Shown here: positions 1 to 64,000 of the stretch, one piece after another
Layout: each line of letters opens with the position of its first letter
How positions within the stretch are numbered: position 1 is the first letter of the stretch
IMG/VR virus record: IMGVR_UViG_3300042549_004104
Span: 199,353 to 263,352 of that record
Origin: a virus
Lineage: Duplodnaviria; Heunggongvirae; Uroviricota; Caudoviricetes
Length of the DNA stretch: 64,000 nucleotides
Strand: one strand, 5' to 3'
The notes under the pieces: generated by a model
The model's input: only the letters and a program-made list of their open reading frames with translations
Databases searched by the model: none
Told to the model about the DNA's origin: nothing
Made by a program: the position numbers and the translations under genes

Positions 1-14
1 AAAGGAATAATATC

Positions 15-368
15 ATGGCATTTACAACACGTACTCACGGTGACTTTCAACCAGTAATGAACTATGACGCAGCCGGCTATACAGTTGGCGCAGTTAACGC
101 AGTTACATCAGCAGCTCCAGTTCAACCACAAGGTCCAAAGTTAGACTTCTTCACAATCGCTTTAGCTAACGTAGCTACAAACGGTACAGTATTGTTAAAT
201 TGTGTTAACACAATTCAACAATTGGCTACTATTTATATCTATGAAGTAACTGATACATCTACAGACACAATCGCAGTTGCAGTCTACCCAACAGGCGCAT
301 GGACAACAGGTACATTAGATACAGCTACTGGCGGTACAACTACAGCTGGCGCAACTTTCACTAGCTAA
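15..368 (+). CDS. Hypothetical virion structural protein (Thr/Ala/Gly-rich)
   Basis: 117 aa ORF with SD AAGGA upstream and a terminator downstream; composition typical of small virion proteins. Confidence 0.55.
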   Translation: MAFTTRTHGDFQPVMNYDAAGYTVGAVNAVTSAAPVQPQGPKLDFFTIALANVATNGTVLLNCVNTIQQLATIYIYEVTDTSTDTIAVAVYPTGAWTTGTLDTATGGTTTAGATFTS

Positions 369-389
369 TTCAAACTTAGTTTGATAAAG

Positions 390-415
390 AGCCCAAGAAT
401 TTCTTGGGCTTTTTT
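390..415 (+). terminator. Rho-independent terminator
   Basis: AGCCCAAG-aattt-CTTGGGCT stem followed by a T run, just after the stop at 368. Confidence 0.8.
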
Positions 416-420
416 ACCTC

Positions 421-428
421 TATAAATA
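421..428 (+). promoter_or_regulatory. T4-type late promoter box TATAAATA
   Basis: Exact T4 late consensus between the terminator and ATG 433 (4 nt gap, no SD). Confidence 0.65.
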
Positions 429-432
429 CTAT

Positions 433-894
433 ATGTCATATAGAATTAGATGTTATACCTTGTTTAATATTAAAAATACCGGAGTGACTGGCCGTAGAAT
501 TCCTGATAATTTGTCTGATGATGAAAAATCAAAATACACTAAAGCTAGAAATTGTCAGTTAAATTTTGATACTATTTTACAAGTGATATCAATGAGGGGT
601 CAACCTGAAAATATTTCAGATGTATCTATGGAAACAATTAACTTTACAGAATTTGGAAAGTTTGGATTTTTATATGATACTGACGAAGACCAGCAATGTT
701 ATAACTTTGAATTTACAGTACCTTTTGGTAATGTATTCAATGATGGTGTTGATGAGTTAGGGGCATTATTATCTGATTGTGACGGAGTTCCTGTCATAAA
801 GGTAGACGGAGAATATGATAAATTCCCATCATTTTTAGATATCAGTCCCGAACTAAGAAATGTATTTTTTGAGGTAGTCAATGAACGAGAATAA
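433..894 (+). CDS. Hypothetical phage protein
   Basis: 153 aa ORF; no motif recognised. Confidence 0.75.
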   Translation: MSYRIRCYTLFNIKNTGVTGRRIPDNLSDDEKSKYTKARNCQLNFDTILQVISMRGQPENISDVSMETINFTEFGKFGFLYDTDEDQQCYNFEFTVPFGNVFNDGVDELGALLSDCDGVPVIKVDGEYDKFPSFLDISPELRNVFFEVVNERE

Positions 895-1354
895 AGTATT
901 TGATATTGTTAAGAAAATATTCAGCAAAAATGAAATAAATCATCTTGCTGAAAGTTTAATTATTGAAAATGATGTAGGTTATGAATTATATAACAAATAT
1001 CAAATTACCAAAATTGATGAAAAGTTCTGCGTTCAAAAACATAGCAGTCATTTAAACAAAACCTTCTACAGTCTAAGAAATGCGGTTATTTGGACTACTT
1101 TTGACAAAAGAAACTATCTCACGGACAGTGACATAGTAGCTAGATTAGACACCCAACTTGAGGGTTTGGATACTAATATTCAAATTTACAAAAATTTATG
1201 TGATAAAAGCAAGAACTATGAAGCAAAAATCGTTTATTTTACTAAATTAAGTGAGAATAGGCTCAAAAGAAAATATGTGATGGAAAAGATAGACACTTAT
1301 AGCCAACAAGTCAAAATTTGGCAAAATAAGATGTTTAATGAAGCCATAAAATAA
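881..1354 (+). CDS. Hypothetical phage protein
   Basis: 157 aa ORF overlapping the previous gene, SD-like GAGGT. Confidence 0.75.
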   Translation: MNENKVFDIVKKIFSKNEINHLAESLIIENDVGYELYNKYQITKIDEKFCVQKHSSHLNKTFYSLRNAVIWTTFDKRNYLTDSDIVARLDTQLEGLDTNIQIYKNLCDKSKNYEAKIVYFTKLSENRLKRKYVMEKIDTYSQQVKIWQNKMFNEAIK

Positions 1355-1398
1355 TTTATAAAGTGATAAATATATTATCAGTACTCTAGGAATATACT

Positions 1399-2130
1399 AT
1401 GAAACTAACAGAATTTAACTTAAAACCAATTACAGTTGCTAAAAAAGCACTCAAGGAACACTTCAATACTGAATTGAGACTTGACAAATTTAGCCTGTAT
1501 GAAACAGAACGTATGATGCGTAAGGTCAATGGCCTTATGAATGAAATGCGCCAAAAGAACAGTGCCCAGAGCACTGAAAAGAATCCAGCATACTTAAAAC
1601 TAGTATTCATGGAACAAGCATTAAATCATCACTATGGTGAACTTAAGGCTCTTCCACTATACAATACACGTATTGTTTTAGAGAACGAAGAAGTTGAAAA
1701 GTCACAAGTTATTTTGGCTGCACAAGAAATGGTTGACTCTATTCAGAAAATGGTTGAACAAGTTTCTGACATGTTAGTTAAAGAACTACCAGCAGTTGTT
1801 GACGGTGTTAATAGTGAAGTTGGTACAAATGAAGGCCAACAGTTTGAACAACAAACTACAGAAGCATTGACAAGTCTACAAGCCGCATTGACACAAGCTA
1901 AAGGTACATTGAACGGCGCCCTAGGATCTATTACAGGTCAAGGTGGTGATATGTCTATGCCAGGTTCTGATATGGGAATGGACATGGGAATGGGTGATGA
2001 AGATGGCATGGGTGCAGGCGAAGACATGGCTGACTTGGGCGGTGAAGAACCCGACGATGAACTATCAGACCTTCCAACTGAACCAGATGAAGAAGAAGCA
2101 GTAGCTGGCGTAGGTCGCCCGACTCGTTAA
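1399..2130 (+). CDS. Acidic coiled-coil protein, possible prohead core/scaffold component
   Basis: ATAAATA at 1366-1372 plus SD AGGAA; N-terminus MKLTEF; helical middle; D/E/G/M-rich tail. Confidence 0.45.
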   Translation: MKLTEFNLKPITVAKKALKEHFNTELRLDKFSLYETERMMRKVNGLMNEMRQKNSAQSTEKNPAYLKLVFMEQALNHHYGELKALPLYNTRIVLENEEVEKSQVILAAQEMVDSIQKMVEQVSDMLVKELPAVVDGVNSEVGTNEGQQFEQQTTEALTSLQAALTQAKGTLNGALGSITGQGGDMSMPGSDMGMDMGMGDEDGMGAGEDMADLGGEEPDDELSDLPTEPDEEEAVAGVGRPTR

Positions 2131-2131
2131 A

Positions 2132-2461
2132 ATGAGACTGTACGAATTTGTTGAAGATGATCCACTACGTGTTAAGTTGCAGGCTGTTGCCAACCAACTT
2201 AAAGACAGAGTAGTGGATTCAGGTAATACAATAAGTACAGACGAATTATTGAATTATTTCAAAGATAATGAGATAGGCATTGACAAAGCAGATTTATTTG
2301 ATATTGTCAAAAAAGAACCTTTAGTAAACATCATTCATAATGTAAATAAAGATGAAGTTATATTCAAGGGTCAAGAAGGTACAGAACAATTAGGCAAGCC
2401 TCCAAAGCCAAGCGATAACAAAAAAACTCTCTCTACAATGGCTAAACGAGCGATGAGTTAA
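2132..2461 (+). CDS. Hypothetical protein with capsid-targeting-like N-terminus (MRLYEFVED)
   Basis: 109 aa ORF coupled to the previous gene. Confidence 0.6.
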   Translation: MRLYEFVEDDPLRVKLQAVANQLKDRVVDSGNTISTDELLNYFKDNEIGIDKADLFDIVKKEPLVNIIHNVNKDEVIFKGQEGTEQLGKPPKPSDNKKTLSTMAKRAMS

Positions 2462-2470
2462 CCAAAACTA

Positions 2471-2499
2471 TTGTACTACAGAGAAATTTGTAGTACAAT
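2471..2499 (+). promoter_or_regulatory. Sigma70-like promoter embedded in an inverted repeat
   Basis: TTGTAC-17 bp-TACAAT; ATTGTACTACA (2470-2480) and TGTAGTACAAT (2489-2499) are perfect inverted repeats. Confidence 0.55.
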
Positions 2500-2505
2500 T
2501 GCCAT

Positions 2506-3192
2506 ATGTACACTCCCGATAAATTTAAATACGAACCTATCAAACGTATTGACACACCAGAAGGACGCAGATATGCAACACCCGATGGTAACAAACTTCC
2601 CTCAGTCACTACAATATTAGATGCTACTAAATCAGAAGAATCTAAACAAGCATTACAAAACTGGCGTAAACGAGTAGGTGCAGTTCAAGCACAAGCAATC
2701 ACTACAGAAGCCGCAGGACGTGGCACACGTATGCACAAGTGGCTTGAAGATTATGTTAAAACAGGTACTATAGGAACACCCGGATCTAATCCCTACAGTA
2801 TTCAAAGCCATCTGATGGCTACAAGCATCATTACTCAAGGTTTAGTGAAGTGTAATGAATACTGGGGTACAGAAGTTCCTTTATATTTCCCCGCAGTTTA
2901 TGCTGGTACTACTGACTTGTGCGGAGTACATGATGGAAGTGAAGCTATCATGGATCATAAGCAATCTAATAAGTTGAAAAAACGTGAGTGGATTGATGAT
3001 TACTTTGTTCAGTTAGCCGCATACGCTACTGCACATAATGAAAAGCATGGCACAAAGATACGTAAGGGTGTTATTTTTATGTGTACCGCAGACAATATAT
3101 ACCAGGAATTCATCATTGAGGGTAATGAATTTGACAGTTGGCAAGACAAATGGTATCAAAGACTAGAACAATACTATAGTCGGTTCGTTTAA
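2506..3192 (+). CDS. PD-(D/E)XK exonuclease (Cas4/RecB-like phage exonuclease)
   Basis: LPSVTTIL, RGTRMH, YAGTTD, IMDHKQS and QLAAYA motifs. Confidence 0.85.
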   Translation: MYTPDKFKYEPIKRIDTPEGRRYATPDGNKLPSVTTILDATKSEESKQALQNWRKRVGAVQAQAITTEAAGRGTRMHKWLEDYVKTGTIGTPGSNPYSIQSHLMATSIITQGLVKCNEYWGTEVPLYFPAVYAGTTDLCGVHDGSEAIMDHKQSNKLKKREWIDDYFVQLAAYATAHNEKHGTKIRKGVIFMCTADNIYQEFIIEGNEFDSWQDKWYQRLEQYYSRFV

Positions 3193-3229
3193 TTGTTGAT
3201 AAATAATATAATCAAATAAAGATTATATT

Positions 3230-4258
3230 ATGGCTATTGTACAAATATCAAAAATCATTCATAGAACGGGCGCAAATATTGATTTGCCTCAATTAGATAT
3301 TGGGGAAATAGGTTTTGCTACTGACGAACAACGTGTATACATAGGCAATGATCCTGCAATTGTTCCACCTCTAGGATCTACTACTCAAACAGAAATTCTC
3401 ACAGCTAGTTCTACCCTTGATTTTTCTAGAATTCAAGGATCTCAAAATGCTAGTGCAAATTTTTCAACATTAGAAAACGGACAATTGATAGGTGTTAATG
3501 TAGCGGCTAATATTGCTACGATTGTTAATGTCGGCGGTACAGCAGGTGGAGAAATTAATTTAGGTGCTGTAGGTAATGTTAAACTCAACGGCGGAACTAA
3601 TGGATATTTCCTTCAAACTGACGGCGCTGGTAATCTAGCATGGACTAGTTCTGTAGGTAATGTAACGATTCCGGGTACACCTGGTGGTTCAAGCACTCAA
3701 CTGCAATTTAACAATGCAGGTAACTTTGCCGGTGACAGTCGTTTAACATTTAATGTTGCAACAGGTATTATGACCATGGCCGGTAACTTGAATGCTACCG
3801 GTAATATCAATGCATCAAATATATATGGTCCTATACAAGGTGTCATCGGTGCAACAACACCTAACTTAGCAACATTCACCAGCGTAACAGTTAACAATAA
3901 TTTAATTGCTACTGGTAACGTGACTGCCGATATTGTAATATCAACAAACAATAATGCCGGTGAAAACTTTAAAGTTGGTGATGACATTTGGATTGGTGAT
4001 ATCAATCTTTCTGACACAATGCAACTTAAAGGTGTAGCAGATTCAGCAAATGCATATATTGTATTTGGTGATAGTGATACTAACGCATTAGGTCGTAGTG
4101 GGACAGGCCCATTAACATATGATGGTGACTTTGAAGCATCAGGTAATGTAACTGCAAACAATATAGTATTAAGCACATGGTCTATGTTTGCAAACGTTGA
4201 TGGATTGTATGCTACTGATGGTAGTAATACGTACTCCATCAATATGACCCAACTCTGA
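3230..4258 (+). CDS. Tail/baseplate fibre-like protein with Mtd-N-like N-terminus
   Basis: LPQLDIGEIGFATDEQRVYIG N-terminal motif; G/N/T-rich beta repeats; ATAAATA at 3199-3205. Confidence 0.6.
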   Translation: MAIVQISKIIHRTGANIDLPQLDIGEIGFATDEQRVYIGNDPAIVPPLGSTTQTEILTASSTLDFSRIQGSQNASANFSTLENGQLIGVNVAANIATIVNVGGTAGGEINLGAVGNVKLNGGTNGYFLQTDGAGNLAWTSSVGNVTIPGTPGGSSTQLQFNNAGNFAGDSRLTFNVATGIMTMAGNLNATGNINASNIYGPIQGVIGATTPNLATFTSVTVNNNLIATGNVTADIVISTNNNAGENFKVGDDIWIGDINLSDTMQLKGVADSANAYIVFGDSDTNALGRSGTGPLTYDGDFEASGNVTANNIVLSTWSMFANVDGLYATDGSNTYSINMTQL

Positions 4259-4290
4259 TAAATATATAGTACATTCTTAATTCTGAGAAT

Positions 4291-4354
4291 TTATGCGGTC
4301 CCCACCGCGTAGTGGCTAGAACCCACACACATATAAGGAGAAAACAAATGGGAC
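4291..4354 (+). promoter_or_regulatory. Structured 5' leader (two hairpins, possible pseudoknot onto the start codon)
   Basis: TTATGCGG/CCGCGTAG stem 4291-4312; GTGG/CCAC 4312-4326; GTCCC 4298-4302 complementary to GGGAC 4350-4354. Confidence 0.45.
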
Positions 4355-5487
4355 GTCCTCTAAAAATAATGAAAAACAATTCTGCTGCCAGTCCATCTGG
4401 ATTAGTAGATTCTGGTTATCCAAATGATGGAACAACAGACAATGGATTTGATGAAAATAATCCAGGTGTAGTCGGTGGTAATATTCCTGATTTTGATGAA
4501 AGTTTTGTAATTGATGCTGATGTTTGTATTGAACAAGCACAATATGGTACAATTTATAGTACTGCTGGTATTACTGTAGTTTGGGGTGCTGGTGATGCAG
4601 ACTTTACAAATACGTTAGGTTCAAATGCTATAATTTATGCAGCCGGCTTAGATGATGCTATTGGTGTTGTTGATACAGTCAATACACCGGTGACAGTTAC
4701 TATTGATGCAGCAACCGCTGGTACTACTGATGCTTTCACAACTAAAGGTGCAGTAGCCGCTACAGAATTAGTTACTGATGGTCCAGTTGTATTATCTGCT
4801 AACTATGCAGGTTTAACTGGTGGTGTAGTTTACTATGTAAAAACAGTTGTTAATAGTACAAGTTTCACAGTTAGTGCTACACCAGGTGGTGCAAAACTTG
4901 ACTTGACCGTTGAAACAAATGATATCACAGCATCACAAGGTCAAACAGTTACACTAGATGCAGTTGCAACTGCGACTGTTTCTAATAGTGCATGGACAAG
5001 TGCTAAACCTGACAATGGTTATATTATTCGTCAAAAAGGCAAGAGAAAATTCTTAGTAGCACGTGATTATAATGTTCAAGATGAATTTATTGCTCAAGGT
5101 GGCGCATACATGATTACTGCTGTTAGTGATACAGATTGGCAAGCACTTGGTGCAGGTCCTGATGCTACTAATGGTAAAATTTTTACTGCTTCAACAAGTA
5201 TTCCGTCATTAACTACCGGCGGTAGTGCATATGCATTGGGTGTTTGTACATTAGTTAACAAAAACCAGGCATCATTGTTAAGAAACGAAATGAGCATCAA
5301 TTTGAACAAAGCAAGTGGTGCAGATGTTAAGGCATCGTCTATTACTGACCACTTTGTAGTTGACTTCACAGACAACGGTACAGACGAAAATGCAGGTACT
5401 AAGTATATTGCAACATTTGAGGGTGACAGTGATACACCTGATCCAGCAACAGGTCTTATATCTGTTGCAGTTGAAAACTATTGCTAA
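4348..5487 (+). CDS. Virion structural protein (MGRPLK... family), beta-rich
   Basis: Start moved to ATG 4348 after SD AAGGAGA; late box ATAAATA 4258-4264; T/A/G/V-rich. Confidence 0.6.
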   Translation: MGRPLKIMKNNSAASPSGLVDSGYPNDGTTDNGFDENNPGVVGGNIPDFDESFVIDADVCIEQAQYGTIYSTAGITVVWGAGDADFTNTLGSNAIIYAAGLDDAIGVVDTVNTPVTVTIDAATAGTTDAFTTKGAVAATELVTDGPVVLSANYAGLTGGVVYYVKTVVNSTSFTVSATPGGAKLDLTVETNDITASQGQTVTLDAVATATVSNSAWTSAKPDNGYIIRQKGKRKFLVARDYNVQDEFIAQGGAYMITAVSDTDWQALGAGPDATNGKIFTASTSIPSLTTGGSAYALGVCTLVNKNQASLLRNEMSINLNKASGADVKASSITDHFVVDFTDNGTDENAGTKYIATFEGDSDTPDPATGLISVAVENYC

Positions 5488-5504
5488 TCAGTTTTTACTG
5501 AAAC

Positions 5505-5531
5505 AAAAAAGCCGCATTATGCGGCTTTTTT
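5505..5531. terminator. Bidirectional intrinsic terminator
   Basis: AAAAAAGCCGCA-tta-TGCGGCTTTTTT between convergent genes. Confidence 0.85.
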
Positions 5532-5939
5532 TATTAGCTTTTTCATTTTATCTTGTACAACATCAAAGTTAACAGTATTAAACAATCCGGGATGCAATGG
5601 TTTGGGATATTGTTCATAGTCTATCCAAGCATAGCCAACATGTTCTTCATTTAATACTGGTATAAATTCATCATCTATTTTACAAAAGAATGTATGATAT
5701 GTGAATGTGTTATTAACAAATTTTTGAATAGGTATTAATTTAGCATCATTCGGAAAATATTGTATTTCTTCCATACATTCACGTACCAGCCCCTCAAGCA
5801 ATGTTTCACCCTCATCTACTTTACCACCGGGGATTCCCCATGTGCTGGGCATTTTATTATCGTTGCGTAGTAAGAATAAAAATCTTTTGGTCTTTTCTGC
5901 ATAAAAAAATAGTCCAGCAGAAATGTTTTTAGTACTCAT
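5517..5939 (-). CDS. Nudix hydrolase
   Basis: Nudix box GGKVDEGETLLEGLVRECMEEI; likely start MSTKN at 5939. Confidence 0.9.
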   Translation of the reverse strand: MSTKNISAGLFFYAEKTKRFLFLLRNDNKMPSTWGIPGGKVDEGETLLEGLVRECMEEIQYFPNDAKLIPIQKFVNNTFTYHTFFCKIDDEFIPVLNEEHVGYAWIDYEQYPKPLHPGLFNTVNFDVVQDKMKKLIKKAA

Positions 5940-5971
5940 GTTATGATTTATCATAACATGACTTGTCCATA

Positions 5972-7342
5972 TTAAATTACAATAGAGTAATCACCTTGGT
6001 CATACCATCCTTCATATGATTTCATCCACATACCTTCAGCATACCTATATTGGATGCTAGTAGTTAGATTAGTTACATATTGTACATCAGTTAATTGAGT
6101 ACTGTCAAAACTAACTAACCAATCAACACCATCAAATTCAATAATATCATTAGCATGTGCTACTACGTTGCCCCAAGAAATTGAAGGGTTAGAATTGAAT
6201 TCATTACCTATACTTTCTACAATAAGATAGCGTTGCCCTAATTCTGCAACCGGCAATCCATGATCGGGACCTTTTGTTTGTGGATTGATAATACTGTCTA
6301 CAGGATCTAATGTATTTTCAGGTAGTGTATCTGGGTCAACTGTAAATATTAAAAGTCGGTCATCATTCGGATTAAACGCTATACTACCCACAATTTCAGT
6401 ATCCATATATGGATTATCTAACCATATTTGACTAATACCAGGTTTAACAGTACCGTATACATTCAGTACACTTTGCCAATATATTGATGTGTCTGGATTA
6501 GCCGGAAGATCAAGTGCTTCATTTCTAGGATAAAAATCTTGATTAGCTGGTAATATTTGTAAACTGTTACCAATTAAAAGTAATTTGTACCCATATGGTG
6601 TGATTTTTTGTCTTGTTCCTAATAACAAGTCATCGTCTTGCATATCTGTTAATGCATTACCTTTAAAAATACTAGCAATAATCTTATGTATAACACCCAT
6701 TTTTCTAATTTTAGCACTAGAACTAATCCATATTGGCATATAGAATTTCCAACTCAGAACATCAATAGGATTTCCTGTTCCTTGTGGTATAGTACGACTA
6801 CTAAAAGTTAAACCGTCTTGATATACAACTGACAATGATGTCCAATCAATAAAGTTATCAGTACTTTGTAACTCCATACTTGGATTAAACAATACACCTA
6901 ACTGTTCAATCAATTCTAGTTTTTGATTATAATTTGTAGTCCAAAAATCTACAGTAATTCTTAATGTATATGGAACTGGCATCACACGTTCAACTGTAAA
7001 TGCTTGTCCTTGTGTTGTTGTATAAGTTTGTGTTTCAGGGTTATAGGTACGTTGTCTCACACTTGTTTTGTCAATGAAATATGGATCCTGTGTGCGTTTT
7101 TGATCGTACTCTAGTCCAGTAATATAATATGTTATCAACGGTGCACTTGGTAAACTGCTTGCACTGTTGTTTGCTTGTACGGCTGCAGCCATTCTACTTG
7201 CATCACCATATTGTATCGGTACACGTATTAGAATATCATTTCCTGCAGGATCTTTGCCTTTAGTTACTTGCCAGTTAGAAAATACTCTAGCGAACTGTAT
7301 TAAAAATCTACGAATTTGATTGTCATAAAAAAACTTTGCCAT
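5972..7342 (-). CDS. gp15: Tail terminator/sheath stabiliser, T4 gp15-like, with C-terminal extension
   Basis: RVPIQYG, ITGLEYDQKR, PVPYTL and LELIEQLGVLFNP match the gp15 pattern; adjacent to a gp14-like gene. Confidence 0.75.
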   Translation of the reverse strand: MAKFFYDNQIRRFLIQFARVFSNWQVTKGKDPAGNDILIRVPIQYGDASRMAAAVQANNSASSLPSAPLITYYITGLEYDQKRTQDPYFIDKTSVRQRTYNPETQTYTTTQGQAFTVERVMPVPYTLRITVDFWTTNYNQKLELIEQLGVLFNPSMELQSTDNFIDWTSLSVVYQDGLTFSSRTIPQGTGNPIDVLSWKFYMPIWISSSAKIRKMGVIHKIIASIFKGNALTDMQDDDLLLGTRQKITPYGYKLLLIGNSLQILPANQDFYPRNEALDLPANPDTSIYWQSVLNVYGTVKPGISQIWLDNPYMDTEIVGSIAFNPNDDRLLIFTVDPDTLPENTLDPVDSIINPQTKGPDHGLPVAELGQRYLIVESIGNEFNSNPSISWGNVVAHANDIIEFDGVDWLVSFDSTQLTDVQYVTNLTTSIQYRYAEGMWMKSYEGWYDQGDYSIVI

Positions 7343-7350
7343 TGTTTACC

Positions 7351-9258
7351 TTAATCGGGTTGTATTGATAATAATGTTGACAATGGTTGTTGTTGTGGAA
7401 CCACTGTACCATCTGTTAATGTTAGTGTTTGGTCGTTATTAATAAACGATGCCATTTGACTTTGTTCACTAGGAACTGTACTATCAAATCCAACACCACC
7501 GCGTGAATTTTGAGCTATCCGTACCCATAAACTTCCGTCATAGCGATATAATAAGTTTGGAAGATAATCTGTACGTAGGAAATAATCTCCTACAGTAGGA
7601 TTAGCTGGGAATGTTATTCCTGATCCAGTAGGAAGACCATTAGGAGCCGAACCATCACCAATCATGTAGCCATTTGTGTATCCAAAACCTGCAGGACTTG
7701 TACGTGCAATATATACAAATCTAGGATCACAGTCAGCACGATAATCCATTCTACTATCTATTGGATTTAACAATGTATCAAAAAACGGTTCTACTACAAT
7801 TGCTGTGCCTGCAGGCATATAATTTATAGTAGGGTAATTGACTGTAAATGTATTATTTGTTAAATCTATTGAAACAATTCTAGTGTCACCGGTGAATATA
7901 TTAATAATAATTCCATTATCCGTAGTTACACTAGCAGAAACTTCATTCTCTATAGCGATATCTTGTTTATCGTTTAGTGGTTGTACACTTATTACCGTAC
8001 TACCTATAGGTACTTCAAGCGAAGTTAAGGTGAATGTCGGGAATTGATCGGCGGTAGAATATGTATTATCAGCGGTACCGTATGGCCCGGTAATTGGACC
8101 TACAGCCTTGGCTGTTAACACTAACGTACCATCAACTTGTCCTGATCCTGTATCTAAACGTTCAGGTGCTAATTTTGCAGTTTTAAGATTTAATGCAATG
8201 TACGCTTTTAAATTGTCAGCATCATCATTAGTTAATGTGAGTAATTTTTTACGTGCTGCCGCACCAATACGAATAATTGGACTTGGATTTTTATATAATG
8301 GATTGGCAAATATTTGCACAGACCCTACAGCCGGATCAGGTGGACCATTGTTAATTACTAAATTAACAGGGGGTGCGGGCTCACCATCAAATGTAGGAAC
8401 AACATAGAGTTGACTACGGTCATAACCAGTCTTAGGTAATAATCTTGCGGCTTCTGCTATAGCGGCATCATTTACTGCTATGTTTTGATTATATCTTCCG
8501 ATAATATCTTTTAAACTTTGAGCAGTGTCAAGTTCCCAATAAGCAGGGTCAGTAGGAGCTATACCAGCTGGTACATTCTGAATGGGTGTATATGTTTTAT
8601 CACCATATGTAACTGTGTATCCAGGTACATAAGTTTTTGTACTATCCCAATCACCTAAATAATTATCTTTTTCTATAGGAGTATCAAGAATATTTGCAAA
8701 CTCTTGGCTGTCAACTAGTGGCTCACATTTGATACGCCACAAGTGAGGATACCATGTGTTACTAAATCCTTCACTTGCAAAATTTGCATCAGTGATTTGA
8801 TAATATCTACGCAATCCTATAGGAATACTTTCGTTCAGTGGATGATAGTCTGTTAAATGAGGTAACTCAAAAACATCACCAACCATGAGTTTTCTACCAA
8901 TCAGTTCAATCATATCATTGTAATGTACTGTGATAAAAATAATATCATTATTTAAAAATAAACCAAATTGACTTAGGTCAAAGTCTAAATTTTGAACATT
9001 ATAGTGACCGCGAATTCTATAAATGGTAGTATCGTATTTTCTATCTCTGTTTTCTAAAAACAACAAATCCTGTATGTTGGTTGGATTTGTACTGTCGTAC
9101 ACAGGTTGAGTTAGGTCACTGCTAGCGACATTGTTTGAACCTATATATTTGTGAATATATAAATCAGTGCCGCCCACGACAAACAGTTCCTTGATATTCC
9201 GATCAATGAACTTGAAATCATTAGCTTTTTGGGGCCTATATAATGAGAGTCTTGGCAT
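7351..9258 (-). CDS. gp14: Neck/head-closure protein, T4 gp14-like, extended
   Basis: DLLFLENRDRKYD, LSQFGLFL and GDVFELP motifs; late box CTAAATA on the minus strand at 9279-9285. Confidence 0.7.
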   Translation of the reverse strand: MPRLSLYRPQKANDFKFIDRNIKELFVVGGTDLYIHKYIGSNNVASSDLTQPVYDSTNPTNIQDLLFLENRDRKYDTTIYRIRGHYNVQNLDFDLSQFGLFLNNDIIFITVHYNDMIELIGRKLMVGDVFELPHLTDYHPLNESIPIGLRRYYQITDANFASEGFSNTWYPHLWRIKCEPLVDSQEFANILDTPIEKDNYLGDWDSTKTYVPGYTVTYGDKTYTPIQNVPAGIAPTDPAYWELDTAQSLKDIIGRYNQNIAVNDAAIAEAARLLPKTGYDRSQLYVVPTFDGEPAPPVNLVINNGPPDPAVGSVQIFANPLYKNPSPIIRIGAAARKKLLTLTNDDADNLKAYIALNLKTAKLAPERLDTGSGQVDGTLVLTAKAVGPITGPYGTADNTYSTADQFPTFTLTSLEVPIGSTVISVQPLNDKQDIAIENEVSASVTTDNGIIINIFTGDTRIVSIDLTNNTFTVNYPTINYMPAGTAIVVEPFFDTLLNPIDSRMDYRADCDPRFVYIARTSPAGFGYTNGYMIGDGSAPNGLPTGSGITFPANPTVGDYFLRTDYLPNLLYRYDGSLWVRIAQNSRGGVGFDSTVPSEQSQMASFINNDQTLTLTDGTVVPQQQPLSTLLSIQPD

Positions 9259-9308
9259 TTTGTTATCCGTTTACTTAGTATTTAGTATAAAAGTATCACC
9301 TTTAAAAC

Positions 9309-9337
9309 TTGACAATAATTGGACAATCATATATAAT
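9309..9337 (+). promoter_or_regulatory. Consensus sigma70 (early-type) promoter
   Basis: TTGACA (9309-9314), 17 bp spacer, TATAAT (9332-9337). Confidence 0.85.
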
Positions 9338-9361
9338 AATGAAATCGTAACAGGAGTAACT

Positions 9362-10519
9362 ATGGCAACACGCAAACCCAAGGTAACATCAGACCACTTT
9401 ATTAAAGCACTTAACCCAAAAGATGTTGATATGAAGTACATGGGCGAAGAACCCTATTTCCCATTGCAACCTGATAATGACGGTCGTAAACTTGCGTTGA
9501 CTAACAGTTTCACATGGTACAATCGTTTCTATGGCAAAAAAGATGCTAAAGAACTATTGTGCCAATATTTGGATCATCACAATCGTACAGCAGATGCCAA
9601 GTATTTGCGTAAAGTACATGAATCTGAATATATTATGACATTGTGTTGGTTAGCCCGCATGAATTTGCGAGGTCTTGAACTAAATGAACATGAAGAACTT
9701 ACATTACAAAATGAAATTTCCCGACTATTGAAACTGGTTCACAAACCAGAAGTCGTAGTAAAAGAAAAAGAGCCTACTAATCGTCCTAACATTCAGGAAT
9801 TGATGCGTGAAAAAGCAGGAGAAGCCGCAGGTGAACTTGAAGGTTTACTTGACGAGTACATGACTACAGGCAAAACTACACAAAAGACAGTTGATATTGT
9901 TGCAAAATTCAATGTTATGCCTCAACATATCCCTATCATCGTTGAGATTTGGAAGCGTAAACAAGAAGAATTCAATGAGTTGTCAGAGGGCAATGACAAA
10001 GATTTGAACGAGGCTTATGCGTTCTTAGGTAAAGTACAAGTGCGTAATCTTATCAAATTTGTAGACGGTGTTCTAGGTGACTTGAACAGCTACATTTCAA
10101 TTAAGAAAGCAAGCAAAGCACCTCGCAAACGCAAAGCTGTTCCTGTTGAGAAGATTGTTGCTAAACTTAAGTACTTGAAAGAATTCAAGGATCCAGTTAA
10201 CAAACTTGATTTGATTAGTATACATCCAACTAAGTTACATGGTGCAAGTGAGGCGTGGGTCTATGACACTGCAAAACGCAAGATGCATCATTACATTGCT
10301 GACGAGTACAGCAAAGCATTTACCGTTAAAGGTAATACAATCTTAGGCTTTGACAGTAACGCAAGTGAAGTTAAAACATTGCGTAAGCCCGGTGAACAAA
10401 TTAAAGAATTGATGGGTTCAAAGCCTGCGGCACGTAAGTATTTTAAAGAGATTAAAGCAGTATCAACTGCGCCTAATGGCAGGTTCAATGAGAATATGCT
10501 GATATTGAAGGCGTTCTAA
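9362..10519 (+). CDS. Hypothetical protein, basic C-terminus, probably early
   Basis: Start moved to ATG 9362 after SD AGGAG and the sigma70 promoter; 385 aa. Confidence 0.75.
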   Translation: MATRKPKVTSDHFIKALNPKDVDMKYMGEEPYFPLQPDNDGRKLALTNSFTWYNRFYGKKDAKELLCQYLDHHNRTADAKYLRKVHESEYIMTLCWLARMNLRGLELNEHEELTLQNEISRLLKLVHKPEVVVKEKEPTNRPNIQELMREKAGEAAGELEGLLDEYMTTGKTTQKTVDIVAKFNVMPQHIPIIVEIWKRKQEEFNELSEGNDKDLNEAYAFLGKVQVRNLIKFVDGVLGDLNSYISIKKASKAPRKRKAVPVEKIVAKLKYLKEFKDPVNKLDLISIHPTKLHGASEAWVYDTAKRKMHHYIADEYSKAFTVKGNTILGFDSNASEVKTLRKPGEQIKELMGSKPAARKYFKEIKAVSTAPNGRFNENMLILKAF

Positions 10520-10701
10520 TGGATATAGAAAAACGAATGTTAGAGATGATGGAACCAATTGATAAGTCCATTCAATTAACTGATAATGGTGAAGATATGC
10601 TAATGTTAGCATGTGCTATGATGCAACGTGTCAAAGAAATATTTGATAATCAACTAGGAATAGCAGGTAGAAAAGAAATGTTTAAGGACTTATTAAAATG
10701 A
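10519..10701 (+). CDS. Hypothetical protein
   Basis: TAATG coupling upstream and ATGA-type overlap downstream. Confidence 0.65.
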   Translation: MDIEKRMLEMMEPIDKSIQLTDNGEDMLMLACAMMQRVKEIFDNQLGIAGRKEMFKDLLK

Positions 10702-11144
10702 ATGTAGATTTAAAAAAATATAGCGAGTTTGTACAGGCTGTTACAAGCCAACCAAGTAATGACTTGACAACTTTTATGGACACACTAGACCGACTAGATG
10801 CGAACTATGAATTAGATGCAAATGACGGACAAATGAAACATGGACCTGACGTAAATTTGCCGTTATTAATTACCGCATGTCTAGGACTTGCCGCAGAATC
10901 AGGTGAGTTTATTGAGATTCCAAAGAAGATTATCTTTCAAGGTAAAGCACTTACAGAAGATAATTTGTTTCACATGAAACGTGAACTAGGTGATATCATG
11001 TGGTACTGGATTAATGCTTGCAGGGCACTTCGCCTAGATCCAAATGATGTGATTGCTGAGAATGTAGAGAAATTGAAAGCACGTTACCCCGGTGGCGAGT
11101 TTAATGTGTTCAATAGCGAAAATCGCAAAGCAAACGATATCTAA
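10698..11144 (+). CDS. mazG: MazG-like nucleotide pyrophosphohydrolase
   Basis: GLAAESGEFIEIPKK and RELGDIMWY motifs. Confidence 0.85.
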   Translation: MNVDLKKYSEFVQAVTSQPSNDLTTFMDTLDRLDANYELDANDGQMKHGPDVNLPLLITACLGLAAESGEFIEIPKKIIFQGKALTEDNLFHMKRELGDIMWYWINACRALRLDPNDVIAENVEKLKARYPGGEFNVFNSENRKANDI

Positions 11145-11187
11145 TTATGTTCGGTTCTCTAGATAAATACAATATCTGGAGAATTAT

Positions 11188-11949
11188 ATGGCTGGTCGAT
11201 CACTTGACGAATTAAAAGAAGAATTATTTAACAATCTAAAATTGCGTCTAGCAGACGGAATAGTAGATGTTGAACTTGACCCTCAACATTATGAGGCAGC
11301 ATACCAATATGCAATTAAAATCTATCGTCAACGAGCACAAAATTCCACAATAGAAAGTTACACAGTATTCAAGATGGAAAAGAATCAAAATGTGTATACT
11401 TTGCCTAGTGAATTTATTAATGTTAGACAATTATTTCGTAGAACTATTGGTTTAGAAACAGGTCCCGGGGCAACAAGTTTTGACCCATTTTCAAGTGCTA
11501 TTTTAAACACATACTTGCTTAACTATAACTATGCAGGTGGTTTAGCAACATATGATTTTTATGCACAGTATATTGAACTGGCTGCACGTATGTTCGGTGG
11601 ATTCGTCATCTATACATTCAATCCAGTTACAAAAGAATTAAAAATTGTACGTGATCCTAAGGCAACAGGTGAACAAGTTTTGATATGGGCTGATTTACAA
11701 AGACCGGATTCAGAATTACTACAAGATCCGGGTGCCGGCGTTTGGATTGGCGACTGGACACTCAGTGTGTTAAAAGCCACCTTGGGAGAAGCACGTGAAA
11801 AATTTGGAACTATTGTAGGTCCGGGTGGAGGCACCACATTGAATGGAGCACAACTAAAAGCAGAGTCAGTCGCAATGCAAACACAATTACTTGATGAATT
11901 GAAGCGTTATGTGGATTATAGTCAACCGTTAACTTGGGTACAAGGTTAA
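11188..11949 (+). CDS. gp13: Neck protein, T4 gp13-like
   Basis: LKLRLADGIVDVELD...YQYAIKIY N-terminus, EAREKF/GGGTTLNG C-terminus; ATAAATA 11163-11169 plus SD GGAGA. Confidence 0.7.
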   Translation: MAGRSLDELKEELFNNLKLRLADGIVDVELDPQHYEAAYQYAIKIYRQRAQNSTIESYTVFKMEKNQNVYTLPSEFINVRQLFRRTIGLETGPGATSFDPFSSAILNTYLLNYNYAGGLATYDFYAQYIELAARMFGGFVIYTFNPVTKELKIVRDPKATGEQVLIWADLQRPDSELLQDPGAGVWIGDWTLSVLKATLGEAREKFGTIVGPGGGTTLNGAQLKAESVAMQTQLLDELKRYVDYSQPLTWVQG

Positions 11950-12674
11950 TGAGAGCAGGTGAATTTGTTACTGAACTATTCCGTCCCGGTAATCAAAACT
12001 GGAAATGGAACCGTCAATCTCCGGATGAGGCAGTTGCAAATTTTACAGTAGGTAAAAGAAACTATGTATGGCAAGCCTATAATCATCACTTAGATGATAA
12101 ACCAGAAACATGGGAAATACAATTTCGTTTAATCAGAGACTTATTCGATCCTGAAAAATTATCATTATTTGGTACAACAGGTACAGGCAACTCAGCAGAA
12201 GTAATGTCAATTGTAGTAGACATAATGCGTGAATTCTTACAAGACTACGGTGATAATGTACAAAAAATTATATTTGATGCAAAAGAAAACAGTCGTATAG
12301 CATTATACACAAAAATGGTTAAGCGTTTAATACCCAATTGGAAATTAGAACAAGACTATAATCCAGAAATGGGATTAAGATTTATATTATCTAATCCAAA
12401 ACAAATTGATGAAGCATTTAGAGTCAGTTTAGACAAACTAGTTCCTACAAGAGATTCATACGACTGGAATCAAATGGATCCCGATGTAGTTGATATATTT
12501 GCTAAACGAGCAGGAACACCTGAATGGGACGATAAACTAGGTACATTATATGTTAGGCCTAGACCAGACGGAAAATATGATATTATAAATGGGCATCATC
12601 GTTATGCCGGATTAAAGAAAGCCGGAGTAAAACATGCATTGGTTACTCTGAAAAACAACGATGAAGATAATTAA
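11949..12674 (+). CDS. Two-module protein: unknown domain plus ParB/Srx-like domain, capsid-targeting-like N-terminus
   Basis: TAATG coupling to gp13; MRAGEFVTE start; IDE junction; YVRPRPDGKYDIINGHHRYAGLKKAG resembles the ParB core. Confidence 0.6.
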   Translation: MRAGEFVTELFRPGNQNWKWNRQSPDEAVANFTVGKRNYVWQAYNHHLDDKPETWEIQFRLIRDLFDPEKLSLFGTTGTGNSAEVMSIVVDIMREFLQDYGDNVQKIIFDAKENSRIALYTKMVKRLIPNWKLEQDYNPEMGLRFILSNPKQIDEAFRVSLDKLVPTRDSYDWNQMDPDVVDIFAKRAGTPEWDDKLGTLYVRPRPDGKYDIINGHHRYAGLKKAGVKHALVTLKNNDEDN

Positions 12675-12731
12675 CCTAAATGCTAGCACATGTCATCTCT
12701 TAGTAATATAATTACAAATACAGGAGAACAT

Positions 12732-13379
12732 ATGATTATAGGGGTCACGGGATTAATCGGTAGCGGCAAAGACACTATTGCTGACTATCTAGTAACAAAT
12801 CACAAGTTTAAACGTATTAGCTTTGCGGCTAGCTTGAAAGATGCAGTAGCTAATGTGTTCGGTTGGGACCGTGAGTTACTAGAGGGAACAACTAAGAGTA
12901 GCCGTAAATGGCGTGAGCAAGTTGATCCTTGGTGGAGTGAAAGACTTAATCTTCCAGAACTAACTCCACGATGGATACTACAACAATGGGGAACAGAAGT
13001 TTGTAGAGCAGGATTCCACGATGATATCTGGGTCGCTAGTGTAGAAAATAAACTACGCCAATCTAAAGATGATATTGTTATTACCGACTGTAGATTTTAT
13101 AATGAAGTTAATGCTATTAAACATGTAGGTGGTATAACAATACGAGTTACTAGAGGAGCTGAACCTAATTGGTTTGATGCGGCAAAAGCATACAATCTTG
13201 GTCCTAATGGTAATAGTTTATGGTCTATCAGTAAAGCAAAATTAGACAAAGCAAAAATTCATGCTAGTGAGTATTCTAGTGTAGGTTTGAAGTACGATTA
13301 CTATATTGACAATAACGGATCAATTGATGATTTACACAACAAGATTAGTCAACTTCTAAATCCCCCCGTCGCCAAGTAA
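12732..13379 (+). CDS. Deoxynucleoside monophosphate kinase (T4 gp1-like)
   Basis: Start ATG 12732 after SD AGGAGA; P-loop GLIGSGKDT, FAASLK, LQQWGTE and ITDCRF motifs. Confidence 0.85.
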   Translation: MIIGVTGLIGSGKDTIADYLVTNHKFKRISFAASLKDAVANVFGWDRELLEGTTKSSRKWREQVDPWWSERLNLPELTPRWILQQWGTEVCRAGFHDDIWVASVENKLRQSKDDIVITDCRFYNEVNAIKHVGGITIRVTRGAEPNWFDAAKAYNLGPNGNSLWSISKAKLDKAKIHASEYSSVGLKYDYYIDNNGSIDDLHNKISQLLNPPVAK

Positions 13380-13686
13380 CTTCTTTACGTTTTAGAACCT
13401 CAATGCAATTTAAACAAACTGAGCGTAGATTAGTAAACTCGGTATTCTCTAGTTGACCGTCAATATGAAATACTGACAGTTGACTAGGATATAAACTCTT
13501 AAAGCCACATAAATCACATGTGGCTTTTTTCTTGTAGCCAGCTTTTTGCCAACTAGGAACTCTTGGTTTCTTTTTATTCTTTTTCCTACCACACTCATCA
13601 CACATACTGCGATAGTATGTCTTATCATTTCGATGATAGTTGACAGCACATGAATTCTTGTTGCATGTCTTACAAATAGGTCTCAT
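13345..13686 (-). CDS. Degenerate HNH-like zinc-binding protein
   Basis: Four CxxC pairs; FHIDGQLENTEFTNLRSVCLNC resembles the HNH core; CTAAATA box 4 nt upstream (13691-13697, minus strand). Confidence 0.65.
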   Translation of the reverse strand: MRPICKTCNKNSCAVNYHRNDKTYYRSMCDECGRKKNKKKPRVPSWQKAGYKKKATCDLCGFKSLYPSQLSVFHIDGQLENTEFTNLRSVCLNCIEVLKRKEVTWRRGDLEVD

Positions 13687-13746
13687 CAGTTATTTAGTTG
13701 AAAACCTTTAAAGGTACGGTTGTTGACATGTTTTAATCACTTTGTA

Positions 13747-13753
13747 CTAAATA
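13747..13753 (+). promoter_or_regulatory. Late-type promoter box CTAAATA for the tail sheath gene
   Basis: Upstream of SD AAGGA and ATG 13806; followed by a small AGGG/CCCT hairpin. Confidence 0.5.
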
Positions 13754-13805
13754 TATATACGTTAGGGCGTTAACCCTCATAATCATAACATAAAGGAAAA
13801 ATAAC

Positions 13806-16800
13806 ATGGCACTAGTATCACCAGGCGTAGAAGTTACAATCATTGACCAAAGTCAGTATTTACCTGCAGCCTCTAATTCAGTCCCTTTTGTGCTTGTCGC
13901 AACAGCACAAAATAAAGCAAATGCAAGTAATACAGGGGTAGCAGCCGCAACAACGGCAGCAAACGCTAATAAATTATATACTGTCACAAGTCAGCGTGAT
14001 CTTGTAAATTTATTTGGTACACCTTTCTTCTATAAAACAACTAATGGTACATCTATTCAAGGGTACGAACTTAATGAATATGGCTTATTAGCCGCTTATT
14101 CAGCATTAGGTGGCACAACAAATCGTGCTTATGTGTTAAGAGCAGACATAGATTTAGGAAGTCTAGTAGGAACATTAAATCGTCCAGTAGGTGATCCTGT
14201 TGATGGTACATATTGGTTGAACACTACTTCATCTAAATGGGGTATTTACGAATTTAATTCTACTACTGGAAAATTTACAAATAGAGAACCATTAGTTGTT
14301 GTAGATGCAGAATACATTCAAGATGATTATCCAATACAATCATTGGGAACTATTGGAAGTTATGCAGTAATTCCCGGAGTAGCGTTAGATGAAGGTTATT
14401 TAACTACATCAACTTATTTCTATAAAAATTCAATTAATGAATGGACACGTTTAGGTGATACAGATTGGGGTTCAACATTACCGTTTGCAACTGGTACAGT
14501 TTCATTCCCTACATTAACTACTGGTGATAGTTTTAGCATTACTTTTGGTTTAACTTCACGTATTATTGAAATTAGTGCAGGTGATGTTATAAGTGATGTT
14601 GTTAGTCTGATTAACAGCATTGGTGATGCTTATTTAAACGCTACACTTGTTAATGGTGCTTTAAATATAGCTTATGGATTTCCTGGAACAAACGTAAGTA
14701 TAATTTTATCTGAAATTACAGGTACTCCACTGGCGGACATGGGAATAACAGCAAAAGTATATTATGCACCGGATGTAGTTTATGGAACTTCTGCTGAAAT
14801 GCCATTATGGAGTGCAAATCAATTATATCCACATCCAACAGGTTCTGTTTGGATTAAAACTAGTCTGACTGGTAGTGGTATGGATTTACAATTATCAAAG
14901 TATATTTCTTCAATTGACGCATTTACAAGTATTAGTGTTCCAAAATATAATCTTCTTTTCACCGCAGTAAATGATTTGAGCAGTGACGGCGGTTCGTCTA
15001 TACCTGCAGGAACTGTTGTTGCAATATATTCTGCGTCTGATTTAGCTCCATATGGTAAACTTAATTTATATGAAAAAATGTATACTGGACCTGCATTCTC
15101 AATAGGTACAATAGAAAATCCAACAATAACCGGTGGACTTGTTTTAAAAGTTGGTTTATCTGTTGATGACGTTTTATCAGTGTATACATTTACTACTAGT
15201 GGAGGAGATGCACAATCATTTGCAACAGATTGGTTGGGATCAAATATTCCAGATACTACTTGTACAGTAACAAGTAATAATCAAATACAAATCACACACA
15301 CAAAAGGTGGTGTAATTTCTCTTAGTGACTTTACTGATACATATGGACAAAGTAATGGATTGTTAAGTGAAATTGGATTTGAACCCGGCGGCTCAAATGT
15401 ATTGTATGGTGTAGATGACTCGTACACTGCTGAAGGAATCGCACCAACGTCAGATACTTCTGCCGGTGGAGCAAACGCTACATTTACTATAGATGTTTAT
15501 AGTGGATATTATACTTTGTTTGCTATCGATACCGGCGGCACCGGATATGCTGTTAACGACACATTAACTTTTACGGGTAATGTATTAGGTGGAGCAACAC
15601 CTGCAAATAATTTAGTTTTAATTGTTACATCAGTTAATAATTCAACCGGCGCAATAACCGGAGTCTCAGTTAGTTCAGGTGTAGCAAGAATTAATTATGC
15701 ATCTTATGTTGCAAGTTGGTCACAAGTTGATTATATCAGCAATGAAGGTGCTCCGGCTACTACACCTACAACTGGAACTAATTGGTTCTATAGTACAGCT
15801 TCTCAAGCTGATATCATGGTTAATAAGAACGGCGGATGGTATGGTTACAAGAACATAGATTATGATGAAAATGGTCATCCATTACCGAGCGGTACAAATG
15901 CTACTGATCCATTAGGACCAATCATTAGTACAACAGAACCAACAGTACAAACTGATGGATCTGCTTTAGAATATGGTGACTTGTGGCTAGATACTAGTGA
16001 TTTAGAGAATTATCCTAAATTAAGTCGTTGGCAATTAGTTGAAGGTCAAGATACATGGGTATCAATAGACAACACAGATCAAACCAGTGAGGCAGGTATA
16101 TTATTTGCTGATGCACGTTGGGCAAATTTAGGTTCAGTTGATCCTGTGAGTGATCCGTTAACAAGTATCACTACTTTATTAACAAGTAATTACTTAGATT
16201 TAGATGCACCTGATCCAACACTATTCCCGCAAGGCATGTTGTTATTCAACACACGCCGTTCAGGTTATAATGTTAAACAGTTTAGAACAAACTATTTTAC
16301 ATCTGCAAATTATCCAGACCAAACATTACCAACGTACTCATATACATGGGTAAGTGCTAGTGGGTTACAAGCAAATGGTGCGGCTTATATGGGTCGCAAA
16401 GCACAGCGTAATATGGTTGTACAAGCATTGAAGGCAGCAATAGGTACAAATCAAAGTATCCGAGAAGAAGATACATTCTTCAATTTAATTACATGCCCTA
16501 ATTACCCTGAATTACAACCTGATATGGTTACATTAAATAATGACCGCAATAATACTGCGTATATTATCGGTGATACACCATTGCGTTTACCAGATCAAGC
16601 CACTGATATTATTAATTGGGCTAACAACACGGCAAATGCAACAGGAACTGGTGAAGCTGGTTGGGTAACACGTGATACATACTTAGGGGTGTTCTATCCA
16701 AGTGGTATTACAACTGATTTAACTGGATCAGAAGTTGTTGTTCCTGCAAGTCATATGATGTTGCGTACATTATTGAAGAATGATAGTATAGCTTATCCTT

Positions 16801-17333
16801 GGTTAGCACCAGCAGGTACACGTAGAGGTATTATTGACAATGCTACAAACATTGGCTATTTAGATGCCGCTACAGGTGAATTTGTAGTAATTAAAAATAG
16901 AATGAGTATTCGTGATGTATTATATACAAATCAAATTAATCCATTAGCATTCTTTACAGGTGTGGGCTTGTTGAATTATGGTAATAAAAACTCATTTGAT
17001 AGTCAATCAGCACTGGATCGTATTAACGTTGCTCGTTTAGTTTGTTATATTCGTGAACGTTTACAAGTTGCGGCTCGTCCGTTCGTATTCGAACCAAATG
17101 ATTCAGTAACTCGTAATGAAATTGCAGGTGTCGTTCAATCCTTGTTTATTGACTTAGTTTCTAAACGTGGTTTGTATGATTACTTAGTAGTGTGTGATGA
17201 AAGTAACAACACACCAGCTCGTATTGATAGAAATGAACTATGGATTGACGTTGCAATTGAACCAGTTAAGGCTGCTGAATTCATCTATATCCCGGTTCGT
17301 GTATTAAATACCGGTGAAATAGCGGGATTATAA
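13806..17333 (+). CDS. gp18: Contractile tail sheath protein, T4 gp18-like, with large insertions
   Basis: LVSPGVEVTIIDQS N-terminus; PWLAPAGTRRG, NQINP, DRINVARL and FVFEPND C-terminal motifs; 1175 aa. Confidence 0.92.
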   Translation: MALVSPGVEVTIIDQSQYLPAASNSVPFVLVATAQNKANASNTGVAAATTAANANKLYTVTSQRDLVNLFGTPFFYKTTNGTSIQGYELNEYGLLAAYSALGGTTNRAYVLRADIDLGSLVGTLNRPVGDPVDGTYWLNTTSSKWGIYEFNSTTGKFTNREPLVVVDAEYIQDDYPIQSLGTIGSYAVIPGVALDEGYLTTSTYFYKNSINEWTRLGDTDWGSTLPFATGTVSFPTLTTGDSFSITFGLTSRIIEISAGDVISDVVSLINSIGDAYLNATLVNGALNIAYGFPGTNVSIILSEITGTPLADMGITAKVYYAPDVVYGTSAEMPLWSANQLYPHPTGSVWIKTSLTGSGMDLQLSKYISSIDAFTSISVPKYNLLFTAVNDLSSDGGSSIPAGTVVAIYSASDLAPYGKLNLYEKMYTGPAFSIGTIENPTITGGLVLKVGLSVDDVLSVYTFTTSGGDAQSFATDWLGSNIPDTTCTVTSNNQIQITHTKGGVISLSDFTDTYGQSNGLLSEIGFEPGGSNVLYGVDDSYTAEGIAPTSDTSAGGANATFTIDVYSGYYTLFAIDTGGTGYAVNDTLTFTGNVLGGATPANNLVLIVTSVNNSTGAITGVSVSSGVARINYASYVASWSQVDYISNEGAPATTPTTGTNWFYSTASQADIMVNKNGGWYGYKNIDYDENGHPLPSGTNATDPLGPIISTTEPTVQTDGSALEYGDLWLDTSDLENYPKLSRWQLVEGQDTWVSIDNTDQTSEAGILFADARWANLGSVDPVSDPLTSITTLLTSNYLDLDAPDPTLFPQGMLLFNTRRSGYNVKQFRTNYFTSANYPDQTLPTYSYTWVSASGLQANGAAYMGRKAQRNMVVQALKAAIGTNQSIREEDTFFNLITCPNYPELQPDMVTLNNDRNNTAYIIGDTPLRLPDQATDIINWANNTANATGTGEAGWVTRDTYLGVFYPSGITTDLTGSEVVVPASHMMLRTLLKNDSIAYPWLAPAGTRRGIIDNATNIGYLDAATGEFVVIKNRMSIRDVLYTNQINPLAFFTGVGLLNYGNKNSFDSQSALDRINVARLVCYIRERLQVAARPFVFEPNDSVTRNEIAGVVQSLFIDLVSKRGLYDYLVVCDESNNTPARIDRNELWIDVAIEPVKAAEFIYIPVRVLNTGEIAGL

Positions 17334-17340
17334 AAGTATA

Positions 17341-17366
17341 ATTAATGGCCCAAACGGGCCATTAAT
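17341..17366. other. Perfect 11 bp hairpin between sheath and tube genes
   Basis: ATTAATGGCCC-aaac-GGGCCATTAAT with no T tract; late box ATAAATA at 17371-17377. Confidence 0.6.
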
Positions 17367-17395
17367 TAAGATAAATAATATATAGGAGAAATAAC

Positions 17396-18025
17396 ATGGC
17401 AACAGCCTCACAATCACTGTTTAATATGACCGTAGCGGCAGACAATGCAACTAACGCACAGGGTCTATTGATGCCAAAACTACAATATCGTTTCAGAGCA
17501 TTGTTCTTAAACTTTGGTGTCGGTGGTGCAACAACAGAAATGACAAAACAAGTAATGGATATAACTCGCCCATCAGTAAATTTTGATGAAGTTACATTAG
17601 ACGTTTATAACAGTAGAGTATATCTTGCTGGTAAACATGCATGGTCAGAAACTACAGTCAATCTACGTGATGATGCACAGGGAAATATATCAAAATTAGT
17701 TGGTCAACAATTACAGAAACAAATGGACTTTGTTGAACAAGCATCTGCGGCAACTGGTCAAGACTATAAATTTCAAATTAATTATGAAGTGTTAGACGGC
17801 GGCAATGGTATACTTACACCTAACGTTTTAGAAACATGGGAATTATATGGTTGCTTTATCAAATCGGCAAACTATAATAACATGGATTATAAATCAAGTG
17901 ACCCAGTATCTATTCAGTTAACTGTACGTTTTGACAACGCAATTCAATCTCCGTTGACTTCTGGTGTTGGTACAAATGTAGGTCGTGCATTTGGTTCAGG
18001 TGGAGTTACTGGTATTGGCGGTTAA
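17396..18025 (+). CDS. gp19: Tail tube protein, T4 gp19-like
   Basis: Follows the sheath gene; PKLQYRFR, YLAGKHAWSETTV, WELYGCF and LTVRFD motifs; SD AGGAGA. Confidence 0.8.
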   Translation: MATASQSLFNMTVAADNATNAQGLLMPKLQYRFRALFLNFGVGGATTEMTKQVMDITRPSVNFDEVTLDVYNSRVYLAGKHAWSETTVNLRDDAQGNISKLVGQQLQKQMDFVEQASAATGQDYKFQINYEVLDGGNGILTPNVLETWELYGCFIKSANYNNMDYKSSDPVSIQLTVRFDNAIQSPLTSGVGTNVGRAFGSGGVTGIGG

Positions 18026-18032
18026 TTAAAAA

Positions 18033-19235
18033 ATGGGTTTCATACAGAATTTACTACAAGACGCAGTAAAAACAGTTAAAACCGAAGGCACCAATGCAAT
18101 ACAGGCTTTCTTTGGTACAGAATACTTGCGTGATTATACTCACGCAAGTAAAACCTTTAGAACAAATTCATATCAATATTCACCCAAGTTTAAATTTTTA
18201 TTTCATGTTTACTTTGATATAAACAAAGAATATATAAGTGCTGTACAAAGTTTTCCCGAAGATTCTAATTTTGGATTAACAGTAAAAAACATACAACTAC
18301 CCAAATATACGTTTGACACTACAATTATGAATCAGTACAACCGCAAACGTGTTGTACAAACTAAAATTAATTATGATCCTGTAAATATAAGTTTCCATGA
18401 TGATAACGGAAATTTATTACGTAGATTATGGTATACATATTATACATATTATTACAAAGACGCTACACAAAGTGAGCCATTCGGTGAGAATCGTCAAGAT
18501 TCTCATGCTAGAAAATTTGATATGAACCGTCGTAACATATATGATCCTGACATGGGCGGAAATGATGACTGGGGTTACATAGGAGAATCTTCAGGAGATC
18601 AAAAAACACCCATTGCAGCCAGCTTGGGAATAAGCAAAGCACCCTTTTTCAAAGCTATCAACATTTATGGATTTAATCAACACAATTTTGTTTTATACAG
18701 ACTTATTAATCCAATGATTGAAAATTTTAGCCATGACACATACGATTATAGTCAAGGTAATGGTGTAATGGAAAATCAAATGACTTTACAGTATGAAACT
18801 GTAAAATATTATGAAGGCGCTATCGATGGTAGATCACCTGATGCAATTGTTAAAGGATTCGGAAGTGATGCAACATATGACCGTACGTTAAGTCCTATTG
18901 CAAGACCAGGATCGCAAGCTACTATATTAGGACAAGGTGGTTTAGTTGATGCCGCCGGCGGCATACTGGAAGATTTAGAAAGTGGTAATTTTAGAGGTGC
19001 GATACAAAAAGCTGGTGCATCATACAATACATTTAAAAATCCACAAACATTATTGAATGCAGCCAGGTCTGAGATAACAGGTATAGCTAATGATGCTATT
19101 ACTAATAGACCTAATAGTTCTGCTAGATCCTATTTTCCAACATTTGGTTCTAGTTCAACAAATAAAAATACGTCAACAACAAAGAACGGCGCTAATACCG
19201 GTGCAACACAGCCAAAAACTCCGACTTTTTTATAA
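18033..19235 (+). CDS. Tail-tube-fold baseplate/tube initiator protein (gp48/gp54-like)
   Basis: VKNIQLPKYTF...NQYNRKRVVQTKINYDPVNISFHDD tube-like fold; position after gp19. Confidence 0.55.
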   Translation: MGFIQNLLQDAVKTVKTEGTNAIQAFFGTEYLRDYTHASKTFRTNSYQYSPKFKFLFHVYFDINKEYISAVQSFPEDSNFGLTVKNIQLPKYTFDTTIMNQYNRKRVVQTKINYDPVNISFHDDNGNLLRRLWYTYYTYYYKDATQSEPFGENRQDSHARKFDMNRRNIYDPDMGGNDDWGYIGESSGDQKTPIAASLGISKAPFFKAINIYGFNQHNFVLYRLINPMIENFSHDTYDYSQGNGVMENQMTLQYETVKYYEGAIDGRSPDAIVKGFGSDATYDRTLSPIARPGSQATILGQGGLVDAAGGILEDLESGNFRGAIQKAGASYNTFKNPQTLLNAARSEITGIANDAITNRPNSSARSYFPTFGSSSTNKNTSTTKNGANTGATQPKTPTFL

Positions 19236-19264
19236 AAGATTAAATAATTATTTAAGGAATACGT

Positions 19265-19627
19265 ATGGCTAGGATTATTGACTCACCACGAACTAACCTG
19301 GATAAGACTGTAAGAGTATTTGACCAATTCTATAATATAGATTTAGTTATTGACTCTAACCAATGGGATATTGTTTATAGCTATTGGTATGAAAAATCTC
19401 AAAGCACAAATATAGCAGAAAATTTTTCAACTATTATTTTTAGATTATCCTCAGTTACCGGAGACAATGCTTTAGATATATTAGACTATGTTAAAGGTAG
19501 TACTGCTACCGAAACAAATGCGTTACTTGCTTTTTATTTAAATAGTTCTAAAAGTAAAACAACATTGTATGGAGTGACAAATATACCTCAACCAAATATA
19601 CTAATACAACGCAATATTGTTACATAA
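19265..19627 (+). CDS. Hypothetical protein (tail module)
   Basis: 120 aa ORF with SD AAGGAA. Confidence 0.65.
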   Translation: MARIIDSPRTNLDKTVRVFDQFYNIDLVIDSNQWDIVYSYWYEKSQSTNIAENFSTIIFRLSSVTGDNALDILDYVKGSTATETNALLAFYLNSSKSKTTLYGVTNIPQPNILIQRNIVT

Positions 19628-20064
19628 TGTCTAAATTCGCACAAGGTAAATTTATTCCAACTAATCCAAAAAAGTACGTAGGTAGAACAGTGCCTACATA
19701 TCGTAGTGGATGGGAATTTACTTTTATGCAATTTTGTGATAAAAATGAACATGTGCTTCAATGGGCTAGTGAGCCAGTAAGAATACCTTATCGTAACCCG
19801 TTGACAGGTAAAAACACAAACTATGTACCTGATTTTTTAATTGTTTATCAAAATAGACTAGGTAAACAAATTGCTGAAATGATTGAGATAAAACCCAAAA
19901 AACAAAGTCTTATAGAAAGCAGAGTTGCTAGTGTTAGGGATAGAGCAATAGTAGCAGTAAATCACGCAAAATGGGGTGCCGCAATGGCTTGGTGCAAACA
20001 ATCTGGAATTACTTTTCGTGTAGTAACAGAAAATGACCTTTTCTATCAGGGCAAAAAGAAGTAA
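19627..20064 (+). CDS. gp4: Head completion nuclease, T4 gp4-like (TnsA-N fold)
   Basis: QGKFIPTNPKKY, YRSGWE, WASEP, YVPDF and EIKP motifs. Confidence 0.85.
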   Translation: MSKFAQGKFIPTNPKKYVGRTVPTYRSGWEFTFMQFCDKNEHVLQWASEPVRIPYRNPLTGKNTNYVPDFLIVYQNRLGKQIAEMIEIKPKKQSLIESRVASVRDRAIVAVNHAKWGAAMAWCKQSGITFRVVTENDLFYQGKKK

Positions 20065-20090
20065 TAAATACTGCTATTACGGAAAATAGC

Positions 20091-20576
20091 ATGACTAAAA
20101 AACTCTCAGAACTGTTTGATTTGCCAGTAGATGATTCTACTCAAAATGAATCCGTTGTGGAACAAGTACAAGCTGAAATAGTAACACAAGAAGCATATAA
20201 CACTTTAGAAAAAATTGAAATTGCGTTACCCCAAGTCAGGGGCTTAGAAGCTAGTGATACAGAGATGGATGAACTAGCAAGTTTAGCAACTAGTAGTTAC
20301 AAAGAATTAATGGATTTGGGTATGCAAGTGGATAGTCGTTTTGCTAGTGAAATATTCAATAGTGCTAGTAGCATGTTAGGACATGCTATCACTGCTAAAA
20401 CAGCAAAGATTAACAAGAAGTTAAAAATGCTTGATTTGCAACTTAAAAAAGCACAATTAGACCAAAAGATTAACAGTAAAACTGAAGAAATTGAATCTAC
20501 CCCTTTGGGTGAAGGTAGTTTATTAGACCGTAACGAACTACTAAAAACTATCTTGGCAAACAAAAAATCAGATTAA
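20091..20576 (+). CDS. Helical protein, possible terminase small subunit (gp16-like)
   Basis: All-helical 161 aa; DELASLA...ASEIF...ASSML pattern recalls gp16; ATAAATA 20064-20070. Confidence 0.35.
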   Translation: MTKKLSELFDLPVDDSTQNESVVEQVQAEIVTQEAYNTLEKIEIALPQVRGLEASDTEMDELASLATSSYKELMDLGMQVDSRFASEIFNSASSMLGHAITAKTAKINKKLKMLDLQLKKAQLDQKINSKTEEIESTPLGEGSLLDRNELLKTILANKKSD

Positions 20577-20603
20577 AGATAAATATTACATAGGAATAAC
20601 AAA

Positions 20604-21206
20604 ATGAAAAGCCTTCGTCACTACCTAACAGAATCTGTCAGAACATATCGTTACACGATTAAGATCGCAGGTGACTGTGATAAAAATTTCTTAGATATGT
20701 TCAAACATAACCTATCTAAATTTGATCCAGTTAAAATAGATGATCCAAAAACTACACCTATTCAGAAAGATCCATATGGATTTCCTGAATTAGAAAATCA
20801 GTCTATCACTATTATTAAATCAGAATTCAGATATCCAGCAACAGAGCCAATGATTCAGCAACTAGCACAAATGCTAGGATGTCAAATCAATCGTGTCAGA
20901 GTAGTTACAACTGATTATGATGAGAGCATCAATAGTGAAGCAGAAGGCTATGCGAATGAAATGAAAGATGAACCATTATTGTTAAAAACAGAGTTAGAAG
21001 ATAATGGTAAAGAAGCAAGCAAAGAATACGCAAATCAATACTTAGACAAAGTTATGCCTAAGAAACCAAGTATTGATATCCCTTTTGACGGTAAGAAAAC
21101 TCCAATAGCTCCTAACAAGAGTAAAGAAGGTATCAATACGATGAGTCCTATGAGTAAAATAAATCGTCCACAAAAACCAGCTACAGGAGCTAGTGCATCA
21201 AAATGA
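20604..21206 (+). CDS. Hypothetical head-associated protein (MKSLRHYLTES start)
   Basis: Late box 20579-20585, SD AGGAA; capsid-targeting-like N-terminus. Confidence 0.55.
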   Translation: MKSLRHYLTESVRTYRYTIKIAGDCDKNFLDMFKHNLSKFDPVKIDDPKTTPIQKDPYGFPELENQSITIIKSEFRYPATEPMIQQLAQMLGCQINRVRVVTTDYDESINSEAEGYANEMKDEPLLLKTELEDNGKEASKEYANQYLDKVMPKKPSIDIPFDGKKTPIAPNKSKEGINTMSPMSKINRPQKPATGASASK

Positions 21207-21421
21207 TTGATTTCAATACAAGCCAACTGACGTGGATTGTAATCGGTGCTTGCAGTGTAGGCGGCACAGGGTACATGACGATGAACGATAATGTCATGAG
21301 CATTGACACAAAAGTCCAAGTCACACAACAAAAAGTAATGGATGTGGATAATAAAGTTGCTGAGTTACAAAAACAACTTACACGAATGGAAGATAAATTA
21401 GATAAACGAGGATCACGATAA
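21203..21421 (+). CDS. Small membrane-anchored coiled-coil protein (holin/XhlA-like?)
   Basis: One hydrophobic N-terminal segment, then heptad coiled coil. Confidence 0.45.
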   Translation: MIDFNTSQLTWIVIGACSVGGTGYMTMNDNVMSIDTKVQVTQQKVMDVDNKVAELQKQLTRMEDKLDKRGSR

Positions 21422-23601
21422 TGGATTTCAGAAACATATTACACTCATTAAACTCACTCTCAGAAGGTGATGTGTCACATAAAGCAGGCCCCGGTGGCTA
21501 TGGTAATCGTCATGGTTCAGAAACTGTTACTGACCAATATGGTAAGAAAGTTGGTAAAGTAAGTTTAGCTAGTCTTGGTCCTAAAGATGATACACCTAAG
21601 AAACAAGGTCGTCCAAAAGATCCAGATAAGCCAAAGACAGGTGAAGATGATCCAAAGAATAAAAAAGTAGCTGACCTATTTGGTCGCACTACAGGTGATG
21701 TACCAACAGGTAAAAAAGGTACAGAACACGGTCTTTCTGCTAACGAGAAAGAAAAAAAGAAAGCTGAAAAGAAAGCTGAAAAGAAAAGTCTAAAAGAATT
21801 TATTGAAGATGTTGAAACAAATCAACAATTAGATGAAGCTGACCAAGTAACAATTGCACCTGCACAACAAAATACACAAGTTATCAAACAAGGTGACAAA
21901 GTATTAGGTTCTGTAGCAAATCCACAATTGGCAGCACAAATTAAAAGTGCTATTGGTCAAGGTCAAATGTCATTGAATCCTAATGACCAAGAAATGGCTG
22001 AAGGCTCAGTCGAAGAATCAGGATTACAAGCATACTTGGGTAACAAGAAGTATGGTAAAGATGGTATGAATGCATTACGCAGAGCTGGACAAAATAACGC
22101 CAGTGAAAAGAAAATGCAAAATATTCGTGCCAAATATAGTAGTAAAGAAGACATGGTAGCAGAAAGCATTCAATTGACTGAAGGTGAATTGAAACAAACA
22201 ATGTTAAAGTTTTTTGACGAATTGTCAATGGGACCAAAAGGTTATAACATCACCGCCGCAGTTGATGTGAAAGACAAAAGTCTTGCAACAAGTATTATCA
22301 ACAAAACATTAGCACACGGTCGTTTCAAATCAATGTCCGGTACATTCAAAGATCAATTACGTGATGCGGCATTAGAACATTTTGGCTTCACTAACTATAA
22401 TGAAAGTTTAGAAGAAGCTGATTTAGTACCACACCCAAGCAAGGATATGTATAGACAACATGCCATTCAGAATGGTAAAGATTTAAAAGTAGGTGATATA
22501 AATGCATTCAAACCAAGTCGCATTCAAACTCCTAACAGACCAGTAGAAGAACCTACTCCATGGAGTAGAGATCCGATTGCGGCAGCAAGTGATAGAGCAA
22601 TTAACTTTATCTCAGGATTAGGAAAACCAAAATCAAAATTAGAAAGCACAGAAATGAAAGATGTACAACTTGAAGGTTGGGAAAAAGAACTCAACAATTT
22701 ATTAAACGAAGGCATCACAGTGTCTACAAGCACAGGACAACAAGGTGCACCTGACTCAGTTAGCATCAATGCTACCGACAATGACGCAAATGAATTATTG
22801 AATATTCTACGTCAATCTGGTATGGGTGTGTTTGGTGGAAATGATAAACCTACAATGACACCATATGGTGTTGTGTCCCAGGGTGAAGAAGAACCAACAG
22901 GAACTGGTACTGAACCAGAAATGAGTCCAGAAGTAGTTGGAGACGGTGATGACATGTTATCTTTGATTAAAAAGATGACTGGTCTTAGTGCTGGTCCAGT
23001 CGGACAAGAACCAGAAGGCACAGCATCAAGTGATTACGAAGATGAAGAAGGTTCTGAAGAACAATCTACTGATACTGAAGAACCTGAACAAGATTCAGAA
23101 GAAAAAACTGATGAAGGTAATGCATTTAGTGGTGCAGTCGCTAAAGCAAAAAAAGATGGAATTCAACCTGGTGAAAAAATTAATGTAGGTGGCAAAGAAT
23201 ATCCTGTCAAAGAAGATGAGATGGAAGAAGGTAATAAATTTACTGGTAATCTAGCTAAAGCACGTGCCCAAGGTAAATCAGAAGCCGACTTAGATGGTGA
23301 CGGTGACATGGAAAAAGTTAAAGAAGGTCATGACCATGAAATGTGCAATGAATGTGGTGGAATGATGTATGAAGGTCACACTTGTAAAGAAGAACAAGTT
23401 GAAGAAGGCTTCAGTAATGACGCAGGTGGTGATGCCATGGCAAACACTGAGTTAGCTAACTTAAAAGCATTATTGTCTATGGGTAATGACTTACACAAAA
23501 TGAAACGTGACCAAACAGTGTTGAATCCAACTCAGGTAACAATGAGAGAATCAATTAAAGAATCATTGAATCAATGGAAAAGATTAAGCGGTCTAAAATA
23601 A
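21421..23601 (+). CDS. Large acidic modular protein, putative processed internal head protein
   Basis: 726 aa with many L/V/M-x-E junctions (QLDE, EMAE, MVAE, LTE, LNE, TDE, MEE); duplicated EGNxFxGxxAKA; CxxC..HxC motif. Confidence 0.5.
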   Translation: MDFRNILHSLNSLSEGDVSHKAGPGGYGNRHGSETVTDQYGKKVGKVSLASLGPKDDTPKKQGRPKDPDKPKTGEDDPKNKKVADLFGRTTGDVPTGKKGTEHGLSANEKEKKKAEKKAEKKSLKEFIEDVETNQQLDEADQVTIAPAQQNTQVIKQGDKVLGSVANPQLAAQIKSAIGQGQMSLNPNDQEMAEGSVEESGLQAYLGNKKYGKDGMNALRRAGQNNASEKKMQNIRAKYSSKEDMVAESIQLTEGELKQTMLKFFDELSMGPKGYNITAAVDVKDKSLATSIINKTLAHGRFKSMSGTFKDQLRDAALEHFGFTNYNESLEEADLVPHPSKDMYRQHAIQNGKDLKVGDINAFKPSRIQTPNRPVEEPTPWSRDPIAAASDRAINFISGLGKPKSKLESTEMKDVQLEGWEKELNNLLNEGITVSTSTGQQGAPDSVSINATDNDANELLNILRQSGMGVFGGNDKPTMTPYGVVSQGEEEPTGTGTEPEMSPEVVGDGDDMLSLIKKMTGLSAGPVGQEPEGTASSDYEDEEGSEEQSTDTEEPEQDSEEKTDEGNAFSGAVAKAKKDGIQPGEKINVGGKEYPVKEDEMEEGNKFTGNLAKARAQGKSEADLDGDGDMEKVKEGHDHEMCNECGGMMYEGHTCKEEQVEEGFSNDAGGDAMANTELANLKALLSMGNDLHKMKRDQTVLNPTQVTMRESIKESLNQWKRLSGLK

Positions 23602-23618
23602 TAAAAACCGTACTTTAG

Positions 23619-23647
23619 ATAGCTCGGTCCGCCGGGCTATTTTTTTG
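23619..23647 (+). terminator. Intrinsic terminator
   Basis: ATAGCTCGG-tccg-CCGGGCTAT followed by a T run. Confidence 0.8.
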
Positions 23648-23698
23648 GATAGTTATACTAATATAAAACGATAAATACTTAATAAGGTAGATATAGAC

Positions 23699-26305
23699 AT
23701 GGCCCAACAATTTATAGATTTTGGAAGTTTCCCGAACGATCCGACAGCAGATCCTCTTCGTGCGGCGTTTCAAAAAATTCAAGATAACTTTACAGACATT
23801 TACAATACAACATCTAGTGCAGGTGTTAGTACATTAACAGTTGGTGCAGGATTAAGTCAATTTGGTGGCACGACCGGTAATATTTTAATTATATCTAACA
23901 TACCTACAATTACAATTCAAACAACAAGTAGTCTATTAGTGGGAGTAGGTGCTGCAACTGGTAATTCAGCTATTATATCAACATCAACCACTCCTTTTGT
24001 ATTAGGATTAGCATCAAACATTACTACAGCTAATGCAAACTTTACAGGATTAACTAGAACAAGTAATTTACAAGTTGCTAACTTTGTAACAAGTTCATTG
24101 ACACCTAGTGCTAACGTTACATATGATTTAGGTTCAGCAAATTTACGCTGGAGAGATTTGTATCTAAGTGGTTCTACATTATATCTAGGTCCACAATCTA
24201 TTGGTGCTAATGCAACAAGTGTAAATCTATCAAATATCGTAGTAGCTAGTAATATTACTGTGGGGAACATTTCTGCATCAGCAACTATCACAAGTAATAA
24301 TAGCACAGTATCCAATAATATAACAACATCTAATATAAGTGTTAGTAAATTTGTGGGTAGTAGTTTAAGACCTCAAATTACTGAAGTGTATGATTTAGGT
24401 AATGCCTCTTACCGATGGAGGTCATTAACGCTCACTAACACCGGTATTACAATGGGTACTCAAACTATTACTGCCAGTTCAACTGGTGTAACAATTTCAG
24501 GTAATACCTCTTTATCAAATCTTGTAGTAACAACTAATGCAAATTTAGGTAACAGTGCTACTAGTAACTATTTTGTAGGTAATGCCGCTTATTTGAGTTA
24601 TATCCCTAGTGGAAATTTAACAGGTCAGGTAGCAAATGCATTGATAGCTGGAACAGTATATTCAGGACTACAACCTAATATTACGGCTTTAGGAACATTG
24701 TCTAGTTTAATTGTTAATGGAAACTTAGATTCATTGACAAATTTGAATGCGGCAAATCTGAAAACAGATTATGTATTGGGTAATTTATTGCCATATGGAA
24801 ATGAGACACAAGATTTAGGTAGTGCTACAAATCGTTGGAAAGATTTATATCTATCAGGTAATACTTTAAGGATAGGTAGTACAGTTATTTCATCAAATGC
24901 AAATATTACTACAATCTCAGGTGGAGTAATAGCGTCAAGTTTAGAAGTAGGAACTGTTACGGCAGCATATTTGGGTGGTACATTAAGTACAGCATCACAA
25001 CCAAATATTACAAGTGTAGGCTTACTTTCAAATCTATCAGTTTCAGGAAATTTACTAACTGGAGAATTAACAGTTGAAGGTAATATACAAGCGGTCAACA
25101 TGAATTTAAGTGGATCATTGGCTGTACCTACAATTATAGGCAATGTTGTTACTCCAGAAGGCGGTAACGTTACTGCACCGGGCAACACATCTCAGTTAAT
25201 ATTTAATAGCAACGGTAACACAGCCGCAATTCCTGGTGTAACATTTGACACAACAGCAAGTTTGTTAACAATTCAAGGTAACGTGTCTGGTGGAAATATT
25301 AATTCATCAGGTGGTCTTGAAGTTTCAGGTAATGCGAATTTAGGTAACATTAGTACTTCAGGGATAAGTGCTAGTGGTAATGTAAATAGTGGAAACGTTA
25401 TATCATTAGGAATTATTTCAGCAACAGGTAACTTGGTTGGTGGCAACGTTGTAACTAATGGTTTCTTATCAGTGATAGGTAATGCTACAGTAGGTAACAT
25501 TACAACAACTAGAATTGATGGAACTATTGTTAGTGTTTCAGGTAATATATCTGGTGCTAATTTAGTAGCTAGTGGTATATTAAGTATTCAAGGTAGTGCA
25601 ACTGTAGGTAACTTAATTAGTGAATCAAATGCTACTATTGCTGGATTCTTGTCAGCAACTGGTAACGTTGCTGGTGGTAACATAACAACTAATGGTGTAC
25701 TATCAGTCAATGGAAATGCAACAGTTGGTAACTTAAACACAAGCGGCAATATAAGTGCAGGAAACATAACCAGTTCAGGTATATTTACTGCAACTTTGTT
25801 TAGTGGTAGTGGTGCTAATTTAACTGGTATTAATGGATCAAACATTACCGGTGCTGTAGGGACTGCAACTAATGCAAGCACAGTAACTGGATCTTCACAA
25901 CCAAGTATTACAAGTTTAGGTACATTGACTGGTTTAACTGTGTCAGGTGCATTCAGTGGTAGTAACATAACTAGTTCAGGATATGTATTGTCTAGTGTAG
26001 GATCTGGTATTGCAGCCGCAGGAACAACATTGGCAGGAGCTACACAGTTATCAAAACAAGTAAATGTGGTAGGTACTGTATCTGCGGGTGTAAATGACGG
26101 TGTTAGGTTACCGGGAGCTACAGTGGGAATGCAAATTATTATAATTAATACAACTGCATCTGCATGTAAGGTTTACCCACAAAACGGAAGCACGATTGAC
26201 ACATTATCAACTAATGCATCCTTCTCACTAGGAGCAGGTGCAAGATTAATGATTATAGCGGCCAGTACAACACAATGGTACACAATGGTCGGAGTATACG
26301 GATAA
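23699..26305 (+). CDS. Tail fibre/baseplate-attached protein (gp9/gp10-like N-terminus)
   Basis: PNDPTADPLRAAFQKIQDNF N-terminus; three YDLGS..RW repeats and three QPxIT..G.L repeats; ATAAATA 23671-23677. Confidence 0.7.
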   Translation: MAQQFIDFGSFPNDPTADPLRAAFQKIQDNFTDIYNTTSSAGVSTLTVGAGLSQFGGTTGNILIISNIPTITIQTTSSLLVGVGAATGNSAIISTSTTPFVLGLASNITTANANFTGLTRTSNLQVANFVTSSLTPSANVTYDLGSANLRWRDLYLSGSTLYLGPQSIGANATSVNLSNIVVASNITVGNISASATITSNNSTVSNNITTSNISVSKFVGSSLRPQITEVYDLGNASYRWRSLTLTNTGITMGTQTITASSTGVTISGNTSLSNLVVTTNANLGNSATSNYFVGNAAYLSYIPSGNLTGQVANALIAGTVYSGLQPNITALGTLSSLIVNGNLDSLTNLNAANLKTDYVLGNLLPYGNETQDLGSATNRWKDLYLSGNTLRIGSTVISSNANITTISGGVIASSLEVGTVTAAYLGGTLSTASQPNITSVGLLSNLSVSGNLLTGELTVEGNIQAVNMNLSGSLAVPTIIGNVVTPEGGNVTAPGNTSQLIFNSNGNTAAIPGVTFDTTASLLTIQGNVSGGNINSSGGLEVSGNANLGNISTSGISASGNVNSGNVISLGIISATGNLVGGNVVTNGFLSVIGNATVGNITTTRIDGTIVSVSGNISGANLVASGILSIQGSATVGNLISESNATIAGFLSATGNVAGGNITTNGVLSVNGNATVGNLNTSGNISAGNITSSGIFTATLFSGSGANLTGINGSNITGAVGTATNASTVTGSSQPSITSLGTLTGLTVSGAFSGSNITSSGYVLSSVGSGIAAAGTTLAGATQLSKQVNVVGTVSAGVNDGVRLPGATVGMQIIIINTTASACKVYPQNGSTIDTLSTNASFSLGAGARLMIIAASTTQWYTMVGVYG

Positions 26306-26323
26306 CATATTAAGGAAACAAAA

Positions 26324-26944
26324 ATGATAACAGTAGATTTATTACAAAAATTATGTCCAAAGACAAAAAAATCTGTACTTGAATTATATGCAGTACCTTT
26401 GCATGAAGTAGCAGAATATTATGATATGTATGATAATATGCATCGTGCGGCTGCATTCGTTGCACAAACTGCACATGAATCAGGTGGGTTCAACTTTGTT
26501 AAAGAGAACTTAAATTATAGTGCTAAAGGATTAATGGGTACCTTTAAAAAGTATTTCCCAACAGAAGAATTAGCAAAGCAATATGAACGCAAGCCAGAAA
26601 AAATTGCTAATCGTGTATATGGTGGCCGCATGGGCAATGGTCCAGAAGAATCAGGTGATGGTTATAAGTACTGTGGCCGTGGCTTAATTCAATTGACGGG
26701 TAAACAAAATTACACTAAGTTTGCGGCAGATTTAGGTATCAGTATTGATGAAACAGTAGCATACTTAGAAACTCCGGCAGGTGCTGTAAGTAGTGCAGGA
26801 TGGTTTTGGGATAATAATAATCTAAATCAATATTGTGATAGCGATGACTTTGTAACATTAACTAAACGTATTAACGGTGGAACTATTGGATTGGAAGACA
26901 GAAAACATCATTATCATTTAGCATTGGATTTATTGCAAGACTAA
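26324..26944 (+). CDS. Glycoside hydrolase family 19 endolysin/virion lysin
   Basis: AQTAHESGGF, ENLNYS, GRGLIQLTGKQNY and TKRINGGTIGLEDR motifs. Confidence 0.9.
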   Translation: MITVDLLQKLCPKTKKSVLELYAVPLHEVAEYYDMYDNMHRAAAFVAQTAHESGGFNFVKENLNYSAKGLMGTFKKYFPTEELAKQYERKPEKIANRVYGGRMGNGPEESGDGYKYCGRGLIQLTGKQNYTKFAADLGISIDETVAYLETPAGAVSSAGWFWDNNNLNQYCDSDDFVTLTKRINGGTIGLEDRKHHYHLALDLLQD

Positions 26945-26945
26945 T

Positions 26946-29120
26946 ATGGCAAATATTACTTGGATAACTGAGAAGGGAAATATTGGTTTATTTCCTTCTA
27001 ATTCTGAATTAAGTTATAATTTAATTGCAGAGTCAACTATAGATGGCATGACTCTGCAATATAAATTACTTAACGGTCAGTTACCTATAGGAACCAATGA
27101 TAAACCTATAACATTTTCAACAACCGGCCAGTTAAACGGAATTCCCAAAATAGTTGATGTTGAAACAAACTATATCTTCACTGTCCGTGCTTATGACGCA
27201 CTAGGAAACATAAGTGATAGGACATTTTCTATAAAAATTAATAATGCACAAATTGTAAATATTATTACCCCTAGTGGTACTTTGTTTTCTACTGATGACA
27301 GTGTTTATATTGATTATCAAATAGATGTTTATAATCCAATAACATCTAATAATTATAGATTAGTAATAAGTTCAGGTGATTTACCTGCAGGGTTACAAAT
27401 GAGTGAGCAAGGTAGAATTACAGGTTATTGTGCTCCTCCCTTCTCAGTTACTGGTGCACCAACTATAAAAACTATATCATTTACTGTGCAACTAACAAGT
27501 GATTTAGGATTTGATACAAAAACATATTCAATAATTGTAGCAAATCATACTGTTTCTAATCCAGCAAATACTAGAACACCTGTAATTTTAAATAATAAAC
27601 CATTAGTTTTACCTGTTGATCCTACTGATAATTATTTTGGATATTATACTAACATTACAAATACTTTACCAGTTGCACAATCTAATAACTATTTTTCTTT
27701 TAAAGTTATAGGATACAATTTTGATAATGATTCAATTACATATCAATATAGTATATTGCCTCCAGGATTATCAGGCAATCCAAATACAGGATGGATAACA
27801 GGTACACCTACGATTCCTAATAATAGCATAAGTAATTATAAATTTTCTGTAATTGTTGCAAAAACAAATATTCCTACTATAAAAAGTCAGCCTGAAACCT
27901 TTAGCCTAACTATATCAAATAATATGGTTCAAGATGTACAGTGGGTCACTGATAATAATTTAGGAAATATTGACAATGGTTCTAAATGCGAGTTATATTT
28001 GGAAGCATCAAGTGTGCATTCTTTAAATTATAGAGTTGTGTCAGGTTCTTTACCCCCAAATGTATCATTATTGACTAATGGACAATTAACTGGAACAATA
28101 CCTTTTCAAGCAAACAGTGAAGGATTAATGCAATTAGGTGATACAGTATCATTTAACTTTACTATATCTGCATACAATGAGCAATTTCCAATTTTAAGTA
28201 GTGAACGTGAATTTACACTAACTGTATATCAAAAATATGATAAACCTTTAGAAAATATTTACTTTAAAGCATCTCCTAATATATTAGGAAGACAAATTAT
28301 ACAATCATTATTAACAGACGAAACATTAATTCCAACAGAATATCTGTATAGACCTGATGATAACAATTTTGGCAAAGCAGAAAATGTAAAATTTGTACAT
28401 ATATATGGGATAGAATCAGCAAATATACAAACTTACTTAGATGCAATAACATATAATCATTATTACAGAAAATTAATTTTAGGTGAAATAAAAACTGCGG
28501 TTGCACGTGACGATAACGGAACTATTATATATGAAGTTGTATATTCAGAAATAATAGATCCCTTAATAAGACCTGACGGTGTAGCATTACCACAACGTAT
28601 CATATGGCCAACTAAGATTCCATTAGATGAAGGTCCGTGGTATACTGCCGAGACAAATATTAACATTAGTACGTCAAATATATTTACTAGTTATGATTAC
28701 GGCACAATCAGAACTCTATACCCTGGAAGCATTACAAACATGCGTACTGAATTATTAGCAAATATGAATAACAATACCAATCAAGATTTATTACCAAAAT
28801 GGATGACAAGTCAACAAGTAAATGGTAATACATTGGGATTTATTAATGCTTGGGTTATTTGTTATACCTTACCCAATTATAGTACAACGATAAAAAACAA
28901 CATAAACAATAATTGGCAATATAAATTAAATATAATTGATTTTAGTGTTGATAGATTATTAGTGGATAAAAGTACAACATATAATTACAATACCAATTTA
29001 ACAGTACCATCATGGACTGAACTACCCAGTAATACTCCCACACCCGACCCTGAAGATACATATGATATTGCTGTGTTATTCCAGCAAAAAACAATTTTAC
29101 CTAAAAATGTTGACTACTAA
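26946..29120 (+). CDS. Baseplate wedge-like protein with Ig/cadherin-like repeats
   Basis: Repeated SG.LP.GL.L...G.ITG.P Ig-like units; 724 aa. Confidence 0.6.
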   Translation: MANITWITEKGNIGLFPSNSELSYNLIAESTIDGMTLQYKLLNGQLPIGTNDKPITFSTTGQLNGIPKIVDVETNYIFTVRAYDALGNISDRTFSIKINNAQIVNIITPSGTLFSTDDSVYIDYQIDVYNPITSNNYRLVISSGDLPAGLQMSEQGRITGYCAPPFSVTGAPTIKTISFTVQLTSDLGFDTKTYSIIVANHTVSNPANTRTPVILNNKPLVLPVDPTDNYFGYYTNITNTLPVAQSNNYFSFKVIGYNFDNDSITYQYSILPPGLSGNPNTGWITGTPTIPNNSISNYKFSVIVAKTNIPTIKSQPETFSLTISNNMVQDVQWVTDNNLGNIDNGSKCELYLEASSVHSLNYRVVSGSLPPNVSLLTNGQLTGTIPFQANSEGLMQLGDTVSFNFTISAYNEQFPILSSEREFTLTVYQKYDKPLENIYFKASPNILGRQIIQSLLTDETLIPTEYLYRPDDNNFGKAENVKFVHIYGIESANIQTYLDAITYNHYYRKLILGEIKTAVARDDNGTIIYEVVYSEIIDPLIRPDGVALPQRIIWPTKIPLDEGPWYTAETNINISTSNIFTSYDYGTIRTLYPGSITNMRTELLANMNNNTNQDLLPKWMTSQQVNGNTLGFINAWVICYTLPNYSTTIKNNINNNWQYKLNIIDFSVDRLLVDKSTTYNYNTNLTVPSWTELPSNTPTPDPEDTYDIAVLFQQKTILPKNVDY

Positions 29121-29140
29121 ATACAATATGGAATAAAATT

Positions 29141-29953
29141 ATGAGCGATATAAATACCAATTCAATTAATACAAATTACCCAACTCCCGGAGTTAATAAC
29201 AGTACTCAAGGGTTCAGAGATAATTTTACCGGGATAAAATTAGGCCTAGATCAGGCTGGCACTGAAATTACTGATTTGCAAACCAAAGTAGTAGTCAAAA
29301 GTGCATTAAGTGGAATTCCACTTAATAATGACATGGCAAATACTTTAATTAGTAATGCCGCAGTACGTGGTTTCCGTGCTACAACATATAATTTATCTGA
29401 TAATATACCATCTACAATCACAGTAGATGTTACAAAAGCAGATGTTCAATATGGTACTATTCAAGGAAACACTGCAATTAGTTTTGGTGGTTGGGCACCC
29501 AGTGGGACTGAATCCACAGTTAAGTTATTATTAAATATTGCAAATGCTAATTCATATATTACTTTCCCCACAACTACAATAAACAGTAGTAATGTAGTGA
29601 CTGCTGGTATGAATTTAGGTTGCAGATTATTAGAAAATTATTATAGTAATGTAGCAGATTCCGCAGTAACAAGCAATGTTACATATACTAATATAGTTAG
29701 CGTTCCTTCTGGGGCACAAGAATTGAATTTTACAATAACCACAACTGATTGTGGTGTTACCTTAGAAATCGAACCAGATAATAGAGGACAAAAAGCTAGA
29801 CAAATTCCTTTTAGAACTCCTGCAGCCGCAGGTATACGTGGTGACGCTCCTGGCACATTATGTGTAGATTCTGGTTATATGTATGTATGTATAGGTACTT
29901 ATAATGGCAGTTCCACTATTTGGGGAAAAATTGCACTAACGGCGGTAACGTAA
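29141..29953 (+). CDS. Structural protein (tail/baseplate associated)
   Basis: CTAAATA 29117-29123; NYP.PG.NNSTQGFRDNF N-terminus; beta-rich. Confidence 0.55.
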   Translation: MSDINTNSINTNYPTPGVNNSTQGFRDNFTGIKLGLDQAGTEITDLQTKVVVKSALSGIPLNNDMANTLISNAAVRGFRATTYNLSDNIPSTITVDVTKADVQYGTIQGNTAISFGGWAPSGTESTVKLLLNIANANSYITFPTTTINSSNVVTAGMNLGCRLLENYYSNVADSAVTSNVTYTNIVSVPSGAQELNFTITTTDCGVTLEIEPDNRGQKARQIPFRTPAAAGIRGDAPGTLCVDSGYMYVCIGTYNGSSTIWGKIALTAVT

Positions 29954-29965
29954 CTAAATATTTGA

Positions 29966-30202
29966 ATGCAACATCCATTCATTACTGATTTAAATAGCAA
30001 GTCTATGGAAGACTTGCAAACTACAATTTCTAATTTATCTACAAAATTGAATTTTGCTCATAGGTCGTTAAACGGACCTATGATTAATCAATTACAAATG
30101 GCCCTTGAAAGCTATCAAATAGAATACAACAAACGCATAGACGAGGCGTATAAAAAGCAAAATATTGGCAATAAAATTAACATTTCCCACGAAAACAAAT
30201 GA
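29966..30202 (+). CDS. Hypothetical coiled-coil protein
   Basis: 78 aa; CTAAATA box 5 nt upstream (29954-29960). Confidence 0.6.
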   Translation: MQHPFITDLNSKSMEDLQTTISNLSTKLNFAHRSLNGPMINQLQMALESYQIEYNKRIDEAYKKQNIGNKINISHENK

Positions 30203-30807
30203 CAGTACGAATTCAACGAGATTTTTCATTTACTGCTGGTTTATTTTTTGATAATGAGTTTTTTATGAACACGTATCAAATTTCAGCAAATTTTAACGTA
30301 GAATCTACATCAATTATTGAACAAAATATTGCTCTCCAAAGAGCAAAATACTTTTTCAGCGAAACGATTGACAGTTCTATTTTCGTAAGAGATACCGATA
30401 TAGAACGAATAGAAAAATTAAATGATATGGGATTTAAATCATGTCTATTACCGGAAGAACCGTATGACCAAATTATCGGTATAATAGTTTTCACAAAATT
30501 AAATTCAATATTAGAAGAAAAATTAGTTTTAACTGATATCCATTTGTCAAGTGATATGTGTGATGGCGTAAGTTATTTACACTCAATGGAAGAAAATTTG
30601 GGACCATTTAATCTTAAAGGTTGGTGGAATGAGAATAATCCAAATATATCTAATCCTATTAAATTAGGAAAAGGTAAAAAAGTTGTAAAACTCAACAAAA
30701 AAAATAATACATGGGAAGAATTGAATTTAGGTTTCACGCCAATTAAAGATAAACAATATAACAGTAGCGAAGTATTGTTTGCAAGTTTCTCCAAAAAGGA
30801 CATTTAA
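30199..30807 (+). CDS. Hypothetical protein
   Basis: 202 aa ORF overlapping the previous stop. Confidence 0.7.
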   Translation: MTVRIQRDFSFTAGLFFDNEFFMNTYQISANFNVESTSIIEQNIALQRAKYFFSETIDSSIFVRDTDIERIEKLNDMGFKSCLLPEEPYDQIIGIIVFTKLNSILEEKLVLTDIHLSSDMCDGVSYLHSMEENLGPFNLKGWWNENNPNISNPIKLGKGKKVVKLNKKNNTWEELNLGFTPIKDKQYNSSEVLFASFSKKDI

Positions 30808-30810
30808 AGG

Positions 30811-30839
30811 TTGTATAATACATTGAAATGTGTTATACT
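30811..30839 (+). promoter_or_regulatory. Sigma70-like promoter
   Basis: TTGTAT-17 bp-TATACT just upstream of ATG 30846. Confidence 0.5.
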
Positions 30840-30845
30840 AATTGA

Positions 30846-31352
30846 ATGAAAAACGATATCTTTGGTAGACAAATTCTTAACGAAGATGACCTTTGCCATG
30901 TGTATCTAGTAAATCCCGAACAAAAAATCAAAAATGTAATAGTAGAAAACATTATATATTTTGATCCAGATTTAGAAATATCCAACAAACCCGTTATTCA
31001 ATTGTATAATGAGTTGTCAATAGATTTAGAAAACTTTGACAACACAAATCAATCAACTTGGTTCATGCCAAAAGAATATGTGGATATGGACATTGCCCAG
31101 TATGTTCTTAATTTGTGTGAAACAGATTATGAATTGCAACGGGTGGGTGAGGAGTTAATTAAATTTCAAGAACGTGAAATGTTCCCATTACTTAGATATT
31201 GCAAATATCTAGTGGATACAATGCGTAAACATAATGTAGTTTGGGGTGTTGGGCGTGGATCTAGTGTAGCTAGCTATGTTCTGTTCTTGATAGGTATCCA
31301 TAGAATAAATAGTTTGTTCTATGATTTATCCATAGATGAGTTTTTAAAATAG
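30846..31352 (+). CDS. Stand-alone fragment of DNA polymerase III alpha (DnaE-like)
   Basis: WGVGRGSSVASYVLFLIGIHRINSL resembles DnaE GPGRGSAAGSLVAYALGIT; only 168 aa. Confidence 0.7.
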   Translation: MKNDIFGRQILNEDDLCHVYLVNPEQKIKNVIVENIIYFDPDLEISNKPVIQLYNELSIDLENFDNTNQSTWFMPKEYVDMDIAQYVLNLCETDYELQRVGEELIKFQEREMFPLLRYCKYLVDTMRKHNVVWGVGRGSSVASYVLFLIGIHRINSLFYDLSIDEFLK

Positions 31353-31361
31353 GAGAAAACT

Positions 31362-31658
31362 ATGCCAGCATATAGATCAGCCCAAGGTAAATCTGTTGAT
31401 ATGTCACAATTGATATCAAAAAATGAAAAAGTACGTGCAGTAGGTAATATGAACGTTAATGCACGTGGTGACATTTTAGATAGCCATAACAGAGTTATTA
31501 AAGACAATACTAAACGTGTTAAAAATAATTATCAAAAAACTATTAACACAAAAGCACCTGTAAAATCACCGCAACCAACAAAGACACCTGTAATACAGGA
31601 AGAACTAACTAAAAGTGAAAAGGAATTATTTGATGATGACGAGGATATTATTAAATGA
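31362..31658 (+). CDS. Hypothetical basic protein
   Basis: 98 aa with SD AGGAGA. Confidence 0.7.
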   Translation: MPAYRSAQGKSVDMSQLISKNEKVRAVGNMNVNARGDILDSHNRVIKDNTKRVKNNYQKTINTKAPVKSPQPTKTPVIQEELTKSEKELFDDDEDIIK

Positions 31659-32029
31659 GTAAATTAGCGTTTGAGCCACATAAGTTCAATAAAGACCAAT
31701 TTAAAGCAATTAGTAAACACATCATTGTAGCTGATATGGAATTCAAAGAACGTATCAGTTATGGTGGTATTTATATACCCAACGATGATATGAAAAGCGA
31801 AGGTATTCGTCCACGCTGGGCTAAAGTATATGCTCTAGGTCCAGAGTTTGAAGATGGTGAAATCAAAGTGGGTAAATGGATATGTATCAGCCACGGACGT
31901 TGGACTAGAGGTATTGATGTTGAAGATGAAACGGGTAAACACACGTTGCGTAGAGTTGATGAAAATGATATACTACTCATATCTGACGAACCCGTCAATG
32001 ATTTTACATTAGGTGATAAAGGATTGTAA
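31655..32029 (+). CDS. groES: Co-chaperonin GroES/Cpn10-like protein
   Basis: Mobile-loop-like ERISYGGIYIP, AKVYALGP and DILLI motifs. Confidence 0.75.
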   Translation: MSKLAFEPHKFNKDQFKAISKHIIVADMEFKERISYGGIYIPNDDMKSEGIRPRWAKVYALGPEFEDGEIKVGKWICISHGRWTRGIDVEDETGKHTLRRVDENDILLISDEPVNDFTLGDKGL

Positions 32030-32355
32030 TGAAGTGGTTTGATAAATGGTTTATGAAGAAAGTTCACTGGGCAAATAATACTCATCAACAGTATGATGAA
32101 GGACCCAATCTTGTTATGACTGGTAATAAAAAAGCCCATCAAGGTATTGCAATATCATCACGTGATTCTGGTGAATTAGAAAGTCGTAGCACTTCATTCA
32201 ATTTATATTCTGCTAACGGTGGGCATGTAGTTGAATTGCGTCACTATGACGAAAAATCAGACAGAATAAAAAATTCACTACATATTGTACCACATGAAAA
32301 AGACTTGGGTGAAGCACTAAATCACATTATCACATACGAAGCATTAAAACGATGA
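32029..32355 (+). CDS. Hypothetical protein
   Basis: 108 aa, translationally coupled on both sides. Confidence 0.7.
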   Translation: MKWFDKWFMKKVHWANNTHQQYDEGPNLVMTGNKKAHQGIAISSRDSGELESRSTSFNLYSANGGHVVELRHYDEKSDRIKNSLHIVPHEKDLGEALNHIITYEALKR

Positions 32356-33275
32356 AAAATCAACTTTGGGTAGAAAAGTATAGACCTGACACTGTACAAG
32401 ATTATGTATTTGTGGATCAGTATCAAAAGGATCAAGTGGAAGGCTGGATTCGTAATGAATCAATTCCACATTTATTGTTCAGTGGTGACCCTGGCACAGG
32501 TAAAACAACTCTTGCAAAAGTATTGATACATGAATTGGGTGTAGAAGAATATGATGTATTAGAAATCAATGCAAGTCGTGAAAACTCAGTTGATGTTGTT
32601 AGAAATAAAATTGTCAACTTTGTGCAAACTATGCCGTTTGGTAAGTTTAAAGTCGTCCTATTAGATGAGGCAGATTATCTAACTCCTGCAGGTCAGGCAG
32701 CATTACGTAATGATATGGAAGCATATCATATGACAGCCCGATTTATTTTAACTTGTAATTATCAGCATAGAATTATCCCTGCACTTAAGAGCAGATGCCA
32801 TGAGTTCCATATCACTAAAACAGATAAGACAGAATTTACAGCACGTGTTGCAACAGTATTGGTAACTGAAAACATTGAGTTTGATTTAGACGTATTGGAT
32901 ACTTACGTAGATGCTACATATCCTGATTTGCGTAAGTGTTTAAATCAAGTTCAAGTAAATAGTAGTAATGGTAAATTAATTGCAGGTCAAAACAAAACAA
33001 ATAGTGAAGATGAATTATTAGTACAAGCTACTAGTTTGTTTAAGTCTGGTAAGATATTTGAGGGTAGACAAATACTATTACAATATTTAAGTTTGTATCC
33101 TACACGTATTGAAGATGTATATCGTTGGATGTACAATAATTTAGATTTGTGGGGGAATTCAAATGAAAAACGCGATGCTAGTATAATTGTTATTAGAAAT
33201 GGTTTAGCTAACTTGAGTTTAGTTGGTATTCCAGAAATATCATTGGCAGCAACATTAATTGAATTAACAGGATAA
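32352..33275 (+). CDS. gp44: Clamp loader AAA+ subunit (T4 gp44/RFC-like)
   Basis: LWVEKYRP, Walker A GDPGTGKTT, NAS, Walker B LLDEAD and SRC motifs. Confidence 0.9.
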   Translation: MKNQLWVEKYRPDTVQDYVFVDQYQKDQVEGWIRNESIPHLLFSGDPGTGKTTLAKVLIHELGVEEYDVLEINASRENSVDVVRNKIVNFVQTMPFGKFKVVLLDEADYLTPAGQAALRNDMEAYHMTARFILTCNYQHRIIPALKSRCHEFHITKTDKTEFTARVATVLVTENIEFDLDVLDTYVDATYPDLRKCLNQVQVNSSNGKLIAGQNKTNSEDELLVQATSLFKSGKIFEGRQILLQYLSLYPTRIEDVYRWMYNNLDLWGNSNEKRDASIIVIRNGLANLSLVGIPEISLAATLIELTG

Positions 33276-33279
33276 AATT

Positions 33280-33534
33280 ATGAGATATTTATTGATTACA
33301 TACGTTAAAAAACCAAATGGTCAAATTGATGAGCAGGTTGAAGTTACAAGAAATTTGAAGCCAAAAGACCTTCAAGTTTGTAATGTCATACTAGATTTTA
33401 AAGATTTAAAAATTGAAAAATGTGTCATCGAAGGACAAACTATAAGTAAAGACTGGGAACAATTAAGTGGATACTATAAACAAGTATACCCAGCAATTAT
33501 AGAACGATTAGAAAAAGAAGTTTCTCAAGGCTAA
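33280..33534 (+). CDS. Hypothetical protein
   Basis: 84 aa ORF. Confidence 0.65.
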   Translation: MRYLLITYVKKPNGQIDEQVEVTRNLKPKDLQVCNVILDFKDLKIEKCVIEGQTISKDWEQLSGYYKQVYPAIIERLEKEVSQG

Positions 33535-33558
33535 AAGAGGGGCATTGCCCCTCTTTTT
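33533..33558. terminator. Bidirectional intrinsic terminator
   Basis: AAAAGAGGGGCA-t-TGCCCCTCTTTT between convergent genes. Confidence 0.85.
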
Positions 33559-34342
33559 ATTTGCCGTATAAGTTTAATACATGCTCAATAATTTTGTGTC
33601 GTTGAACATCTTTTAGTTCAAAGTTACACAATTGCAACCCTGGAATCACCCCCTTCCTCAATCGATTTTGTAAGTCTAGTAGCCCATTGTCGGCTGTTTT
33701 TCTATCGGCTTGTTCAATGTCGCCAGTAATTACAATCTTACTGCCGATACCGATTCTAGTCATAATCATTTTGAGTTGACCAGGTGTTGCATTTTGAGCT
33801 TCATCTAATACGATATAACTGTGTTTAAAATTTCGACCTCGACAAAATGCTAGGGGTGCGATTTCCACTATCTGTTCTTCTAGCATGTGGGCGATTTCCT
33901 TTACCGTATAATACTCACGTAAAACATCAAGCAATGGTCTTGTCCACGGTTCCATTTTCTCATTGAGTGTCCCCGGTAAGAATCCATGCTTTTCATCGTC
34001 AACACCGACTGCTGGTCTAGTCAAAATAATACGGTCAACCGTTCTCTCCTTCAGTGCTTTGATAGCAGCCTGCATTGCTAAGTAAGTTTTACCCGTACCT
34101 GCAGGGCCACTTACTACAACTATGTCAGTTTCTGGATCGGTTAGTGCTAGGATGTATTTTTCTTGATTGACAGACTTGGGTACTAAATTAATTGGTTTAG
34201 TGTTCGATTTAGTACGTGTTTGGTCAAAGTTGATTGTTTTATTTTCCTTTACGTAGAATGTGTGTGTATCATGTTTTTTGCTGTGTGCGTACCTTGTGTC
34301 TTGTTCTTGATTGCGTAATGCGCCTGTTTTTCGCTTGCTCAA
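33557..34342 (-). CDS. phoH: PhoH family ATPase
   Basis: GPAGTGKTYLA, RPAV, GFLPGTL, RGRNF, DEAQN and GDIEQ motifs; TTG start after SD AGGAGA. Confidence 0.93.
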   Translation of the reverse strand: MSKRKTGALRNQEQDTRYAHSKKHDTHTFYVKENKTINFDQTRTKSNTKPINLVPKSVNQEKYILALTDPETDIVVVSGPAGTGKTYLAMQAAIKALKERTVDRIILTRPAVGVDDEKHGFLPGTLNEKMEPWTRPLLDVLREYYTVKEIAHMLEEQIVEIAPLAFCRGRNFKHSYIVLDEAQNATPGQLKMIMTRIGIGSKIVITGDIEQADRKTADNGLLDLQNRLRKGVIPGLQLCNFELKDVQRHKIIEHVLNLYGK

Positions 34343-34510
34343 AGTATTCTCCTTTTGTCGAGCCGAGTTCTCATAAAACTCAAGTTTATTTAAAGGCTAC
34401 TTAGGGAGTTATACTGTGATATTCTTAAACTAAAATTAAGAGATAAATATAAGGCTAAGGTCAGAATTTGTAAATCCTACCGCAAAAGTTATAATAAGAT
34501 AAATATATAC

Positions 34511-35143
34511 ATGAGTAAAAACCCTTCAGACGAATTTTTTGACAATATTGACTTTCCTAGCATTATTGAAACTATTAAAGGTATATTCACCAGCGACGGC
34601 ACCATGAATACTTTATTAGATTTTGAACGTGTTTTGGACGAAAGTGATTTATATGCATATAAAAACTGGGAATTGGGTGAGTTAGTAGCAGGACCTGACG
34701 TTGAAAGATACCAAGTTAGTTGCATGTTTATGTTCCCTGCAAAACTAATGCCTGATCCTAGAGGAGCAAAAAGATTGCTTTCTACTGGTTGTAGCCTTAA
34801 GTTTAAGAAAACAAAAATTAAGGTTCCGGTAGAAATAAAAGATCCTGGTGACTATAAGCCAGGGACACATTTTCCTAAAATGATAGACCGTGAAGTATGG
34901 TTAGTTCGCATTACTATGCCTAAAGAACTTATGAATGATATCCGTGAAGGATCAATTGACTTAGCAGGTCAAACTATTAACTTAGAAGAATTAGACACTG
35001 CATATGATGACGATTTAGACAAAGAAGGTACTGAGGATGAAAACGAAAATCAAGGTCAAGAAGCAGGTGCAGATTTAGGAATGGGTGGCCTGGGTGCAGC
35101 TCCAATGCCCGCAGGTCAAATACCATTAGGTGGAGGAATGTAA
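34511..35143 (+). CDS. Hypothetical protein
   Basis: 210 aa; ATAAATA 34499-34505, 5 nt before the ATG. Confidence 0.75.
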   Translation: MSKNPSDEFFDNIDFPSIIETIKGIFTSDGTMNTLLDFERVLDESDLYAYKNWELGELVAGPDVERYQVSCMFMFPAKLMPDPRGAKRLLSTGCSLKFKKTKIKVPVEIKDPGDYKPGTHFPKMIDREVWLVRITMPKELMNDIREGSIDLAGQTINLEELDTAYDDDLDKEGTEDENENQGQEAGADLGMGGLGAAPMPAGQIPLGGGM

Positions 35144-35682
35144 TGAAAAACATTCTTAATGAAGGGTTTGATTATCACGATTTAATAAATCAATTAATAC
35201 CCGAAATCAAAGTTGACGAATATAGTGCTAAGATGGGCAGTGATGATGAGATTGTTACAATCAGTTTTACAGTCAAAGGTCGTCAAGTAGGGGAAGATTT
35301 AGTAGATTGGTTTGAGCGTGGGTATGATTATATATTGGATGCTCAAGTTAGTGATGGTGAAATTACTTCTGGAAAATATTTAGTGTTTGTAGAAATGAAC
35401 CGTAGAAGTTCTGTACCAGAAAGAATTTGTGAACTAATTGAAGATATGGTAACATTAACTGATTTACCATTAAAAGAATGGACTATTATCGTAAACGATG
35501 AAAAATATGATGCTGACATTGAACAATTAAAATCAGTTATTATTTTAAGTCCACATCAATATCGTTTAGAGAATGAAGAAGATTTAAATGAAATGCGTAA
35601 CTTGTCTGGTTTAGAGAAAAAGAAAATATTTGGTGAACCAGATACAGAATTAAAAAATTATTTAGCAAAGGCAGGTTTATAA
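35143..35682 (+). CDS. Hypothetical protein (MKNILNEG start)
   Basis: 179 aa, TAATG-coupled. Confidence 0.75.
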   Translation: MKNILNEGFDYHDLINQLIPEIKVDEYSAKMGSDDEIVTISFTVKGRQVGEDLVDWFERGYDYILDAQVSDGEITSGKYLVFVEMNRRSSVPERICELIEDMVTLTDLPLKEWTIIVNDEKYDADIEQLKSVIILSPHQYRLENEEDLNEMRNLSGLEKKKIFGEPDTELKNYLAKAGL

Positions 35683-35683
35683 T

Positions 35684-36004
35684 ATGGCAGATGAATCAGC
35701 AAAAGGAATGTTTATAGAGAAATTATTATTTGCTCTATTACCATTAATAATAGCAGGAGTTGGTTATTTACTAAGTGCAGTGGGAACATTGGCGCATCAA
35801 GTAACTGTATTAGAAAGTAAAATGAGTCTAGTAGTAACCAGTGATAACAAGCAGGCATCAAATACTGGTGCAGAACTTGCCCGTGAAAAATTACGTCAAG
35901 ACTTAACAGAAGCAGTTCAACGTAACCGTGATAGTATTCAGGCAAATAAAGAACAGATTTCTGTACATGAAGAACGCATCAAACGCTTAGAAAAAGGAAA
36001 ATAA
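35684..36004 (+). CDS. Membrane-anchored coiled-coil protein (possible lysis accessory)
   Basis: N-terminal hydrophobic helix, then coiled coil; adjacent to a holin-like gene. Confidence 0.45.
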   Translation: MADESAKGMFIEKLLFALLPLIIAGVGYLLSAVGTLAHQVTVLESKMSLVVTSDNKQASNTGAELAREKLRQDLTEAVQRNRDSIQANKEQISVHEERIKRLEKGK

Positions 36005-36005
36005 C

Positions 36006-36593
36006 ATGGCAACATTATTAGCAAAAAAAGCAGATGGAAGTAAACCATTAGCTAAAACAGACGATCACCATGACGCACTAGCAGCCGATCCTAACATATC
36101 AGCTTTCCCAGCAGATAGCAGTTTTGGTAGTGTACCGGTAGCACCTAATCCTGGATTAGGTAGTTTTGGAAATGTAAGTCCTGGCACACAGGGTTCATCT
36201 ATAATGACACCACCGAGTAATCAAGGGAGTTCTAACGTGGCAAGTACAGTAACAGTAACACAAAATCAAGCAGAGTCACTAAAGAGTGGTGGCGGCGCAA
36301 TGAGCGAAGGTGGGGAATCTACCGTAGCATTAGACAAAGATGCAACAGATTGGATCAACAAGAAAATGCGCCCAATGATGGGTTGGATTTATATGTTGAC
36401 CTGTACATGTGACTTTGTTATTTTCCCAGTATTATGGTCTGTACTACAGGCTATGAGTCATGGATCAGTTACAAGCCAGTGGCAACCATTAACATTACAA
36501 GGTGCTGGTCTTTACCACATCGCAATGGGTGCAGTTCTAGGTATCGCCGCATATGGTCGTACAAAAGAAAAGGTTGCCGGCGTAGCTTCATAA
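36006..36593 (+). CDS. Holin-like membrane protein with disordered N-terminal extension
   Basis: MRPMMGWIY...DFVIFPVLW and WQPLTLQGAGLYHIAMGAVLG segments resemble 3TM (GTA-type) holins. Confidence 0.55.
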   Translation: MATLLAKKADGSKPLAKTDDHHDALAADPNISAFPADSSFGSVPVAPNPGLGSFGNVSPGTQGSSIMTPPSNQGSSNVASTVTVTQNQAESLKSGGGAMSEGGESTVALDKDATDWINKKMRPMMGWIYMLTCTCDFVIFPVLWSVLQAMSHGSVTSQWQPLTLQGAGLYHIAMGAVLGIAAYGRTKEKVAGVAS

Positions 36594-36596
36594 ATA

Positions 36597-36626
36597 TTGA
36601 CAATCGCACACTAACTGTGCTATAAT
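36597..36626 (+). promoter_or_regulatory. Sigma70 promoter for dnaJ-clpA, preceded by a late-type box
   Basis: TTGACA-18 bp-TATAAT; ATAAATA at 36590-36596 abuts the -35; GCACA/TGTGC inverted repeat in the spacer. Confidence 0.75.
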
Positions 36627-36632
36627 CAATCT

Positions 36633-37436
36633 ATGGATCATTACAAAACCCTGGGGGTAGCTAAAAACGCTACCCCCGATGATATTAAAAAAGCATATAG
36701 AAGATTGGCAGCAATACATCATCCTGATAAGGGTGGTGATACTGCTGAGTTCCAAAAAGTTCAACTAGCTTATGAAACACTAAGCGATTCACAAAAGAAA
36801 CAAGAATACGATAATCCAAACCCGTTCGGGCAGGGTATGCCAGGTGGAGGATTTCCCGGTGGATTTAGTTTTCATATGAATGGAGTGAATATCAATGATA
36901 TTTTTGGAACGATGTTTGGAGATGGATTTGCTAGGGGAGGAGCATTTAAGCCTCAACCACCTAGTTACCGTACTGTCGTTAATCTTACATTAGAACAAGT
37001 TTATAATGGTGGAGAACAAGTACTTCAATTTAATGACCACACTGGACCCAAAGTCATAAAGATAGAAATACCCAAAGGTGTAGAGAATGGACAATCTATG
37101 AGATATGATAATCTTATTAAAGATAGTATTTTATTGGTTGAGTTTAGAGTTCATGCACATCAAAATTTTGAACGTCAAGGTCCTCATCTTTATTCCGTAC
37201 ACGAAATAAATGTGTTGGATTTAATTGTGGGTTCATCATTTACATTCAAAACTATTTCAGGTAAAACAGTTGATGTTACAGTGCCGCCCAAATCTCAACC
37301 CGGATCTAAACTTAGACTAATTAAGTCTGGATTACCGATTAATAATGATTTTGGTGACCAATATATATTACTAAAACCATTTATTCCTGATATAATAGAT
37401 GAACGCATACTTAATGCAATAAGTAACCATAAATAA
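36633..37436 (+). CDS. dnaJ: DnaJ/CbpA-type co-chaperone (no zinc finger)
   Basis: J-domain with HPD, G/F-rich linker, DnaJ C-terminal domain. Confidence 0.9.
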   Translation: MDHYKTLGVAKNATPDDIKKAYRRLAAIHHPDKGGDTAEFQKVQLAYETLSDSQKKQEYDNPNPFGQGMPGGGFPGGFSFHMNGVNINDIFGTMFGDGFARGGAFKPQPPSYRTVVNLTLEQVYNGGEQVLQFNDHTGPKVIKIEIPKGVENGQSMRYDNLIKDSILLVEFRVHAHQNFERQGPHLYSVHEINVLDLIVGSSFTFKTISGKTVDVTVPPKSQPGSKLRLIKSGLPINNDFGDQYILLKPFIPDIIDERILNAISNHK

Positions 37437-37454
37437 TTTTGAAAGAAAAATATA

Positions 37455-39734
37455 ATGAATACACCTGAAATTGAAGCAATCATTGAAAAGGCTGTTTCAT
37501 TGGCTAAGGAACGTAGCCATGAATACTGTACGATTGAGCACTTATTGTTGTCACTGGTTACACATCAACCTTTTAAGAACACACTTGATAATTTTGGTGT
37601 AGACACCGAGACAATGATTAAAGAACTGACTACGTATGTGACTAATTTACGTGCGATACAAATTGAACCTGACGGTGACGAAATCCAACCAAGAAAAACA
37701 AATGCATTAGAACGTGTTATGAACCGTAGCATTACTCAAGTTTTATTTACAGGACGTAAGAATGTTACAACCATTGATTTATACATAAGCATAGCACATG
37801 AATCTAACAGCCATGCACATTACTTTTTAATGAAATATGGAATTAATAAAAACGAATTTGTTCCGTTCTGGCAAAAACATTATAAAAATACCGAAACTAC
37901 ATCTAAACTTTCTGATAGCCAAGCAAATGAAATTTTAGAAGAATATACAATAAATCTCACTAACTTAGCTAAAGATAATAAACTAGAACCTTTAATTGGA
38001 CGTAGCAATGAAATACATGATATTTTAAACGTTCTTGCAAAAAAGTTTAAATCAAATGTATTGTTGGTAGGAGATCCAGGTGTAGGTAAAACTGCTATAG
38101 CTGAAGGTTTAGCGCAAGCAATCAATGATAAAATTGTACCAGAATTTTTATTAGGGCACGAAGTATATTCCATTGAAGTTGGTAATTTGCTTGCAGGTAG
38201 TAAATATCGTGGAGATTTTGAAGAAAAGATTAAGGCAATACTAGAAGCACTTATTACCAAAAAGAAAGCAATATTATTCATTGATGAAGCACATACAATG
38301 AAGGGTTCGGGTAATGCTACTGGTGGCAGTGTTGATTTTGCTAATATGATTAAACCGGCTATCACCAAAGGCAACTTGAAAGTGATTGCGTCAACTACTT
38401 GGGAAGAGTACTACGAATCATTCGAAAAGGATCGTGCGTTAATGCGTAGGTTCTATCGTGTTTCAATTGATGAACCCAACAAAGAAGATACAATTAAGAT
38501 TTTACGTGGTTTGACTCCTAGACTCAATGAGTTCCACGATATCAATATTACTGATGAAGCAATTGAAGCCGCGGTTGAATGCGCTACTCGCTATATTCAC
38601 GACCGAAAGAATCCTGACAAATCAATTGATTTGCTAGATGCAACTTGTGCGAAACAGAAAGTCATGGGTTATAGTAATATTGACATTACTAAAGAATTGG
38701 TTCACAAGCAAGTTGAAAAGATGGCAAATGTTCCGGCTGATAAACTGAACAATGATAATTTTGAACGAGTTAATGCACTAGAAACTAACATCAAAGATAA
38801 ACTGTATGGTCAAGAGGAAACAGTTGATAAAGTACTTGAACGAGTTTATGTGAGTTTTGCGGGCATTGGTAATGAAAAGAAACCACTAGCAAGTTTCTTG
38901 TTCTTAGGCCCAACTGGCACAGGTAAAACAGAGTTGGCACGATTACTTGCTAAGAATCTTGATATGAATCTAATCAAGTACGATATGAGTGAATACAGTG
39001 AGAAGTTTAATGTATCAGCGTTGTTAGGTGCGCCTCCGGGATATGTAGGTTTTGGTGATAGCAGCCTTGGTGGTGGCAAACTTATAAATGACTTGAGCAA
39101 GAATCCTCATTCAATATTGTTGTTTGATGAAGTTGAAAAGGCTCACCCAGATATCTTTAACATTTTCTTGCAATTACTTGATGATGGTAAAGTAACCGGT
39201 ACAAATGGTAAAGAAGTTAATGCTAAAAATTGTATCATTATCATGACCAGTAACTTGGGTAGTGCTGATAGTGAGAAATCAATGATTGGTTTTGGTTCAC
39301 AAGAAAAATTAGGTGAGGATGACAAAGCACTAAAAGAATTCTTCAAGCCTGAATTCAGAAATCGTATTGACCTGATTTCCAAGTTCAATAAATTAGATAT
39401 GTTGGCAATCAAAAAAATCGTAATTAAATTTACTGATGACTTGAAGAAATCTCTTAGAGATACACATGAAATTGTTCTTAACTTAAGTGAATCAGTTGTT
39501 GAATATCTTGCTGAAAAGGGATATGACAATAAAATGGGTGCAAGACCATTATCACGTAAGATTGACGAATTGATTCGTGTACCATTGAGTAAGAAGATTC
39601 TATTTGAACGTATCAAAAATAGTATCGTTAATGTAGATGTTCAAAATGATGAAATTGTATTTGACGTACAAAAGAAATTAACAGCAGAAGTAGGCGAAGA
39701 TGGCATTATTAAAATTACCACAGAAACGGAATGA
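37455..39734 (+). CDS. clpA: ClpA-like AAA+ unfoldase
   Basis: Clp N-domain (EHLLL); Walker A GDPGVGKT and GPTGTGKT; IGF loop at 39285-39293; GARPL. Confidence 0.9.
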   Translation: MNTPEIEAIIEKAVSLAKERSHEYCTIEHLLLSLVTHQPFKNTLDNFGVDTETMIKELTTYVTNLRAIQIEPDGDEIQPRKTNALERVMNRSITQVLFTGRKNVTTIDLYISIAHESNSHAHYFLMKYGINKNEFVPFWQKHYKNTETTSKLSDSQANEILEEYTINLTNLAKDNKLEPLIGRSNEIHDILNVLAKKFKSNVLLVGDPGVGKTAIAEGLAQAINDKIVPEFLLGHEVYSIEVGNLLAGSKYRGDFEEKIKAILEALITKKKAILFIDEAHTMKGSGNATGGSVDFANMIKPAITKGNLKVIASTTWEEYYESFEKDRALMRRFYRVSIDEPNKEDTIKILRGLTPRLNEFHDINITDEAIEAAVECATRYIHDRKNPDKSIDLLDATCAKQKVMGYSNIDITKELVHKQVEKMANVPADKLNNDNFERVNALETNIKDKLYGQEETVDKVLERVYVSFAGIGNEKKPLASFLFLGPTGTGKTELARLLAKNLDMNLIKYDMSEYSEKFNVSALLGAPPGYVGFGDSSLGGGKLINDLSKNPHSILLFDEVEKAHPDIFNIFLQLLDDGKVTGTNGKEVNAKNCIIIMTSNLGSADSEKSMIGFGSQEKLGEDDKALKEFFKPEFRNRIDLISKFNKLDMLAIKKIVIKFTDDLKKSLRDTHEIVLNLSESVVEYLAEKGYDNKMGARPLSRKIDELIRVPLSKKILFERIKNSIVNVDVQNDEIVFDVQKKLTAEVGEDGIIKITTETE

Positions 39735-40413
39735 CGGCGTAGAATATATTGACCATAGGTCATTATATTATAACAAATACAGATATCGTGCAAGATTATA
39801 TTGTACCGGTATATATTTAGCAATGTGGAATTTATCTTTAGACGATATCGAAAAAAAAGTCAAAAGTAATAAACATAGGCTAAAAGATGCTAGTGCTTAT
39901 AAAATTAAAAATTTTATAGATTGGAAAAATACTCAACCAAAGGGCAATAATAAAATTAATACAGTGCGTATTGAAGGCAATATAGCAAGTATTTTTTCTA
40001 ATGATTTGAACAGTTTCAAAAGTTTAGAAAATTTAGAATGTCCTATTGATTATACTGAAATAGGGGATAATATTCCGATAGGTACTAAGTATTTTGTCAA
40101 GGAACCTAAATACAAATATCGTTTTTATTTAAAAAGTAAACGTGTCCATGAAGATTTTCGTACTAGATTAGCTTTGCTTTTTGACCGATATAAAGATACA
40201 GAAACTAAGATTTTTGCAAGTCCATCGCTAAAACAATGGTTGGAAATTGACACCAGCTTTAATAGTTGGAGTTTTTGGAAGCATAATTATTGCAGTAGCC
40301 ATTTCTTTATCGACTATAATGATGAGAGCTTTATCACACTTTTTGCATTAAGTTTTGACCAAAACATGATTAGTGCAAAATATAAGCTAGAAAAGCGCCC
40401 AGAGCAAATCTAA
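39700..40413 (+). CDS. Hypothetical protein with internal duplication (Y.Y.YR..L twice)
   Basis: 237 aa; start uncertain because it overlaps the clpA end. Confidence 0.65.
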   Translation: MALLKLPQKRNDGVEYIDHRSLYYNKYRYRARLYCTGIYLAMWNLSLDDIEKKVKSNKHRLKDASAYKIKNFIDWKNTQPKGNNKINTVRIEGNIASIFSNDLNSFKSLENLECPIDYTEIGDNIPIGTKYFVKEPKYKYRFYLKSKRVHEDFRTRLALLFDRYKDTETKIFASPSLKQWLEIDTSFNSWSFWKHNYCSSHFFIDYNDESFITLFALSFDQNMISAKYKLEKRPEQI

Positions 40414-40445
40414 AATGATAAATACTCTATAATGGAGTATTTACC

Positions 40446-40613
40446 ATGGCAAAGATTGTCACCGAAAACGTAGTCATCACTTTTAGTAAAATTGTTAAGG
40501 ACAATGATCCAGACACATCTGGAATCGCTAGTTCTGACATTCAAACAGCATTAGAACAAGTCGCCCAAGAATTAGTCGGTGACAGTGTAGTTGTTGAGGT
40601 TGTAAAAGCATAA
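40446..40613 (+). CDS. Small hypothetical protein (55 aa, not in the ORF track)
   Basis: ATAAATA 40418-40424, SD GGAG, MAKIVTENVV...EVVKA, TAATG coupling to the next gene. Confidence 0.7.
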   Translation: MAKIVTENVVITFSKIVKDNDPDTSGIASSDIQTALEQVAQELVGDSVVVEVVKA

Positions 40614-40963
40614 TGGCACAGACTACAACAGAAATTCTATTCCCACAAACTTCCTACAATGGTAGTAATAGTTTAATAAGGGGAACCAAACAGGCTGCAG
40701 CCGCATATTATTTAGGTAATGCTGATTTGCAAACTGTAACATGGAATCTTACATCAGTTACAGGGTTAATAACGATTCAAGCTACATTAGCAACTAATCC
40801 AGTAGAAACAACTGACAATGACTGGTTCACTGTATATCAACTTAGTTGTAACAATACTACACAAAATGGATATACAAATATCAATGGAAACTTTGTATGG
40901 TTACGTGCTAAGATAGCAGGATTCACACAAGGTGTAATTCAGAATGTAAAGGTTAGTTACTAA
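40613..40963 (+). CDS. Small beta-rich structural protein
   Basis: 116 aa; NFVWLRAKI-type beta-sandwich pattern. Confidence 0.5.
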   Translation: MAQTTTEILFPQTSYNGSNSLIRGTKQAAAAYYLGNADLQTVTWNLTSVTGLITIQATLATNPVETTDNDWFTVYQLSCNNTTQNGYTNINGNFVWLRAKIAGFTQGVIQNVKVSY

Positions 40964-40964
40964 A

Positions 40965-41966
40965 ATGGCAGTTGTTGTTGTTTACGGCGGAGGCTTTCAG
41001 CCATTTCATGCAGGGCATTTGAGTGGTTATATTGAGGCTAAACAAGCGTTTCCTAACGCAGATTTTTATGTAGCCGCAAGCAATGATACTAAGACACGCC
41101 CGATACCCTTCGATGACAAGAAATTTCTAGCACAACAAGCTGGTGTTACTGATAATTTTGCAGAAGTAAAATTGCCTATCAGACCAACCGAAATACTAGA
41201 TAGATATAATCCAAACAAAGATGTATTCATACTAGTTCGTAGTGAACGTGATCCAGTGGCATACACTAAGAAAGATGGTAGTCCAGGATACTATCAACCT
41301 TATGTAGATATTAATAAGTGTGAGCCTATGGGACAACATGGTTATGTGTTTGTCACACATAAGAAAGATTTTAAATTGAATGGCCAAACTGTTTATTCTG
41401 GTACACAAGTACGTGATATGTACGCTAACAGTGATGACCGAGGAAGAATCAATATAATTAACCAATTATATCCTCGAAGTAGTCAACAAGATACTATTAA
41501 GAAAATGTTAGACAAATATATTGGTACTATTGCTGAACCAGTTGAAAAACCAGTTAAAGGTGCAATTAAGAAATTAAAAGCAGACAAATTAAAAGAACAT
41601 ATTCAACGTATGCGTCCTTTATTGCGTGAAGCAAATAGTGAGCAGAAACTAAAATTACTTAAATTGATGAAGGTTGCGTTGAAAGAACATATAATAGAAG
41701 AAGAACAAATTGATGAAGCAAAAATTCATTTCACTGACCCGTCAACTAAAATAAACCTATATTATATTCCACCTAAACTTGAAGCACAGGGCCAAGTGCA
41801 GAATGTTGCACATAACATTCCATACTCAACTGTTCAACCATTAATTAATAGATTATTGCAGAAATATCCTAATATGAATCCTGATTACATGGTTTGGTAT
41901 CCATTGGGGCAAGACAAGTACGGTGAACGCATAGAAGAAAATCAAGATTATTTAGAAGAAAAATAA
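40965..41966 (+). CDS. HIGH-motif nucleotidyltransferase (cytidylyltransferase-like) with C-terminal modules
   Basis: YGGGFQPFHAGH HxGH motif; C-terminal segments bounded by EQIDE and RIEE. Confidence 0.7.
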   Translation: MAVVVVYGGGFQPFHAGHLSGYIEAKQAFPNADFYVAASNDTKTRPIPFDDKKFLAQQAGVTDNFAEVKLPIRPTEILDRYNPNKDVFILVRSERDPVAYTKKDGSPGYYQPYVDINKCEPMGQHGYVFVTHKKDFKLNGQTVYSGTQVRDMYANSDDRGRINIINQLYPRSSQQDTIKKMLDKYIGTIAEPVEKPVKGAIKKLKADKLKEHIQRMRPLLREANSEQKLKLLKLMKVALKEHIIEEEQIDEAKIHFTDPSTKINLYYIPPKLEAQGQVQNVAHNIPYSTVQPLINRLLQKYPNMNPDYMVWYPLGQDKYGERIEENQDYLEEK

Positions 41967-42016
41967 TTCGGCATGCTCCTCGTGATGTAAATAATTACAT
42001 TAACATAGAGGACCAA

Positions 42017-42961
42017 ATGGTAACAAAGAAAACAACACCCAAAAAAGAAGCAAAAACTATACCAGTAGAAAAGGTACAAGAAATTGCTGAACAAGCGGCT
42101 GCACAGCAACAACAGGCCCCACAACAAGGGCAAGTACAAGTTGACGTAGATTATTTACGCACAACACGGGTACACATATCAATGCCATGTTATGGTGGTA
42201 TGCTAACTGAATCAACTTTCATGTCATTCATTAAGTGGGCAAACACAGCCCGTCAACTTGGTATTGATTGGACATTAGAGACTATGGTTAATGAATCATT
42301 AATCAGTCGTGCTCGTAATACATTAACCGCTAAATTCTTAGAACAAGAAGGTGCAACGCACTTGTTCTTTGTTGATGCAGATATTGGTTGGGAGCCATGG
42401 CATCTACTAGTTCTGTTGAATCGTAAAGTAGATGTTATTGGTGGATTGTATCCAATGAAGACTATGCCTATCAAGTGGGTTGTCAATGGATTTGAAGGTG
42501 CTGAAGAAGGACCTGATGGATTACAAGAAGTTAGTAAAGCTGGTACTGGATTTTTACTAATGAAAAAGGATGTATTTTTAAAATTGAACAATCATCCTGC
42601 AGTAAAACCCTACAAGAATGATATTGGATTGGATCCTAAGTTTGATAAACACTTGAAAACATACTTTGATACAGCAGTTCGTCAAGGTCGTTACTATAGT
42701 GAAGACTGGACATTCTGTGAAAACTGGCGTGATATCGGTGGTCGTGTATGGGTTGATAAACGTGTGTTGTTGCGTCACTCAGGAAGTTATGTATTCTGTA
42801 TGGAAAATCAAGACCATCTAATGAACACAATTGGACCGATGTACACTGAAGAATTGAAAAAGAAGCAAGCGGCAACTCCACCTGCAGTAGCAACACCAGT
42901 TGACTCTACTCCTACGACAGCACCTTCGAAAAAGGCAGCAAGTCGTAAAAAAACTACATAA
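42017..42961 (+). CDS. GT-A fold glycosyltransferase-like protein
   Basis: ISMPCYGG, ISRARN, FFVDADIGW (DxD), GTGFLL and SEDWTFC motifs. Confidence 0.75.
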   Translation: MVTKKTTPKKEAKTIPVEKVQEIAEQAAAQQQQAPQQGQVQVDVDYLRTTRVHISMPCYGGMLTESTFMSFIKWANTARQLGIDWTLETMVNESLISRARNTLTAKFLEQEGATHLFFVDADIGWEPWHLLVLLNRKVDVIGGLYPMKTMPIKWVVNGFEGAEEGPDGLQEVSKAGTGFLLMKKDVFLKLNNHPAVKPYKNDIGLDPKFDKHLKTYFDTAVRQGRYYSEDWTFCENWRDIGGRVWVDKRVLLRHSGSYVFCMENQDHLMNTIGPMYTEELKKKQAATPPAVATPVDSTPTTAPSKKAASRKKTT

Positions 42962-42980
42962 ATTAGTTAAACTCAAAGAA

Positions 42981-43007
42981 AAGGGCTGTCAAACGACAGC
43001 CTTTTTT
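42981..43007 (+). terminator. Intrinsic terminator
   Basis: AAGGGCTGTC-aaac-GACAGCC followed by a T run; late box ATAAATA 43009-43015 follows. Confidence 0.8.
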
Positions 43008-43019
43008 CATAAATACTCT

Positions 43020-43970
43020 ATGAACCTTACGGAATTACACAGTTTTCAGATTAGTGACGCATTATACTTTCACAAAGAACTAAATCCAGCTATTTTTAAT
43101 GGCGACACAATGGATGAGGAAGTACGTCAACAATTACTATTAATCGCTAACGATTTTATTGAACATTTAGGAATAACTGACTTAGATGTGCAAGACATTA
43201 CAATTAGCGGTAGCAATGCTGCCTACACCTACACTAAACATTCAGACATTGATTTACATATTTTAGTAGACATGGGTAAATTTGCAGATGACGATATTTA
43301 CCGTGAATTATTTGATGCTAAAAAGATTGTTTACAATGACCAGCATGATATTTACATTAACAACTATGAAGTAGAATTATATGTACAAGATGCTAATCAA
43401 CCAGTTATCAGCTTGGGTGAGTACTCAGTATTAAATGACAAATGGATTAGATTACCTAAAAAACGTAAAGCAAACTTTGACCAAAATTCTACTAAATTGA
43501 AATTTGAGAAACTATACAAGTTAGCAGAGTTTGCATATAAGTCTAACAACCTACACAAAGTACAAAATGTGTTAAAGAATATTAAGAAGTATCGTCAAGC
43601 CGGATTAGACTTGAACGGTGAATTTGGTCCTGAGAATCTAGCATTTAAAGCATTACGTACAAAAGGTGTGATTGCTAAATTATATGACAAATTAAACGAA
43701 CTACACAGCAAGACACTTAGCTTACCTGAGAATAACGTTATTAAGAAAGTAAAAACAAATAGTTTAGCTGACAGTCTAGTTAACGAATTCAACAGATTCA
43801 AAAATGTTAATGAAGTTAGTGGATATATTCCAAGTGAAAAAGAAAAAAATGACCCTAGGTTTAAAACTGCGTTAACAGTAGATGTTAAACCAGACACAAT
43901 TAAAAAGAATGCAAATGCATTTGGCTTTAAAGTAAGTCGTGCAGGTATACCCCCGTTGCTACGAAAATAA
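43020..43970 (+). CDS. Pol-beta superfamily nucleotidyltransferase with capsid-targeting-like start and C-terminal module
   Basis: Start MNLTEL at 43020; ISGSNAAYTYTKHSDIDLH (GS...DxD); tail module after NVNE. Confidence 0.7.
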   Translation: MNLTELHSFQISDALYFHKELNPAIFNGDTMDEEVRQQLLLIANDFIEHLGITDLDVQDITISGSNAAYTYTKHSDIDLHILVDMGKFADDDIYRELFDAKKIVYNDQHDIYINNYEVELYVQDANQPVISLGEYSVLNDKWIRLPKKRKANFDQNSTKLKFEKLYKLAEFAYKSNNLHKVQNVLKNIKKYRQAGLDLNGEFGPENLAFKALRTKGVIAKLYDKLNELHSKTLSLPENNVIKKVKTNSLADSLVNEFNRFKNVNEVSGYIPSEKEKNDPRFKTALTVDVKPDTIKKNANAFGFKVSRAGIPPLLRK

Positions 43971-43981
43971 GGATAATAAAA

Positions 43982-46900
43982 ATGGCAGGAATAAGACAAA
44001 CACCAAATAGTAATGTACAGTCAACTACTGTAACCTACCCTTCACAGGCTACTGGATCTACCCCACAGTTGCAAATAATTAATAGTCCCGGTGGCGGCAA
44101 AGGTCAGGTTCAATTTCATTCTGATAATGGTTCATTTGCAGGTGATAGTAATTTTATTTGGAATAATAAAACTAGAACCATGAGTGTTCTGGGTAACATC
44201 AGAATAAGTGAAAACATCATTGGTAAATATTATACTAACTTAACTAATTTTAAAATTACAGGTGGCAATAGTGGACAAGTTCTTTCTACTAATGGTTCCG
44301 GAAATCTTAGTTGGGCTGACCAAATCAGTCCAGCCAATTATGGTAATAGCAATGTAGCAAATTACTTACCAACTTATACTGGTAATGTCTCTGCTAATTA
44401 TTTCATTGGTAATGGTAGTCAATTAACCGGCTTACCAACGCAATATTCAAATAGTAATGTAGCTAATTATCTTCCAACTTATACTGGTAATGTCTCTGCT
44501 AATTATTTCATTGGTAATGGTAGTCAATTAACCGGCTTACCAACGCAATATTCAAATAGTAATGTAGCTAATTATCTTCCAACTTATACTGGTAATTTAA
44601 ATGGCAGTAATTTAATTATATCTAATACAGGTTATATTTATAACATCAGTAGTACTGGATCAGCATCATTAACAACAGCTAATGTGTCAGCAAATTTAAC
44701 TGCTAATGCAATTTATACAGATAATTATTTCTATGCTAACGGTAGTCCTTACAGTGGCGGTGGCTCAGAACTAGTTAACGGTAATAATTCATTCGTATTA
44801 GATGTTGACGGTAATGTTGTATTTGAAGGTGATATAGCAGGCCAAGCTATTGACCGTGGTCTAGTATGGGACTATGGTGCTAATGCTAACGGTGTCAATA
44901 GTACGATTAGTCAAGATGGCAGTGGCTTAACAGTTCGTGCTTACACTGAAGATTCAGGTAATATTTCTGCATCGGTAAACATCGTTACTAATCAAGATGC
45001 AAACGCAATGTTTTGGGAATTTGATGGTTATGGTAATTTAACATTACCCGGTAACTTAATAGTACCAACAGGAAATATTGTATCAGATACTCTTAGCTCG
45101 CCGTTTAGTTCGGCTATAACAGGTATCACCACTGGTAATGCTACAGTAATTGTCGCTATAGCAGATTCGGTATTTCCAGATCCTTATTCAGGAACAGTAA
45201 CGATATCAGGTGTGACCGGCACAACAGAGGCTAATGACGTTTGGGGTTATGAAACAGTAGAAGTAAATGCATTCCAACTTTATACAGATGCTACATTAAC
45301 GACACCGGTAGATGGAACAACTTGGACTCCTTATGTCAGCGGCGGTACTGCTGTAGGAGTTGGTTTATATTCAAATTTAACTATCCAAGGTGGAAATGTT
45401 TCTATCGGTAGTAACGATAGCACTTGGGTGTTTGATACTAACGGTAACTTAACAGTACCTGGAACAATCAAGTCTGCTCAGCCATTAGTGTATCGTGGAT
45501 GGTATGCTACACTGAATCAAATCTATGGCGCTAGTGATCCAACAATTAACCAAATAGTGTTGAGCCAAAGTAGTTCAATTACGGGTAGTAACGAAAGCGC
45601 CGATACCAACAACGATGATTTCACAGTTACCGGGTTGACAGAATCAAACAGAACCGCAGTGATTACTCTTTACAGTGAAGAGGACGCAGTTCCCATTGTT
45701 CTCAGTGATGTGCGTAACTTTATTGAGACCTATATTGATTTAGTATTGTATGACGGCGAGACACTGAGAAATTCAGTGAGTAGCATTCAGACCGCATTTG
45801 CTGCCAACGAAACTGCTCTAATTGAGAGTGTTCCGCCTCTCACACTCAACACTAGTTTCAACTTCAATGCCATACAGAGTATATTCTCACTCACTGGATT
45901 TGCCAACACAGGTACAGGTACGGGTGCTGCGTTCTATTTTAACTACGACAACGATCCCGGCGGTACAGTAAACTACTACAGTTTAAGTGCCACTCTAATG
46001 GTACCAGGTTCAGGTTACACTGTACTTGATGAAATCACTGTTCCTGGTGCGGAATTCAATGGAACTTCACCTGCTAATGATATGATAATCACTGTGCAGG
46101 AGGTAGACGGCGACGGAGGTATCGTTGGATGGGGTGTCAGCGGAAGTATGACTCTAGCCACATATGAACAGTGCTTTGCAAGATACTTTATTAACGACGG
46201 TGACGGCGATGCATATGATTTAGGCAACTATGTGGGCACCGACTACAGTGAATGTACTTTTACAGCAACCAGCAACGCCGACGATGAACTAGTAGTCACA
46301 GCCGTCACGAAAGGTGCTTTGCTTCCGTTTATGACATTCTACGAACCCGTAGGTGATACCTGGGTTATGATACTGTGGCAGAAATCCGGTGCTACCGAAG
46401 GCGGACCAGGCACATACATTTGTCGCAGCCTCGATGAGTCCAATCTTCCGTCGGCTACTTACACAGCTAATGGCATTCAATATGCAATCAACGATGTTAT
46501 AACCGCTAGCTCCGATTGGAACGGCGGAGAATATGGCAGTATGGTCAGCACTACAGCAGGCATATGGTCTATGGTTGCCTTGTCTGAAGAAACCAGCATT
46601 AATAGTTTTAGCTATTTAGGTGAAACCGGTGCTGACGGTAGTGGAGAAAAAACAGCATACAGTAAGTTTGCCTTAGGCACTGCTCCGTTGACACTGGAAG
46701 CAGGTTATAATATTTGGACATTTAATCCTGATGGCAACCTAACGTTAGCAGGTGGCAACAGTGTAATTCAAAGTATTGCTAATAGTTCACTGGATCCAGA
46801 AAATTCAAATGTCAGCATAATGGTTTTTACACCTGATGCTCTCTATAGTTCACAGTCACTAGTACTTGACCCAACTGGTCCAAGTCATATTCACCTACGA

Positions 46901-49900
46901 TCACCAGGTCTAAATATTGACGAACCAGATGCTAATATATTCTTAGGTGGTGAAGATTCAAGTTTTGAAGTAGGCTACTATAACGGTGCCGCTCCTAACT
47001 TATTCGTTCACAGCGGCGGTAACACTTGGACATTTGGTACAGATGGTAATTTAATATTACCTACGGGAACTCCTAGCATCAACTATGCTAACGGAAGTCC
47101 ATATGGTGGAGGCGGTGCTAATACAGGCAATGTGACATTCAGTGGTGAGGCAGTGATAGGCACCGGCACCAGCAACACACAAAGTGGACTATATCTTGCA
47201 CCGGATCCGGCGTCCCTAGCAAATAGTTTATACCTGCGGGTACGCGGAAATATCCAGGACGAACCTACCCACATACATTTTGACACTGGCAACAATCAAT
47301 ACTATAATCAGTTCATTGGCGATGATAACAAGTATGTGCAGTTAGCTAACACTGGCAACATTGTAATCAATACTTCTGACTATGCAAGCAATACAGCACA
47401 GTGGACATTTGATACTGCTGGTAACTTAACACTACCAGAAGGTACTACTATAGGTGACACATCTGAGATTGTTACTGTTACATTAGACCAGTTTACTGAC
47501 GGTGGCTACCCTGGCACACAGGTGTTTAACAAAGTAAGTGACACTTTATACGAATTATCACCAGGTGGACCATATATGACACTGATTAGTGGTATATGGA
47601 GACTTAAGATTAGTACTGCCACTTATTATGACTCAACAGACCTTATAACTTGGGGAACTATAGCAGGTGGATTACCTACACCAGTCGGCACTCTAACCAC
47701 ATTAGCAATAATGAATCTAGGAGTAGGTGGTAATGTTTGGGCCTTTGGTGGAGATGGTAACTTATACTTGCCAGACACCACAAGCGTTCTTGCTAACGTA
47801 AGCATAAGACTTGAAGCAAATGATACTGGAAATATCACGGGATTAAGTGTAATCGGCGATTCCCACGCAAATCTATATGCTCATGGTAATGTGACGATAG
47901 TTAGCGATAGTAGCAATACTACTCCAACTTGGACATTTGGCACAGATGGCAGTTTAACATTGCCTTCAGACAGTTCTATTCTTACAAATGAAACAGCATT
48001 AAACATAGCAACTCATTCAACCGCAACTTACACATTTAATCAAGCCTACTGGGAAGCATTGAATGGTGATGTCACACGAATGTTTACACCTACAGGCGAC
48101 GCACAGTATTTTTCCTGTACAGTGACAGCCAATCAAGACGGTACCTATACTGTTGCTGACCCCACAGGCAATTCGTTTGATCCGGGATCTTGGTTCAAAA
48201 TTCCAGGCAATCAACTTGGTGGTGCTACACCTGCCAATGATATACAAATCACTGTGGCCACTGTAGACATTGATGGAGTAATATTGACTACCACTGTCAC
48301 AGGCGCAGCAGTTGGTAAACAATGGACCTTTGGTGAAGATGGTATTATAACAGTACCCGGACCAATTAGTGGATTGGGATATTCTAAACTAGATTTTACT
48401 ACTTACGGTTCCAACACAGTATATCTAACAACTACTAATGATGATTCTACTGCATTGTTTATGGGTGCGGTGTCTGCTGATTTATACGCTCATACAAATG
48501 TTAGTATTAGGACCAATACTGTAGGAACATCACAAGAATGGATATTTGATGATGCAGGTAATTTAACATTACCAGGTAATACATTTGCTGTTAACTATGC
48601 TAACGGCACACAAGTATCAATTAGTGGTGGGAGTAGCAGTAGTTCAAATATTAGTAATGGCAATAGTAATGTATCTATCGCAACAGCAAACGGTAATGTA
48701 ACTATTAACGCCGTTGGTAATAATGTAGTAACTATTACTGGCACTGGTGCTAACATCACCGGAACTGCAAACATCACCGGGAATGTAACTCCAGGAAATA
48801 TTACGTTTAGTAGTAACACCGGTCAAATCGTTTTTGGAACAGGGGCATTCATCAGTGGCAATGCTAACTCATTGACTAGAGATGGTAGTATTTTGTTACA
48901 ACCTTATACAGGTGCAGGATCTACATTTCCAGGTGTTATCATTGGTGGTGCAGGACGATTGCTTGCTCCAAACGGTGGAGTATTCCAGATATTCAACGCA
49001 AGTGATGTCACTTTCCAAGTAGCAATCAAATCAACATTAAGCACTGCGGCAACTTCAACAACGACCGGTGCATTAATAATTCCAGGTGGCGCAGGTCTTG
49101 CTGGTAGTATAACTACTGGCATAGGCGCATTGTTAACGGGTCCAACATTTACACCATTAGCTAATACAATGGCTGGGTTTGTATCTAACGTTAATTCATA
49201 CACACAATTAACTATTCAGAATAAGAGTACAGGAGCTGATGCTACTACAGATTTTATTGCTACTGCTGACAACGGTACTGATACTGTAAACTATGCTGAC
49301 TTTGGTATTATCAATAGTGGTTACGATGCTAATACGCCTACAAACAGTTTGGGTAACATTGTATTTGCGGCTGATACTTATTTGTATGCCCAAGGTAATG
49401 TAAGTAACACAAATCAATCGGGCGGTAATTTAGCAATTGGTACTACAATTGCAGGCAAATCTGTTAAGATTTTTGCAGGTGGCGTAACTAACAATAGTAT
49501 TATCGCTACTATCAGTAATACTGGAGTTGCAGTTAACGGTAATGTTACAGCAACTAATTTCAGTGGTAATATTTCTATCACGGGAAATGTCATTGGTACA
49601 ACTCCAAACGTTACATTAGTTGCAGGAAGTTATTCAACTGTGTTTGCCAACACTGGTGTAGCAACGTTTCCAGGCAATATCTCAACTACAGGTAATTTCG
49701 TGGGTAACGGCGCGGCTCTGACCAATGTTGCGGTTAGCACAACCGGTACTTGGACTGTGGCCACTGGCATAAATACCTACAGCATCACAGTCCCCATAAA
49801 CGGCAATTATCAATTATGGGTTAGGGGCAACATTCCTAATGGTATCATAACTTACCAAGCCACTGTGAGTGTTACTAATACCAATGTGCCAGTGTTGGGC

Positions 49901-50095
49901 ACACAGCGAGCCTGGAACTACACCGGCGGTGGAAGTCCAATATTATTAACAACTATGCCAACGCAGATTGTAGGAGCCGAAGGCACCATATCAACTACTG
50001 TCGTATCAACCACCACAGCTAATAGATTTGATTTTGTAATTAACAATTCTAGTGGATCAAGTCAAACAATATACTGGGGATATGTTACATTATGA
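43982..50095 (+). CDS. Very large mosaic tail fibre/receptor-binding protein
   Basis: 2037 aa, G/N/T/S-rich; nine W-x-F-x3-G-x-(L/I)-x-(L/V) repeats; NVANYLPTYTG tandem repeat. Confidence 0.75.
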   Translation: MAGIRQTPNSNVQSTTVTYPSQATGSTPQLQIINSPGGGKGQVQFHSDNGSFAGDSNFIWNNKTRTMSVLGNIRISENIIGKYYTNLTNFKITGGNSGQVLSTNGSGNLSWADQISPANYGNSNVANYLPTYTGNVSANYFIGNGSQLTGLPTQYSNSNVANYLPTYTGNVSANYFIGNGSQLTGLPTQYSNSNVANYLPTYTGNLNGSNLIISNTGYIYNISSTGSASLTTANVSANLTANAIYTDNYFYANGSPYSGGGSELVNGNNSFVLDVDGNVVFEGDIAGQAIDRGLVWDYGANANGVNSTISQDGSGLTVRAYTEDSGNISASVNIVTNQDANAMFWEFDGYGNLTLPGNLIVPTGNIVSDTLSSPFSSAITGITTGNATVIVAIADSVFPDPYSGTVTISGVTGTTEANDVWGYETVEVNAFQLYTDATLTTPVDGTTWTPYVSGGTAVGVGLYSNLTIQGGNVSIGSNDSTWVFDTNGNLTVPGTIKSAQPLVYRGWYATLNQIYGASDPTINQIVLSQSSSITGSNESADTNNDDFTVTGLTESNRTAVITLYSEEDAVPIVLSDVRNFIETYIDLVLYDGETLRNSVSSIQTAFAANETALIESVPPLTLNTSFNFNAIQSIFSLTGFANTGTGTGAAFYFNYDNDPGGTVNYYSLSATLMVPGSGYTVLDEITVPGAEFNGTSPANDMIITVQEVDGDGGIVGWGVSGSMTLATYEQCFARYFINDGDGDAYDLGNYVGTDYSECTFTATSNADDELVVTAVTKGALLPFMTFYEPVGDTWVMILWQKSGATEGGPGTYICRSLDESNLPSATYTANGIQYAINDVITASSDWNGGEYGSMVSTTAGIWSMVALSEETSINSFSYLGETGADGSGEKTAYSKFALGTAPLTLEAGYNIWTFNPDGNLTLAGGNSVIQSIANSSLDPENSNVSIMVFTPDALYSSQSLVLDPTGPSHIHLRSPGLNIDEPDANIFLGGEDSSFEVGYYNGAAPNLFVHSGGNTWTFGTDGNLILPTGTPSINYANGSPYGGGGANTGNVTFSGEAVIGTGTSNTQSGLYLAPDPASLANSLYLRVRGNIQDEPTHIHFDTGNNQYYNQFIGDDNKYVQLANTGNIVINTSDYASNTAQWTFDTAGNLTLPEGTTIGDTSEIVTVTLDQFTDGGYPGTQVFNKVSDTLYELSPGGPYMTLISGIWRLKISTATYYDSTDLITWGTIAGGLPTPVGTLTTLAIMNLGVGGNVWAFGGDGNLYLPDTTSVLANVSIRLEANDTGNITGLSVIGDSHANLYAHGNVTIVSDSSNTTPTWTFGTDGSLTLPSDSSILTNETALNIATHSTATYTFNQAYWEALNGDVTRMFTPTGDAQYFSCTVTANQDGTYTVADPTGNSFDPGSWFKIPGNQLGGATPANDIQITVATVDIDGVILTTTVTGAAVGKQWTFGEDGIITVPGPISGLGYSKLDFTTYGSNTVYLTTTNDDSTALFMGAVSADLYAHTNVSIRTNTVGTSQEWIFDDAGNLTLPGNTFAVNYANGTQVSISGGSSSSSNISNGNSNVSIATANGNVTINAVGNNVVTITGTGANITGTANITGNVTPGNITFSSNTGQIVFGTGAFISGNANSLTRDGSILLQPYTGAGSTFPGVIIGGAGRLLAPNGGVFQIFNASDVTFQVAIKSTLSTAATSTTTGALIIPGGAGLAGSITTGIGALLTGPTFTPLANTMAGFVSNVNSYTQLTIQNKSTGADATTDFIATADNGTDTVNYADFGIINSGYDANTPTNSLGNIVFAADTYLYAQGNVSNTNQSGGNLAIGTTIAGKSVKIFAGGVTNNSIIATISNTGVAVNGNVTATNFSGNISITGNVIGTTPNVTLVAGSYSTVFANTGVATFPGNISTTGNFVGNGAALTNVAVSTTGTWTVATGINTYSITVPINGNYQLWVRGNIPNGIITYQATVSVTNTNVPVLGTQRAWNYTGGGSPILLTTMPTQIVGAEGTISTTVVSTTTANRFDFVINNSSGSSQTIYWGYVTL
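44369..44596 (+). repeat. Exact 105 bp in-frame tandem repeat (about 2.2 copies)
   Basis: AACTTATACTGGTAAT recurs at 44371, 44476 and 44581 with identical intervening sequence. Confidence 0.9.
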
Positions 50096-51468
50096 TTATA
50101 CAAGGAGTAACACTCAGTAACACTATTGTATACGACTCATCGTTTAATTCTAATGGTGCATTGTTATATTTAGATGCTGGACAGACCGCTAGTTATCCAG
50201 GTTCAGGCACTACCTGGACTGATTTAAGTGGTAATGGTCGTAATGGAACATTAATAAGTGGACCAACTTATAGCAGAGCAGATGGCGGTTCTATTGTTTT
50301 TGATGGAACCAATGATTACGTTCAATGTTCAGGATCACTTACAGTAACAGAAGCCACTTTTTTAGTTTGGATGAGACGAAACGGACCCCAGGGCGATTAT
50401 GATGGCATTTTATATTCTAGAGGAGCGGCTGCCACTGGAATAGGTTTTTTTGGTATAACTAATAAAATTTCATATACTTGGAACAATGCCGTTAATACCT
50501 ATTCCTGGGATAGTGGATTGACAATACCAGATTTGACATGGTGTATGGTTGCAGTTTCCGTTACCAGTACAACAGCAACAGCATATCTGTGTCAATCCAG
50601 TGGAATCACTTCTGCCACCAATACTGTATCTCATACCAGCACCACCCTGGACGATATAAAGATTGGTCAAGATGATATTGTCAGTAGATATTTCAATGGT
50701 AGGATAGCCACAGCAGTGATCTATAATCGTGCCCTGTCGGCTGATGAAATCACGCAAAACTTCAACACACTACGTGGTAGAGTTGATACTGCGGTGACCA
50801 CTAACTTGGTTGCTTACTACAATCCCGACTTAACAACCAGTTACCCAGGATCAGGCACCACATTATTTGATATTTCCGGTAACGACCTAAACGGCACAAT
50901 GAGCAACATCACTTACACTGATCCTTACTTTACCTACAACGGCACAAGCAGCCAGGTCAATATCGCTGACAATGCACTACTAGAACCCGGTGCAGGTGAC
51001 TGGACCATGGAAGCATGGTTCAATACCACTGCATTTAAAACAGGCAGTGCTGGTACAATATTAGGCAAATTTGATCCAGGTGGTGCGTCACAAGATGTGT
51101 CATATAGTATTAGAACTAACAACACCGGTATTGTGTATGCTCAAATTGGCAATGGCACAACAGTTGTAAACAGTCCAAACTACCAAACTGTACTGAGTAC
51201 TTGGGTACAAGTAGTTTATGTTTGGAAAAATGTAGCATCTAACAGTTTAGAAGCCTATATAAATGGCGTAAGCATAGGATCAACAGCACACAGTTTTTCA
51301 AGCATACTCAATACGTCAGCAAACTTGTATATAGGGTCATACAACGGTGGGGAATACCTGCAATATTTTGATGGCAGAATAGGTATAACTAGACTGTACA
51401 ATGCCGCACTCACAGCCGAACAAGTACTACAGAACTACAATGCAAATAGGTCAGTATACGGATTATAA
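50092..51468 (+). CDS. Tandem LamG/concanavalin-A-like lectin domain protein
   Basis: Two SYPGSGTT..D.SGN..NGT units, each ending F.GRI....YN.AL....I.QN. Confidence 0.8.
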   Translation: MIIQGVTLSNTIVYDSSFNSNGALLYLDAGQTASYPGSGTTWTDLSGNGRNGTLISGPTYSRADGGSIVFDGTNDYVQCSGSLTVTEATFLVWMRRNGPQGDYDGILYSRGAAATGIGFFGITNKISYTWNNAVNTYSWDSGLTIPDLTWCMVAVSVTSTTATAYLCQSSGITSATNTVSHTSTTLDDIKIGQDDIVSRYFNGRIATAVIYNRALSADEITQNFNTLRGRVDTAVTTNLVAYYNPDLTTSYPGSGTTLFDISGNDLNGTMSNITYTDPYFTYNGTSSQVNIADNALLEPGAGDWTMEAWFNTTAFKTGSAGTILGKFDPGGASQDVSYSIRTNNTGIVYAQIGNGTTVVNSPNYQTVLSTWVQVVYVWKNVASNSLEAYINGVSIGSTAHSFSSILNTSANLYIGSYNGGEYLQYFDGRIGITRLYNAALTAEQVLQNYNANRSVYGL

Positions 51469-51513
51469 TATTGTATAAATTATTACCAAACTAGCAACAA
51501 TCTAAATATCTAT

Positions 51514-52197
51514 ATGATTAAATATAGACCGGCAAATACACGTAAACACATGGATGCAGGATGGATTGAGACATATCGTTCATTTAGTAATAACAGTTAT
51601 TGGGATCCTAACTATGTCAATTACTCTATATTAGAAGTAATTAATGATGATAGAGTTCAACCGCATAATTTTGTCCCTATTCATCAACACATGGATATGG
51701 AAATATTAGGATATGTTATTGATGGCCCATGCTATCATAATGACAATCTACGTAATATCTTGCAAGTACCAACAGGGGCTGTGCAACGTATGACCGCAGG
51801 GTCTGGGATTTGGCATCTTGAGGGTAATAATTCAGATAAACCTATTCGCTATTTGCAAATATGGTTACGTCCTAACAAGATGGGGATACAGCCAAAATAT
51901 GATGTATATCAGTTTGATCCAGAGGACAAACTAGATAAGTTTGCGGCTATCGCTAGTCAGAAAGGTAGCCCTGTTACTATTCAAAGTGATGCTATAGTAA
52001 CAGCGGGAATGTTCACAGAACCTCATACTGAAAATCTAGATCCTAGTCGCAAGTATTATCTGTACATGATCTCCGGAACAGCTACAATTAATGATAGTGA
52101 ATCAGTTGAGGGTGACGCATATATGTTTGAACAAGAGAAATTCCTAGAAATATCCAATCCCATCAACAGTGAAATGATACTTTTTAATTTACCGTGA
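51514..52197 (+). CDS. Pirin family cupin (YhhW-like)
   Basis: INDDRV, HQHMDMEILGYV, QRMTAGSGIWHLE and LQIW motifs. Confidence 0.88.
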   Translation: MIKYRPANTRKHMDAGWIETYRSFSNNSYWDPNYVNYSILEVINDDRVQPHNFVPIHQHMDMEILGYVIDGPCYHNDNLRNILQVPTGAVQRMTAGSGIWHLEGNNSDKPIRYLQIWLRPNKMGIQPKYDVYQFDPEDKLDKFAAIASQKGSPVTIQSDAIVTAGMFTEPHTENLDPSRKYYLYMISGTATINDSESVEGDAYMFEQEKFLEISNPINSEMILFNLP

Positions 52198-52242
52198 TAA
52201 ACTTTAAAAAGCGATAAATACATGATACATGGAATTCGTCTT

Positions 52243-54669
52243 ATGAAAATCAACACGCTTTTAGAATATACATCACCTAGCAGTCAGCCTAACCAAGCCG
52301 GGGGACAAGCCCCTGAGTTCGGCCGTGATCCTAACGTATTAGAAACTACTACTGGATCAGGTAGTGTTGCTACTGTTAGTAATCCAGTCGGTGGAATGCA
52401 AAGACGCAATAGTAAAGGTAGTATGTTTCAAGGTATCAAAACAAGCAAGAAGTTCGTTAACAGTCCGGTCACGGAAGATGAAATCAGTGAAGAACAACTA
52501 TTAACAAAAGAATTACGCAAAGAACTATTCAAAAGAGCTAAAGACCGTGACATAGGTAACAGACCAGAAAACCATGATATCATGTCAAAAGAATCAGATC
52601 CAGAATATGATGACGAAGCTGGTATGGCCACAACAAACTTACATACTGCATTAAGAGCAGTTGAAGGATTAAACAAAGTTATAGGTCCTAATGAGAATCT
52701 TCCTGAATGGGTACAAGAGAAAATTGCAATCGCAAATGATTACTTAGTTACATGCTGGGACTATATGATTAGTCAACATGAGCAAGGTCGTAAGTATGAA
52801 GTAGATGAAAATCAAGATTGGATGAAAGATATAGCAGCCATGGCTCATAAAATGGCTCCACAAGATAAAATGCGTGAGAGACAGGCACAACGTGACGCAC
52901 AAGCAAAAGCTGAACAACAACAAAGATTGCAACAAGATGTTGAAAATCTACCAGACTTAATATCACAATATAATGACATGGAAGCTGAGTATGAGTCAAT
53001 GGGCGGTAGTAATTGGCAGTATGCTGACCGTGAACAAAATCTAAGTGATAAAGAACGTAAAGCACGTGGTATGGAAACTTCCATGAGACATTTGGCTAAT
53101 AGAATTCATGCTGCCAAGAAAGCAAGCGAAGGATTAGCAGAATCTAAACCTGATTTTGGTAAGATGTTTGACAAGAAAATTGGTAAACATAATAAAGCAG
53201 TAGTTAAAACTAAAAAAGAAATTGGCACTAGAGTTGCTGATATCGGCGCCGGTGGCAAAGAATATAATGTTAAAACTGATAAAGAGTGGGACAAACAACA
53301 AGGTGTGGCGGAAGGCTCTGAATCAAGCGACAATCTAGTATCAACACTAAATTCGTTTGGGTACTACTCTGATAACGGCGATATTTATGTAAATGATAGT
53401 GGTGATAAGATTGCCCGTCAGGGTTCTAACTGGAAACATCAAAGTGGTAAACGTGGTATTGGCGCTGAAGAATTGGGTGAATTTTTAGGCTCAAAGCAAG
53501 GTGTGGCGGAAGGCTATCAGTTAGATGAAGGTGCCGTTGAAACTATTACAGCATTAGTCAAGAAGATTCCTGGTATTGGCAAATATTATCAAATGGCTCA
53601 ACAATACAAGCCACAATTGATTGAAATTCTAAAGACCAGCAAGTCTGGTAAAGAAGTTAAACAAAAGATGGAACAATTGGCAGCAGGTCAGTCGGCTACG
53701 GTCGCCGAATCAGGTATGATGAAACAACTTGGTGGCTTGGCAGTAGGTGGCGGCAGCATTTTATCTACAATGTGGATGAATGCTATGGGAATGATTGATG
53801 GTGTATTGGCACACGCAGCCGCTGGTGAAGTAGGAGGCGCAGTAGCATCTGGTAGTATCCTAGGATTGATTCCTGTAACACTAATGTTATTTGCGGCAAT
53901 GTTGTTATTCAAAGGATCAAAACAAAGTAGCGATGAAAAAGCACAAGCATTTCAAGCACAACGTGGTCAACAAGGTGTGGCGGAAACAGCACCGGATTCA
54001 GATAATCGTCAATGGTCTAACAAAGATATGGAAAGGCTACGAGTCGCTACCAAAGACTTTGATGATATAATGGCCAGCGATGCTTATGGACGCAGGATCA
54101 ATCAAGACGTAACAAAACAAAGATTAAAAACTAAACCTATAGCAGGACCTAAAGGTGTATTACCCGAGCAAGGTATGGGCGAAGGCACAGAACAACCTGT
54201 GAGTTTTAGAGAAATGGTCAATGTAGTTGACCAGCATTATCCAAAATACTATGCTGAACTATCTGGCAGTGATATTTCTGATAAACAATTTGAAAGAGCC
54301 ATTGTCAATGCTTATAAGAAAATTATGCAGAAGCAAGGCATGGCGGAAGGTATGGAAGGATCAGTTGTGTTCAGTGGTACAGGTGATAATGGCGGCAAGT
54401 ATGAAATTATTCAGTCTGGTCCCAATGACTTCATGATCCACGCCAACGGTAAACACATTGATTCTTATGATAGTCTACAACGAGCCATGAGTGTGCTACA
54501 AAATGAAGTGCCAGGATTGAAGAAAACTGTAGACGAAGAAAGCAAAGGTCTATGGGCTAACATACATGCTAAACGTGAACGTATTAAACAAGGTAGTGGT
54601 GAAAAGATGCGTAAGCCAGGTAGTACAGGAGCACCAACCGCAGATGCATTAAGAAAGTCAGCAAAATGA
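52243..54669 (+). CDS. Modular polyprotein-like protein with QGVAEG junction repeats
   Basis: Likely start MKINTLLE at 52243; ATAAATA 52214-52220; about a dozen unrelated segments joined at x-x-E sites. Confidence 0.75.
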   Translation: MKINTLLEYTSPSSQPNQAGGQAPEFGRDPNVLETTTGSGSVATVSNPVGGMQRRNSKGSMFQGIKTSKKFVNSPVTEDEISEEQLLTKELRKELFKRAKDRDIGNRPENHDIMSKESDPEYDDEAGMATTNLHTALRAVEGLNKVIGPNENLPEWVQEKIAIANDYLVTCWDYMISQHEQGRKYEVDENQDWMKDIAAMAHKMAPQDKMRERQAQRDAQAKAEQQQRLQQDVENLPDLISQYNDMEAEYESMGGSNWQYADREQNLSDKERKARGMETSMRHLANRIHAAKKASEGLAESKPDFGKMFDKKIGKHNKAVVKTKKEIGTRVADIGAGGKEYNVKTDKEWDKQQGVAEGSESSDNLVSTLNSFGYYSDNGDIYVNDSGDKIARQGSNWKHQSGKRGIGAEELGEFLGSKQGVAEGYQLDEGAVETITALVKKIPGIGKYYQMAQQYKPQLIEILKTSKSGKEVKQKMEQLAAGQSATVAESGMMKQLGGLAVGGGSILSTMWMNAMGMIDGVLAHAAAGEVGGAVASGSILGLIPVTLMLFAAMLLFKGSKQSSDEKAQAFQAQRGQQGVAETAPDSDNRQWSNKDMERLRVATKDFDDIMASDAYGRRINQDVTKQRLKTKPIAGPKGVLPEQGMGEGTEQPVSFREMVNVVDQHYPKYYAELSGSDISDKQFERAIVNAYKKIMQKQGMAEGMEGSVVFSGTGDNGGKYEIIQSGPNDFMIHANGKHIDSYDSLQRAMSVLQNEVPGLKKTVDEESKGLWANIHAKRERIKQGSGEKMRKPGSTGAPTADALRKSAK
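53299..54351 (+). repeat. Dispersed in-frame direct repeats CAAGG(T/C)(G/A)TGG(CG/GC)GAA(GG)
   Basis: Copies at 53299-53317 and 53497-53515 (identical 19-mer), 53971-53985, 54169-54186 and 54334-54351; related copy at 59561-59577. Confidence 0.9.
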
Positions 54670-55109
54670 GAATAAAAGACATAGTACAAGAAAATTTAGT
54701 AGCTGGTATAGTTGGTCATGAAATTAAAAAATTTCTTGACGAACCATTTCCTAAAGATAAAAAAGACGTAGAAGAAGACTGGCAAAAAGTCAATAAAAAA
54801 GATAAGACTGATGGAATGAGTAACAAAGCAGTTAAAGCATATCGTAGAGAGAATCCCGGTAGCAAATTAAAAACTGCTGTAACTAAAAAGCCAAGTAAGT
54901 TAAAGAAGGGTTCTAAAGATGCTAACCGCCGTAAGAGTTTCTGTGCTAGAATGAGTGGCATGAAAAAATCACGTGCTAGTGCTAAAACTAAACGAGATCC
55001 AGATAGCCCAATCAATAAAGCATTACGTAGATGGAATTGCGAATCTGTAGAACAAATGCAAGAATTAGTAATGATAGCAGAGCAATATTTAAAAGAGAAT
55101 AAGCAATGA
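54666..55109 (+). CDS. Basic phage protein (RRKSFCARM family) with capsid-targeting-like start
   Basis: MRIKDIVQE start; RRKSFCARMSG...DSPINKALRRWNC motif recalled from other T4-like phages. Confidence 0.65.
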   Translation: MRIKDIVQENLVAGIVGHEIKKFLDEPFPKDKKDVEEDWQKVNKKDKTDGMSNKAVKAYRRENPGSKLKTAVTKKPSKLKKGSKDANRRKSFCARMSGMKKSRASAKTKRDPDSPINKALRRWNCESVEQMQELVMIAEQYLKENKQ

Positions 55110-56653
55110 AAATTACAGAACTACACGAAGGCGCAGAACCAAAATTACCGGGTGCAGTAAGTGGCATCAAAATCATGACACCGCAACAATTTGTTAGTCA
55201 AGCAGGTAAAGAATTAAATGAGTTTGCACCAGTTGGTGGTGATGACCGTGAGCCAGACGAAGAAGAAATTCTACGTCAACTGGCTGCACAATGGTGGAAT
55301 GGCACAGAACAACAAATGGCCAAGGCACAACGCACACTGGCAGCAATGGGCTGGGAAATTGGTCCCGATGAGTCCGGCGATGACGATGCTGGTGTGTACG
55401 TGTACCGTATAGGGGACGAGGATGGTCGTGTTACTATACCGTTTGCTCACAGTGATTTAGAATTAAATGAAGCAACCAAGCTACCAGCACAAAGTCGTGA
55501 ACTAGGTGGGCAAGAGTTCCAAGACTACATGAAGCGCATCGTAGGTACTCCTAAAATTAACAAAAAGACCGGTGAAGTTGAAAAACAAAAAGATAGAATC
55601 AATAAGAAAACAGGTGAGATTATTCCCGGTGACGAGAAATATGTTTCTGGAAAAACTAAAACTGACAAGTACAAAATGCCTTATATACATCGTAGTAGTG
55701 CAATTGAGTACTATGACGAAGCTGGTAAACGATTCAAAGAAGAAGCAGTTATTGATGCAATAAAAACTCGTCCTAAAAACCTACTAAAGCAAAACGAAAA
55801 GATGAAGCACAGTAACGGTGACTTAGAACAATTCTTTAACATTGGCTTTGCCGCATTAACCGGTGTTGCAGTTGATGAATCAACTAACAAATTAATCATT
55901 GTTAATACATGTCCGGGTGCTGGTAGTTGTAAAGTTAGCTGTTTCCAATTAGGCGGCAACAAAGTTATGTTTAAAGGACCTTGGTTAAGCGATGGTAGAA
56001 TTCTTACATTCTTATTGAATGATCCAAGTGGATTCTTTAGTACATTAAGTACGGAGATTGCAAAAGAAGAAAAACTCGGCCAAAAGGGTGGATATGCCGT
56101 ATCTATTCGTTGGCATGATGGTGGGGACTTCTTTAGTCCTGAATATCTAGATTTAGCATTGAAAATGGCAGCGCAACATCCAAATACTAAGTTCTATGCT
56201 TATACTAAAATGGCAGGTGCCGCGCTTGCACAAAAACCAAATAACTTCATTATTAACTGGAGTGAAGGGGCTCACACCAGCCAAGAAAAACAAGTTAAGG
56301 CACAAGATCCTAATTTGACAACAACAAAAAATAGTCGCATTGTACCTGAAAAATTATTCTGGGATCTATTAAAGAAAGACGAAAAGGGTAATTTAGATAA
56401 AGAAGGTGCTGATGAAAAGGGCAAGGGCGGTCGTTGGGTAACCAGAGACGATAATGCTACCCGAGAATTAAAACAGCGTTTGGCGCAAACATATGGATTA
56501 AGTTCAAATTCAATATTAAACTATGATGAGTACATGGCAAAAAGAAATTCAATTCCAGCCGGTATGAAGTACAACGTTATTGTTGCCCCAGGCGAAGGTG
56601 ATGTAAGTGCAAACGATCCTGGCGTATTATCTACATTATTATTAAGACATTAA
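55106..56653 (+). CDS. Gp88-like (radical-SAM-related) domain protein with an inserted N-terminal cassette
   Basis: MKITELHE start; TCPGAGSCKVSC, IRWHDGGDFF and FYAYTK motifs; insert bounded by ELNE codons. Confidence 0.6.
   Translation: MKITELHEGAEPKLPGAVSGIKIMTPQQFVSQAGKELNEFAPVGGDDREPDEEEILRQLAAQWWNGTEQQMAKAQRTLAAMGWEIGPDESGDDDAGVYVYRIGDEDGRVTIPFAHSDLELNEATKLPAQSRELGGQEFQDYMKRIVGTPKINKKTGEVEKQKDRINKKTGEIIPGDEKYVSGKTKTDKYKMPYIHRSSAIEYYDEAGKRFKEEAVIDAIKTRPKNLLKQNEKMKHSNGDLEQFFNIGFAALTGVAVDESTNKLIIVNTCPGAGSCKVSCFQLGGNKVMFKGPWLSDGRILTFLLNDPSGFFSTLSTEIAKEEKLGQKGGYAVSIRWHDGGDFFSPEYLDLALKMAAQHPNTKFYAYTKMAGAALAQKPNNFIINWSEGAHTSQEKQVKAQDPNLTTTKNSRIVPEKLFWDLLKKDEKGNLDKEGADEKGKGGRWVTRDDNATRELKQRLAQTYGLSSNSILNYDEYMAKRNSIPAGMKYNVIVAPGEGDVSANDPGVLSTLLLRH
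55210..55470 (+). repeat. 12 bp direct repeats AGAATTAAATGA flanking a 249 bp in-frame segment
   Basis: Copies at 55210-55221 and 55459-55470. Confidence 0.8.
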
Positions 56654-56666
56654 AGGGAGAATTAAA

Positions 56667-56786
56667 ATGAAAACTTACACATTTACTGCACTATGTAAAA
56701 GTGGTGCTTATAAAACAACAACATTCCAAGCATCAGGATATTTAAATGCAAGAGAAAAATTAACTCAGTTCATTGAAAATAATTAA
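56667..56786 (+). CDS. Small hypothetical protein (39 aa)
   Basis: SD AGGGAGA; MKTYTFTALCKSG...FIENN. Confidence 0.5.
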   Translation: MKTYTFTALCKSGAYKTTTFQASGYLNAREKLTQFIENN

Positions 56787-56840
56787 AATGAACAGAAATT
56801 TATTTGAATTCTATTCACGTTACAAGGGAAATCCACCAAA

Positions 56841-57281
56841 ATGTTATCAGACAGTTTAAAAGTATTATTGGCTTCAACAGAAGCATTTTCATTGAAGTCA
56901 CGCAACTTTCATTGGAACATTGAGGGCAGTAACTTTCCACAATATCATGAATTTTATGATTCATTATACAGTGAATCATATGGTACAGTAGATAAAATTG
57001 CTGAATATATTAGAGTGTTGGGTAACTATGCACCAGCAAGTTTGTCTCGCTATACTGAGCTATCAATCATTCAAGACCAAACAAAAATTCCACGTGCTGA
57101 ATTAATGTTTTTAGAAACTCAACAAGATATTGAAAAGATGGTTGAGCTTGTTGTTAATATGTTTGATGTTGCTACACAAGAACGTCAGCAAGGTATTGCT
57201 AATTACATGGCTGAATTACAAGACTTCTATGGTAAAAAAGCATGGATGGTTCGTAGCATTCTTAAAAAAGAACGTGAGTAA
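56841..57281 (+). CDS. dps: Dps/ferritin-like DNA protection protein
   Basis: NFHWNIEG and YHEFY...DKIAEYIR ferroxidase motifs; KAWMVRS C-terminus. Confidence 0.88.
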   Translation: MLSDSLKVLLASTEAFSLKSRNFHWNIEGSNFPQYHEFYDSLYSESYGTVDKIAEYIRVLGNYAPASLSRYTELSIIQDQTKIPRAELMFLETQQDIEKMVELVVNMFDVATQERQQGIANYMAELQDFYGKKAWMVRSILKKERE

Positions 57282-57288
57282 ACACTTT

Positions 57289-58317
57289 ATGCGCCTTGAT
57301 GAAATTTCATCCTCACTCAAAAAGTATACAGTAACTGTAAAGGTTGATGGTTCTTCCATCAAAACAACAATTCACGCTGAGTCACAAAGTCAAGCAAGAC
57401 AGTTGCTAGTAAAGTTATACGGCAAAGACAATGTTCAGTCTATCAACGAATCACTTCAACCTATACCTAAAATTACTGATGAGATGGCTCTTAAACAATT
57501 TACACCATTGGGTGATTTTGAAAAGCCAGGGCCATTTAGAGGCGTTGATAAAAGATTAATACCCCATCCAACTAATCAACTAAAGACACAAAGATTTTTA
57601 GAAAAAACTCCCTATGATTTTAGATTGTTCTTTAGTAACATTCCGGGTACAGGTCGTTATAGTGAATACGGACCTATGAAGCCTGAGGTTATTCAACAAG
57701 TATTTGGTAACCAAGCACAACAAATTATTGATGGTAGTCAAGATGCTATCACTGTTGTATTTGTCGGTAACAAAGGTGATAGCAAAGTAATGATGACACC
57801 ATGGATCATGGCACATAGATTTGGTCATGCTATTCAAGCAGGTCATCGTAATACTGGTAGTAGCAGGTCTGGTGCATGGCCTGAAGCAGAACAATATTTC
57901 TTTAATACAGTTAATCAAGTGATAGAACGATGCTATGGTAAAGTAGCAAAAGACCAATACGGTCGTCCTGCACGAAGCGGTGTGTCATGGAATCTAACAC
58001 CAGAATACAATGCATTATTTAACGCTATTGGCACACAACGTAGCAGTCGTAGTAATGAAATTAAGCGACCATATGAATTCTTGTATGAATTATTTGCACA
58101 GTATCTAGGTACAGGAACTATTACATTAAATCCACTACCAATTAACTTGGGTTATGGTCGTAAAGCATGGGGAAACCCAAGTAAGTATCTCAATTTAAAG
58201 CCAGAGTTTCGTGACGAAGATACGAGACAATATGAATCGCAAGGTATCGGTGATGATTTAACCGAGTATTTTGCAGAAGTTTTAAGAGGTTGTGTAGGTA
58301 ACATATATGTTATGTAA
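57289..58317 (+). CDS. Two-module hypothetical protein with zincin-like HRFGH motif
   Basis: Likely start MRLDEI at 57289; junctions SINES and ITDE; WIMAHRFGHAI. Confidence 0.6.
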   Translation: MRLDEISSSLKKYTVTVKVDGSSIKTTIHAESQSQARQLLVKLYGKDNVQSINESLQPIPKITDEMALKQFTPLGDFEKPGPFRGVDKRLIPHPTNQLKTQRFLEKTPYDFRLFFSNIPGTGRYSEYGPMKPEVIQQVFGNQAQQIIDGSQDAITVVFVGNKGDSKVMMTPWIMAHRFGHAIQAGHRNTGSSRSGAWPEAEQYFFNTVNQVIERCYGKVAKDQYGRPARSGVSWNLTPEYNALFNAIGTQRSSRSNEIKRPYEFLYELFAQYLGTGTITLNPLPINLGYGRKAWGNPSKYLNLKPEFRDEDTRQYESQGIGDDLTEYFAEVLRGCVGNIYVM

Positions 58318-58320
58318 TTT

Positions 58321-59022
58321 ATGATTTTATATACTTTAATAGTAACACACATTACAATCATTTGCGTCACACTTTTCTTACACAGAGGTCAAGCACATAA
58401 AGGATTAATATTTCATCCTATACTAAGTCACTTCATGCGATTTTGGTTATGGTTGACAACAGGTATGGTTACTAAGCAATGGGTAGCTATACATCGTAAA
58501 CATCACAGATATAGTGACATAGAAGGTGATCCACATAGTCCACATGTATATGGGATTATGAGAGTATTTTTTAAAGGAGCAGTACTATACCATGACGCAT
58601 CAAAAGATAAAGATATGGTTGATTCATATGGTGTTGGCACTCCTGATGATTGGATTGAGCGCAACTTATACAGTAGTCACTCCAGACTTGGCATTGGCAT
58701 TCTCTTTTTGTTCAACATCATCATCTTTGGTTGGGCTGGCGCCATAATATGGGCTATACAAATGATATGGATTCCATTCTGGGCCGCCGGAGTAATCAAC
58801 GGCATTGGACATTGGTGGGGGTATCGTAATGGTGAAACTAAAGATAAAAGTAGGAACATTAGTCCTTGGGGCATTATTATTGGTGGTGAATGTCTGCACA
58901 ATAATCATCATTTGGAACCCGCAAATCCTCGTCTTAGTCGCCGCTGGTTTGAATTTGATATAGGATGGATGTATATTAACATATTCAGTTTTTTAAGATT
59001 ATTGAAAGTAAGAACAATATGA
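58321..59022 (+). CDS. Delta-9-type fatty acid desaturase
   Basis: His boxes LHRGQAH, HRKHH and HNNHH; GDPHSP; hydrophobic segments. Confidence 0.92.
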   Translation: MILYTLIVTHITIICVTLFLHRGQAHKGLIFHPILSHFMRFWLWLTTGMVTKQWVAIHRKHHRYSDIEGDPHSPHVYGIMRVFFKGAVLYHDASKDKDMVDSYGVGTPDDWIERNLYSSHSRLGIGILFLFNIIIFGWAGAIIWAIQMIWIPFWAAGVINGIGHWWGYRNGETKDKSRNISPWGIIIGGECLHNNHHLEPANPRLSRRWFEFDIGWMYINIFSFLRLLKVRTI

Positions 59023-59111
59023 ACCCAAATGATTACCCCGTATACCCTGAGGACGATGGATTTGACAAGTTTCGAAATCCGTATAGTCCCGTAATGAACA
59101 CACTACCTTAG
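59019..59111 (+). CDS. Small acidic/Pro-rich peptide (30 aa)
   Basis: ATGA overlap with the desaturase stop; MNPNDYPVYPEDDGFDKFRNPYSPVMNTLP. Confidence 0.4.
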   Translation: MNPNDYPVYPEDDGFDKFRNPYSPVMNTLP

Positions 59112-59187
59112 GACCTTTGCGTTATAAAGTGTGGCCCGGCTGCTGGGCTAAGAGAACAATTCGCTACTGTAATCTTTAAAGTGAGCA
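59108..59187 (+). ncRNA. Candidate structured RNA motif (family not identified)
   Basis: GC-richer intergenic island with stems CTTTG/TAAAG, GCCCG/TGGGC and GCTACT/AGT-G-AGC. Confidence 0.4.
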
Positions 59188-59200
59188 TAAATACTATATT

Positions 59201-60049
59201 ATGAGAGCAAACGATTTTACCACCGAATCAGCAGTTGAAGACCTGAAGAACAAACTTCCTAGCCTTAAAAATACTAGTTACGATACCATTGACGAATTGA
59301 TGCAAAAAATCAGCCGTCGTTATAAACTGACTGGTAAAAAATTGCATGATTTATTTGTACACAAATATGGTCACACTCCAGACACGTGGATTAAGAAAAT
59401 AAAAAATAGATTAGGTGAAGAAGATATAACAGAAAGCGAACACGCTCATTATAGAAATTATTCAACATCCGATTTATTGCGTATGATTAAAACTATTAAA
59501 AGAGATGAAATTGGATTAAAAATCATAACTTCCATAACTAATGAAATTATGCGTAGAAAACAAGGCATGTCGGAAGGACCTAAAGAAGTTATAGGACTAG
59601 CAAAGTTTGCTATTGGTGGCGGAATACCCGGAGGACAACTTCCAGCTGATATATTAGGTGAAAAAGATGTGACAAAGGATTTGTCGGAAGACGTACAAGG
59701 ACCTGATGAAGTACAACAAATTAAAGACTTTATTAAATGGTCAATGAAAACATTGAATATTAAAACTAAACCCAAATTCACATTAAGTAAGAACACAGAA
59801 CAAGCACAAGCTGGTCATCATACTGGCGTACACAGTGGTGATAGAATTTGGGTATATATCGGCAATCGTAATCTAATAGATATTTTCCGTACTATATTCC
59901 ATGAATTGGTACATCAACGTCAAAGTGAACTTAACATGATTAAAGACGGTGACAGTTATCCTGGCTCACCAATCGAAGCAATGGCTGATATGATGGCGGG
60001 TAAGTATATTAAGATATACGGTAAAGAACACCCAGAAATCTTCCAATAA
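59201..60049 (+). CDS. Modular protein ending in a zincin-like HExxH domain
   Basis: MRANDFTTES start; junctions ITES, QGMSEG and DLSED; RTIFHELVHQRQ...IEAMAD. Confidence 0.65.
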   Translation: MRANDFTTESAVEDLKNKLPSLKNTSYDTIDELMQKISRRYKLTGKKLHDLFVHKYGHTPDTWIKKIKNRLGEEDITESEHAHYRNYSTSDLLRMIKTIKRDEIGLKIITSITNEIMRRKQGMSEGPKEVIGLAKFAIGGGIPGGQLPADILGEKDVTKDLSEDVQGPDEVQQIKDFIKWSMKTLNIKTKPKFTLSKNTEQAQAGHHTGVHSGDRIWVYIGNRNLIDIFRTIFHELVHQRQSELNMIKDGDSYPGSPIEAMADMMAGKYIKIYGKEHPEIFQ

Positions 60050-60073
60050 GGTTACCTTACTTACGCAAATTGT

Positions 60074-60101
60074 TTGACTTCTTAGCAGATTAGTGTATAA
60101 T
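60074..60101 (+). promoter_or_regulatory. Sigma70-like promoter for the dsbA-pol operon
   Basis: TTGACT-16 bp-TATAAT upstream of SD AAGGAG. Confidence 0.7.
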
Positions 60102-60124
60102 AACTACTTTACTAAGGAGTATCT

Positions 60125-60388
60125 ATGAACGATGTGAAAACATTCAGCGGCGATCAAAAAATTAAATTAACCCAATTGATTAATGAAGGTATGGCAGTGA
60201 TGCATGAGATTGACACACTGCAAGGCGGGTTAACTGACACAGTAAAAGCAATTGCAGAAGAACTAGAAGTTAAACCTAGTGTACTTAAAAAGGCAATTAG
60301 AATTGCCCATAAAGCAAGTTTAACACAATCAAATCAAGAACACGAACAACTCAACACTATTTTGGAAACAGTGGGCAAGACACTTTGA
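60125..60388 (+). CDS. DsbA/GapR-like small dsDNA-binding protein
   Basis: 87 aa helical protein, pattern LINEG...IAEELEVKPSVLKKAIRIAHK; directly before the polymerase. Confidence 0.55.
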   Translation: MNDVKTFSGDQKIKLTQLINEGMAVMHEIDTLQGGLTDTVKAIAEELEVKPSVLKKAIRIAHKASLTQSNQEHEQLNTILETVGKTL

Positions 60389-63102
60389 GTTATGTAGATG
60401 CCATCCATTCACGGGATGAAGATAGAATTTATGTAGTAGAACGAGGAGTTGACGGTAAGCGTCATTACAAAGAGTTCCCTGCCAATTATGTTTTCTATTA
60501 CCCTGATAACAAGGGAAAGCATCGTAGCATTTATGGCAATCCTGTTAGTAGATTCAGTACACGTAAACGTTCAGAGTTTGAAAAAGAACGAAGAATACAC
60601 GGTGGTAAAAAACTCTTTGAAAGTGATATCAACCCAGTATTTCGTTGTCTCAGTGAAAACTACTTGGGTGTAGATGCACCCAAACTACACACGTGTTTCT
60701 TTGACATTGAAGTAGACTTTGATCCAGAAAAAGGTTTCAGCCCTACTAGTGATCCGTTCAATCCAGTAACAGCAATCAGTTGTTACTTAGATTGGCTTGA
60801 CCAATGTGTTACATTAGTTATTGCACCAAAGCACATGACTACTGAAACTGCTTGGGAAATAGTTAGAGAGTTTCCTAACTGTATGCTTTTCAACAGCGAA
60901 AAGGAAATGTTTGATGTTTTCTTTCAGTTGATTGAAGATGCAGATGTATTAACTGGTTGGAACTCAGAAGGATACGATATACCTTACATGGTTAATCGTG
61001 TTACACGTGTGATGAGTAAAGACGATACACGTAAATTCTGTTTAATGGGTCAACTACCTAAACCAAGAGAATATGAACGATTTGGTAAGTCAGAACAGAC
61101 TTATGATTTAGTTGGTCGTATTCACATGGATTATCTTCAACTTTATAAGAAGTATAACTACGAAAGTCGCCATAGCTATAAACTAGATGCTATTGGTGAG
61201 ATGGAAGTTGGTGAAAACAAAACACAATATGAAGGTACTCTTGACCAATTGTATAATAAAGACTTTAAAAAGTTTATTGAATACAACAGACAAGATACTA
61301 TGTTGTTGGTTAAGATTCACAACAAACTTAAATTCTTAGAATTGGCTAATCAACTAGCACATGAAAATACTGTACTGCTTCCAACAGTAATGGGTTCAGT
61401 TGCTATGATTGAAATGGCTATCTTTAATGAAGCGCATGAACGTGGATTAGTAGTACCAGATAAAAAACGGAGAACAGAAAATGCAGATGAAACACAACAG
61501 GCAGCAGGTGCCTTCGTTGCTACGCCCAAAAGAGGCATGCACGAATATGTCGGAGCAGTTGACATTAACTCACTCTATCCCTCGGTCATACGGGCACTCA
61601 ACATGGCGGGCGAGACTATTGTTGCCCAAGTTAGACAAACAGTCACAGACCAATACATGAAAGACAAGGGTCTTAGATTAGCACAAGAAAAGAAACGCTA
61701 TAAAGATGGCGATGATGATGTTACTGGTGCTATTCTATGGGAAGGTTTGTTTGGTGCGTTAGAATATACCTCGATTATGAACCAAGAGCGTGGTACAATG
61801 CTTACAGTTGACTATGAAGATGGACGTAGTGAAGAAATGTCTGCGGCTGAAATATGGAAATTAGTTTTTGATAGTCACAAGCCCTGGATGCTAAGTGCAA
61901 ATGGTACAATCTTTACATACGAGAAAGAGGGTGTAGTTCCAGGACTATTATCTCGCTGGTACTCGGATCGTAAAGTAATGCAAAAGAAACTAAAAGAATC
62001 AACTACTAATGAAGACCGTGATTATTGGGATAAACGTCAGTTAGTGCGTAAAATTTTATTGAACTCTGCATATGGCGCATTATTGAATGAACATTGTCGT
62101 TTCTATGACAAGCGCATTGGTCAAAGTGTTACACTGTGTGGACGACAAATTGTTCGTCACATGATGAGCCAAATCAATGAATGTGTTGCAGGTGAATATA
62201 GTCACGAAGGCGAAGCGATTGTTTATGGTGATACTGATAGTTGTTACTTCAGCGCATATTCAGTATTGAAGTCACAGATTGATAAAGGTGAATTGGCTTG
62301 GGATAAAGATATGTGCATTGGATTATATGATTCAATCGCAGACGAAGCGAATGATAGTTTCCCGGCGTTCATGGAGAAAGCATTTCACTCACCACGAAAG
62401 AACGGGGAAATCATTAAAGCTGGTCGTGAATTGATTGGTGACCGTGCTATCTTTATTACAAAGAAACGCTATGCTATCAATATCTTTGATAAAGAAGGTA
62501 AGCGCAAAGACAAAGATGGTAACTTAGGTGATGTTAAAGCTATGGGTCTTGACTTGAAACGTGCTGATACACCCAAATACGTACAAGAGTTTTTAATGAA
62601 CGTATTGAAAATGGTTATTCAACAAGGTAAAGGTCGTGATGAAGTAATCGAAGCCATCAAAACTTTCAAGCGTGAATTGAGTCAACAAGATAGTTGGACT
62701 AAAGGCTCACCAAAGTCAGTTAATAAACTAACGATGTACGGTGATAAAGAAGCAAACAGTAAAAAGGGTCGTGAGAACATGCCCGGTCATGTGCGTGGCG
62801 CACTGAACTACAACTATCTACGCAAGGTACATGGCGACAACTATAGTCAGAAGATTGTTGATGGTATGAAGGTAGTAGTTTGTAAACTTAAACCCAATCC
62901 ATTAAATTTTACTTCAATTGCTTATCCAACAGATGAACTACGATTACCTAAATGGTTCACTGAGTTGCCATTTGATGATGAAGCAATGGAACAAACATTA
63001 GTAGACGAAAAGATTGATAATTTATTAGGTGTATTAGGTTGGCAACTGCGTGAAAATACAGATATCAAAAGTACATTTGATGAATTGTTTAGCTTCGGGT
63101 AA
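60385..63102 (+). CDS. gp43: Family B DNA polymerase (T4 gp43-like)
   Basis: ExoI FDIE, ExoII GWNSEGYD, motif A DINSLYPS, motif B KILLNSAYG, motif C YGDTDS, KKRY; TTG start overlapping the upstream TGA. Confidence 0.95.
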   Translation: MSYVDAIHSRDEDRIYVVERGVDGKRHYKEFPANYVFYYPDNKGKHRSIYGNPVSRFSTRKRSEFEKERRIHGGKKLFESDINPVFRCLSENYLGVDAPKLHTCFFDIEVDFDPEKGFSPTSDPFNPVTAISCYLDWLDQCVTLVIAPKHMTTETAWEIVREFPNCMLFNSEKEMFDVFFQLIEDADVLTGWNSEGYDIPYMVNRVTRVMSKDDTRKFCLMGQLPKPREYERFGKSEQTYDLVGRIHMDYLQLYKKYNYESRHSYKLDAIGEMEVGENKTQYEGTLDQLYNKDFKKFIEYNRQDTMLLVKIHNKLKFLELANQLAHENTVLLPTVMGSVAMIEMAIFNEAHERGLVVPDKKRRTENADETQQAAGAFVATPKRGMHEYVGAVDINSLYPSVIRALNMAGETIVAQVRQTVTDQYMKDKGLRLAQEKKRYKDGDDDVTGAILWEGLFGALEYTSIMNQERGTMLTVDYEDGRSEEMSAAEIWKLVFDSHKPWMLSANGTIFTYEKEGVVPGLLSRWYSDRKVMQKKLKESTTNEDRDYWDKRQLVRKILLNSAYGALLNEHCRFYDKRIGQSVTLCGRQIVRHMMSQINECVAGEYSHEGEAIVYGDTDSCYFSAYSVLKSQIDKGELAWDKDMCIGLYDSIADEANDSFPAFMEKAFHSPRKNGEIIKAGRELIGDRAIFITKKRYAINIFDKEGKRKDKDGNLGDVKAMGLDLKRADTPKYVQEFLMNVLKMVIQQGKGRDEVIEAIKTFKRELSQQDSWTKGSPKSVNKLTMYGDKEANSKKGRENMPGHVRGALNYNYLRKVHGDNYSQKIVDGMKVVVCKLKPNPLNFTSIAYPTDELRLPKWFTELPFDDEAMEQTLVDEKIDNLLGVLGWQLRENTDIKSTFDELFSFG

Positions 63103-63109
63103 ACAGGCA

Positions 63110-63138
63110 TTGACATATGTATTATATTCCATTATAAT
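63110..63138 (+). promoter_or_regulatory. Consensus sigma70 promoter
   Basis: TTGACA-17 bp-TATAAT upstream of SD AAGGAA. Confidence 0.85.
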
Positions 63139-63176
63139 ACACAATAATTATTTTTAAATAACATAAAGGAACACAC

Positions 63177-63908
63177 ATGAAAGATATTTTACAAGATTTA
63201 ATTGCACATACTGCAAACTTGGGATTCATTGAATTAATTAAAGTAAGCGGTACAGACACACAAACAACTATCAATGCTATTGCAGAAGATAAAACTGTTT
63301 TAGTAAGTGGGGAATTTAAAAATCCTCATCCAGAGTTTATTGGCACTTTTGGTATGCCTAACTTAAGTAAACTTAAAACTATTGTAAGTTTTGAGGAATA
63401 CGATGATACATCTATTATTAATGTAACAAATGATAATAAAGATGGCATGAATACACCAGTAGCAATTCATTTTGAAACAAAGGATAAATCATTTGTAAAT
63501 GATTATCGTTTTATGGCAAAAGCAGTAATTGAAGAAAAAGTTAAAAATGTAACCTACAAAGGTAATGGTTGGGATATTGAATTTGAACCAAGTGTTGCTA
63601 GTATTTTGCGTCTTAAAAAGCAAGCAAGTGCTAATAGTGAAGAAAATCATTTTAGAACAGTAGTAGATGGTACAGACCTTAGAGTATATTTTGGTGATCC
63701 TTCAACACACAGTGGTAATTTTATTTTCCAATCTAATATTATAGGAAAGATTTCTAGTAAATGGCAATGGCCTGTACAACAAGTATTAAGTATTTTAAAT
63801 CTTGCTGGTGACAAAACTATTAAGATTACTGACCAGGGTGCTATGCAAATTACAGTAGATAGTGGTCTTGCTACATATTGTTATATGATTCCAGCACAAA
63901 TAAAATGA
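63177..63908 (+). CDS. gp45: Sliding clamp (T4 gp45-like)
   Basis: 243 aa two-domain alpha/beta pattern; directly after the polymerase; clamp loader also present in the window. Confidence 0.6.
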   Translation: MKDILQDLIAHTANLGFIELIKVSGTDTQTTINAIAEDKTVLVSGEFKNPHPEFIGTFGMPNLSKLKTIVSFEEYDDTSIINVTNDNKDGMNTPVAIHFETKDKSFVNDYRFMAKAVIEEKVKNVTYKGNGWDIEFEPSVASILRLKKQASANSEENHFRTVVDGTDLRVYFGDPSTHSGNFIFQSNIIGKISSKWQWPVQQVLSILNLAGDKTIKITDQGAMQITVDSGLATYCYMIPAQIK

Positions 63909-64000
63909 TTGATGCAATAAGTGTTACAAGTAGATACATGTCTGCTCACGGTGGGCATAGTGCTACATATACAAATAGTATGCCCGGTGCACAGGGTGTG
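63905..64000 (+). CDS. 5' end of a hypothetical gene truncated by the window edge
   Basis: ATGA overlap with the clamp stop; open to the end of the window. Confidence 0.55.
   Translation, partial: MIDAISVTSRYMSAHGGHSATYTNSMPGAQGV

Follow-up and report, generated by a model that had tools for sequence, protein, structure and literature searches.

Capsid targeting is an established concept for bacteriophage T4, in which the internal proteins IPII and IPIII carry a capsid-targeting sequence (CTS) at the N terminus (Mullaney & Black 1996, cited via PMC9958956, PMC5694885, and PMC3012670), a 10-mer that suffices for targeting (PMC9958956, PMC5694885). T-even phages have hyperplastic loci for internal proteins, a diverse group with nothing in common but the conserved CTS (PMC3012670). 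In the phiKZ-like giants, ejection proteins bear long N-terminal propeptides, and the proteases involved (SPN3US gp245 and phiKZ gp175) act at A/S/G-x-E sites (PMC5694885, PMC10052503). In the T4 genome (NC_000866), IPII and IPIII start MKTYQEFIAE/A, Alt starts MELITELFDE/D, and gp24 starts MAKINELLRE/S (a slash marks the known or predicted cut behind Glu). A regular expression in the T4 register matches only ipII, ipIII, gp24, gp61.1, and an ORF at 125502 in that genome. Judging by its sequence, we take this last ORF to be Alt.

An uncultured jumbo phage of ~360 kb, only distantly akin to T4, has a similar family of N-termini, known here from sequence alone: many unrelated late proteins open with a short peptide of the MRANEFITE type. 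The initial annotation of a 64,000-nucleotide stretch of its genome (the window) had proposed that about 12 proteins share a reusable address tag like the T4 CTS, and we consider it probable that the shared N-termini are indeed a T4-type CTS with a built-in prohead-protease site. Class A tags read M-R-A-N/T-E-F-I-T/S-E (logo of 102 distinct N-termini), and class B tags read M-K/N-I/F-x-E-L-x-E-G. The tag Glu stands at position 9 (class A) or position 8 (class B) in 100% of cases, a value built into the search pattern, and small residues come after it in the N-terminus logo, creating a candidate h-x-E/ site. The class A core, E-F-I-x-E, is that of T4 IPII and IPIII, one residue closer to the Met (M-R-A-N-E-F-I-T-E versus M-K-T-Y-Q-E-F-I-A-E). 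Like the T4 CTS and the Alt and gp24 propeptides, the peptides span 8 to 10 residues at the extreme N terminus, share the core E-[FL]-[IL]-x-E, resemble MKTYQEFIAE over ~10 residues, and sit on otherwise unrelated late proteins; their closing Glu corresponds to the cut point of gp21-type proteases, cleavage here being predicted.

Tagged genes number ~16 to 18 in this genome, against ~5 in T4. The phage also departs from T4 in that its tag is borne by large enzymes and by proteins of several modules (a LysM+GH19 hydrolase of the cell wall, ParB-like, Gp88-like, and DUF6321 proteins, and a multi-module polyprotein) and in that it possesses a second class (MKIxELxEG) and internal QGVAE/G linkers. 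It shares with the T-even internal-protein loci a single conserved address peptide, fast-changing cargo, and exchange of cargo between relatives, but its cargo genes are dispersed over the genome instead of occupying one locus, polyprotein-like chains are present, and entire domains are exchanged behind the tag. Paralogues with conserved N-termini are common to this phage and the phiKZ-like phages, as would be the cutting of head cargo after Glu by a gp21-related protease at multiple sites per substrate. The phiKZ-like propeptides, however, are mostly >100 residues long, with no short tag common to many unrelated families, and both the protease family (S80) and the cleavage motif differ from those found here.

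All 12 ATG starts and peptides of the initial annotation were found at the coordinates it gave. The motif it took to be common to them, M-[KRN]-h-x-[ED]-h, fits eight (1399, 2132, 11949, 43020, 54666, 55106, 57289, and 59201) and does not fit 20604, 21421, 35143, or 52243. Over the whole genome, this motif opens 14/416 genes and follows 3/1674 internal Met residues (odds ratio, 19; P = 5e-8); as with our other own-genome P values, this figure is optimistic because motif definitions were refined after the data had been seen. Fairer tests are provided by relatives and by the part of the genome that the initial annotation had not covered. In the latter, the motif occurs at 6/355 starts and 3/1325 internal Met residues (P = 0.004), and the enrichment at starts was repeated in the related genomes G001 and G002. 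A looser criterion, h-x-E within ~12 residues, was not enriched (12.3% of starts versus 14.4% of internal Met residues), leaving members proposed by it alone without statistical support. The six-residue head is unspecific by itself: in T4 it also matches lysozyme and three others, none of them known CTS proteins. The strict motif gives 14 starts genome-wide, and inclusion of 52243, 21421, and two doubtful ORFs brings the tagged set to ~16 to 18, of which 5 or 6 lie outside the window. Glu at position 8 or 9 is missing in several members (1399, 43020, 57289, and the orthologue of 2132). Conservation begins exactly at the ATG, the DNA upstream being unrelated among tagged genes. All-against-all BLASTP bore out the statement that the bodies behind the motif are unrelated, the sole exception being a weak similarity of 11949 to one tagged gene outside the window.

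The features in the window are collected in Table 1, and orthologues help to define several of them. The ATG of 11949 and the stop codon of the head-tail adaptor gene overlap, and the orthologues of 11949 open with MRATEFITE. Orthologues of 54666 start MKASEFIIEA, MKATEFITEA, or MRADEIINED; some have the tag joined straight to DUF6321, and others are larger tagged proteins that this domain terminates. Those of 59201 start MRANEFLRES, MRYTDFIFES, or MRATEFLSES, and the G001 orthologue of 2132 (MRLYEFANSD) has kept the head and lost the Glu. The Gp88-like family of 55106 has conserved residues 1 to 35, a hypervariable linker of 44 to 115 aa, an invariant L-x-E/A-T at 120 to 124, and a conserved body beyond; the 35-residue element may have a role beyond addressing. 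The true start of the polyprotein-like ORF is 52243, an ATG at 52222 having been rejected, and although this ORF misses the strict motif, its membership is rescued by the orthologues MKISSLFEM, MKINNLLEN, and MKITNLLEA. 21421 likewise misses the strict motif, and its conserved 15-mer closes with LSE/G. Three ORFs (1399, 43020, and 57289) resemble the T4 CTS over six residues only. In four relatives, a class A tag, MRATEFITEA, replaces the first ~60 residues of 57289 and abuts the conserved body. A virion protein of PA5oct, EST35_0237, is homologous to 1399 and starts MFLKDVKITE. The nucleotidyltransferase call made for 43020 falls under the Pfam threshold, and the 12 proteins yielded no peptidase, where the initial annotation had named one.

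The ~10-residue likeness to the CTS is lacking in 20604 and 35143, whose inclusion was unsupported. MKSLRHYLTES in 20604 is conserved along with the rest of the protein, as in an ordinary conserved N terminus, and its PA5oct homologue is a virion protein starting MKSFRDYYDAS, without the Glu. We regard 35143, which is neither class A nor class B, in the same way; its 65 orthologues carry a prefix of variable length followed by a conserved h-h-x-E-G-L-D-Y.

Table 1. Tagged ORFs, candidate protease sites, and late-promoter-like sequences in the window
Feature	Position	Strand	Details
Class A ORF, MRAGEFVTE/L	11949..12674	+	241 aa, ParB-like C-terminal region, PWM 15.8
Class A ORF, MRIKDIVQE/N	54666..55109	+	147 aa, DUF6321
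Class A ORF, MRANDFTTE/S	59201..60049	+	282 aa; ATAAATA 7 nt 5' of ATG
Class A-like ORF, MRLYEFVE/D	2132..2461	+	109 aa, translationally coupled to 1399-2130
Class B ORF, MKITELHE/G	55106..56653	+	515 aa, Gp88-like (PF17338)
Class B polyprotein-like ORF, MKINTLLE/Y	52243..54669	+	808 aa, five internal G-[VLM]-A-E sites
QGVAE/G-type linker in 52243 ORF	53302..53313	+	candidate prohead-protease site
Other four QGVAE/G-type linkers of 52243 ORF	near 53131, 53500, 53974, 54337	+	candidate prohead-protease sites
Variant tag, M-[DN]-F-[RK]-x-[LIM]-L-...-L-S-E/[GA]	21421..23601	+	conserved 15-mer, 726-aa protein
Head-only tag, MKLTEF...ALKE at residue 20	1399..2130	+	243 aa, matches PHROG 'virion structural protein'
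Head-only tag, MNLTEL...FHKE at residue 20	43020..43970	+	316 aa; ATAAATA 4 nt 5' of ATG
Head-only tag, MRLDEI	57289..58317	+	342 aa
ORF of initial annotation, membership unsupported	20604..21206	+	MKSLRHYLTES
ORF of initial annotation, membership unsupported	35143..35682	+	outside classes A and B
T4-type late-promoter-like ATAAATA	43009..43015	+	genome encodes a gp55-like late sigma factor
Further ATAAATA copies	1366-1372, 20579-20585, 52214-52220, 59187-59193		late-promoter-like

The tag is portable: unrelated families that carry it number at least 21 to 37 in the clade. The DNA encoding exactly MRANEFITE is present in at least 100 IMG/VR stretches, and in 74 of the 81 analysed it lies at the first-ATG position, covering 21 unrelated families; in the clade set, 253 tagged proteins form 37 body clusters. 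At ~80 related loci the tag is preserved and the linker behind it is hypervariable. Orthologues have exchanged N-terminal regions of one tag flavour for those of another, and tagged proteins have traded domains. Across the clade, QGVAE/G-type linkers go together with the tag, being found in 37/253 tagged and 32/2674 untagged proteins (odds ratio, 14).

In line with a T4-type role, the phage has a T4-like prohead core and shell with a gp21-family protease (Peptidase_S77, PF03420, 96.4 bits), 34% identical to T4 gp21. The head module runs portal, 74-aa tagged protein, 276-aa protein, protease, scaffold-position gene, and major capsid protein. The portal and protease match PHROGs, the portal being T4-like (gp20-like), and the capsid protein aligns to gp23, with LSE/S at the place where the gp23 propeptide ends. 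As in T4, late genes have gp55-type promoters: the genome encodes a gp55-like late sigma factor (homologue match, E = 2e-5), and tagged genes are associated with the TATAAATA-type late promoter. ATAAATA late units contain 15 of the 16 tagged genes, compared with 191/423 genes overall (P = 5e-5), and the comparison with early genes that had been suggested found 0/85 early-unit genes tagged.

PA5oct is a distant relative in culture, and its head module is ordered in the same way. It has 93 virion proteins identified by ESI-MS/MS (PMC7318152) and serves as a proxy for the virion. Seven of its 12 motif proteins have this virion flag, compared with 93/461 proteins overall (20%; P = 0.004; PMC7318152), and the other five are not virion proteins. 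The protein beside the protease and several others start MKINDIITEG, MKIKDILVES, or MRLDEIQS, all of them in the virion; the virion motif proteins include this 73-aa orthologue adjoining the protease, and also one of 70 aa whose neighbourhood is non-structural. Few cargo genes are common to the two phages, and the published description of PA5oct (PMC7318152) does not mention the tag or N-terminal processing.

Several other explanations for these N-termini were weighed. That the family reflects chance or N-terminal composition bias (Lys or Arg at position 2, AT-rich codons) might be suggested by the enrichment of K, R, and A at position 2 in all genes and by the failure of the loose h-x-E criterion. 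However, column-permuted N-termini, the shuffle control that had been called for, give 1.9 +/- 1.4 motif starts compared with the 14 observed, and the 9-mer pattern is seen 7 times compared with 0.11 under the same permutation, which preserves position-specific composition. Together with the replication in G001 and G002, this refutes chance for classes A and B, making it a negligible prospect for the family, whereas 20604 and 35143 may be chance matches. It is very unlikely that the feature acts at the nucleic-acid level, as an element for translation initiation or leaderless mRNAs or as short DNA homology through which gene cassettes recombine. Arg2 is AGA in 94% of tags versus 29-39% elsewhere, a codon bias beyond what the peptide explains; copies within one genome are identical over up to 21 bases; and ATAAATA lies just 4 to 7 nt 5' of the ATG in some tagged genes. 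Yet synonymous usage equals the genome average at E5 and E9 (GAA, 0.82 and 0.77 versus 0.77) and at F6 (TTT, 0.65 versus 0.63), and this freedom of synonymous codons indicates selection on the peptide rather than on the DNA. The start of conservation at the ATG also argues against a nucleic-acid element, as do the survival of the amino acid pattern through codon differences across relatives and the fact that only 4/22 leaderless-like genes are tagged.

We assign equally little probability to the N terminus being read by another machine, such as a chaperone or ClpXP/ClpS through a degron or adaptor signal, to set protein timing or turnover. A DnaJ-like protein is encoded in the window, as is a large protease or chaperone that depends on ATP, but the tag agrees with the CTS core of T4, which lacks such a Clp system; moreover, motif proteins are enriched in the PA5oct virion, and the tag co-occurs with prohead-protease-type sites. 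More serious, though still improbable, is the idea that the peptide is solely a protease-recognition propeptide and that other parts of each protein set head incorporation. Conservation is highest at h-x-E plus the small residue behind it, a similar site recurs internally as QGVAE/G, and the 35-aa element of the Gp88-like family could hold the real targeting function. Against this, positions 2 to 7 (R-A-x-E-F-I) are conserved like the cleavage triplet, well beyond a three-residue need; the internal linkers are unlike the N-terminal tag in sequence; the tag persists whenever N-terminal regions are exchanged; and the homologous 10-mer of T4 is sufficient for targeting (PMC9958956, PMC5694885).

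Overall, the T4 core, head module, late expression, portability, co-occurring linkers, peptide selection, and PA5oct enrichment favour the reusable CTS-like tag and suggest that T4 and distant jumbo phages have retained a common recognition between CTS and prohead core, in which case CTS-based protein packaging would gain wider use. We propose that tagged precursors would join the prohead scaffolding core late in infection by way of their initial 8 to 10 residues, in the two address forms M-R-A-x-E-F-I-x-E (class A) and M-K-I-x-E-L-x-E-G (class B), that the gp21-family protease would then cleave behind the terminal Glu (h-x-E/) and also at the internal QGVAE/G linkers of multi-module proteins, and that the mature cargo would remain with the DNA in the head, presumably for delivery to the host. 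T4 proteins of the capsid-borne class include anti-restriction and host-takeover effectors. Given how closely the tag resembles the T4 head-loading and clipping tag, sequence may be enough to flag packaged, and possibly injected, proteins; if it acts as in T4, nine residues would predict capsid-borne, probably host-entering proteins of uncultured giant phages.

More tentatively, the T4 address code (N-terminal E-F-I-x-E) could be ancient and common far beyond T4-like phages. It might serve as a general cargo loader in this freshwater jumbo-phage clade, with one 9-residue tag loading unrelated enzymes by the dozen as well as chains built of interchangeable modules, and with the head protease removing the tag and dicing the chains at QGVAE/G into many injected proteins. 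If so, the tag would reveal the injected effectors of uncultured phages from sequence alone.

Many otherwise unrelated proteins of this phage begin with the same short peptide, and the best-supported reading takes this tag as a capsid-targeting and cleavage propeptide of the T4 type; it heads roughly three times T4's complement of genes, and its cargo is much larger and modular. The data establish the tag itself, its N-terminal position, its portability, selection at the peptide level, the late timing of its genes, and the presence of the protease. The tag would bind the prohead core and be cleaved, and the cargo would be retained in the head and injected. No paper describing such a tag in this clade or in its cultured distant relative, Pseudomonas phage PA5oct, was found. 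The 359,563-bp IMG/VR virus record from which the window comes (bases 199353-263352) is rated complete, and it encodes a prohead protease of the T4 gp21 type (Peptidase_S77, genome 90475-91110, minus strand; 96 bits; 34% identity to T4 gp21), a major capsid protein alignable with T4 gp23, and a gp55-like late sigma factor. The head module has a T4-like order: portal, methyltransferase-like gene, 74-aa protein, 276-aa protein, protease, scaffold-position gene, and major capsid protein. The tail sheath shares ~46% identity with the sheaths of Agrobacterium phage Atu_ph07, Sinorhizobium phage Phosso, and PA5oct; megablast with the 2037-aa ORF gave no match to cultured-phage DNA, and no tag DNA turned up in cultured phages when a 33-nt tag query was run in distant mode.

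The initial annotation had proposed the tag for 12 ORFs of the window, and all 12 starts and peptides are present as written. The six-residue head given as their common pattern, M-[KRN]-h-x-[ED]-h (h, hydrophobic), is found at the ORFs starting at window positions 1399, 2132, 11949, 43020, 54666, 55106, 57289, and 59201 and is lacking from 20604, 21421, 35143, and 52243. Among ~420 genes called genome-wide by a simple ORF and ribosome-binding-site procedure, the head occurs at 14 of 416 starts versus 3 of 1674 internal methionines (odds ratio 19, P = 5e-8), and these 14 occurrences compare with 1.9 +/- 1.4 when residues are permuted within each N-terminal column, a control in which the position-2 Lys/Arg bias is preserved. 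The 9-mer M-[KRN]-x-x-[ED]-h-h-x-E was observed 7 times, versus 0.11 in the column shuffle. Because the pattern was defined after inspection of the data, fairer tests are needed, and these are provided by the part of the genome not seen in the initial annotation and by two related genomes fetched whole, G001 (364 kb, with terminal repeats) and G002 (303 kb). In the unseen part, the head is present at 6 of 355 starts versus 3 of 1325 internal methionines (P = 0.004); the 9-mer is present at 6 of 500 starts versus none of 2040 internal methionines in G001, and at 6 of 321 versus 1 of 1571 in G002. The motif family is present in PA5oct (11 observed, 2.0 expected) and weak in Atu_ph07 (strict six-residue motif, 14 versus 5.0 expected). 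A looser criterion, hydrophobic-x-Glu within ~12 residues, shows no enrichment (12.3% of starts versus 14.4% of internal methionines); being unenriched, it is unusable for claiming members and was dropped.

The tags are of two types. Class A (102 distinct clade N-termini) reads M-R(86%)-A(68%)-N/T-E(93%)-F(76%)-I/L/V-T/S-E, the next residue being mostly A, S, V, or G, and class B (52 distinct clade N-termini), which belongs mainly to the Gp88-like and 52243 families, reads M-K/N-I/F-x-E-L-x-E-G. BLASTP finds the tagged proteins unrelated apart from the tag, in agreement with the initial annotation. Strong members in the window are 11949, 54666, 59201, and 2132 (class A or A-like) and 55106 and 52243 (class B), and 21421 probably carries a variant tag, a conserved 15-mer ending L-S-E↓G/A (the arrow marks a putative cut after Glu). 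ORFs 1399, 43020, and 57289 match the head without Glu at position 8 or 9; orthologues conserve this head, and two of the three also have a Glu conserved at residue 20. We regard these ORFs as weaker candidates because four T4 proteins match the head alone and none of them is a known capsid-targeting sequence (CTS) protein (one is lysozyme, judging by its sequence). Two of the proposed members are not supported: the N-terminus of 20604 is conserved along with the entire protein and its PA5oct homologue lacks the Glu, and 65 orthologues of 35143 show a prefix of variable length before a conserved h-h-x-E-G-L-D-Y. As to the functions ascribed to the tagged proteins, the Gp88-like (PF17338, E = 1.5e-21) and ParB-like (PHROGs, E = 6e-8) assignments hold, the nucleotidyltransferase is sub-threshold in Pfam, and no peptidase was found among the 12. 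At 42980-43008, a G+C-rich hairpin with a T-run after it lies directly before the late-promoter-like motif and ATG of 43020, and this terminator-like structure argues that a longer, TTG-started ORF from 42900 is not real. Tagged genes also lie outside the window (see the table); the LysM- and GH19-containing protein at 324874 is a candidate capsid-borne cell-wall hydrolase, GH19 being chitinase/lysozyme-like.

Positions of short-spaced late-promoter motifs, internal linkers, and tagged genes outside the window
Feature	Numbering	Position	Strand	Description
Short-spaced ATAAATA	window	426-432		ATG at 433
Short-spaced ATAAATA	window	34499-34505		before 34511
Short-spaced ATAAATA	window	43009-43015		
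Short-spaced ATAAATA	window	59187-59193		
QGVAE↓G-type linkers	window	52243-54669, near 53131, 53302, 53500, 53974, 54337		separate unrelated modules of an 808-aa tagged protein
Tagged gene	genome	171635		MRANEFISEG
Tagged gene	genome	173020		MRATEFIRGL
Tagged gene	genome	197152		MKLKEVIVEN
Tagged gene	genome	324874-326511		MRAREFIVED, 545 aa, LysM + GH19 domains
Tagged gene	genome	326508		MRANEFITEA
Tagged gene	genome	92295	minus	MKLFEMYDAP, 74-aa protein immediately upstream of protease

Conservation starts at the ATG, and the DNA upstream of the tagged genes is unrelated. Selection acts on the tag peptide, since synonymous usage at tag positions E5, F6, and E9 equals the genome average (GAA, 0.82 and 0.77 versus 0.77; TTT, 0.65 versus 0.63). 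Codon usage in the tag is normal except at Arg2, which is AGA in 94% of 81 de-replicated tagged clade genes; the corresponding figures are 29% for gene bodies and 39% for positions 2-9 of genes lacking the tag. This codon-level preference is one that selection on the peptide does not account for. Tagged genes are also late genes. For 63 gene starts, the T4 late-promoter core, ATAAATA, is present on the same strand no more than 60 nt upstream, and when late units were assigned by walking upstream through co-directional genes, ATAAATA-headed units held 15 of the 16 tagged genes, compared with 191 of all 423 genes (P = 5e-5). Of the 85 genes in units headed by sigma-70-like early promoters, none is tagged, which supplies the comparison with early genes called for in the initial annotation. 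The spacing from ATAAATA to the start codon is bimodal, with 22 genes, including the portal gene, at 4-7 nt and without a Shine-Dalgarno sequence, and ~23 genes at 17-22 nt; the short spacing would imply leaderless or near-leaderless late mRNAs.

The tag is portable. An IMG/VR scan with the Gp88-like protein gave 248 related loci, 80 of which were analysed, and orthologues start with differing versions of the tag: MKIRQLMEG, MNFKELFEG, MKITELYEG, and MKINDILES for 55106; MKASEFIIEA, MKATEFITEA, and MRADEIINED for 54666; MKISSLFEM, MKINNLLEN, and MRFTEFISEN for 52243; and MRANEFLRES and MRYTDFIFES for 59201. At four loci of the 57289 family, MRATEFITEA takes the place of the first ~60 residues and is fused straight to the conserved body. 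Domains, too, move among tagged proteins: DUF6321, the domain of the 54666 orthologues, is fused directly to the tag in some loci and ends larger tagged proteins in others, the body of 326508 is found inside the G001 orthologue of 43020, and the 324874 GH19 domain is fused in G001 to an 11949-like (ParB-like) N-terminal domain. In a clade set of 2927 genes, 253 are tagged, and they fall into 37 body clusters. The exact sequence M-R-A-N-E-F-I-T-E, searched as a DNA pattern, occurs in at least 100 IMG/VR stretches; in 74 of the 81 analysed it lies at the first ATG of an ORF, and the bodies form 21 unrelated clusters.

Only three proteins in the genome, two of them tagged, contain G-[VLMI]-A-E: of the tagged pair, 52243 has five sites and 326508 a single one, which lies exactly at the edge of the protein's mobile domain. 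In the clade set, [QKE]-G-[VM]-A-E is found in 37 of 253 tagged versus 32 of 2674 untagged proteins (odds ratio 14, from counts that are not phylogenetically independent), several of the "untagged" proteins being mis-called starts or contig-truncated genes, and the next residue is Gly in 93 of 134 cases. V-A-E followed by Gly fits a site cut after Glu, making QGVAE↓G linkers candidate prohead-protease dicing sites and suggesting that multi-module tagged proteins may be diced in the head. Alignment of the Gp88-like cargo (55106-56653) shows conserved residues 1-35 (majority fraction, 0.69-0.79), a hypervariable linker of 44-115 residues (0.25-0.30), and a conserved body (0.74-0.88) that starts just past an invariant L-x-E↓A-T. 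The body carries C-x5-C-x3-C and RWHDAGDFF motifs. Its AlphaFold2 model (29 orthologues) has a mean pLDDT of 59.9, with nothing in the PDB at E <= 0.001 by Foldseek, and phmmer gave no match among PDB sequences for 55106 or 43020.

For T4 and its IP loci, the CTS is an established concept (PMC3012670). According to reviews, every T4 internal head protein enters the core through a CTS that is then removed by gp21, and giant-phage proteases related to gp21 likewise cut after Glu (PMC5694885); the ~10-aa CTS of IPII/IPIII targets proteins to the T4 core, GFP included (PMC9958956). For our phage, complex prediction pairing the scaffold-position protein (365 aa) with residues 1-45 of a tagged protein scored 0.00, which speaks neither for nor against binding. 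In T4 (NC_000866), ipII and ipIII start MKTYQEFIAE, then A; gp24 starts MAKINELLRE, then S; and the ORF at 125502 starts MELITELFDE, then D. Class A and ipII/ipIII have a common E-F-I-x-E core, which is one residue nearer the Met in class A. A fixed-register PWM trained on this phage was rejected as a T4 detector; it missed the T4 IPs, the T4 tag having one residue more, and a T4-register regex was needed. In T4, such patterns have high specificity for gp21-processed head proteins, since that regex matches only five T4 proteins: ipII, ipIII, gp24, the ORF at 125502, which we take from its sequence to be Alt, and the uncharacterised gp61.1. The last (18966-19130) is a 54-aa hypothetical protein adjoining the primase gene, and its start, MKTFKEFIKE, is nearly the IPII/IPIII CTS.

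Among the relatives in our set, PA5oct alone has virion proteins flagged in its GenBank record: ESI-MS/MS identified 93 of 461 (PMC7318152). Seven of its 12 regex-matched proteins are flagged (hypergeometric P = 0.004), among them a 73-aa protein between portal and protease (MKINDIITEG, EST35_0150) and a 70-aa protein adjoining dihydrofolate reductase. In PA5oct the virion also contains the homologue of 1399 (EST35_0237), which starts MFLKDVKITE, and a protein that starts MKIKDILVE (EST35_0238); the product of the scaffold-position gene is absent from the virion, as expected of a scaffold. This enrichment is supportive of packaging but indirect; virion status is not transferable orthologue by orthologue, because tblastn found only four PA5oct homologues of tagged or claimed proteins, all weak. 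Among structural and replication genes in our window, a J-domain (DnaJ-like) protein lies beside a 759-aa ATP-dependent protease/chaperone-like protein (36633-39734; phrog_4871, E = 2.5e-230). In PA5oct, a ClpP-like protease subunit (MK797984.1, 180349-181020) carries the virion ESI-MS/MS flag in GenBank.

Follow-up and report, generated by a model that had tools for sequence, protein, structure and literature searches.

Exchangeable protein modules joined at an in-frame, codon-conserved repeat in a predicted polyprotein of an uncultured freshwater jumbo phage

We have found an 808-aa reading frame in an uncultured freshwater jumbo phage in which about ten modules follow one another, with five joints formed by a short repeat that encodes QGVAEG or a close variant. 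The modules are shuffled among relatives, and the repeat keeps its nucleotide sequence across hundreds of contigs from related phages. Our favoured explanation, held with slightly more belief than doubt, is that the product is a polyprotein of cargo modules, targeted to the capsid and processed by the head protease, and that its junctions double as microhomology for in-frame recombination. Searches for a published description of such a system found none, and the literature on the junction motif and on DUF6321 yielded nothing relevant.

Results

The reading frame and its repeat

Coordinates refer to the window, the whole 64,000-nt stretch of DNA that was analysed, unless marked as genome positions. 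The window is part of a T4-like record of 359,563 bp (~360 kb). An uninterrupted frame of 808 aa occupies 52243-54669 on the plus strand. An alternative upstream ATG at 52222 gives an 815-aa reading; the start at 52243 is preferred because relatives start at its equivalent (MKISSLFE, MKISTLLE). A Pfam search of the polyprotein found no family match, including none to conflict-related domains (MPTase, ParB, methyltransferase), and its PHROG matches are to families of unknown function only; by the same searches it has no sequence homology to T4 IPI, IPII, IPIII or Alt.

The repeat spans 17-19 nt, and its five copies in the frame are spaced by 198, 474, 198 and 165 bp, all in frame. Repeat search of the window placed them as follows:

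53299..53317 (+), junction 1, QGVAEG (19-mer)
53497..53515 (+), junction 2, QGVAEG (19-mer identical to junction 1)
53971..53989 (+), junction 3, QGVAET
54169..54187 (+), junction 4, QGMGEG
54334..54352 (+), junction 5, QGMAEG

The preliminary description of this DNA had reported an ORF of ~808 aa with five in-frame repeats, and the frame, the repeat positions and the spacings were all reproduced. The repeats are non-random: the 17-mer with up to three mismatches has six matches in the window against 0.04 expected, and none of 100 shuffles reached six. The sixth match, at 59561, is the QGMSEG site of another ORF.

Exact copies of the 18-mer were found in at least 120 IMG/VR stretches; 50,697 cultured-phage records contain none. 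Nearly all non-redundant exact copies (144/145) are in the QGVAEG frame, within open frames of median length 593 aa, as are 465 of 476 near copies (up to four mismatches), which lie in that one frame inside long ORFs. Of 56 exact matches in prokaryote genomes, 53 are in DNA of at least 50% GC and were treated as chance or unrelated. The 18-mer is 67% GC in a genome of 36% GC, and read from its sequence it has no self-complementarity and no hairpin. One global junction consensus is common to different phages. Local homogenisation was rejected, since junctions within a gene are no more alike than junctions of different genes, in a set biased by locus fetching. Because 84% of sites have GTG, ATG or TTG as their P3 codon, internal translation starts were considered; this idea was rejected because the sole purine-rich stretch lies 1 nt before the P3 codon and no conserved start lies 5-9 nt past either AAGG.

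Modules of the polyprotein

Homology mapping resolved about ten modules. Those following the N-terminal region are listed here, with L numbers denoting relatives:

52555..52827 (+), module A, aa ~105-195 (core 121-182), helical hairpin; seen in over 50 distinct protein contexts as well as in cultured cyanomyoviruses
52828..53142 (+), module aa 196-300, rich in Q, E and R and ending in LAE; homologs in L033 and L134
53143..53298 (+), basic module aa 301-352; homologs in L009, L007, L154 and L160
53318..53496 (+), module aa 359-418, between the two identical 19-mers; L090 has the same module and brackets at 77% identity
53516..53970 (+), hydrophobic glycine-zipper module aa 425-576; flanked by junctions in nine or more unrelated protein contexts (74-98% identity)
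53990..54168 (+), module aa 583-642; homologs in L014, L079, L027/L028 and L021 end at 648-650; absent in L004/L005 and L090
54188..54333 (+), module aa 649-697; homologs in L023 and L017 run junction to junction (643-702/704); absent in L004/L005 and L090
54353..54537 (+), module aa 704-765, ending in VDE; homologs in L004, L090, L158 and L110
54538..54669 (+), C-terminal basic module aa 766-808 (GLWANIHAKRERIK..., pI 10.7) and stop codon; PHROG 16028, E = 7e-22

Boundaries are sharp in the C-terminal half, where HSPs end at 418, 581, 643-650, 697-704 and 767, and fuzzy in the N-terminal half. The frame had been read as about a dozen unrelated segments; its modularity and the separate homologs hold, and the count is lowered to about ten with indistinct N-terminal limits. 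Among the other junctions proposed at that time, VLE (34), VDE (189, 765) and LAE (300) could be located, of which LAE-300 and VDE-765 alone have a homology breakpoint nearby; LDE (429) falls within a module. VDE-765 is possibly a decayed junction: L004 and lake RNA-library contigs have KGVAE, a junction, in place of VDE after the aa 704-765 module.

The median module size is 78 aa. Other phages encode modules singly, as small separate proteins, and the C-terminal basic module is found in T7-like cyanophages, pelagiphages and roseophages. Over 158 codons, 3 amino-acid changes were counted beside 16 synonymous ones, which shows purifying selection on modules. With two of the modules as queries, the ESM Atlas gave solely viral hypothetical clusters, below 0.9. 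The AF2 model of module A has a pLDDT of ~90 over two helices, and a Foldseek search with it against the PDB gave no match. Hydropathy of the glycine-zipper module reveals a clear transmembrane-like segment at about aa 530-560 and a weaker one before it; the AF2 model of this module (pLDDT 44) was unusable. If cut after each junction Glu, the module at aa 359-418 would be released as a 66-aa product (aa 358-423), and the predicted product aa 301-357, which includes the QGVAE residues of junction 1, has a pI of 9.6. Cargo domains of relatives comprise GNAT, ParB_N, amidoligase, deaminase, TonB_C/TolA and a SutA RNAP-binding domain, a repertoire of the conflict and host-takeover type.

Two further ORFs of the window are related to this arrangement:

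54666..55109 (+), downstream ORF of 147 aa with leader MRIKDIVQE and DUF6321, its ATG overlapping the polyprotein stop (ORF and domain search)
59201..60049 (+), second junction-bearing ORF, 282 aa, with leader MRANDFTTE, QGMSEG at aa 121-126 and a C-terminal HExxH motif (repeat search)

DUF6321 is elsewhere fused as the C-terminal module of junction proteins (L002; 4/49). The 282-aa ORF has no Pfam match.

Module exchange between relatives

As had been anticipated, module content and order vary among relatives (L004/L005, L090 and L007 compared with the window), with breakpoints at the repeat. In a set of 149 junction-bearing ORFs, breakpoints between segments of at least 80% identity are no more than 2 aa from a junction Glu in 25% of cases, where random placement gives 2.7% (9-fold enrichment); about half of the sharp homology breakpoints are away from any recognisable junction. 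Identity to L004 changes from one adjacent module to the next (55%, 98%, 77%, 90%). Lake-metagenome contigs, of which only ends and branch points were used, branch at junctions, and the aa 359-418 module was recovered there as a separate contig (53300-53525). Apparent skips between junction copies in these contigs were not taken as deletion variants, as their ~20-nt sides are the repeat itself. Recombination at the junctions would explain the mosaic relatives, and we infer it as the cause of module exchange.

Codon conservation at the junctions

Junction codons are fixed well past the needs of the peptide. Across 92 independent sites, GTG is used in 79% (background 14%) and GCG in 79% (background 7%). 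Within this gene, GTG encodes 3/3 Val and GCG 4/4 Ala inside junctions, compared with 4/40 and 1/67 outside, and the earlier remark that the repeat holds these codons against the gene's habit is upheld. The codon preceding the junction ends in G regardless of the amino acid. The least variable nucleotides are amino-acid-defining ones (Glu codon positions 1-2, Val position 2), and third positions vary more. Between orthologous copies of one module, synonymous differences amount to 21% at the junction and 26% in the core, only slightly lower; repeated copying fits the data as well as selection on DNA does. The proposal of DNA-level constraint or repeated copying gains from the 92 sites, which are far from background, and is weakened on the side of constraint by the orthologs, whose junctions fall barely below the core.

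Possible links to head genes and the prohead protease

The 5' end of the gene and the protease gene of the same genome carry the features that suggest a connection with the head:

52213..52220 (+), GATAAATA, late-promoter-like motif 23 nt upstream of the ATG (motif search)
52243..52266 (+), leader MKINTLLE, capsid-targeting-like by its likeness to T4 leaders, ending hydrophobic-hydrophobic-Glu
52267..52554 (+), N-terminal region aa 9-104 with a second candidate site, VLE-34, then TTTGSGSVATV..GGMQRR; common to L004, L013, L012 and L029
genome 90475-91110 (-), Peptidase_S77 prohead protease, 96.4 bits against PF03420 (cut-off 27)

The same ATAAATA precedes the portal gene, head-core genes and the QGMSEG ORF of this genome (7 nt upstream in the latter). 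By chance, as estimated from base composition, it would occur in ~2% of 70-nt upstream windows. Residues 1-8 match, in a test at the level of pattern only, a targeting peptide of ~8-10 residues with a hydrophobic-x-Glu end. CTS-like leaders are found at the start of 46/84 junction ORFs and of 129/1016 controls (p = 6e-18). The N-terminus of T4 gp24, for comparison, is MAKINELLRE, and leader forms such as MRAQEFITE are near the T4 CTS, MKTYQEFIAE (PMC8442874). In single-module proteins the junction comes directly after the leader. The box after VLE-34 resembles, at pattern level, the start of the mature major capsid protein (MCP) of this clade; between the first 120 aa of the polyprotein and the MCP of the same genome, BLASTP found no significant similarity. 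The gp21-type (S77) protease is encoded together with a gp23-type MCP, and it is present in 12/25 junction-bearing contigs, or 4/5 of those at least 90% complete. Roughly 160 kb separates the polyprotein gene from the cluster of head genes.

Prohead proteases of T4 and of giant phages cleave after Glu (PMC5694885). At the 465 in-frame sites (up to four mismatches), P1 is Glu in 98.7% and P3 is V, M, L or I in 99.4%, with Ala between them (P2) in 90%, Gly preceding in 91%, Gln in 74% and Gly after the Glu in 72%. This hydrophobic-x-Glu pattern fits the predicted specificity of a gp21-type prohead protease. There is a mismatch in detail: the junctions have P3 V/M and P1' G, whereas the inferred MCP maturation site of 13 clade members, L-[A/S/K/L]-E|[S/N], and the T4 sites read from NC_000866 (LTE|A, LRE|S) have P3 L (or I) and P1' S, N or A. 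Junction flanks are polar and predicted to be unstructured. A complex prediction of the protease (P0002) with polyprotein aa 404-440 scored 0.00, which counts neither for nor against binding. Cleavage at the junctions, packaging and delivery of the products are proposed from sequence. The earlier idea of a cassette array whose repeat also encodes a protease site is supported as to the shuffling, the codons, the protease gene and the residue pattern; cleavage stays a prediction, and packaging and an effector role are likewise deduced.

Discussion

We propose that the gene is expressed late and that its leader, of the T4 internal-protein kind, would bring the precursor to the assembling head or prohead core. 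The phage's gp21-type serine protease would then cut the chain behind the Glu of the leader, of VLE-34 and of every Q-G-[V/M]-[A/G]-E|G junction, giving ~10 products of 4-18 kDa that include the hydrophobic glycine-zipper piece and several basic pieces. These would be kept in the head and enter the host together with the DNA. As DNA, the junction would be a near-invariant, GC-rich stretch of 18-21 nt, and recombination between any two could swap, add or delete a module in frame and restore the site. The ~160 kb gap from the head-gene cluster and the P3/P1' mismatch count against this reading, as do the sharp breakpoints away from junctions and the small synonymous difference between junction and core, and the transmembrane-like module may direct the precursor to a membrane rather than to the head. 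To our knowledge, T7-like phages have no prohead protease, so that the presence of the C-terminal module in them also counts against it.

The protein could instead remain uncleaved, as a multidomain polyvalent protein, packaged or not, in which QGVAEG is a favoured flexible linker inherited with the cassettes. Phages are known to have such proteins, with 2-15 domains and in some cases delivered without processing (PMC5512222), the junction flanks are polar and predicted to be unstructured, and cleavage in our case is predicted. We nevertheless consider this unlikely: conservation of 98-99% at two positions with a free position between them is abnormal for a linker, the junction right after the leader of single-module proteins has nothing to join, the modules stand alone as small proteins in other phages, and the residue pattern is that of the specificity class to which a protease of the same genomes belongs. 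Processing outside the capsid, by another phage protease or a host protease in the cytoplasm or at a membrane, would yield many small intracellular proteins, and it would suit the distance from the head genes, the membrane-type module and the HExxH motif of the other junction ORF in the window. Against it stand the leaders resembling the T4 CTS and the gp24 propeptide, the box after the leader that is like an MCP maturation site, the late-promoter-like motif in common with head genes, and Glu cleavage with a hydrophobic P3, a hallmark of the head-protease family; we judge it distinctly unlikely. Least of all do we expect the repeat to be a nucleic-acid signal first, whether it acts on DNA, as a hotspot for recombination or the target of an enzyme, or in mRNA, as a pause or processing site, with the peptide a by-product of the frame. 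The rare GTG and GCG fixed at ~79%, the G that ends the preceding codon whichever residue it encodes, the 67% GC of the 18-mer in a 36% GC genome and the single consensus across phages would be expected of such a signal. They are countered by the confinement of 144/145 exact and 465/476 near copies to one frame of long ORFs, by a least variable set of nucleotides that is amino-acid-defining with looser third positions, and by the lack of a hairpin or usable start-codon spacing.

A stronger form of the capsid-cargo reading holds that the junction is dual-coded, selected both as a head-protease site and as a dedicated in-frame DNA recombination site, a phage counterpart of exon shuffling. The rare codons would be kept for recombination or for a recognising factor and not by mere copying, and these freshwater jumbo phages would, as a clade, share a pool of small injected effectors recombined in one step. 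We regard this version as doubtful.

Several known systems share part of this arrangement. The CTS and gp21 processing of T4 internal proteins were reportedly described by Mullaney and Black in 1996. IPI, IPII, IPIII, Alt and gp24 of T4 (PMC8442874; PMC5694885) are alike in a short leader ending hydrophobic-x-Glu, an S77 protease and cleavage at Glu (predicted here), and the T4 internal proteins also in being variable, non-essential-looking cargo with genes away from the head cluster. They are single, small and cut once, whereas up to nine junctions here join ~10 modules in one precursor; nor do they have the single fixed internal hexapeptide site with fixed codons seen here. Polyvalent proteins (Iyer et al. 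2017, PMC5512222) likewise combine many unrelated domains per polypeptide (2-15, a range that includes our protein), with extensive mosaicism, predicted packaging and the cargo repertoire of the relatives (ParB_N, methyltransferase, GNAT and others). No conserved junction is described for them in PMC5512222, processing where proposed is by their own zincin-like peptidase domain, and the modules here, unlike theirs, are mostly tiny and unnamed. PeSL cassettes of T4-type phages (Arbiol et al. 2010, PMC2839356; Comeau et al. 2014, PMC4122927) are also short DNA-conserved repeats in hyperplastic regions at which modules are inserted, deleted or swapped between related phages of this type. PeSLs are intergenic, consist of a sigma-70-type early promoter and a terminator stem-loop and move whole genes, whereas our repeat is coding and in frame, lacks promoter and hairpin and moves protein segments. 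Inner-body and ejection proteins of phiKZ, 201phi2-1 and SPN3US (PMC5694885, PMC10052503) are head-internal and receive several cuts after Glu from a gp21-related protease; that protease is S80 with an S/A/G-x-E or A-x-E site, not S77 with a hydrophobic P3, and its substrates are paralogous structural families, not exchangeable unrelated modules, with no DNA-conserved site known there. Polyproteins of positive-strand RNA viruses yield, as we propose here, many products from one ORF by cleavage at repeated short sites, but they are eukaryotic, supply essential replication and capsid proteins, encode their protease in cis and lack cassette exchange at a fixed nucleotide repeat.

Conclusions

For annotation, junction ORFs should not be counted as single proteins of unknown function, and cutting after QG[VM]AE offers a splitting rule by which hundreds of unannotated giant ORFs could be screened. 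The leader, junction and payload together are a candidate natural design for capsid cargo. If the favoured explanation is true, a single gene would supply ~10 small proteins to the host at infection, and the set would be re-dealt from phage to phage by recombination at a universal 18-21-nt joint. This would be a new route for diversifying early-acting proteins, probably of anti-defence or host-takeover function, by protein-level cassette exchange in phages.

Junction repeats and their surroundings

Translation of the open frame at 52243-54669 (+) yields 808 residues, onto which about ten modules were mapped using all related loci. The 19-mer CAAGGTGTGGCGGAAGGCT is identical at 53299 and 53497, with near copies at 53971, 54169 and 54334; the spacings are 198, 474, 198 and 165 bp, and every copy is in frame, so all five lie where the preliminary description placed them. 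Its observation on codons also holds, as GTG accounts for 4/40 Val codons and GCG for 1/67 Ala codons of this gene outside the junctions, and inside them Val is always GTG and Ala always GCG. That account of repeat, frame and codons is correct. At up to three mismatches the window contains six copies vs 0.04 expected.

Features of the window
43982-50095 (+): ORF of 2037 aa, no match in Pfam or PHROG
50092-51468: Laminin_G_3 protein of 458 aa, "virion structural protein" type, following the 2037-aa ORF
51514-52197 and 56841-57281 (+): Pirin-like (cupin) and ferritin/Dps-like genes, either side of the polyprotein operon
23 nt upstream of the polyprotein ATG: late-promoter-like motif GATAAATA
52333-52410 (aa 31-56): major capsid protein (MCP)-like box, VLE-34 followed by TTTGSGSVATV
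54666-55109 (+): DUF6321 ORF of 147 aa, leader MRIKDIVQE, start overlapping the polyprotein stop (ATGA)
59201-60049 (+): second junction ORF, 282 aa, leader MRANDFTTE, QGMSEG at aa 121-126, C-terminal HExxH (FHELVHQRQ)
59561: sixth repeat copy, encoding QGMSEG, inside the different ORF 59201-60049

The DUF6321 ORF is followed downstream by a GP88-domain ORF; in other contigs, such as the related locus L002, DUF6321 forms the final module of junction proteins through in-frame fusion. ATAAATA also occurs upstream of the portal and head-core genes of this genome and 7 nt upstream of the QGMSEG ORF. The IMG/VR record (359,563 bp, 36% G+C) encodes a gp21-type prohead protease (Peptidase_S77, 96 bits), whose gene adjoins those for the scaffold and a gp23-type MCP. 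The stretch is present in at least 18 lake-water metagenome runs. Junction-carrying contigs look like pieces of ~350-kb genomes; the head protease was detected in 12 of 25 such contigs, and in 4/5 of those at least 90% complete.

Conservation and distribution of the junction

Residues, numbered from the presumed cleavage after Glu, were counted at 465 in-frame sites, four mismatches being allowed.

Residues kept at the junction (465 sites)
P5: Gln, 74%
P4: Gly, 91%
P3: V/M/L/I, 99.4%
P2: Ala, 90%
P1: Glu, 98.7%
P1': Gly, 72%

Codon usage was assessed in 92 sites picked by peptide alone and thus unbiased for codons. Synonymous codons in the repeat depart far from background, Val being GTG in 52/66 (vs 14%) and Ala GCG in 57/72 (vs 7%), and the preceding codon has G at its third position, be it K, E or Q; thus there is a DNA consensus of about 20 nt, which is 67% G+C vs 36% for the genome. 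The earlier suggestion of DNA-level constraint or copying is borne out by this bias, whereas synonymous differences between orthologous copies of the hydrophobic module (aa ~424-581) are only slightly fewer at the junction (21%) than in the core (26%). The bias shows that the repeats either descend from a common source by copying or are under selection as DNA, and the data fit both.

The junction is widespread, phage-specific and in frame. The exact 18-mer occurs in at least 120 IMG/VR stretches; among the matches listed, 144 of 145 non-redundant exact copies are in the QGVAEG frame, in ORFs with a median length of 593 residues. None of 50,697 cultured-phage records contains it. A search of 185,579 prokaryote genomes gave 56 exact matches, 53 of them in high-GC DNA. 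Only one low-GC match is clearly a polyprotein of junction type: locus L260, an 8.9-kb, 39% GC contig (CAILDT010000116.1) of an uncultured lake Bacteroidetes MAG, with three exact 18-mers in one 510-aa frame. It probably derives from a phage and ended up in a Bacteroidetes bin, and so gives only a faint hint of the clade's host. Another such polyprotein is possible at a second low-GC match (L218), a 607-aa frame with a single junction. A literature search found no publications on the junction motif.

Module exchange

Module exchange occurs at the junction. In the C-terminal half of the polyprotein the ends of homology coincide with junctions: seven homologous segments start at residue 418, five end at 581, and further ends fall at 643-650, 697-704 and 767. 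It had been proposed that module content varies among relatives with breakpoints at the repeat, and three close relatives differ in just this way. Loci L004/L005 have a hydrophobic module 98% identical to that of the window, lack modules 582-647 and 648-702, and hold instead two others, each flanked by Q/KGVAE; L090 carries both exact brackets around its 358-423 module, continues directly into the 703-767 module, and has one extra module upstream; L007 matches residues 320-581 and is divergent afterwards. Identities of neighbouring modules to L004 vary widely (55, 98, 77 and 90%), suggesting a mosaic history rather than simple deletion. At least nine proteins that are otherwise unrelated have the hydrophobic module with a junction on each side.

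In 149 non-redundant junction-bearing ORFs, the breakpoints surveyed were those between segments of 80% identity or more. Within two residues of the junction Glu lie 25% (vs 2.7% at random) and within eight residues 45% (vs 8.8%); therefore about half lie elsewhere or at decayed sites. Lake-metagenome contigs stop or branch at 53300, 53495-53515, 53985-53988 and 54518, and one separate contig consists of the 358-423 module and its two brackets. Recombination at the repeat would be the cause of the exchange.

Leaders and head-protease sites

Prohead proteases of T4 and giant phages cleave after Glu (PMC5694885). In NC_000866, the T4 gp23 cut site reads FLTE|AEIGG and the gp24 N-terminus MAKINELLRE|S. 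The MCP N-terminus is nearly invariant across 13 clade members, and its maturation site is predicted to be L-[A/S/K/L]-E|[S/N]-A-T-A-G. The junction V/M-A-E|G fits this class of site, but its hydrophobic P3 residue is not that of the clade MCP and T4 sites, and its P1' is Gly.

The polyprotein leader is MKINTLLE, and other junction ORFs open with MRANEFITE, MRAQEFITE, MKISSLFE and the like. Such leaders are found in 46/84 complete junction ORFs vs 129/1016 controls (p = 6e-18), and at least seven ORFs in the genome bear them. ORFs at 171635-172006, 324874-326511 and 326508-327398 of the record and 11949-12674 of the window have MRANEFISE, MRAREFIVE, MRANEFITE and MRAGEFVTE, the type nearest to the T4 capsid-targeting sequence MKTYQEFIAE (QEFI.E; PMC8442874). 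A 296-aa ORF among the record's leader ORFs also has a QQGVAEG junction.

The MCP-like box also follows the leader in L059, L088, L097, L007 and L033, with the pattern hydrophobic-x-E, then S/T-A/T-T-A-G..S-[IV]-A-T-V..GG.Q.R. It looks like the stretch of the clade MCP around the cleavage site, including the start of the mature protein (..LAE|SATAGATSAGNIATLNRV), and may mimic either the protease site or the core-binding arm of the capsid protein; BLASTP of the N-terminal 120 aa against the genome's MCP was not significant. Beside the protease, an acidic 276-aa head-core-like protein (record 91126-91956, -) contains a junction-like EEQGMTEEE, of which EGM.E is kept in 2 of 12 relatives' orthologs and absent from the rest.

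Putative cargo modules

Pfam gave no match for the polyprotein or the 282-aa ORF, whose HExxH portion is possibly a small peptidase module of the zincin-like type. Module A (aa ~105-195) is confidently predicted by AF2 as a helical hairpin, and its model has no match in the PDB. It also occurs, without the junction, in small proteins of cultured cyanomyoviruses, including the following.

L084 2638-3177: QPB08180.1 of the cultured cyanomyovirus Synechococcus phage S-H9-1, 179 aa, T4-CTS-like start MKTFKQLRE

This protein comprises two modules common to polyproteins (an AK.ERMVKHIKK..IAYATAWK module and module A) and lacks the QGVAEG junction. The 424-581 module has a core that is transmembrane-like and of glycine-zipper type. 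The C-terminal 43 residues are basic and belong to PHROG 16028, a module found widely among T7-like cyanophages, pelagiphages and roseophages.

Pfam domains in 49 other junction polyproteins include GNAT acetyltransferases, ParB_N, amidoligase, nucleotidyltransferase, deaminase, TonB_C/TolA, LysM, the SutA RNAP-binding domain and DUF6321. Two lake metatranscriptome runs hold contigs of 2.5 and 5.6 kb from other polyprotein genes, with three junction copies each, and lake RNA-library contigs also hold parts of the polyprotein gene; junction polyprotein genes are possibly transcribed, or these contigs may be DNA carry-over.

Interpretation

In their domain repertoire the other junction polyproteins are similar to polyvalent and injected proteins (PMC5512222). 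The product of the gene could be a polyvalent protein that stays uncleaved. We regard this as unlikely; in some single-module proteins the junction directly follows the leader, which argues against a mere inter-domain linker. Processing might instead take place outside the capsid, which seems rather improbable to us. The genome has a T4-like leader family and a protease of cognate type. That the junction is primarily a nucleic-acid signal we consider very unlikely. Its conservation is seen in the protein as well as in the DNA.

We lean towards a capsid-targeted cargo polyprotein cut by the head protease, with the junction doubling as a recombination site. The junctions would be cleaved, and the products would be packaged and delivered.
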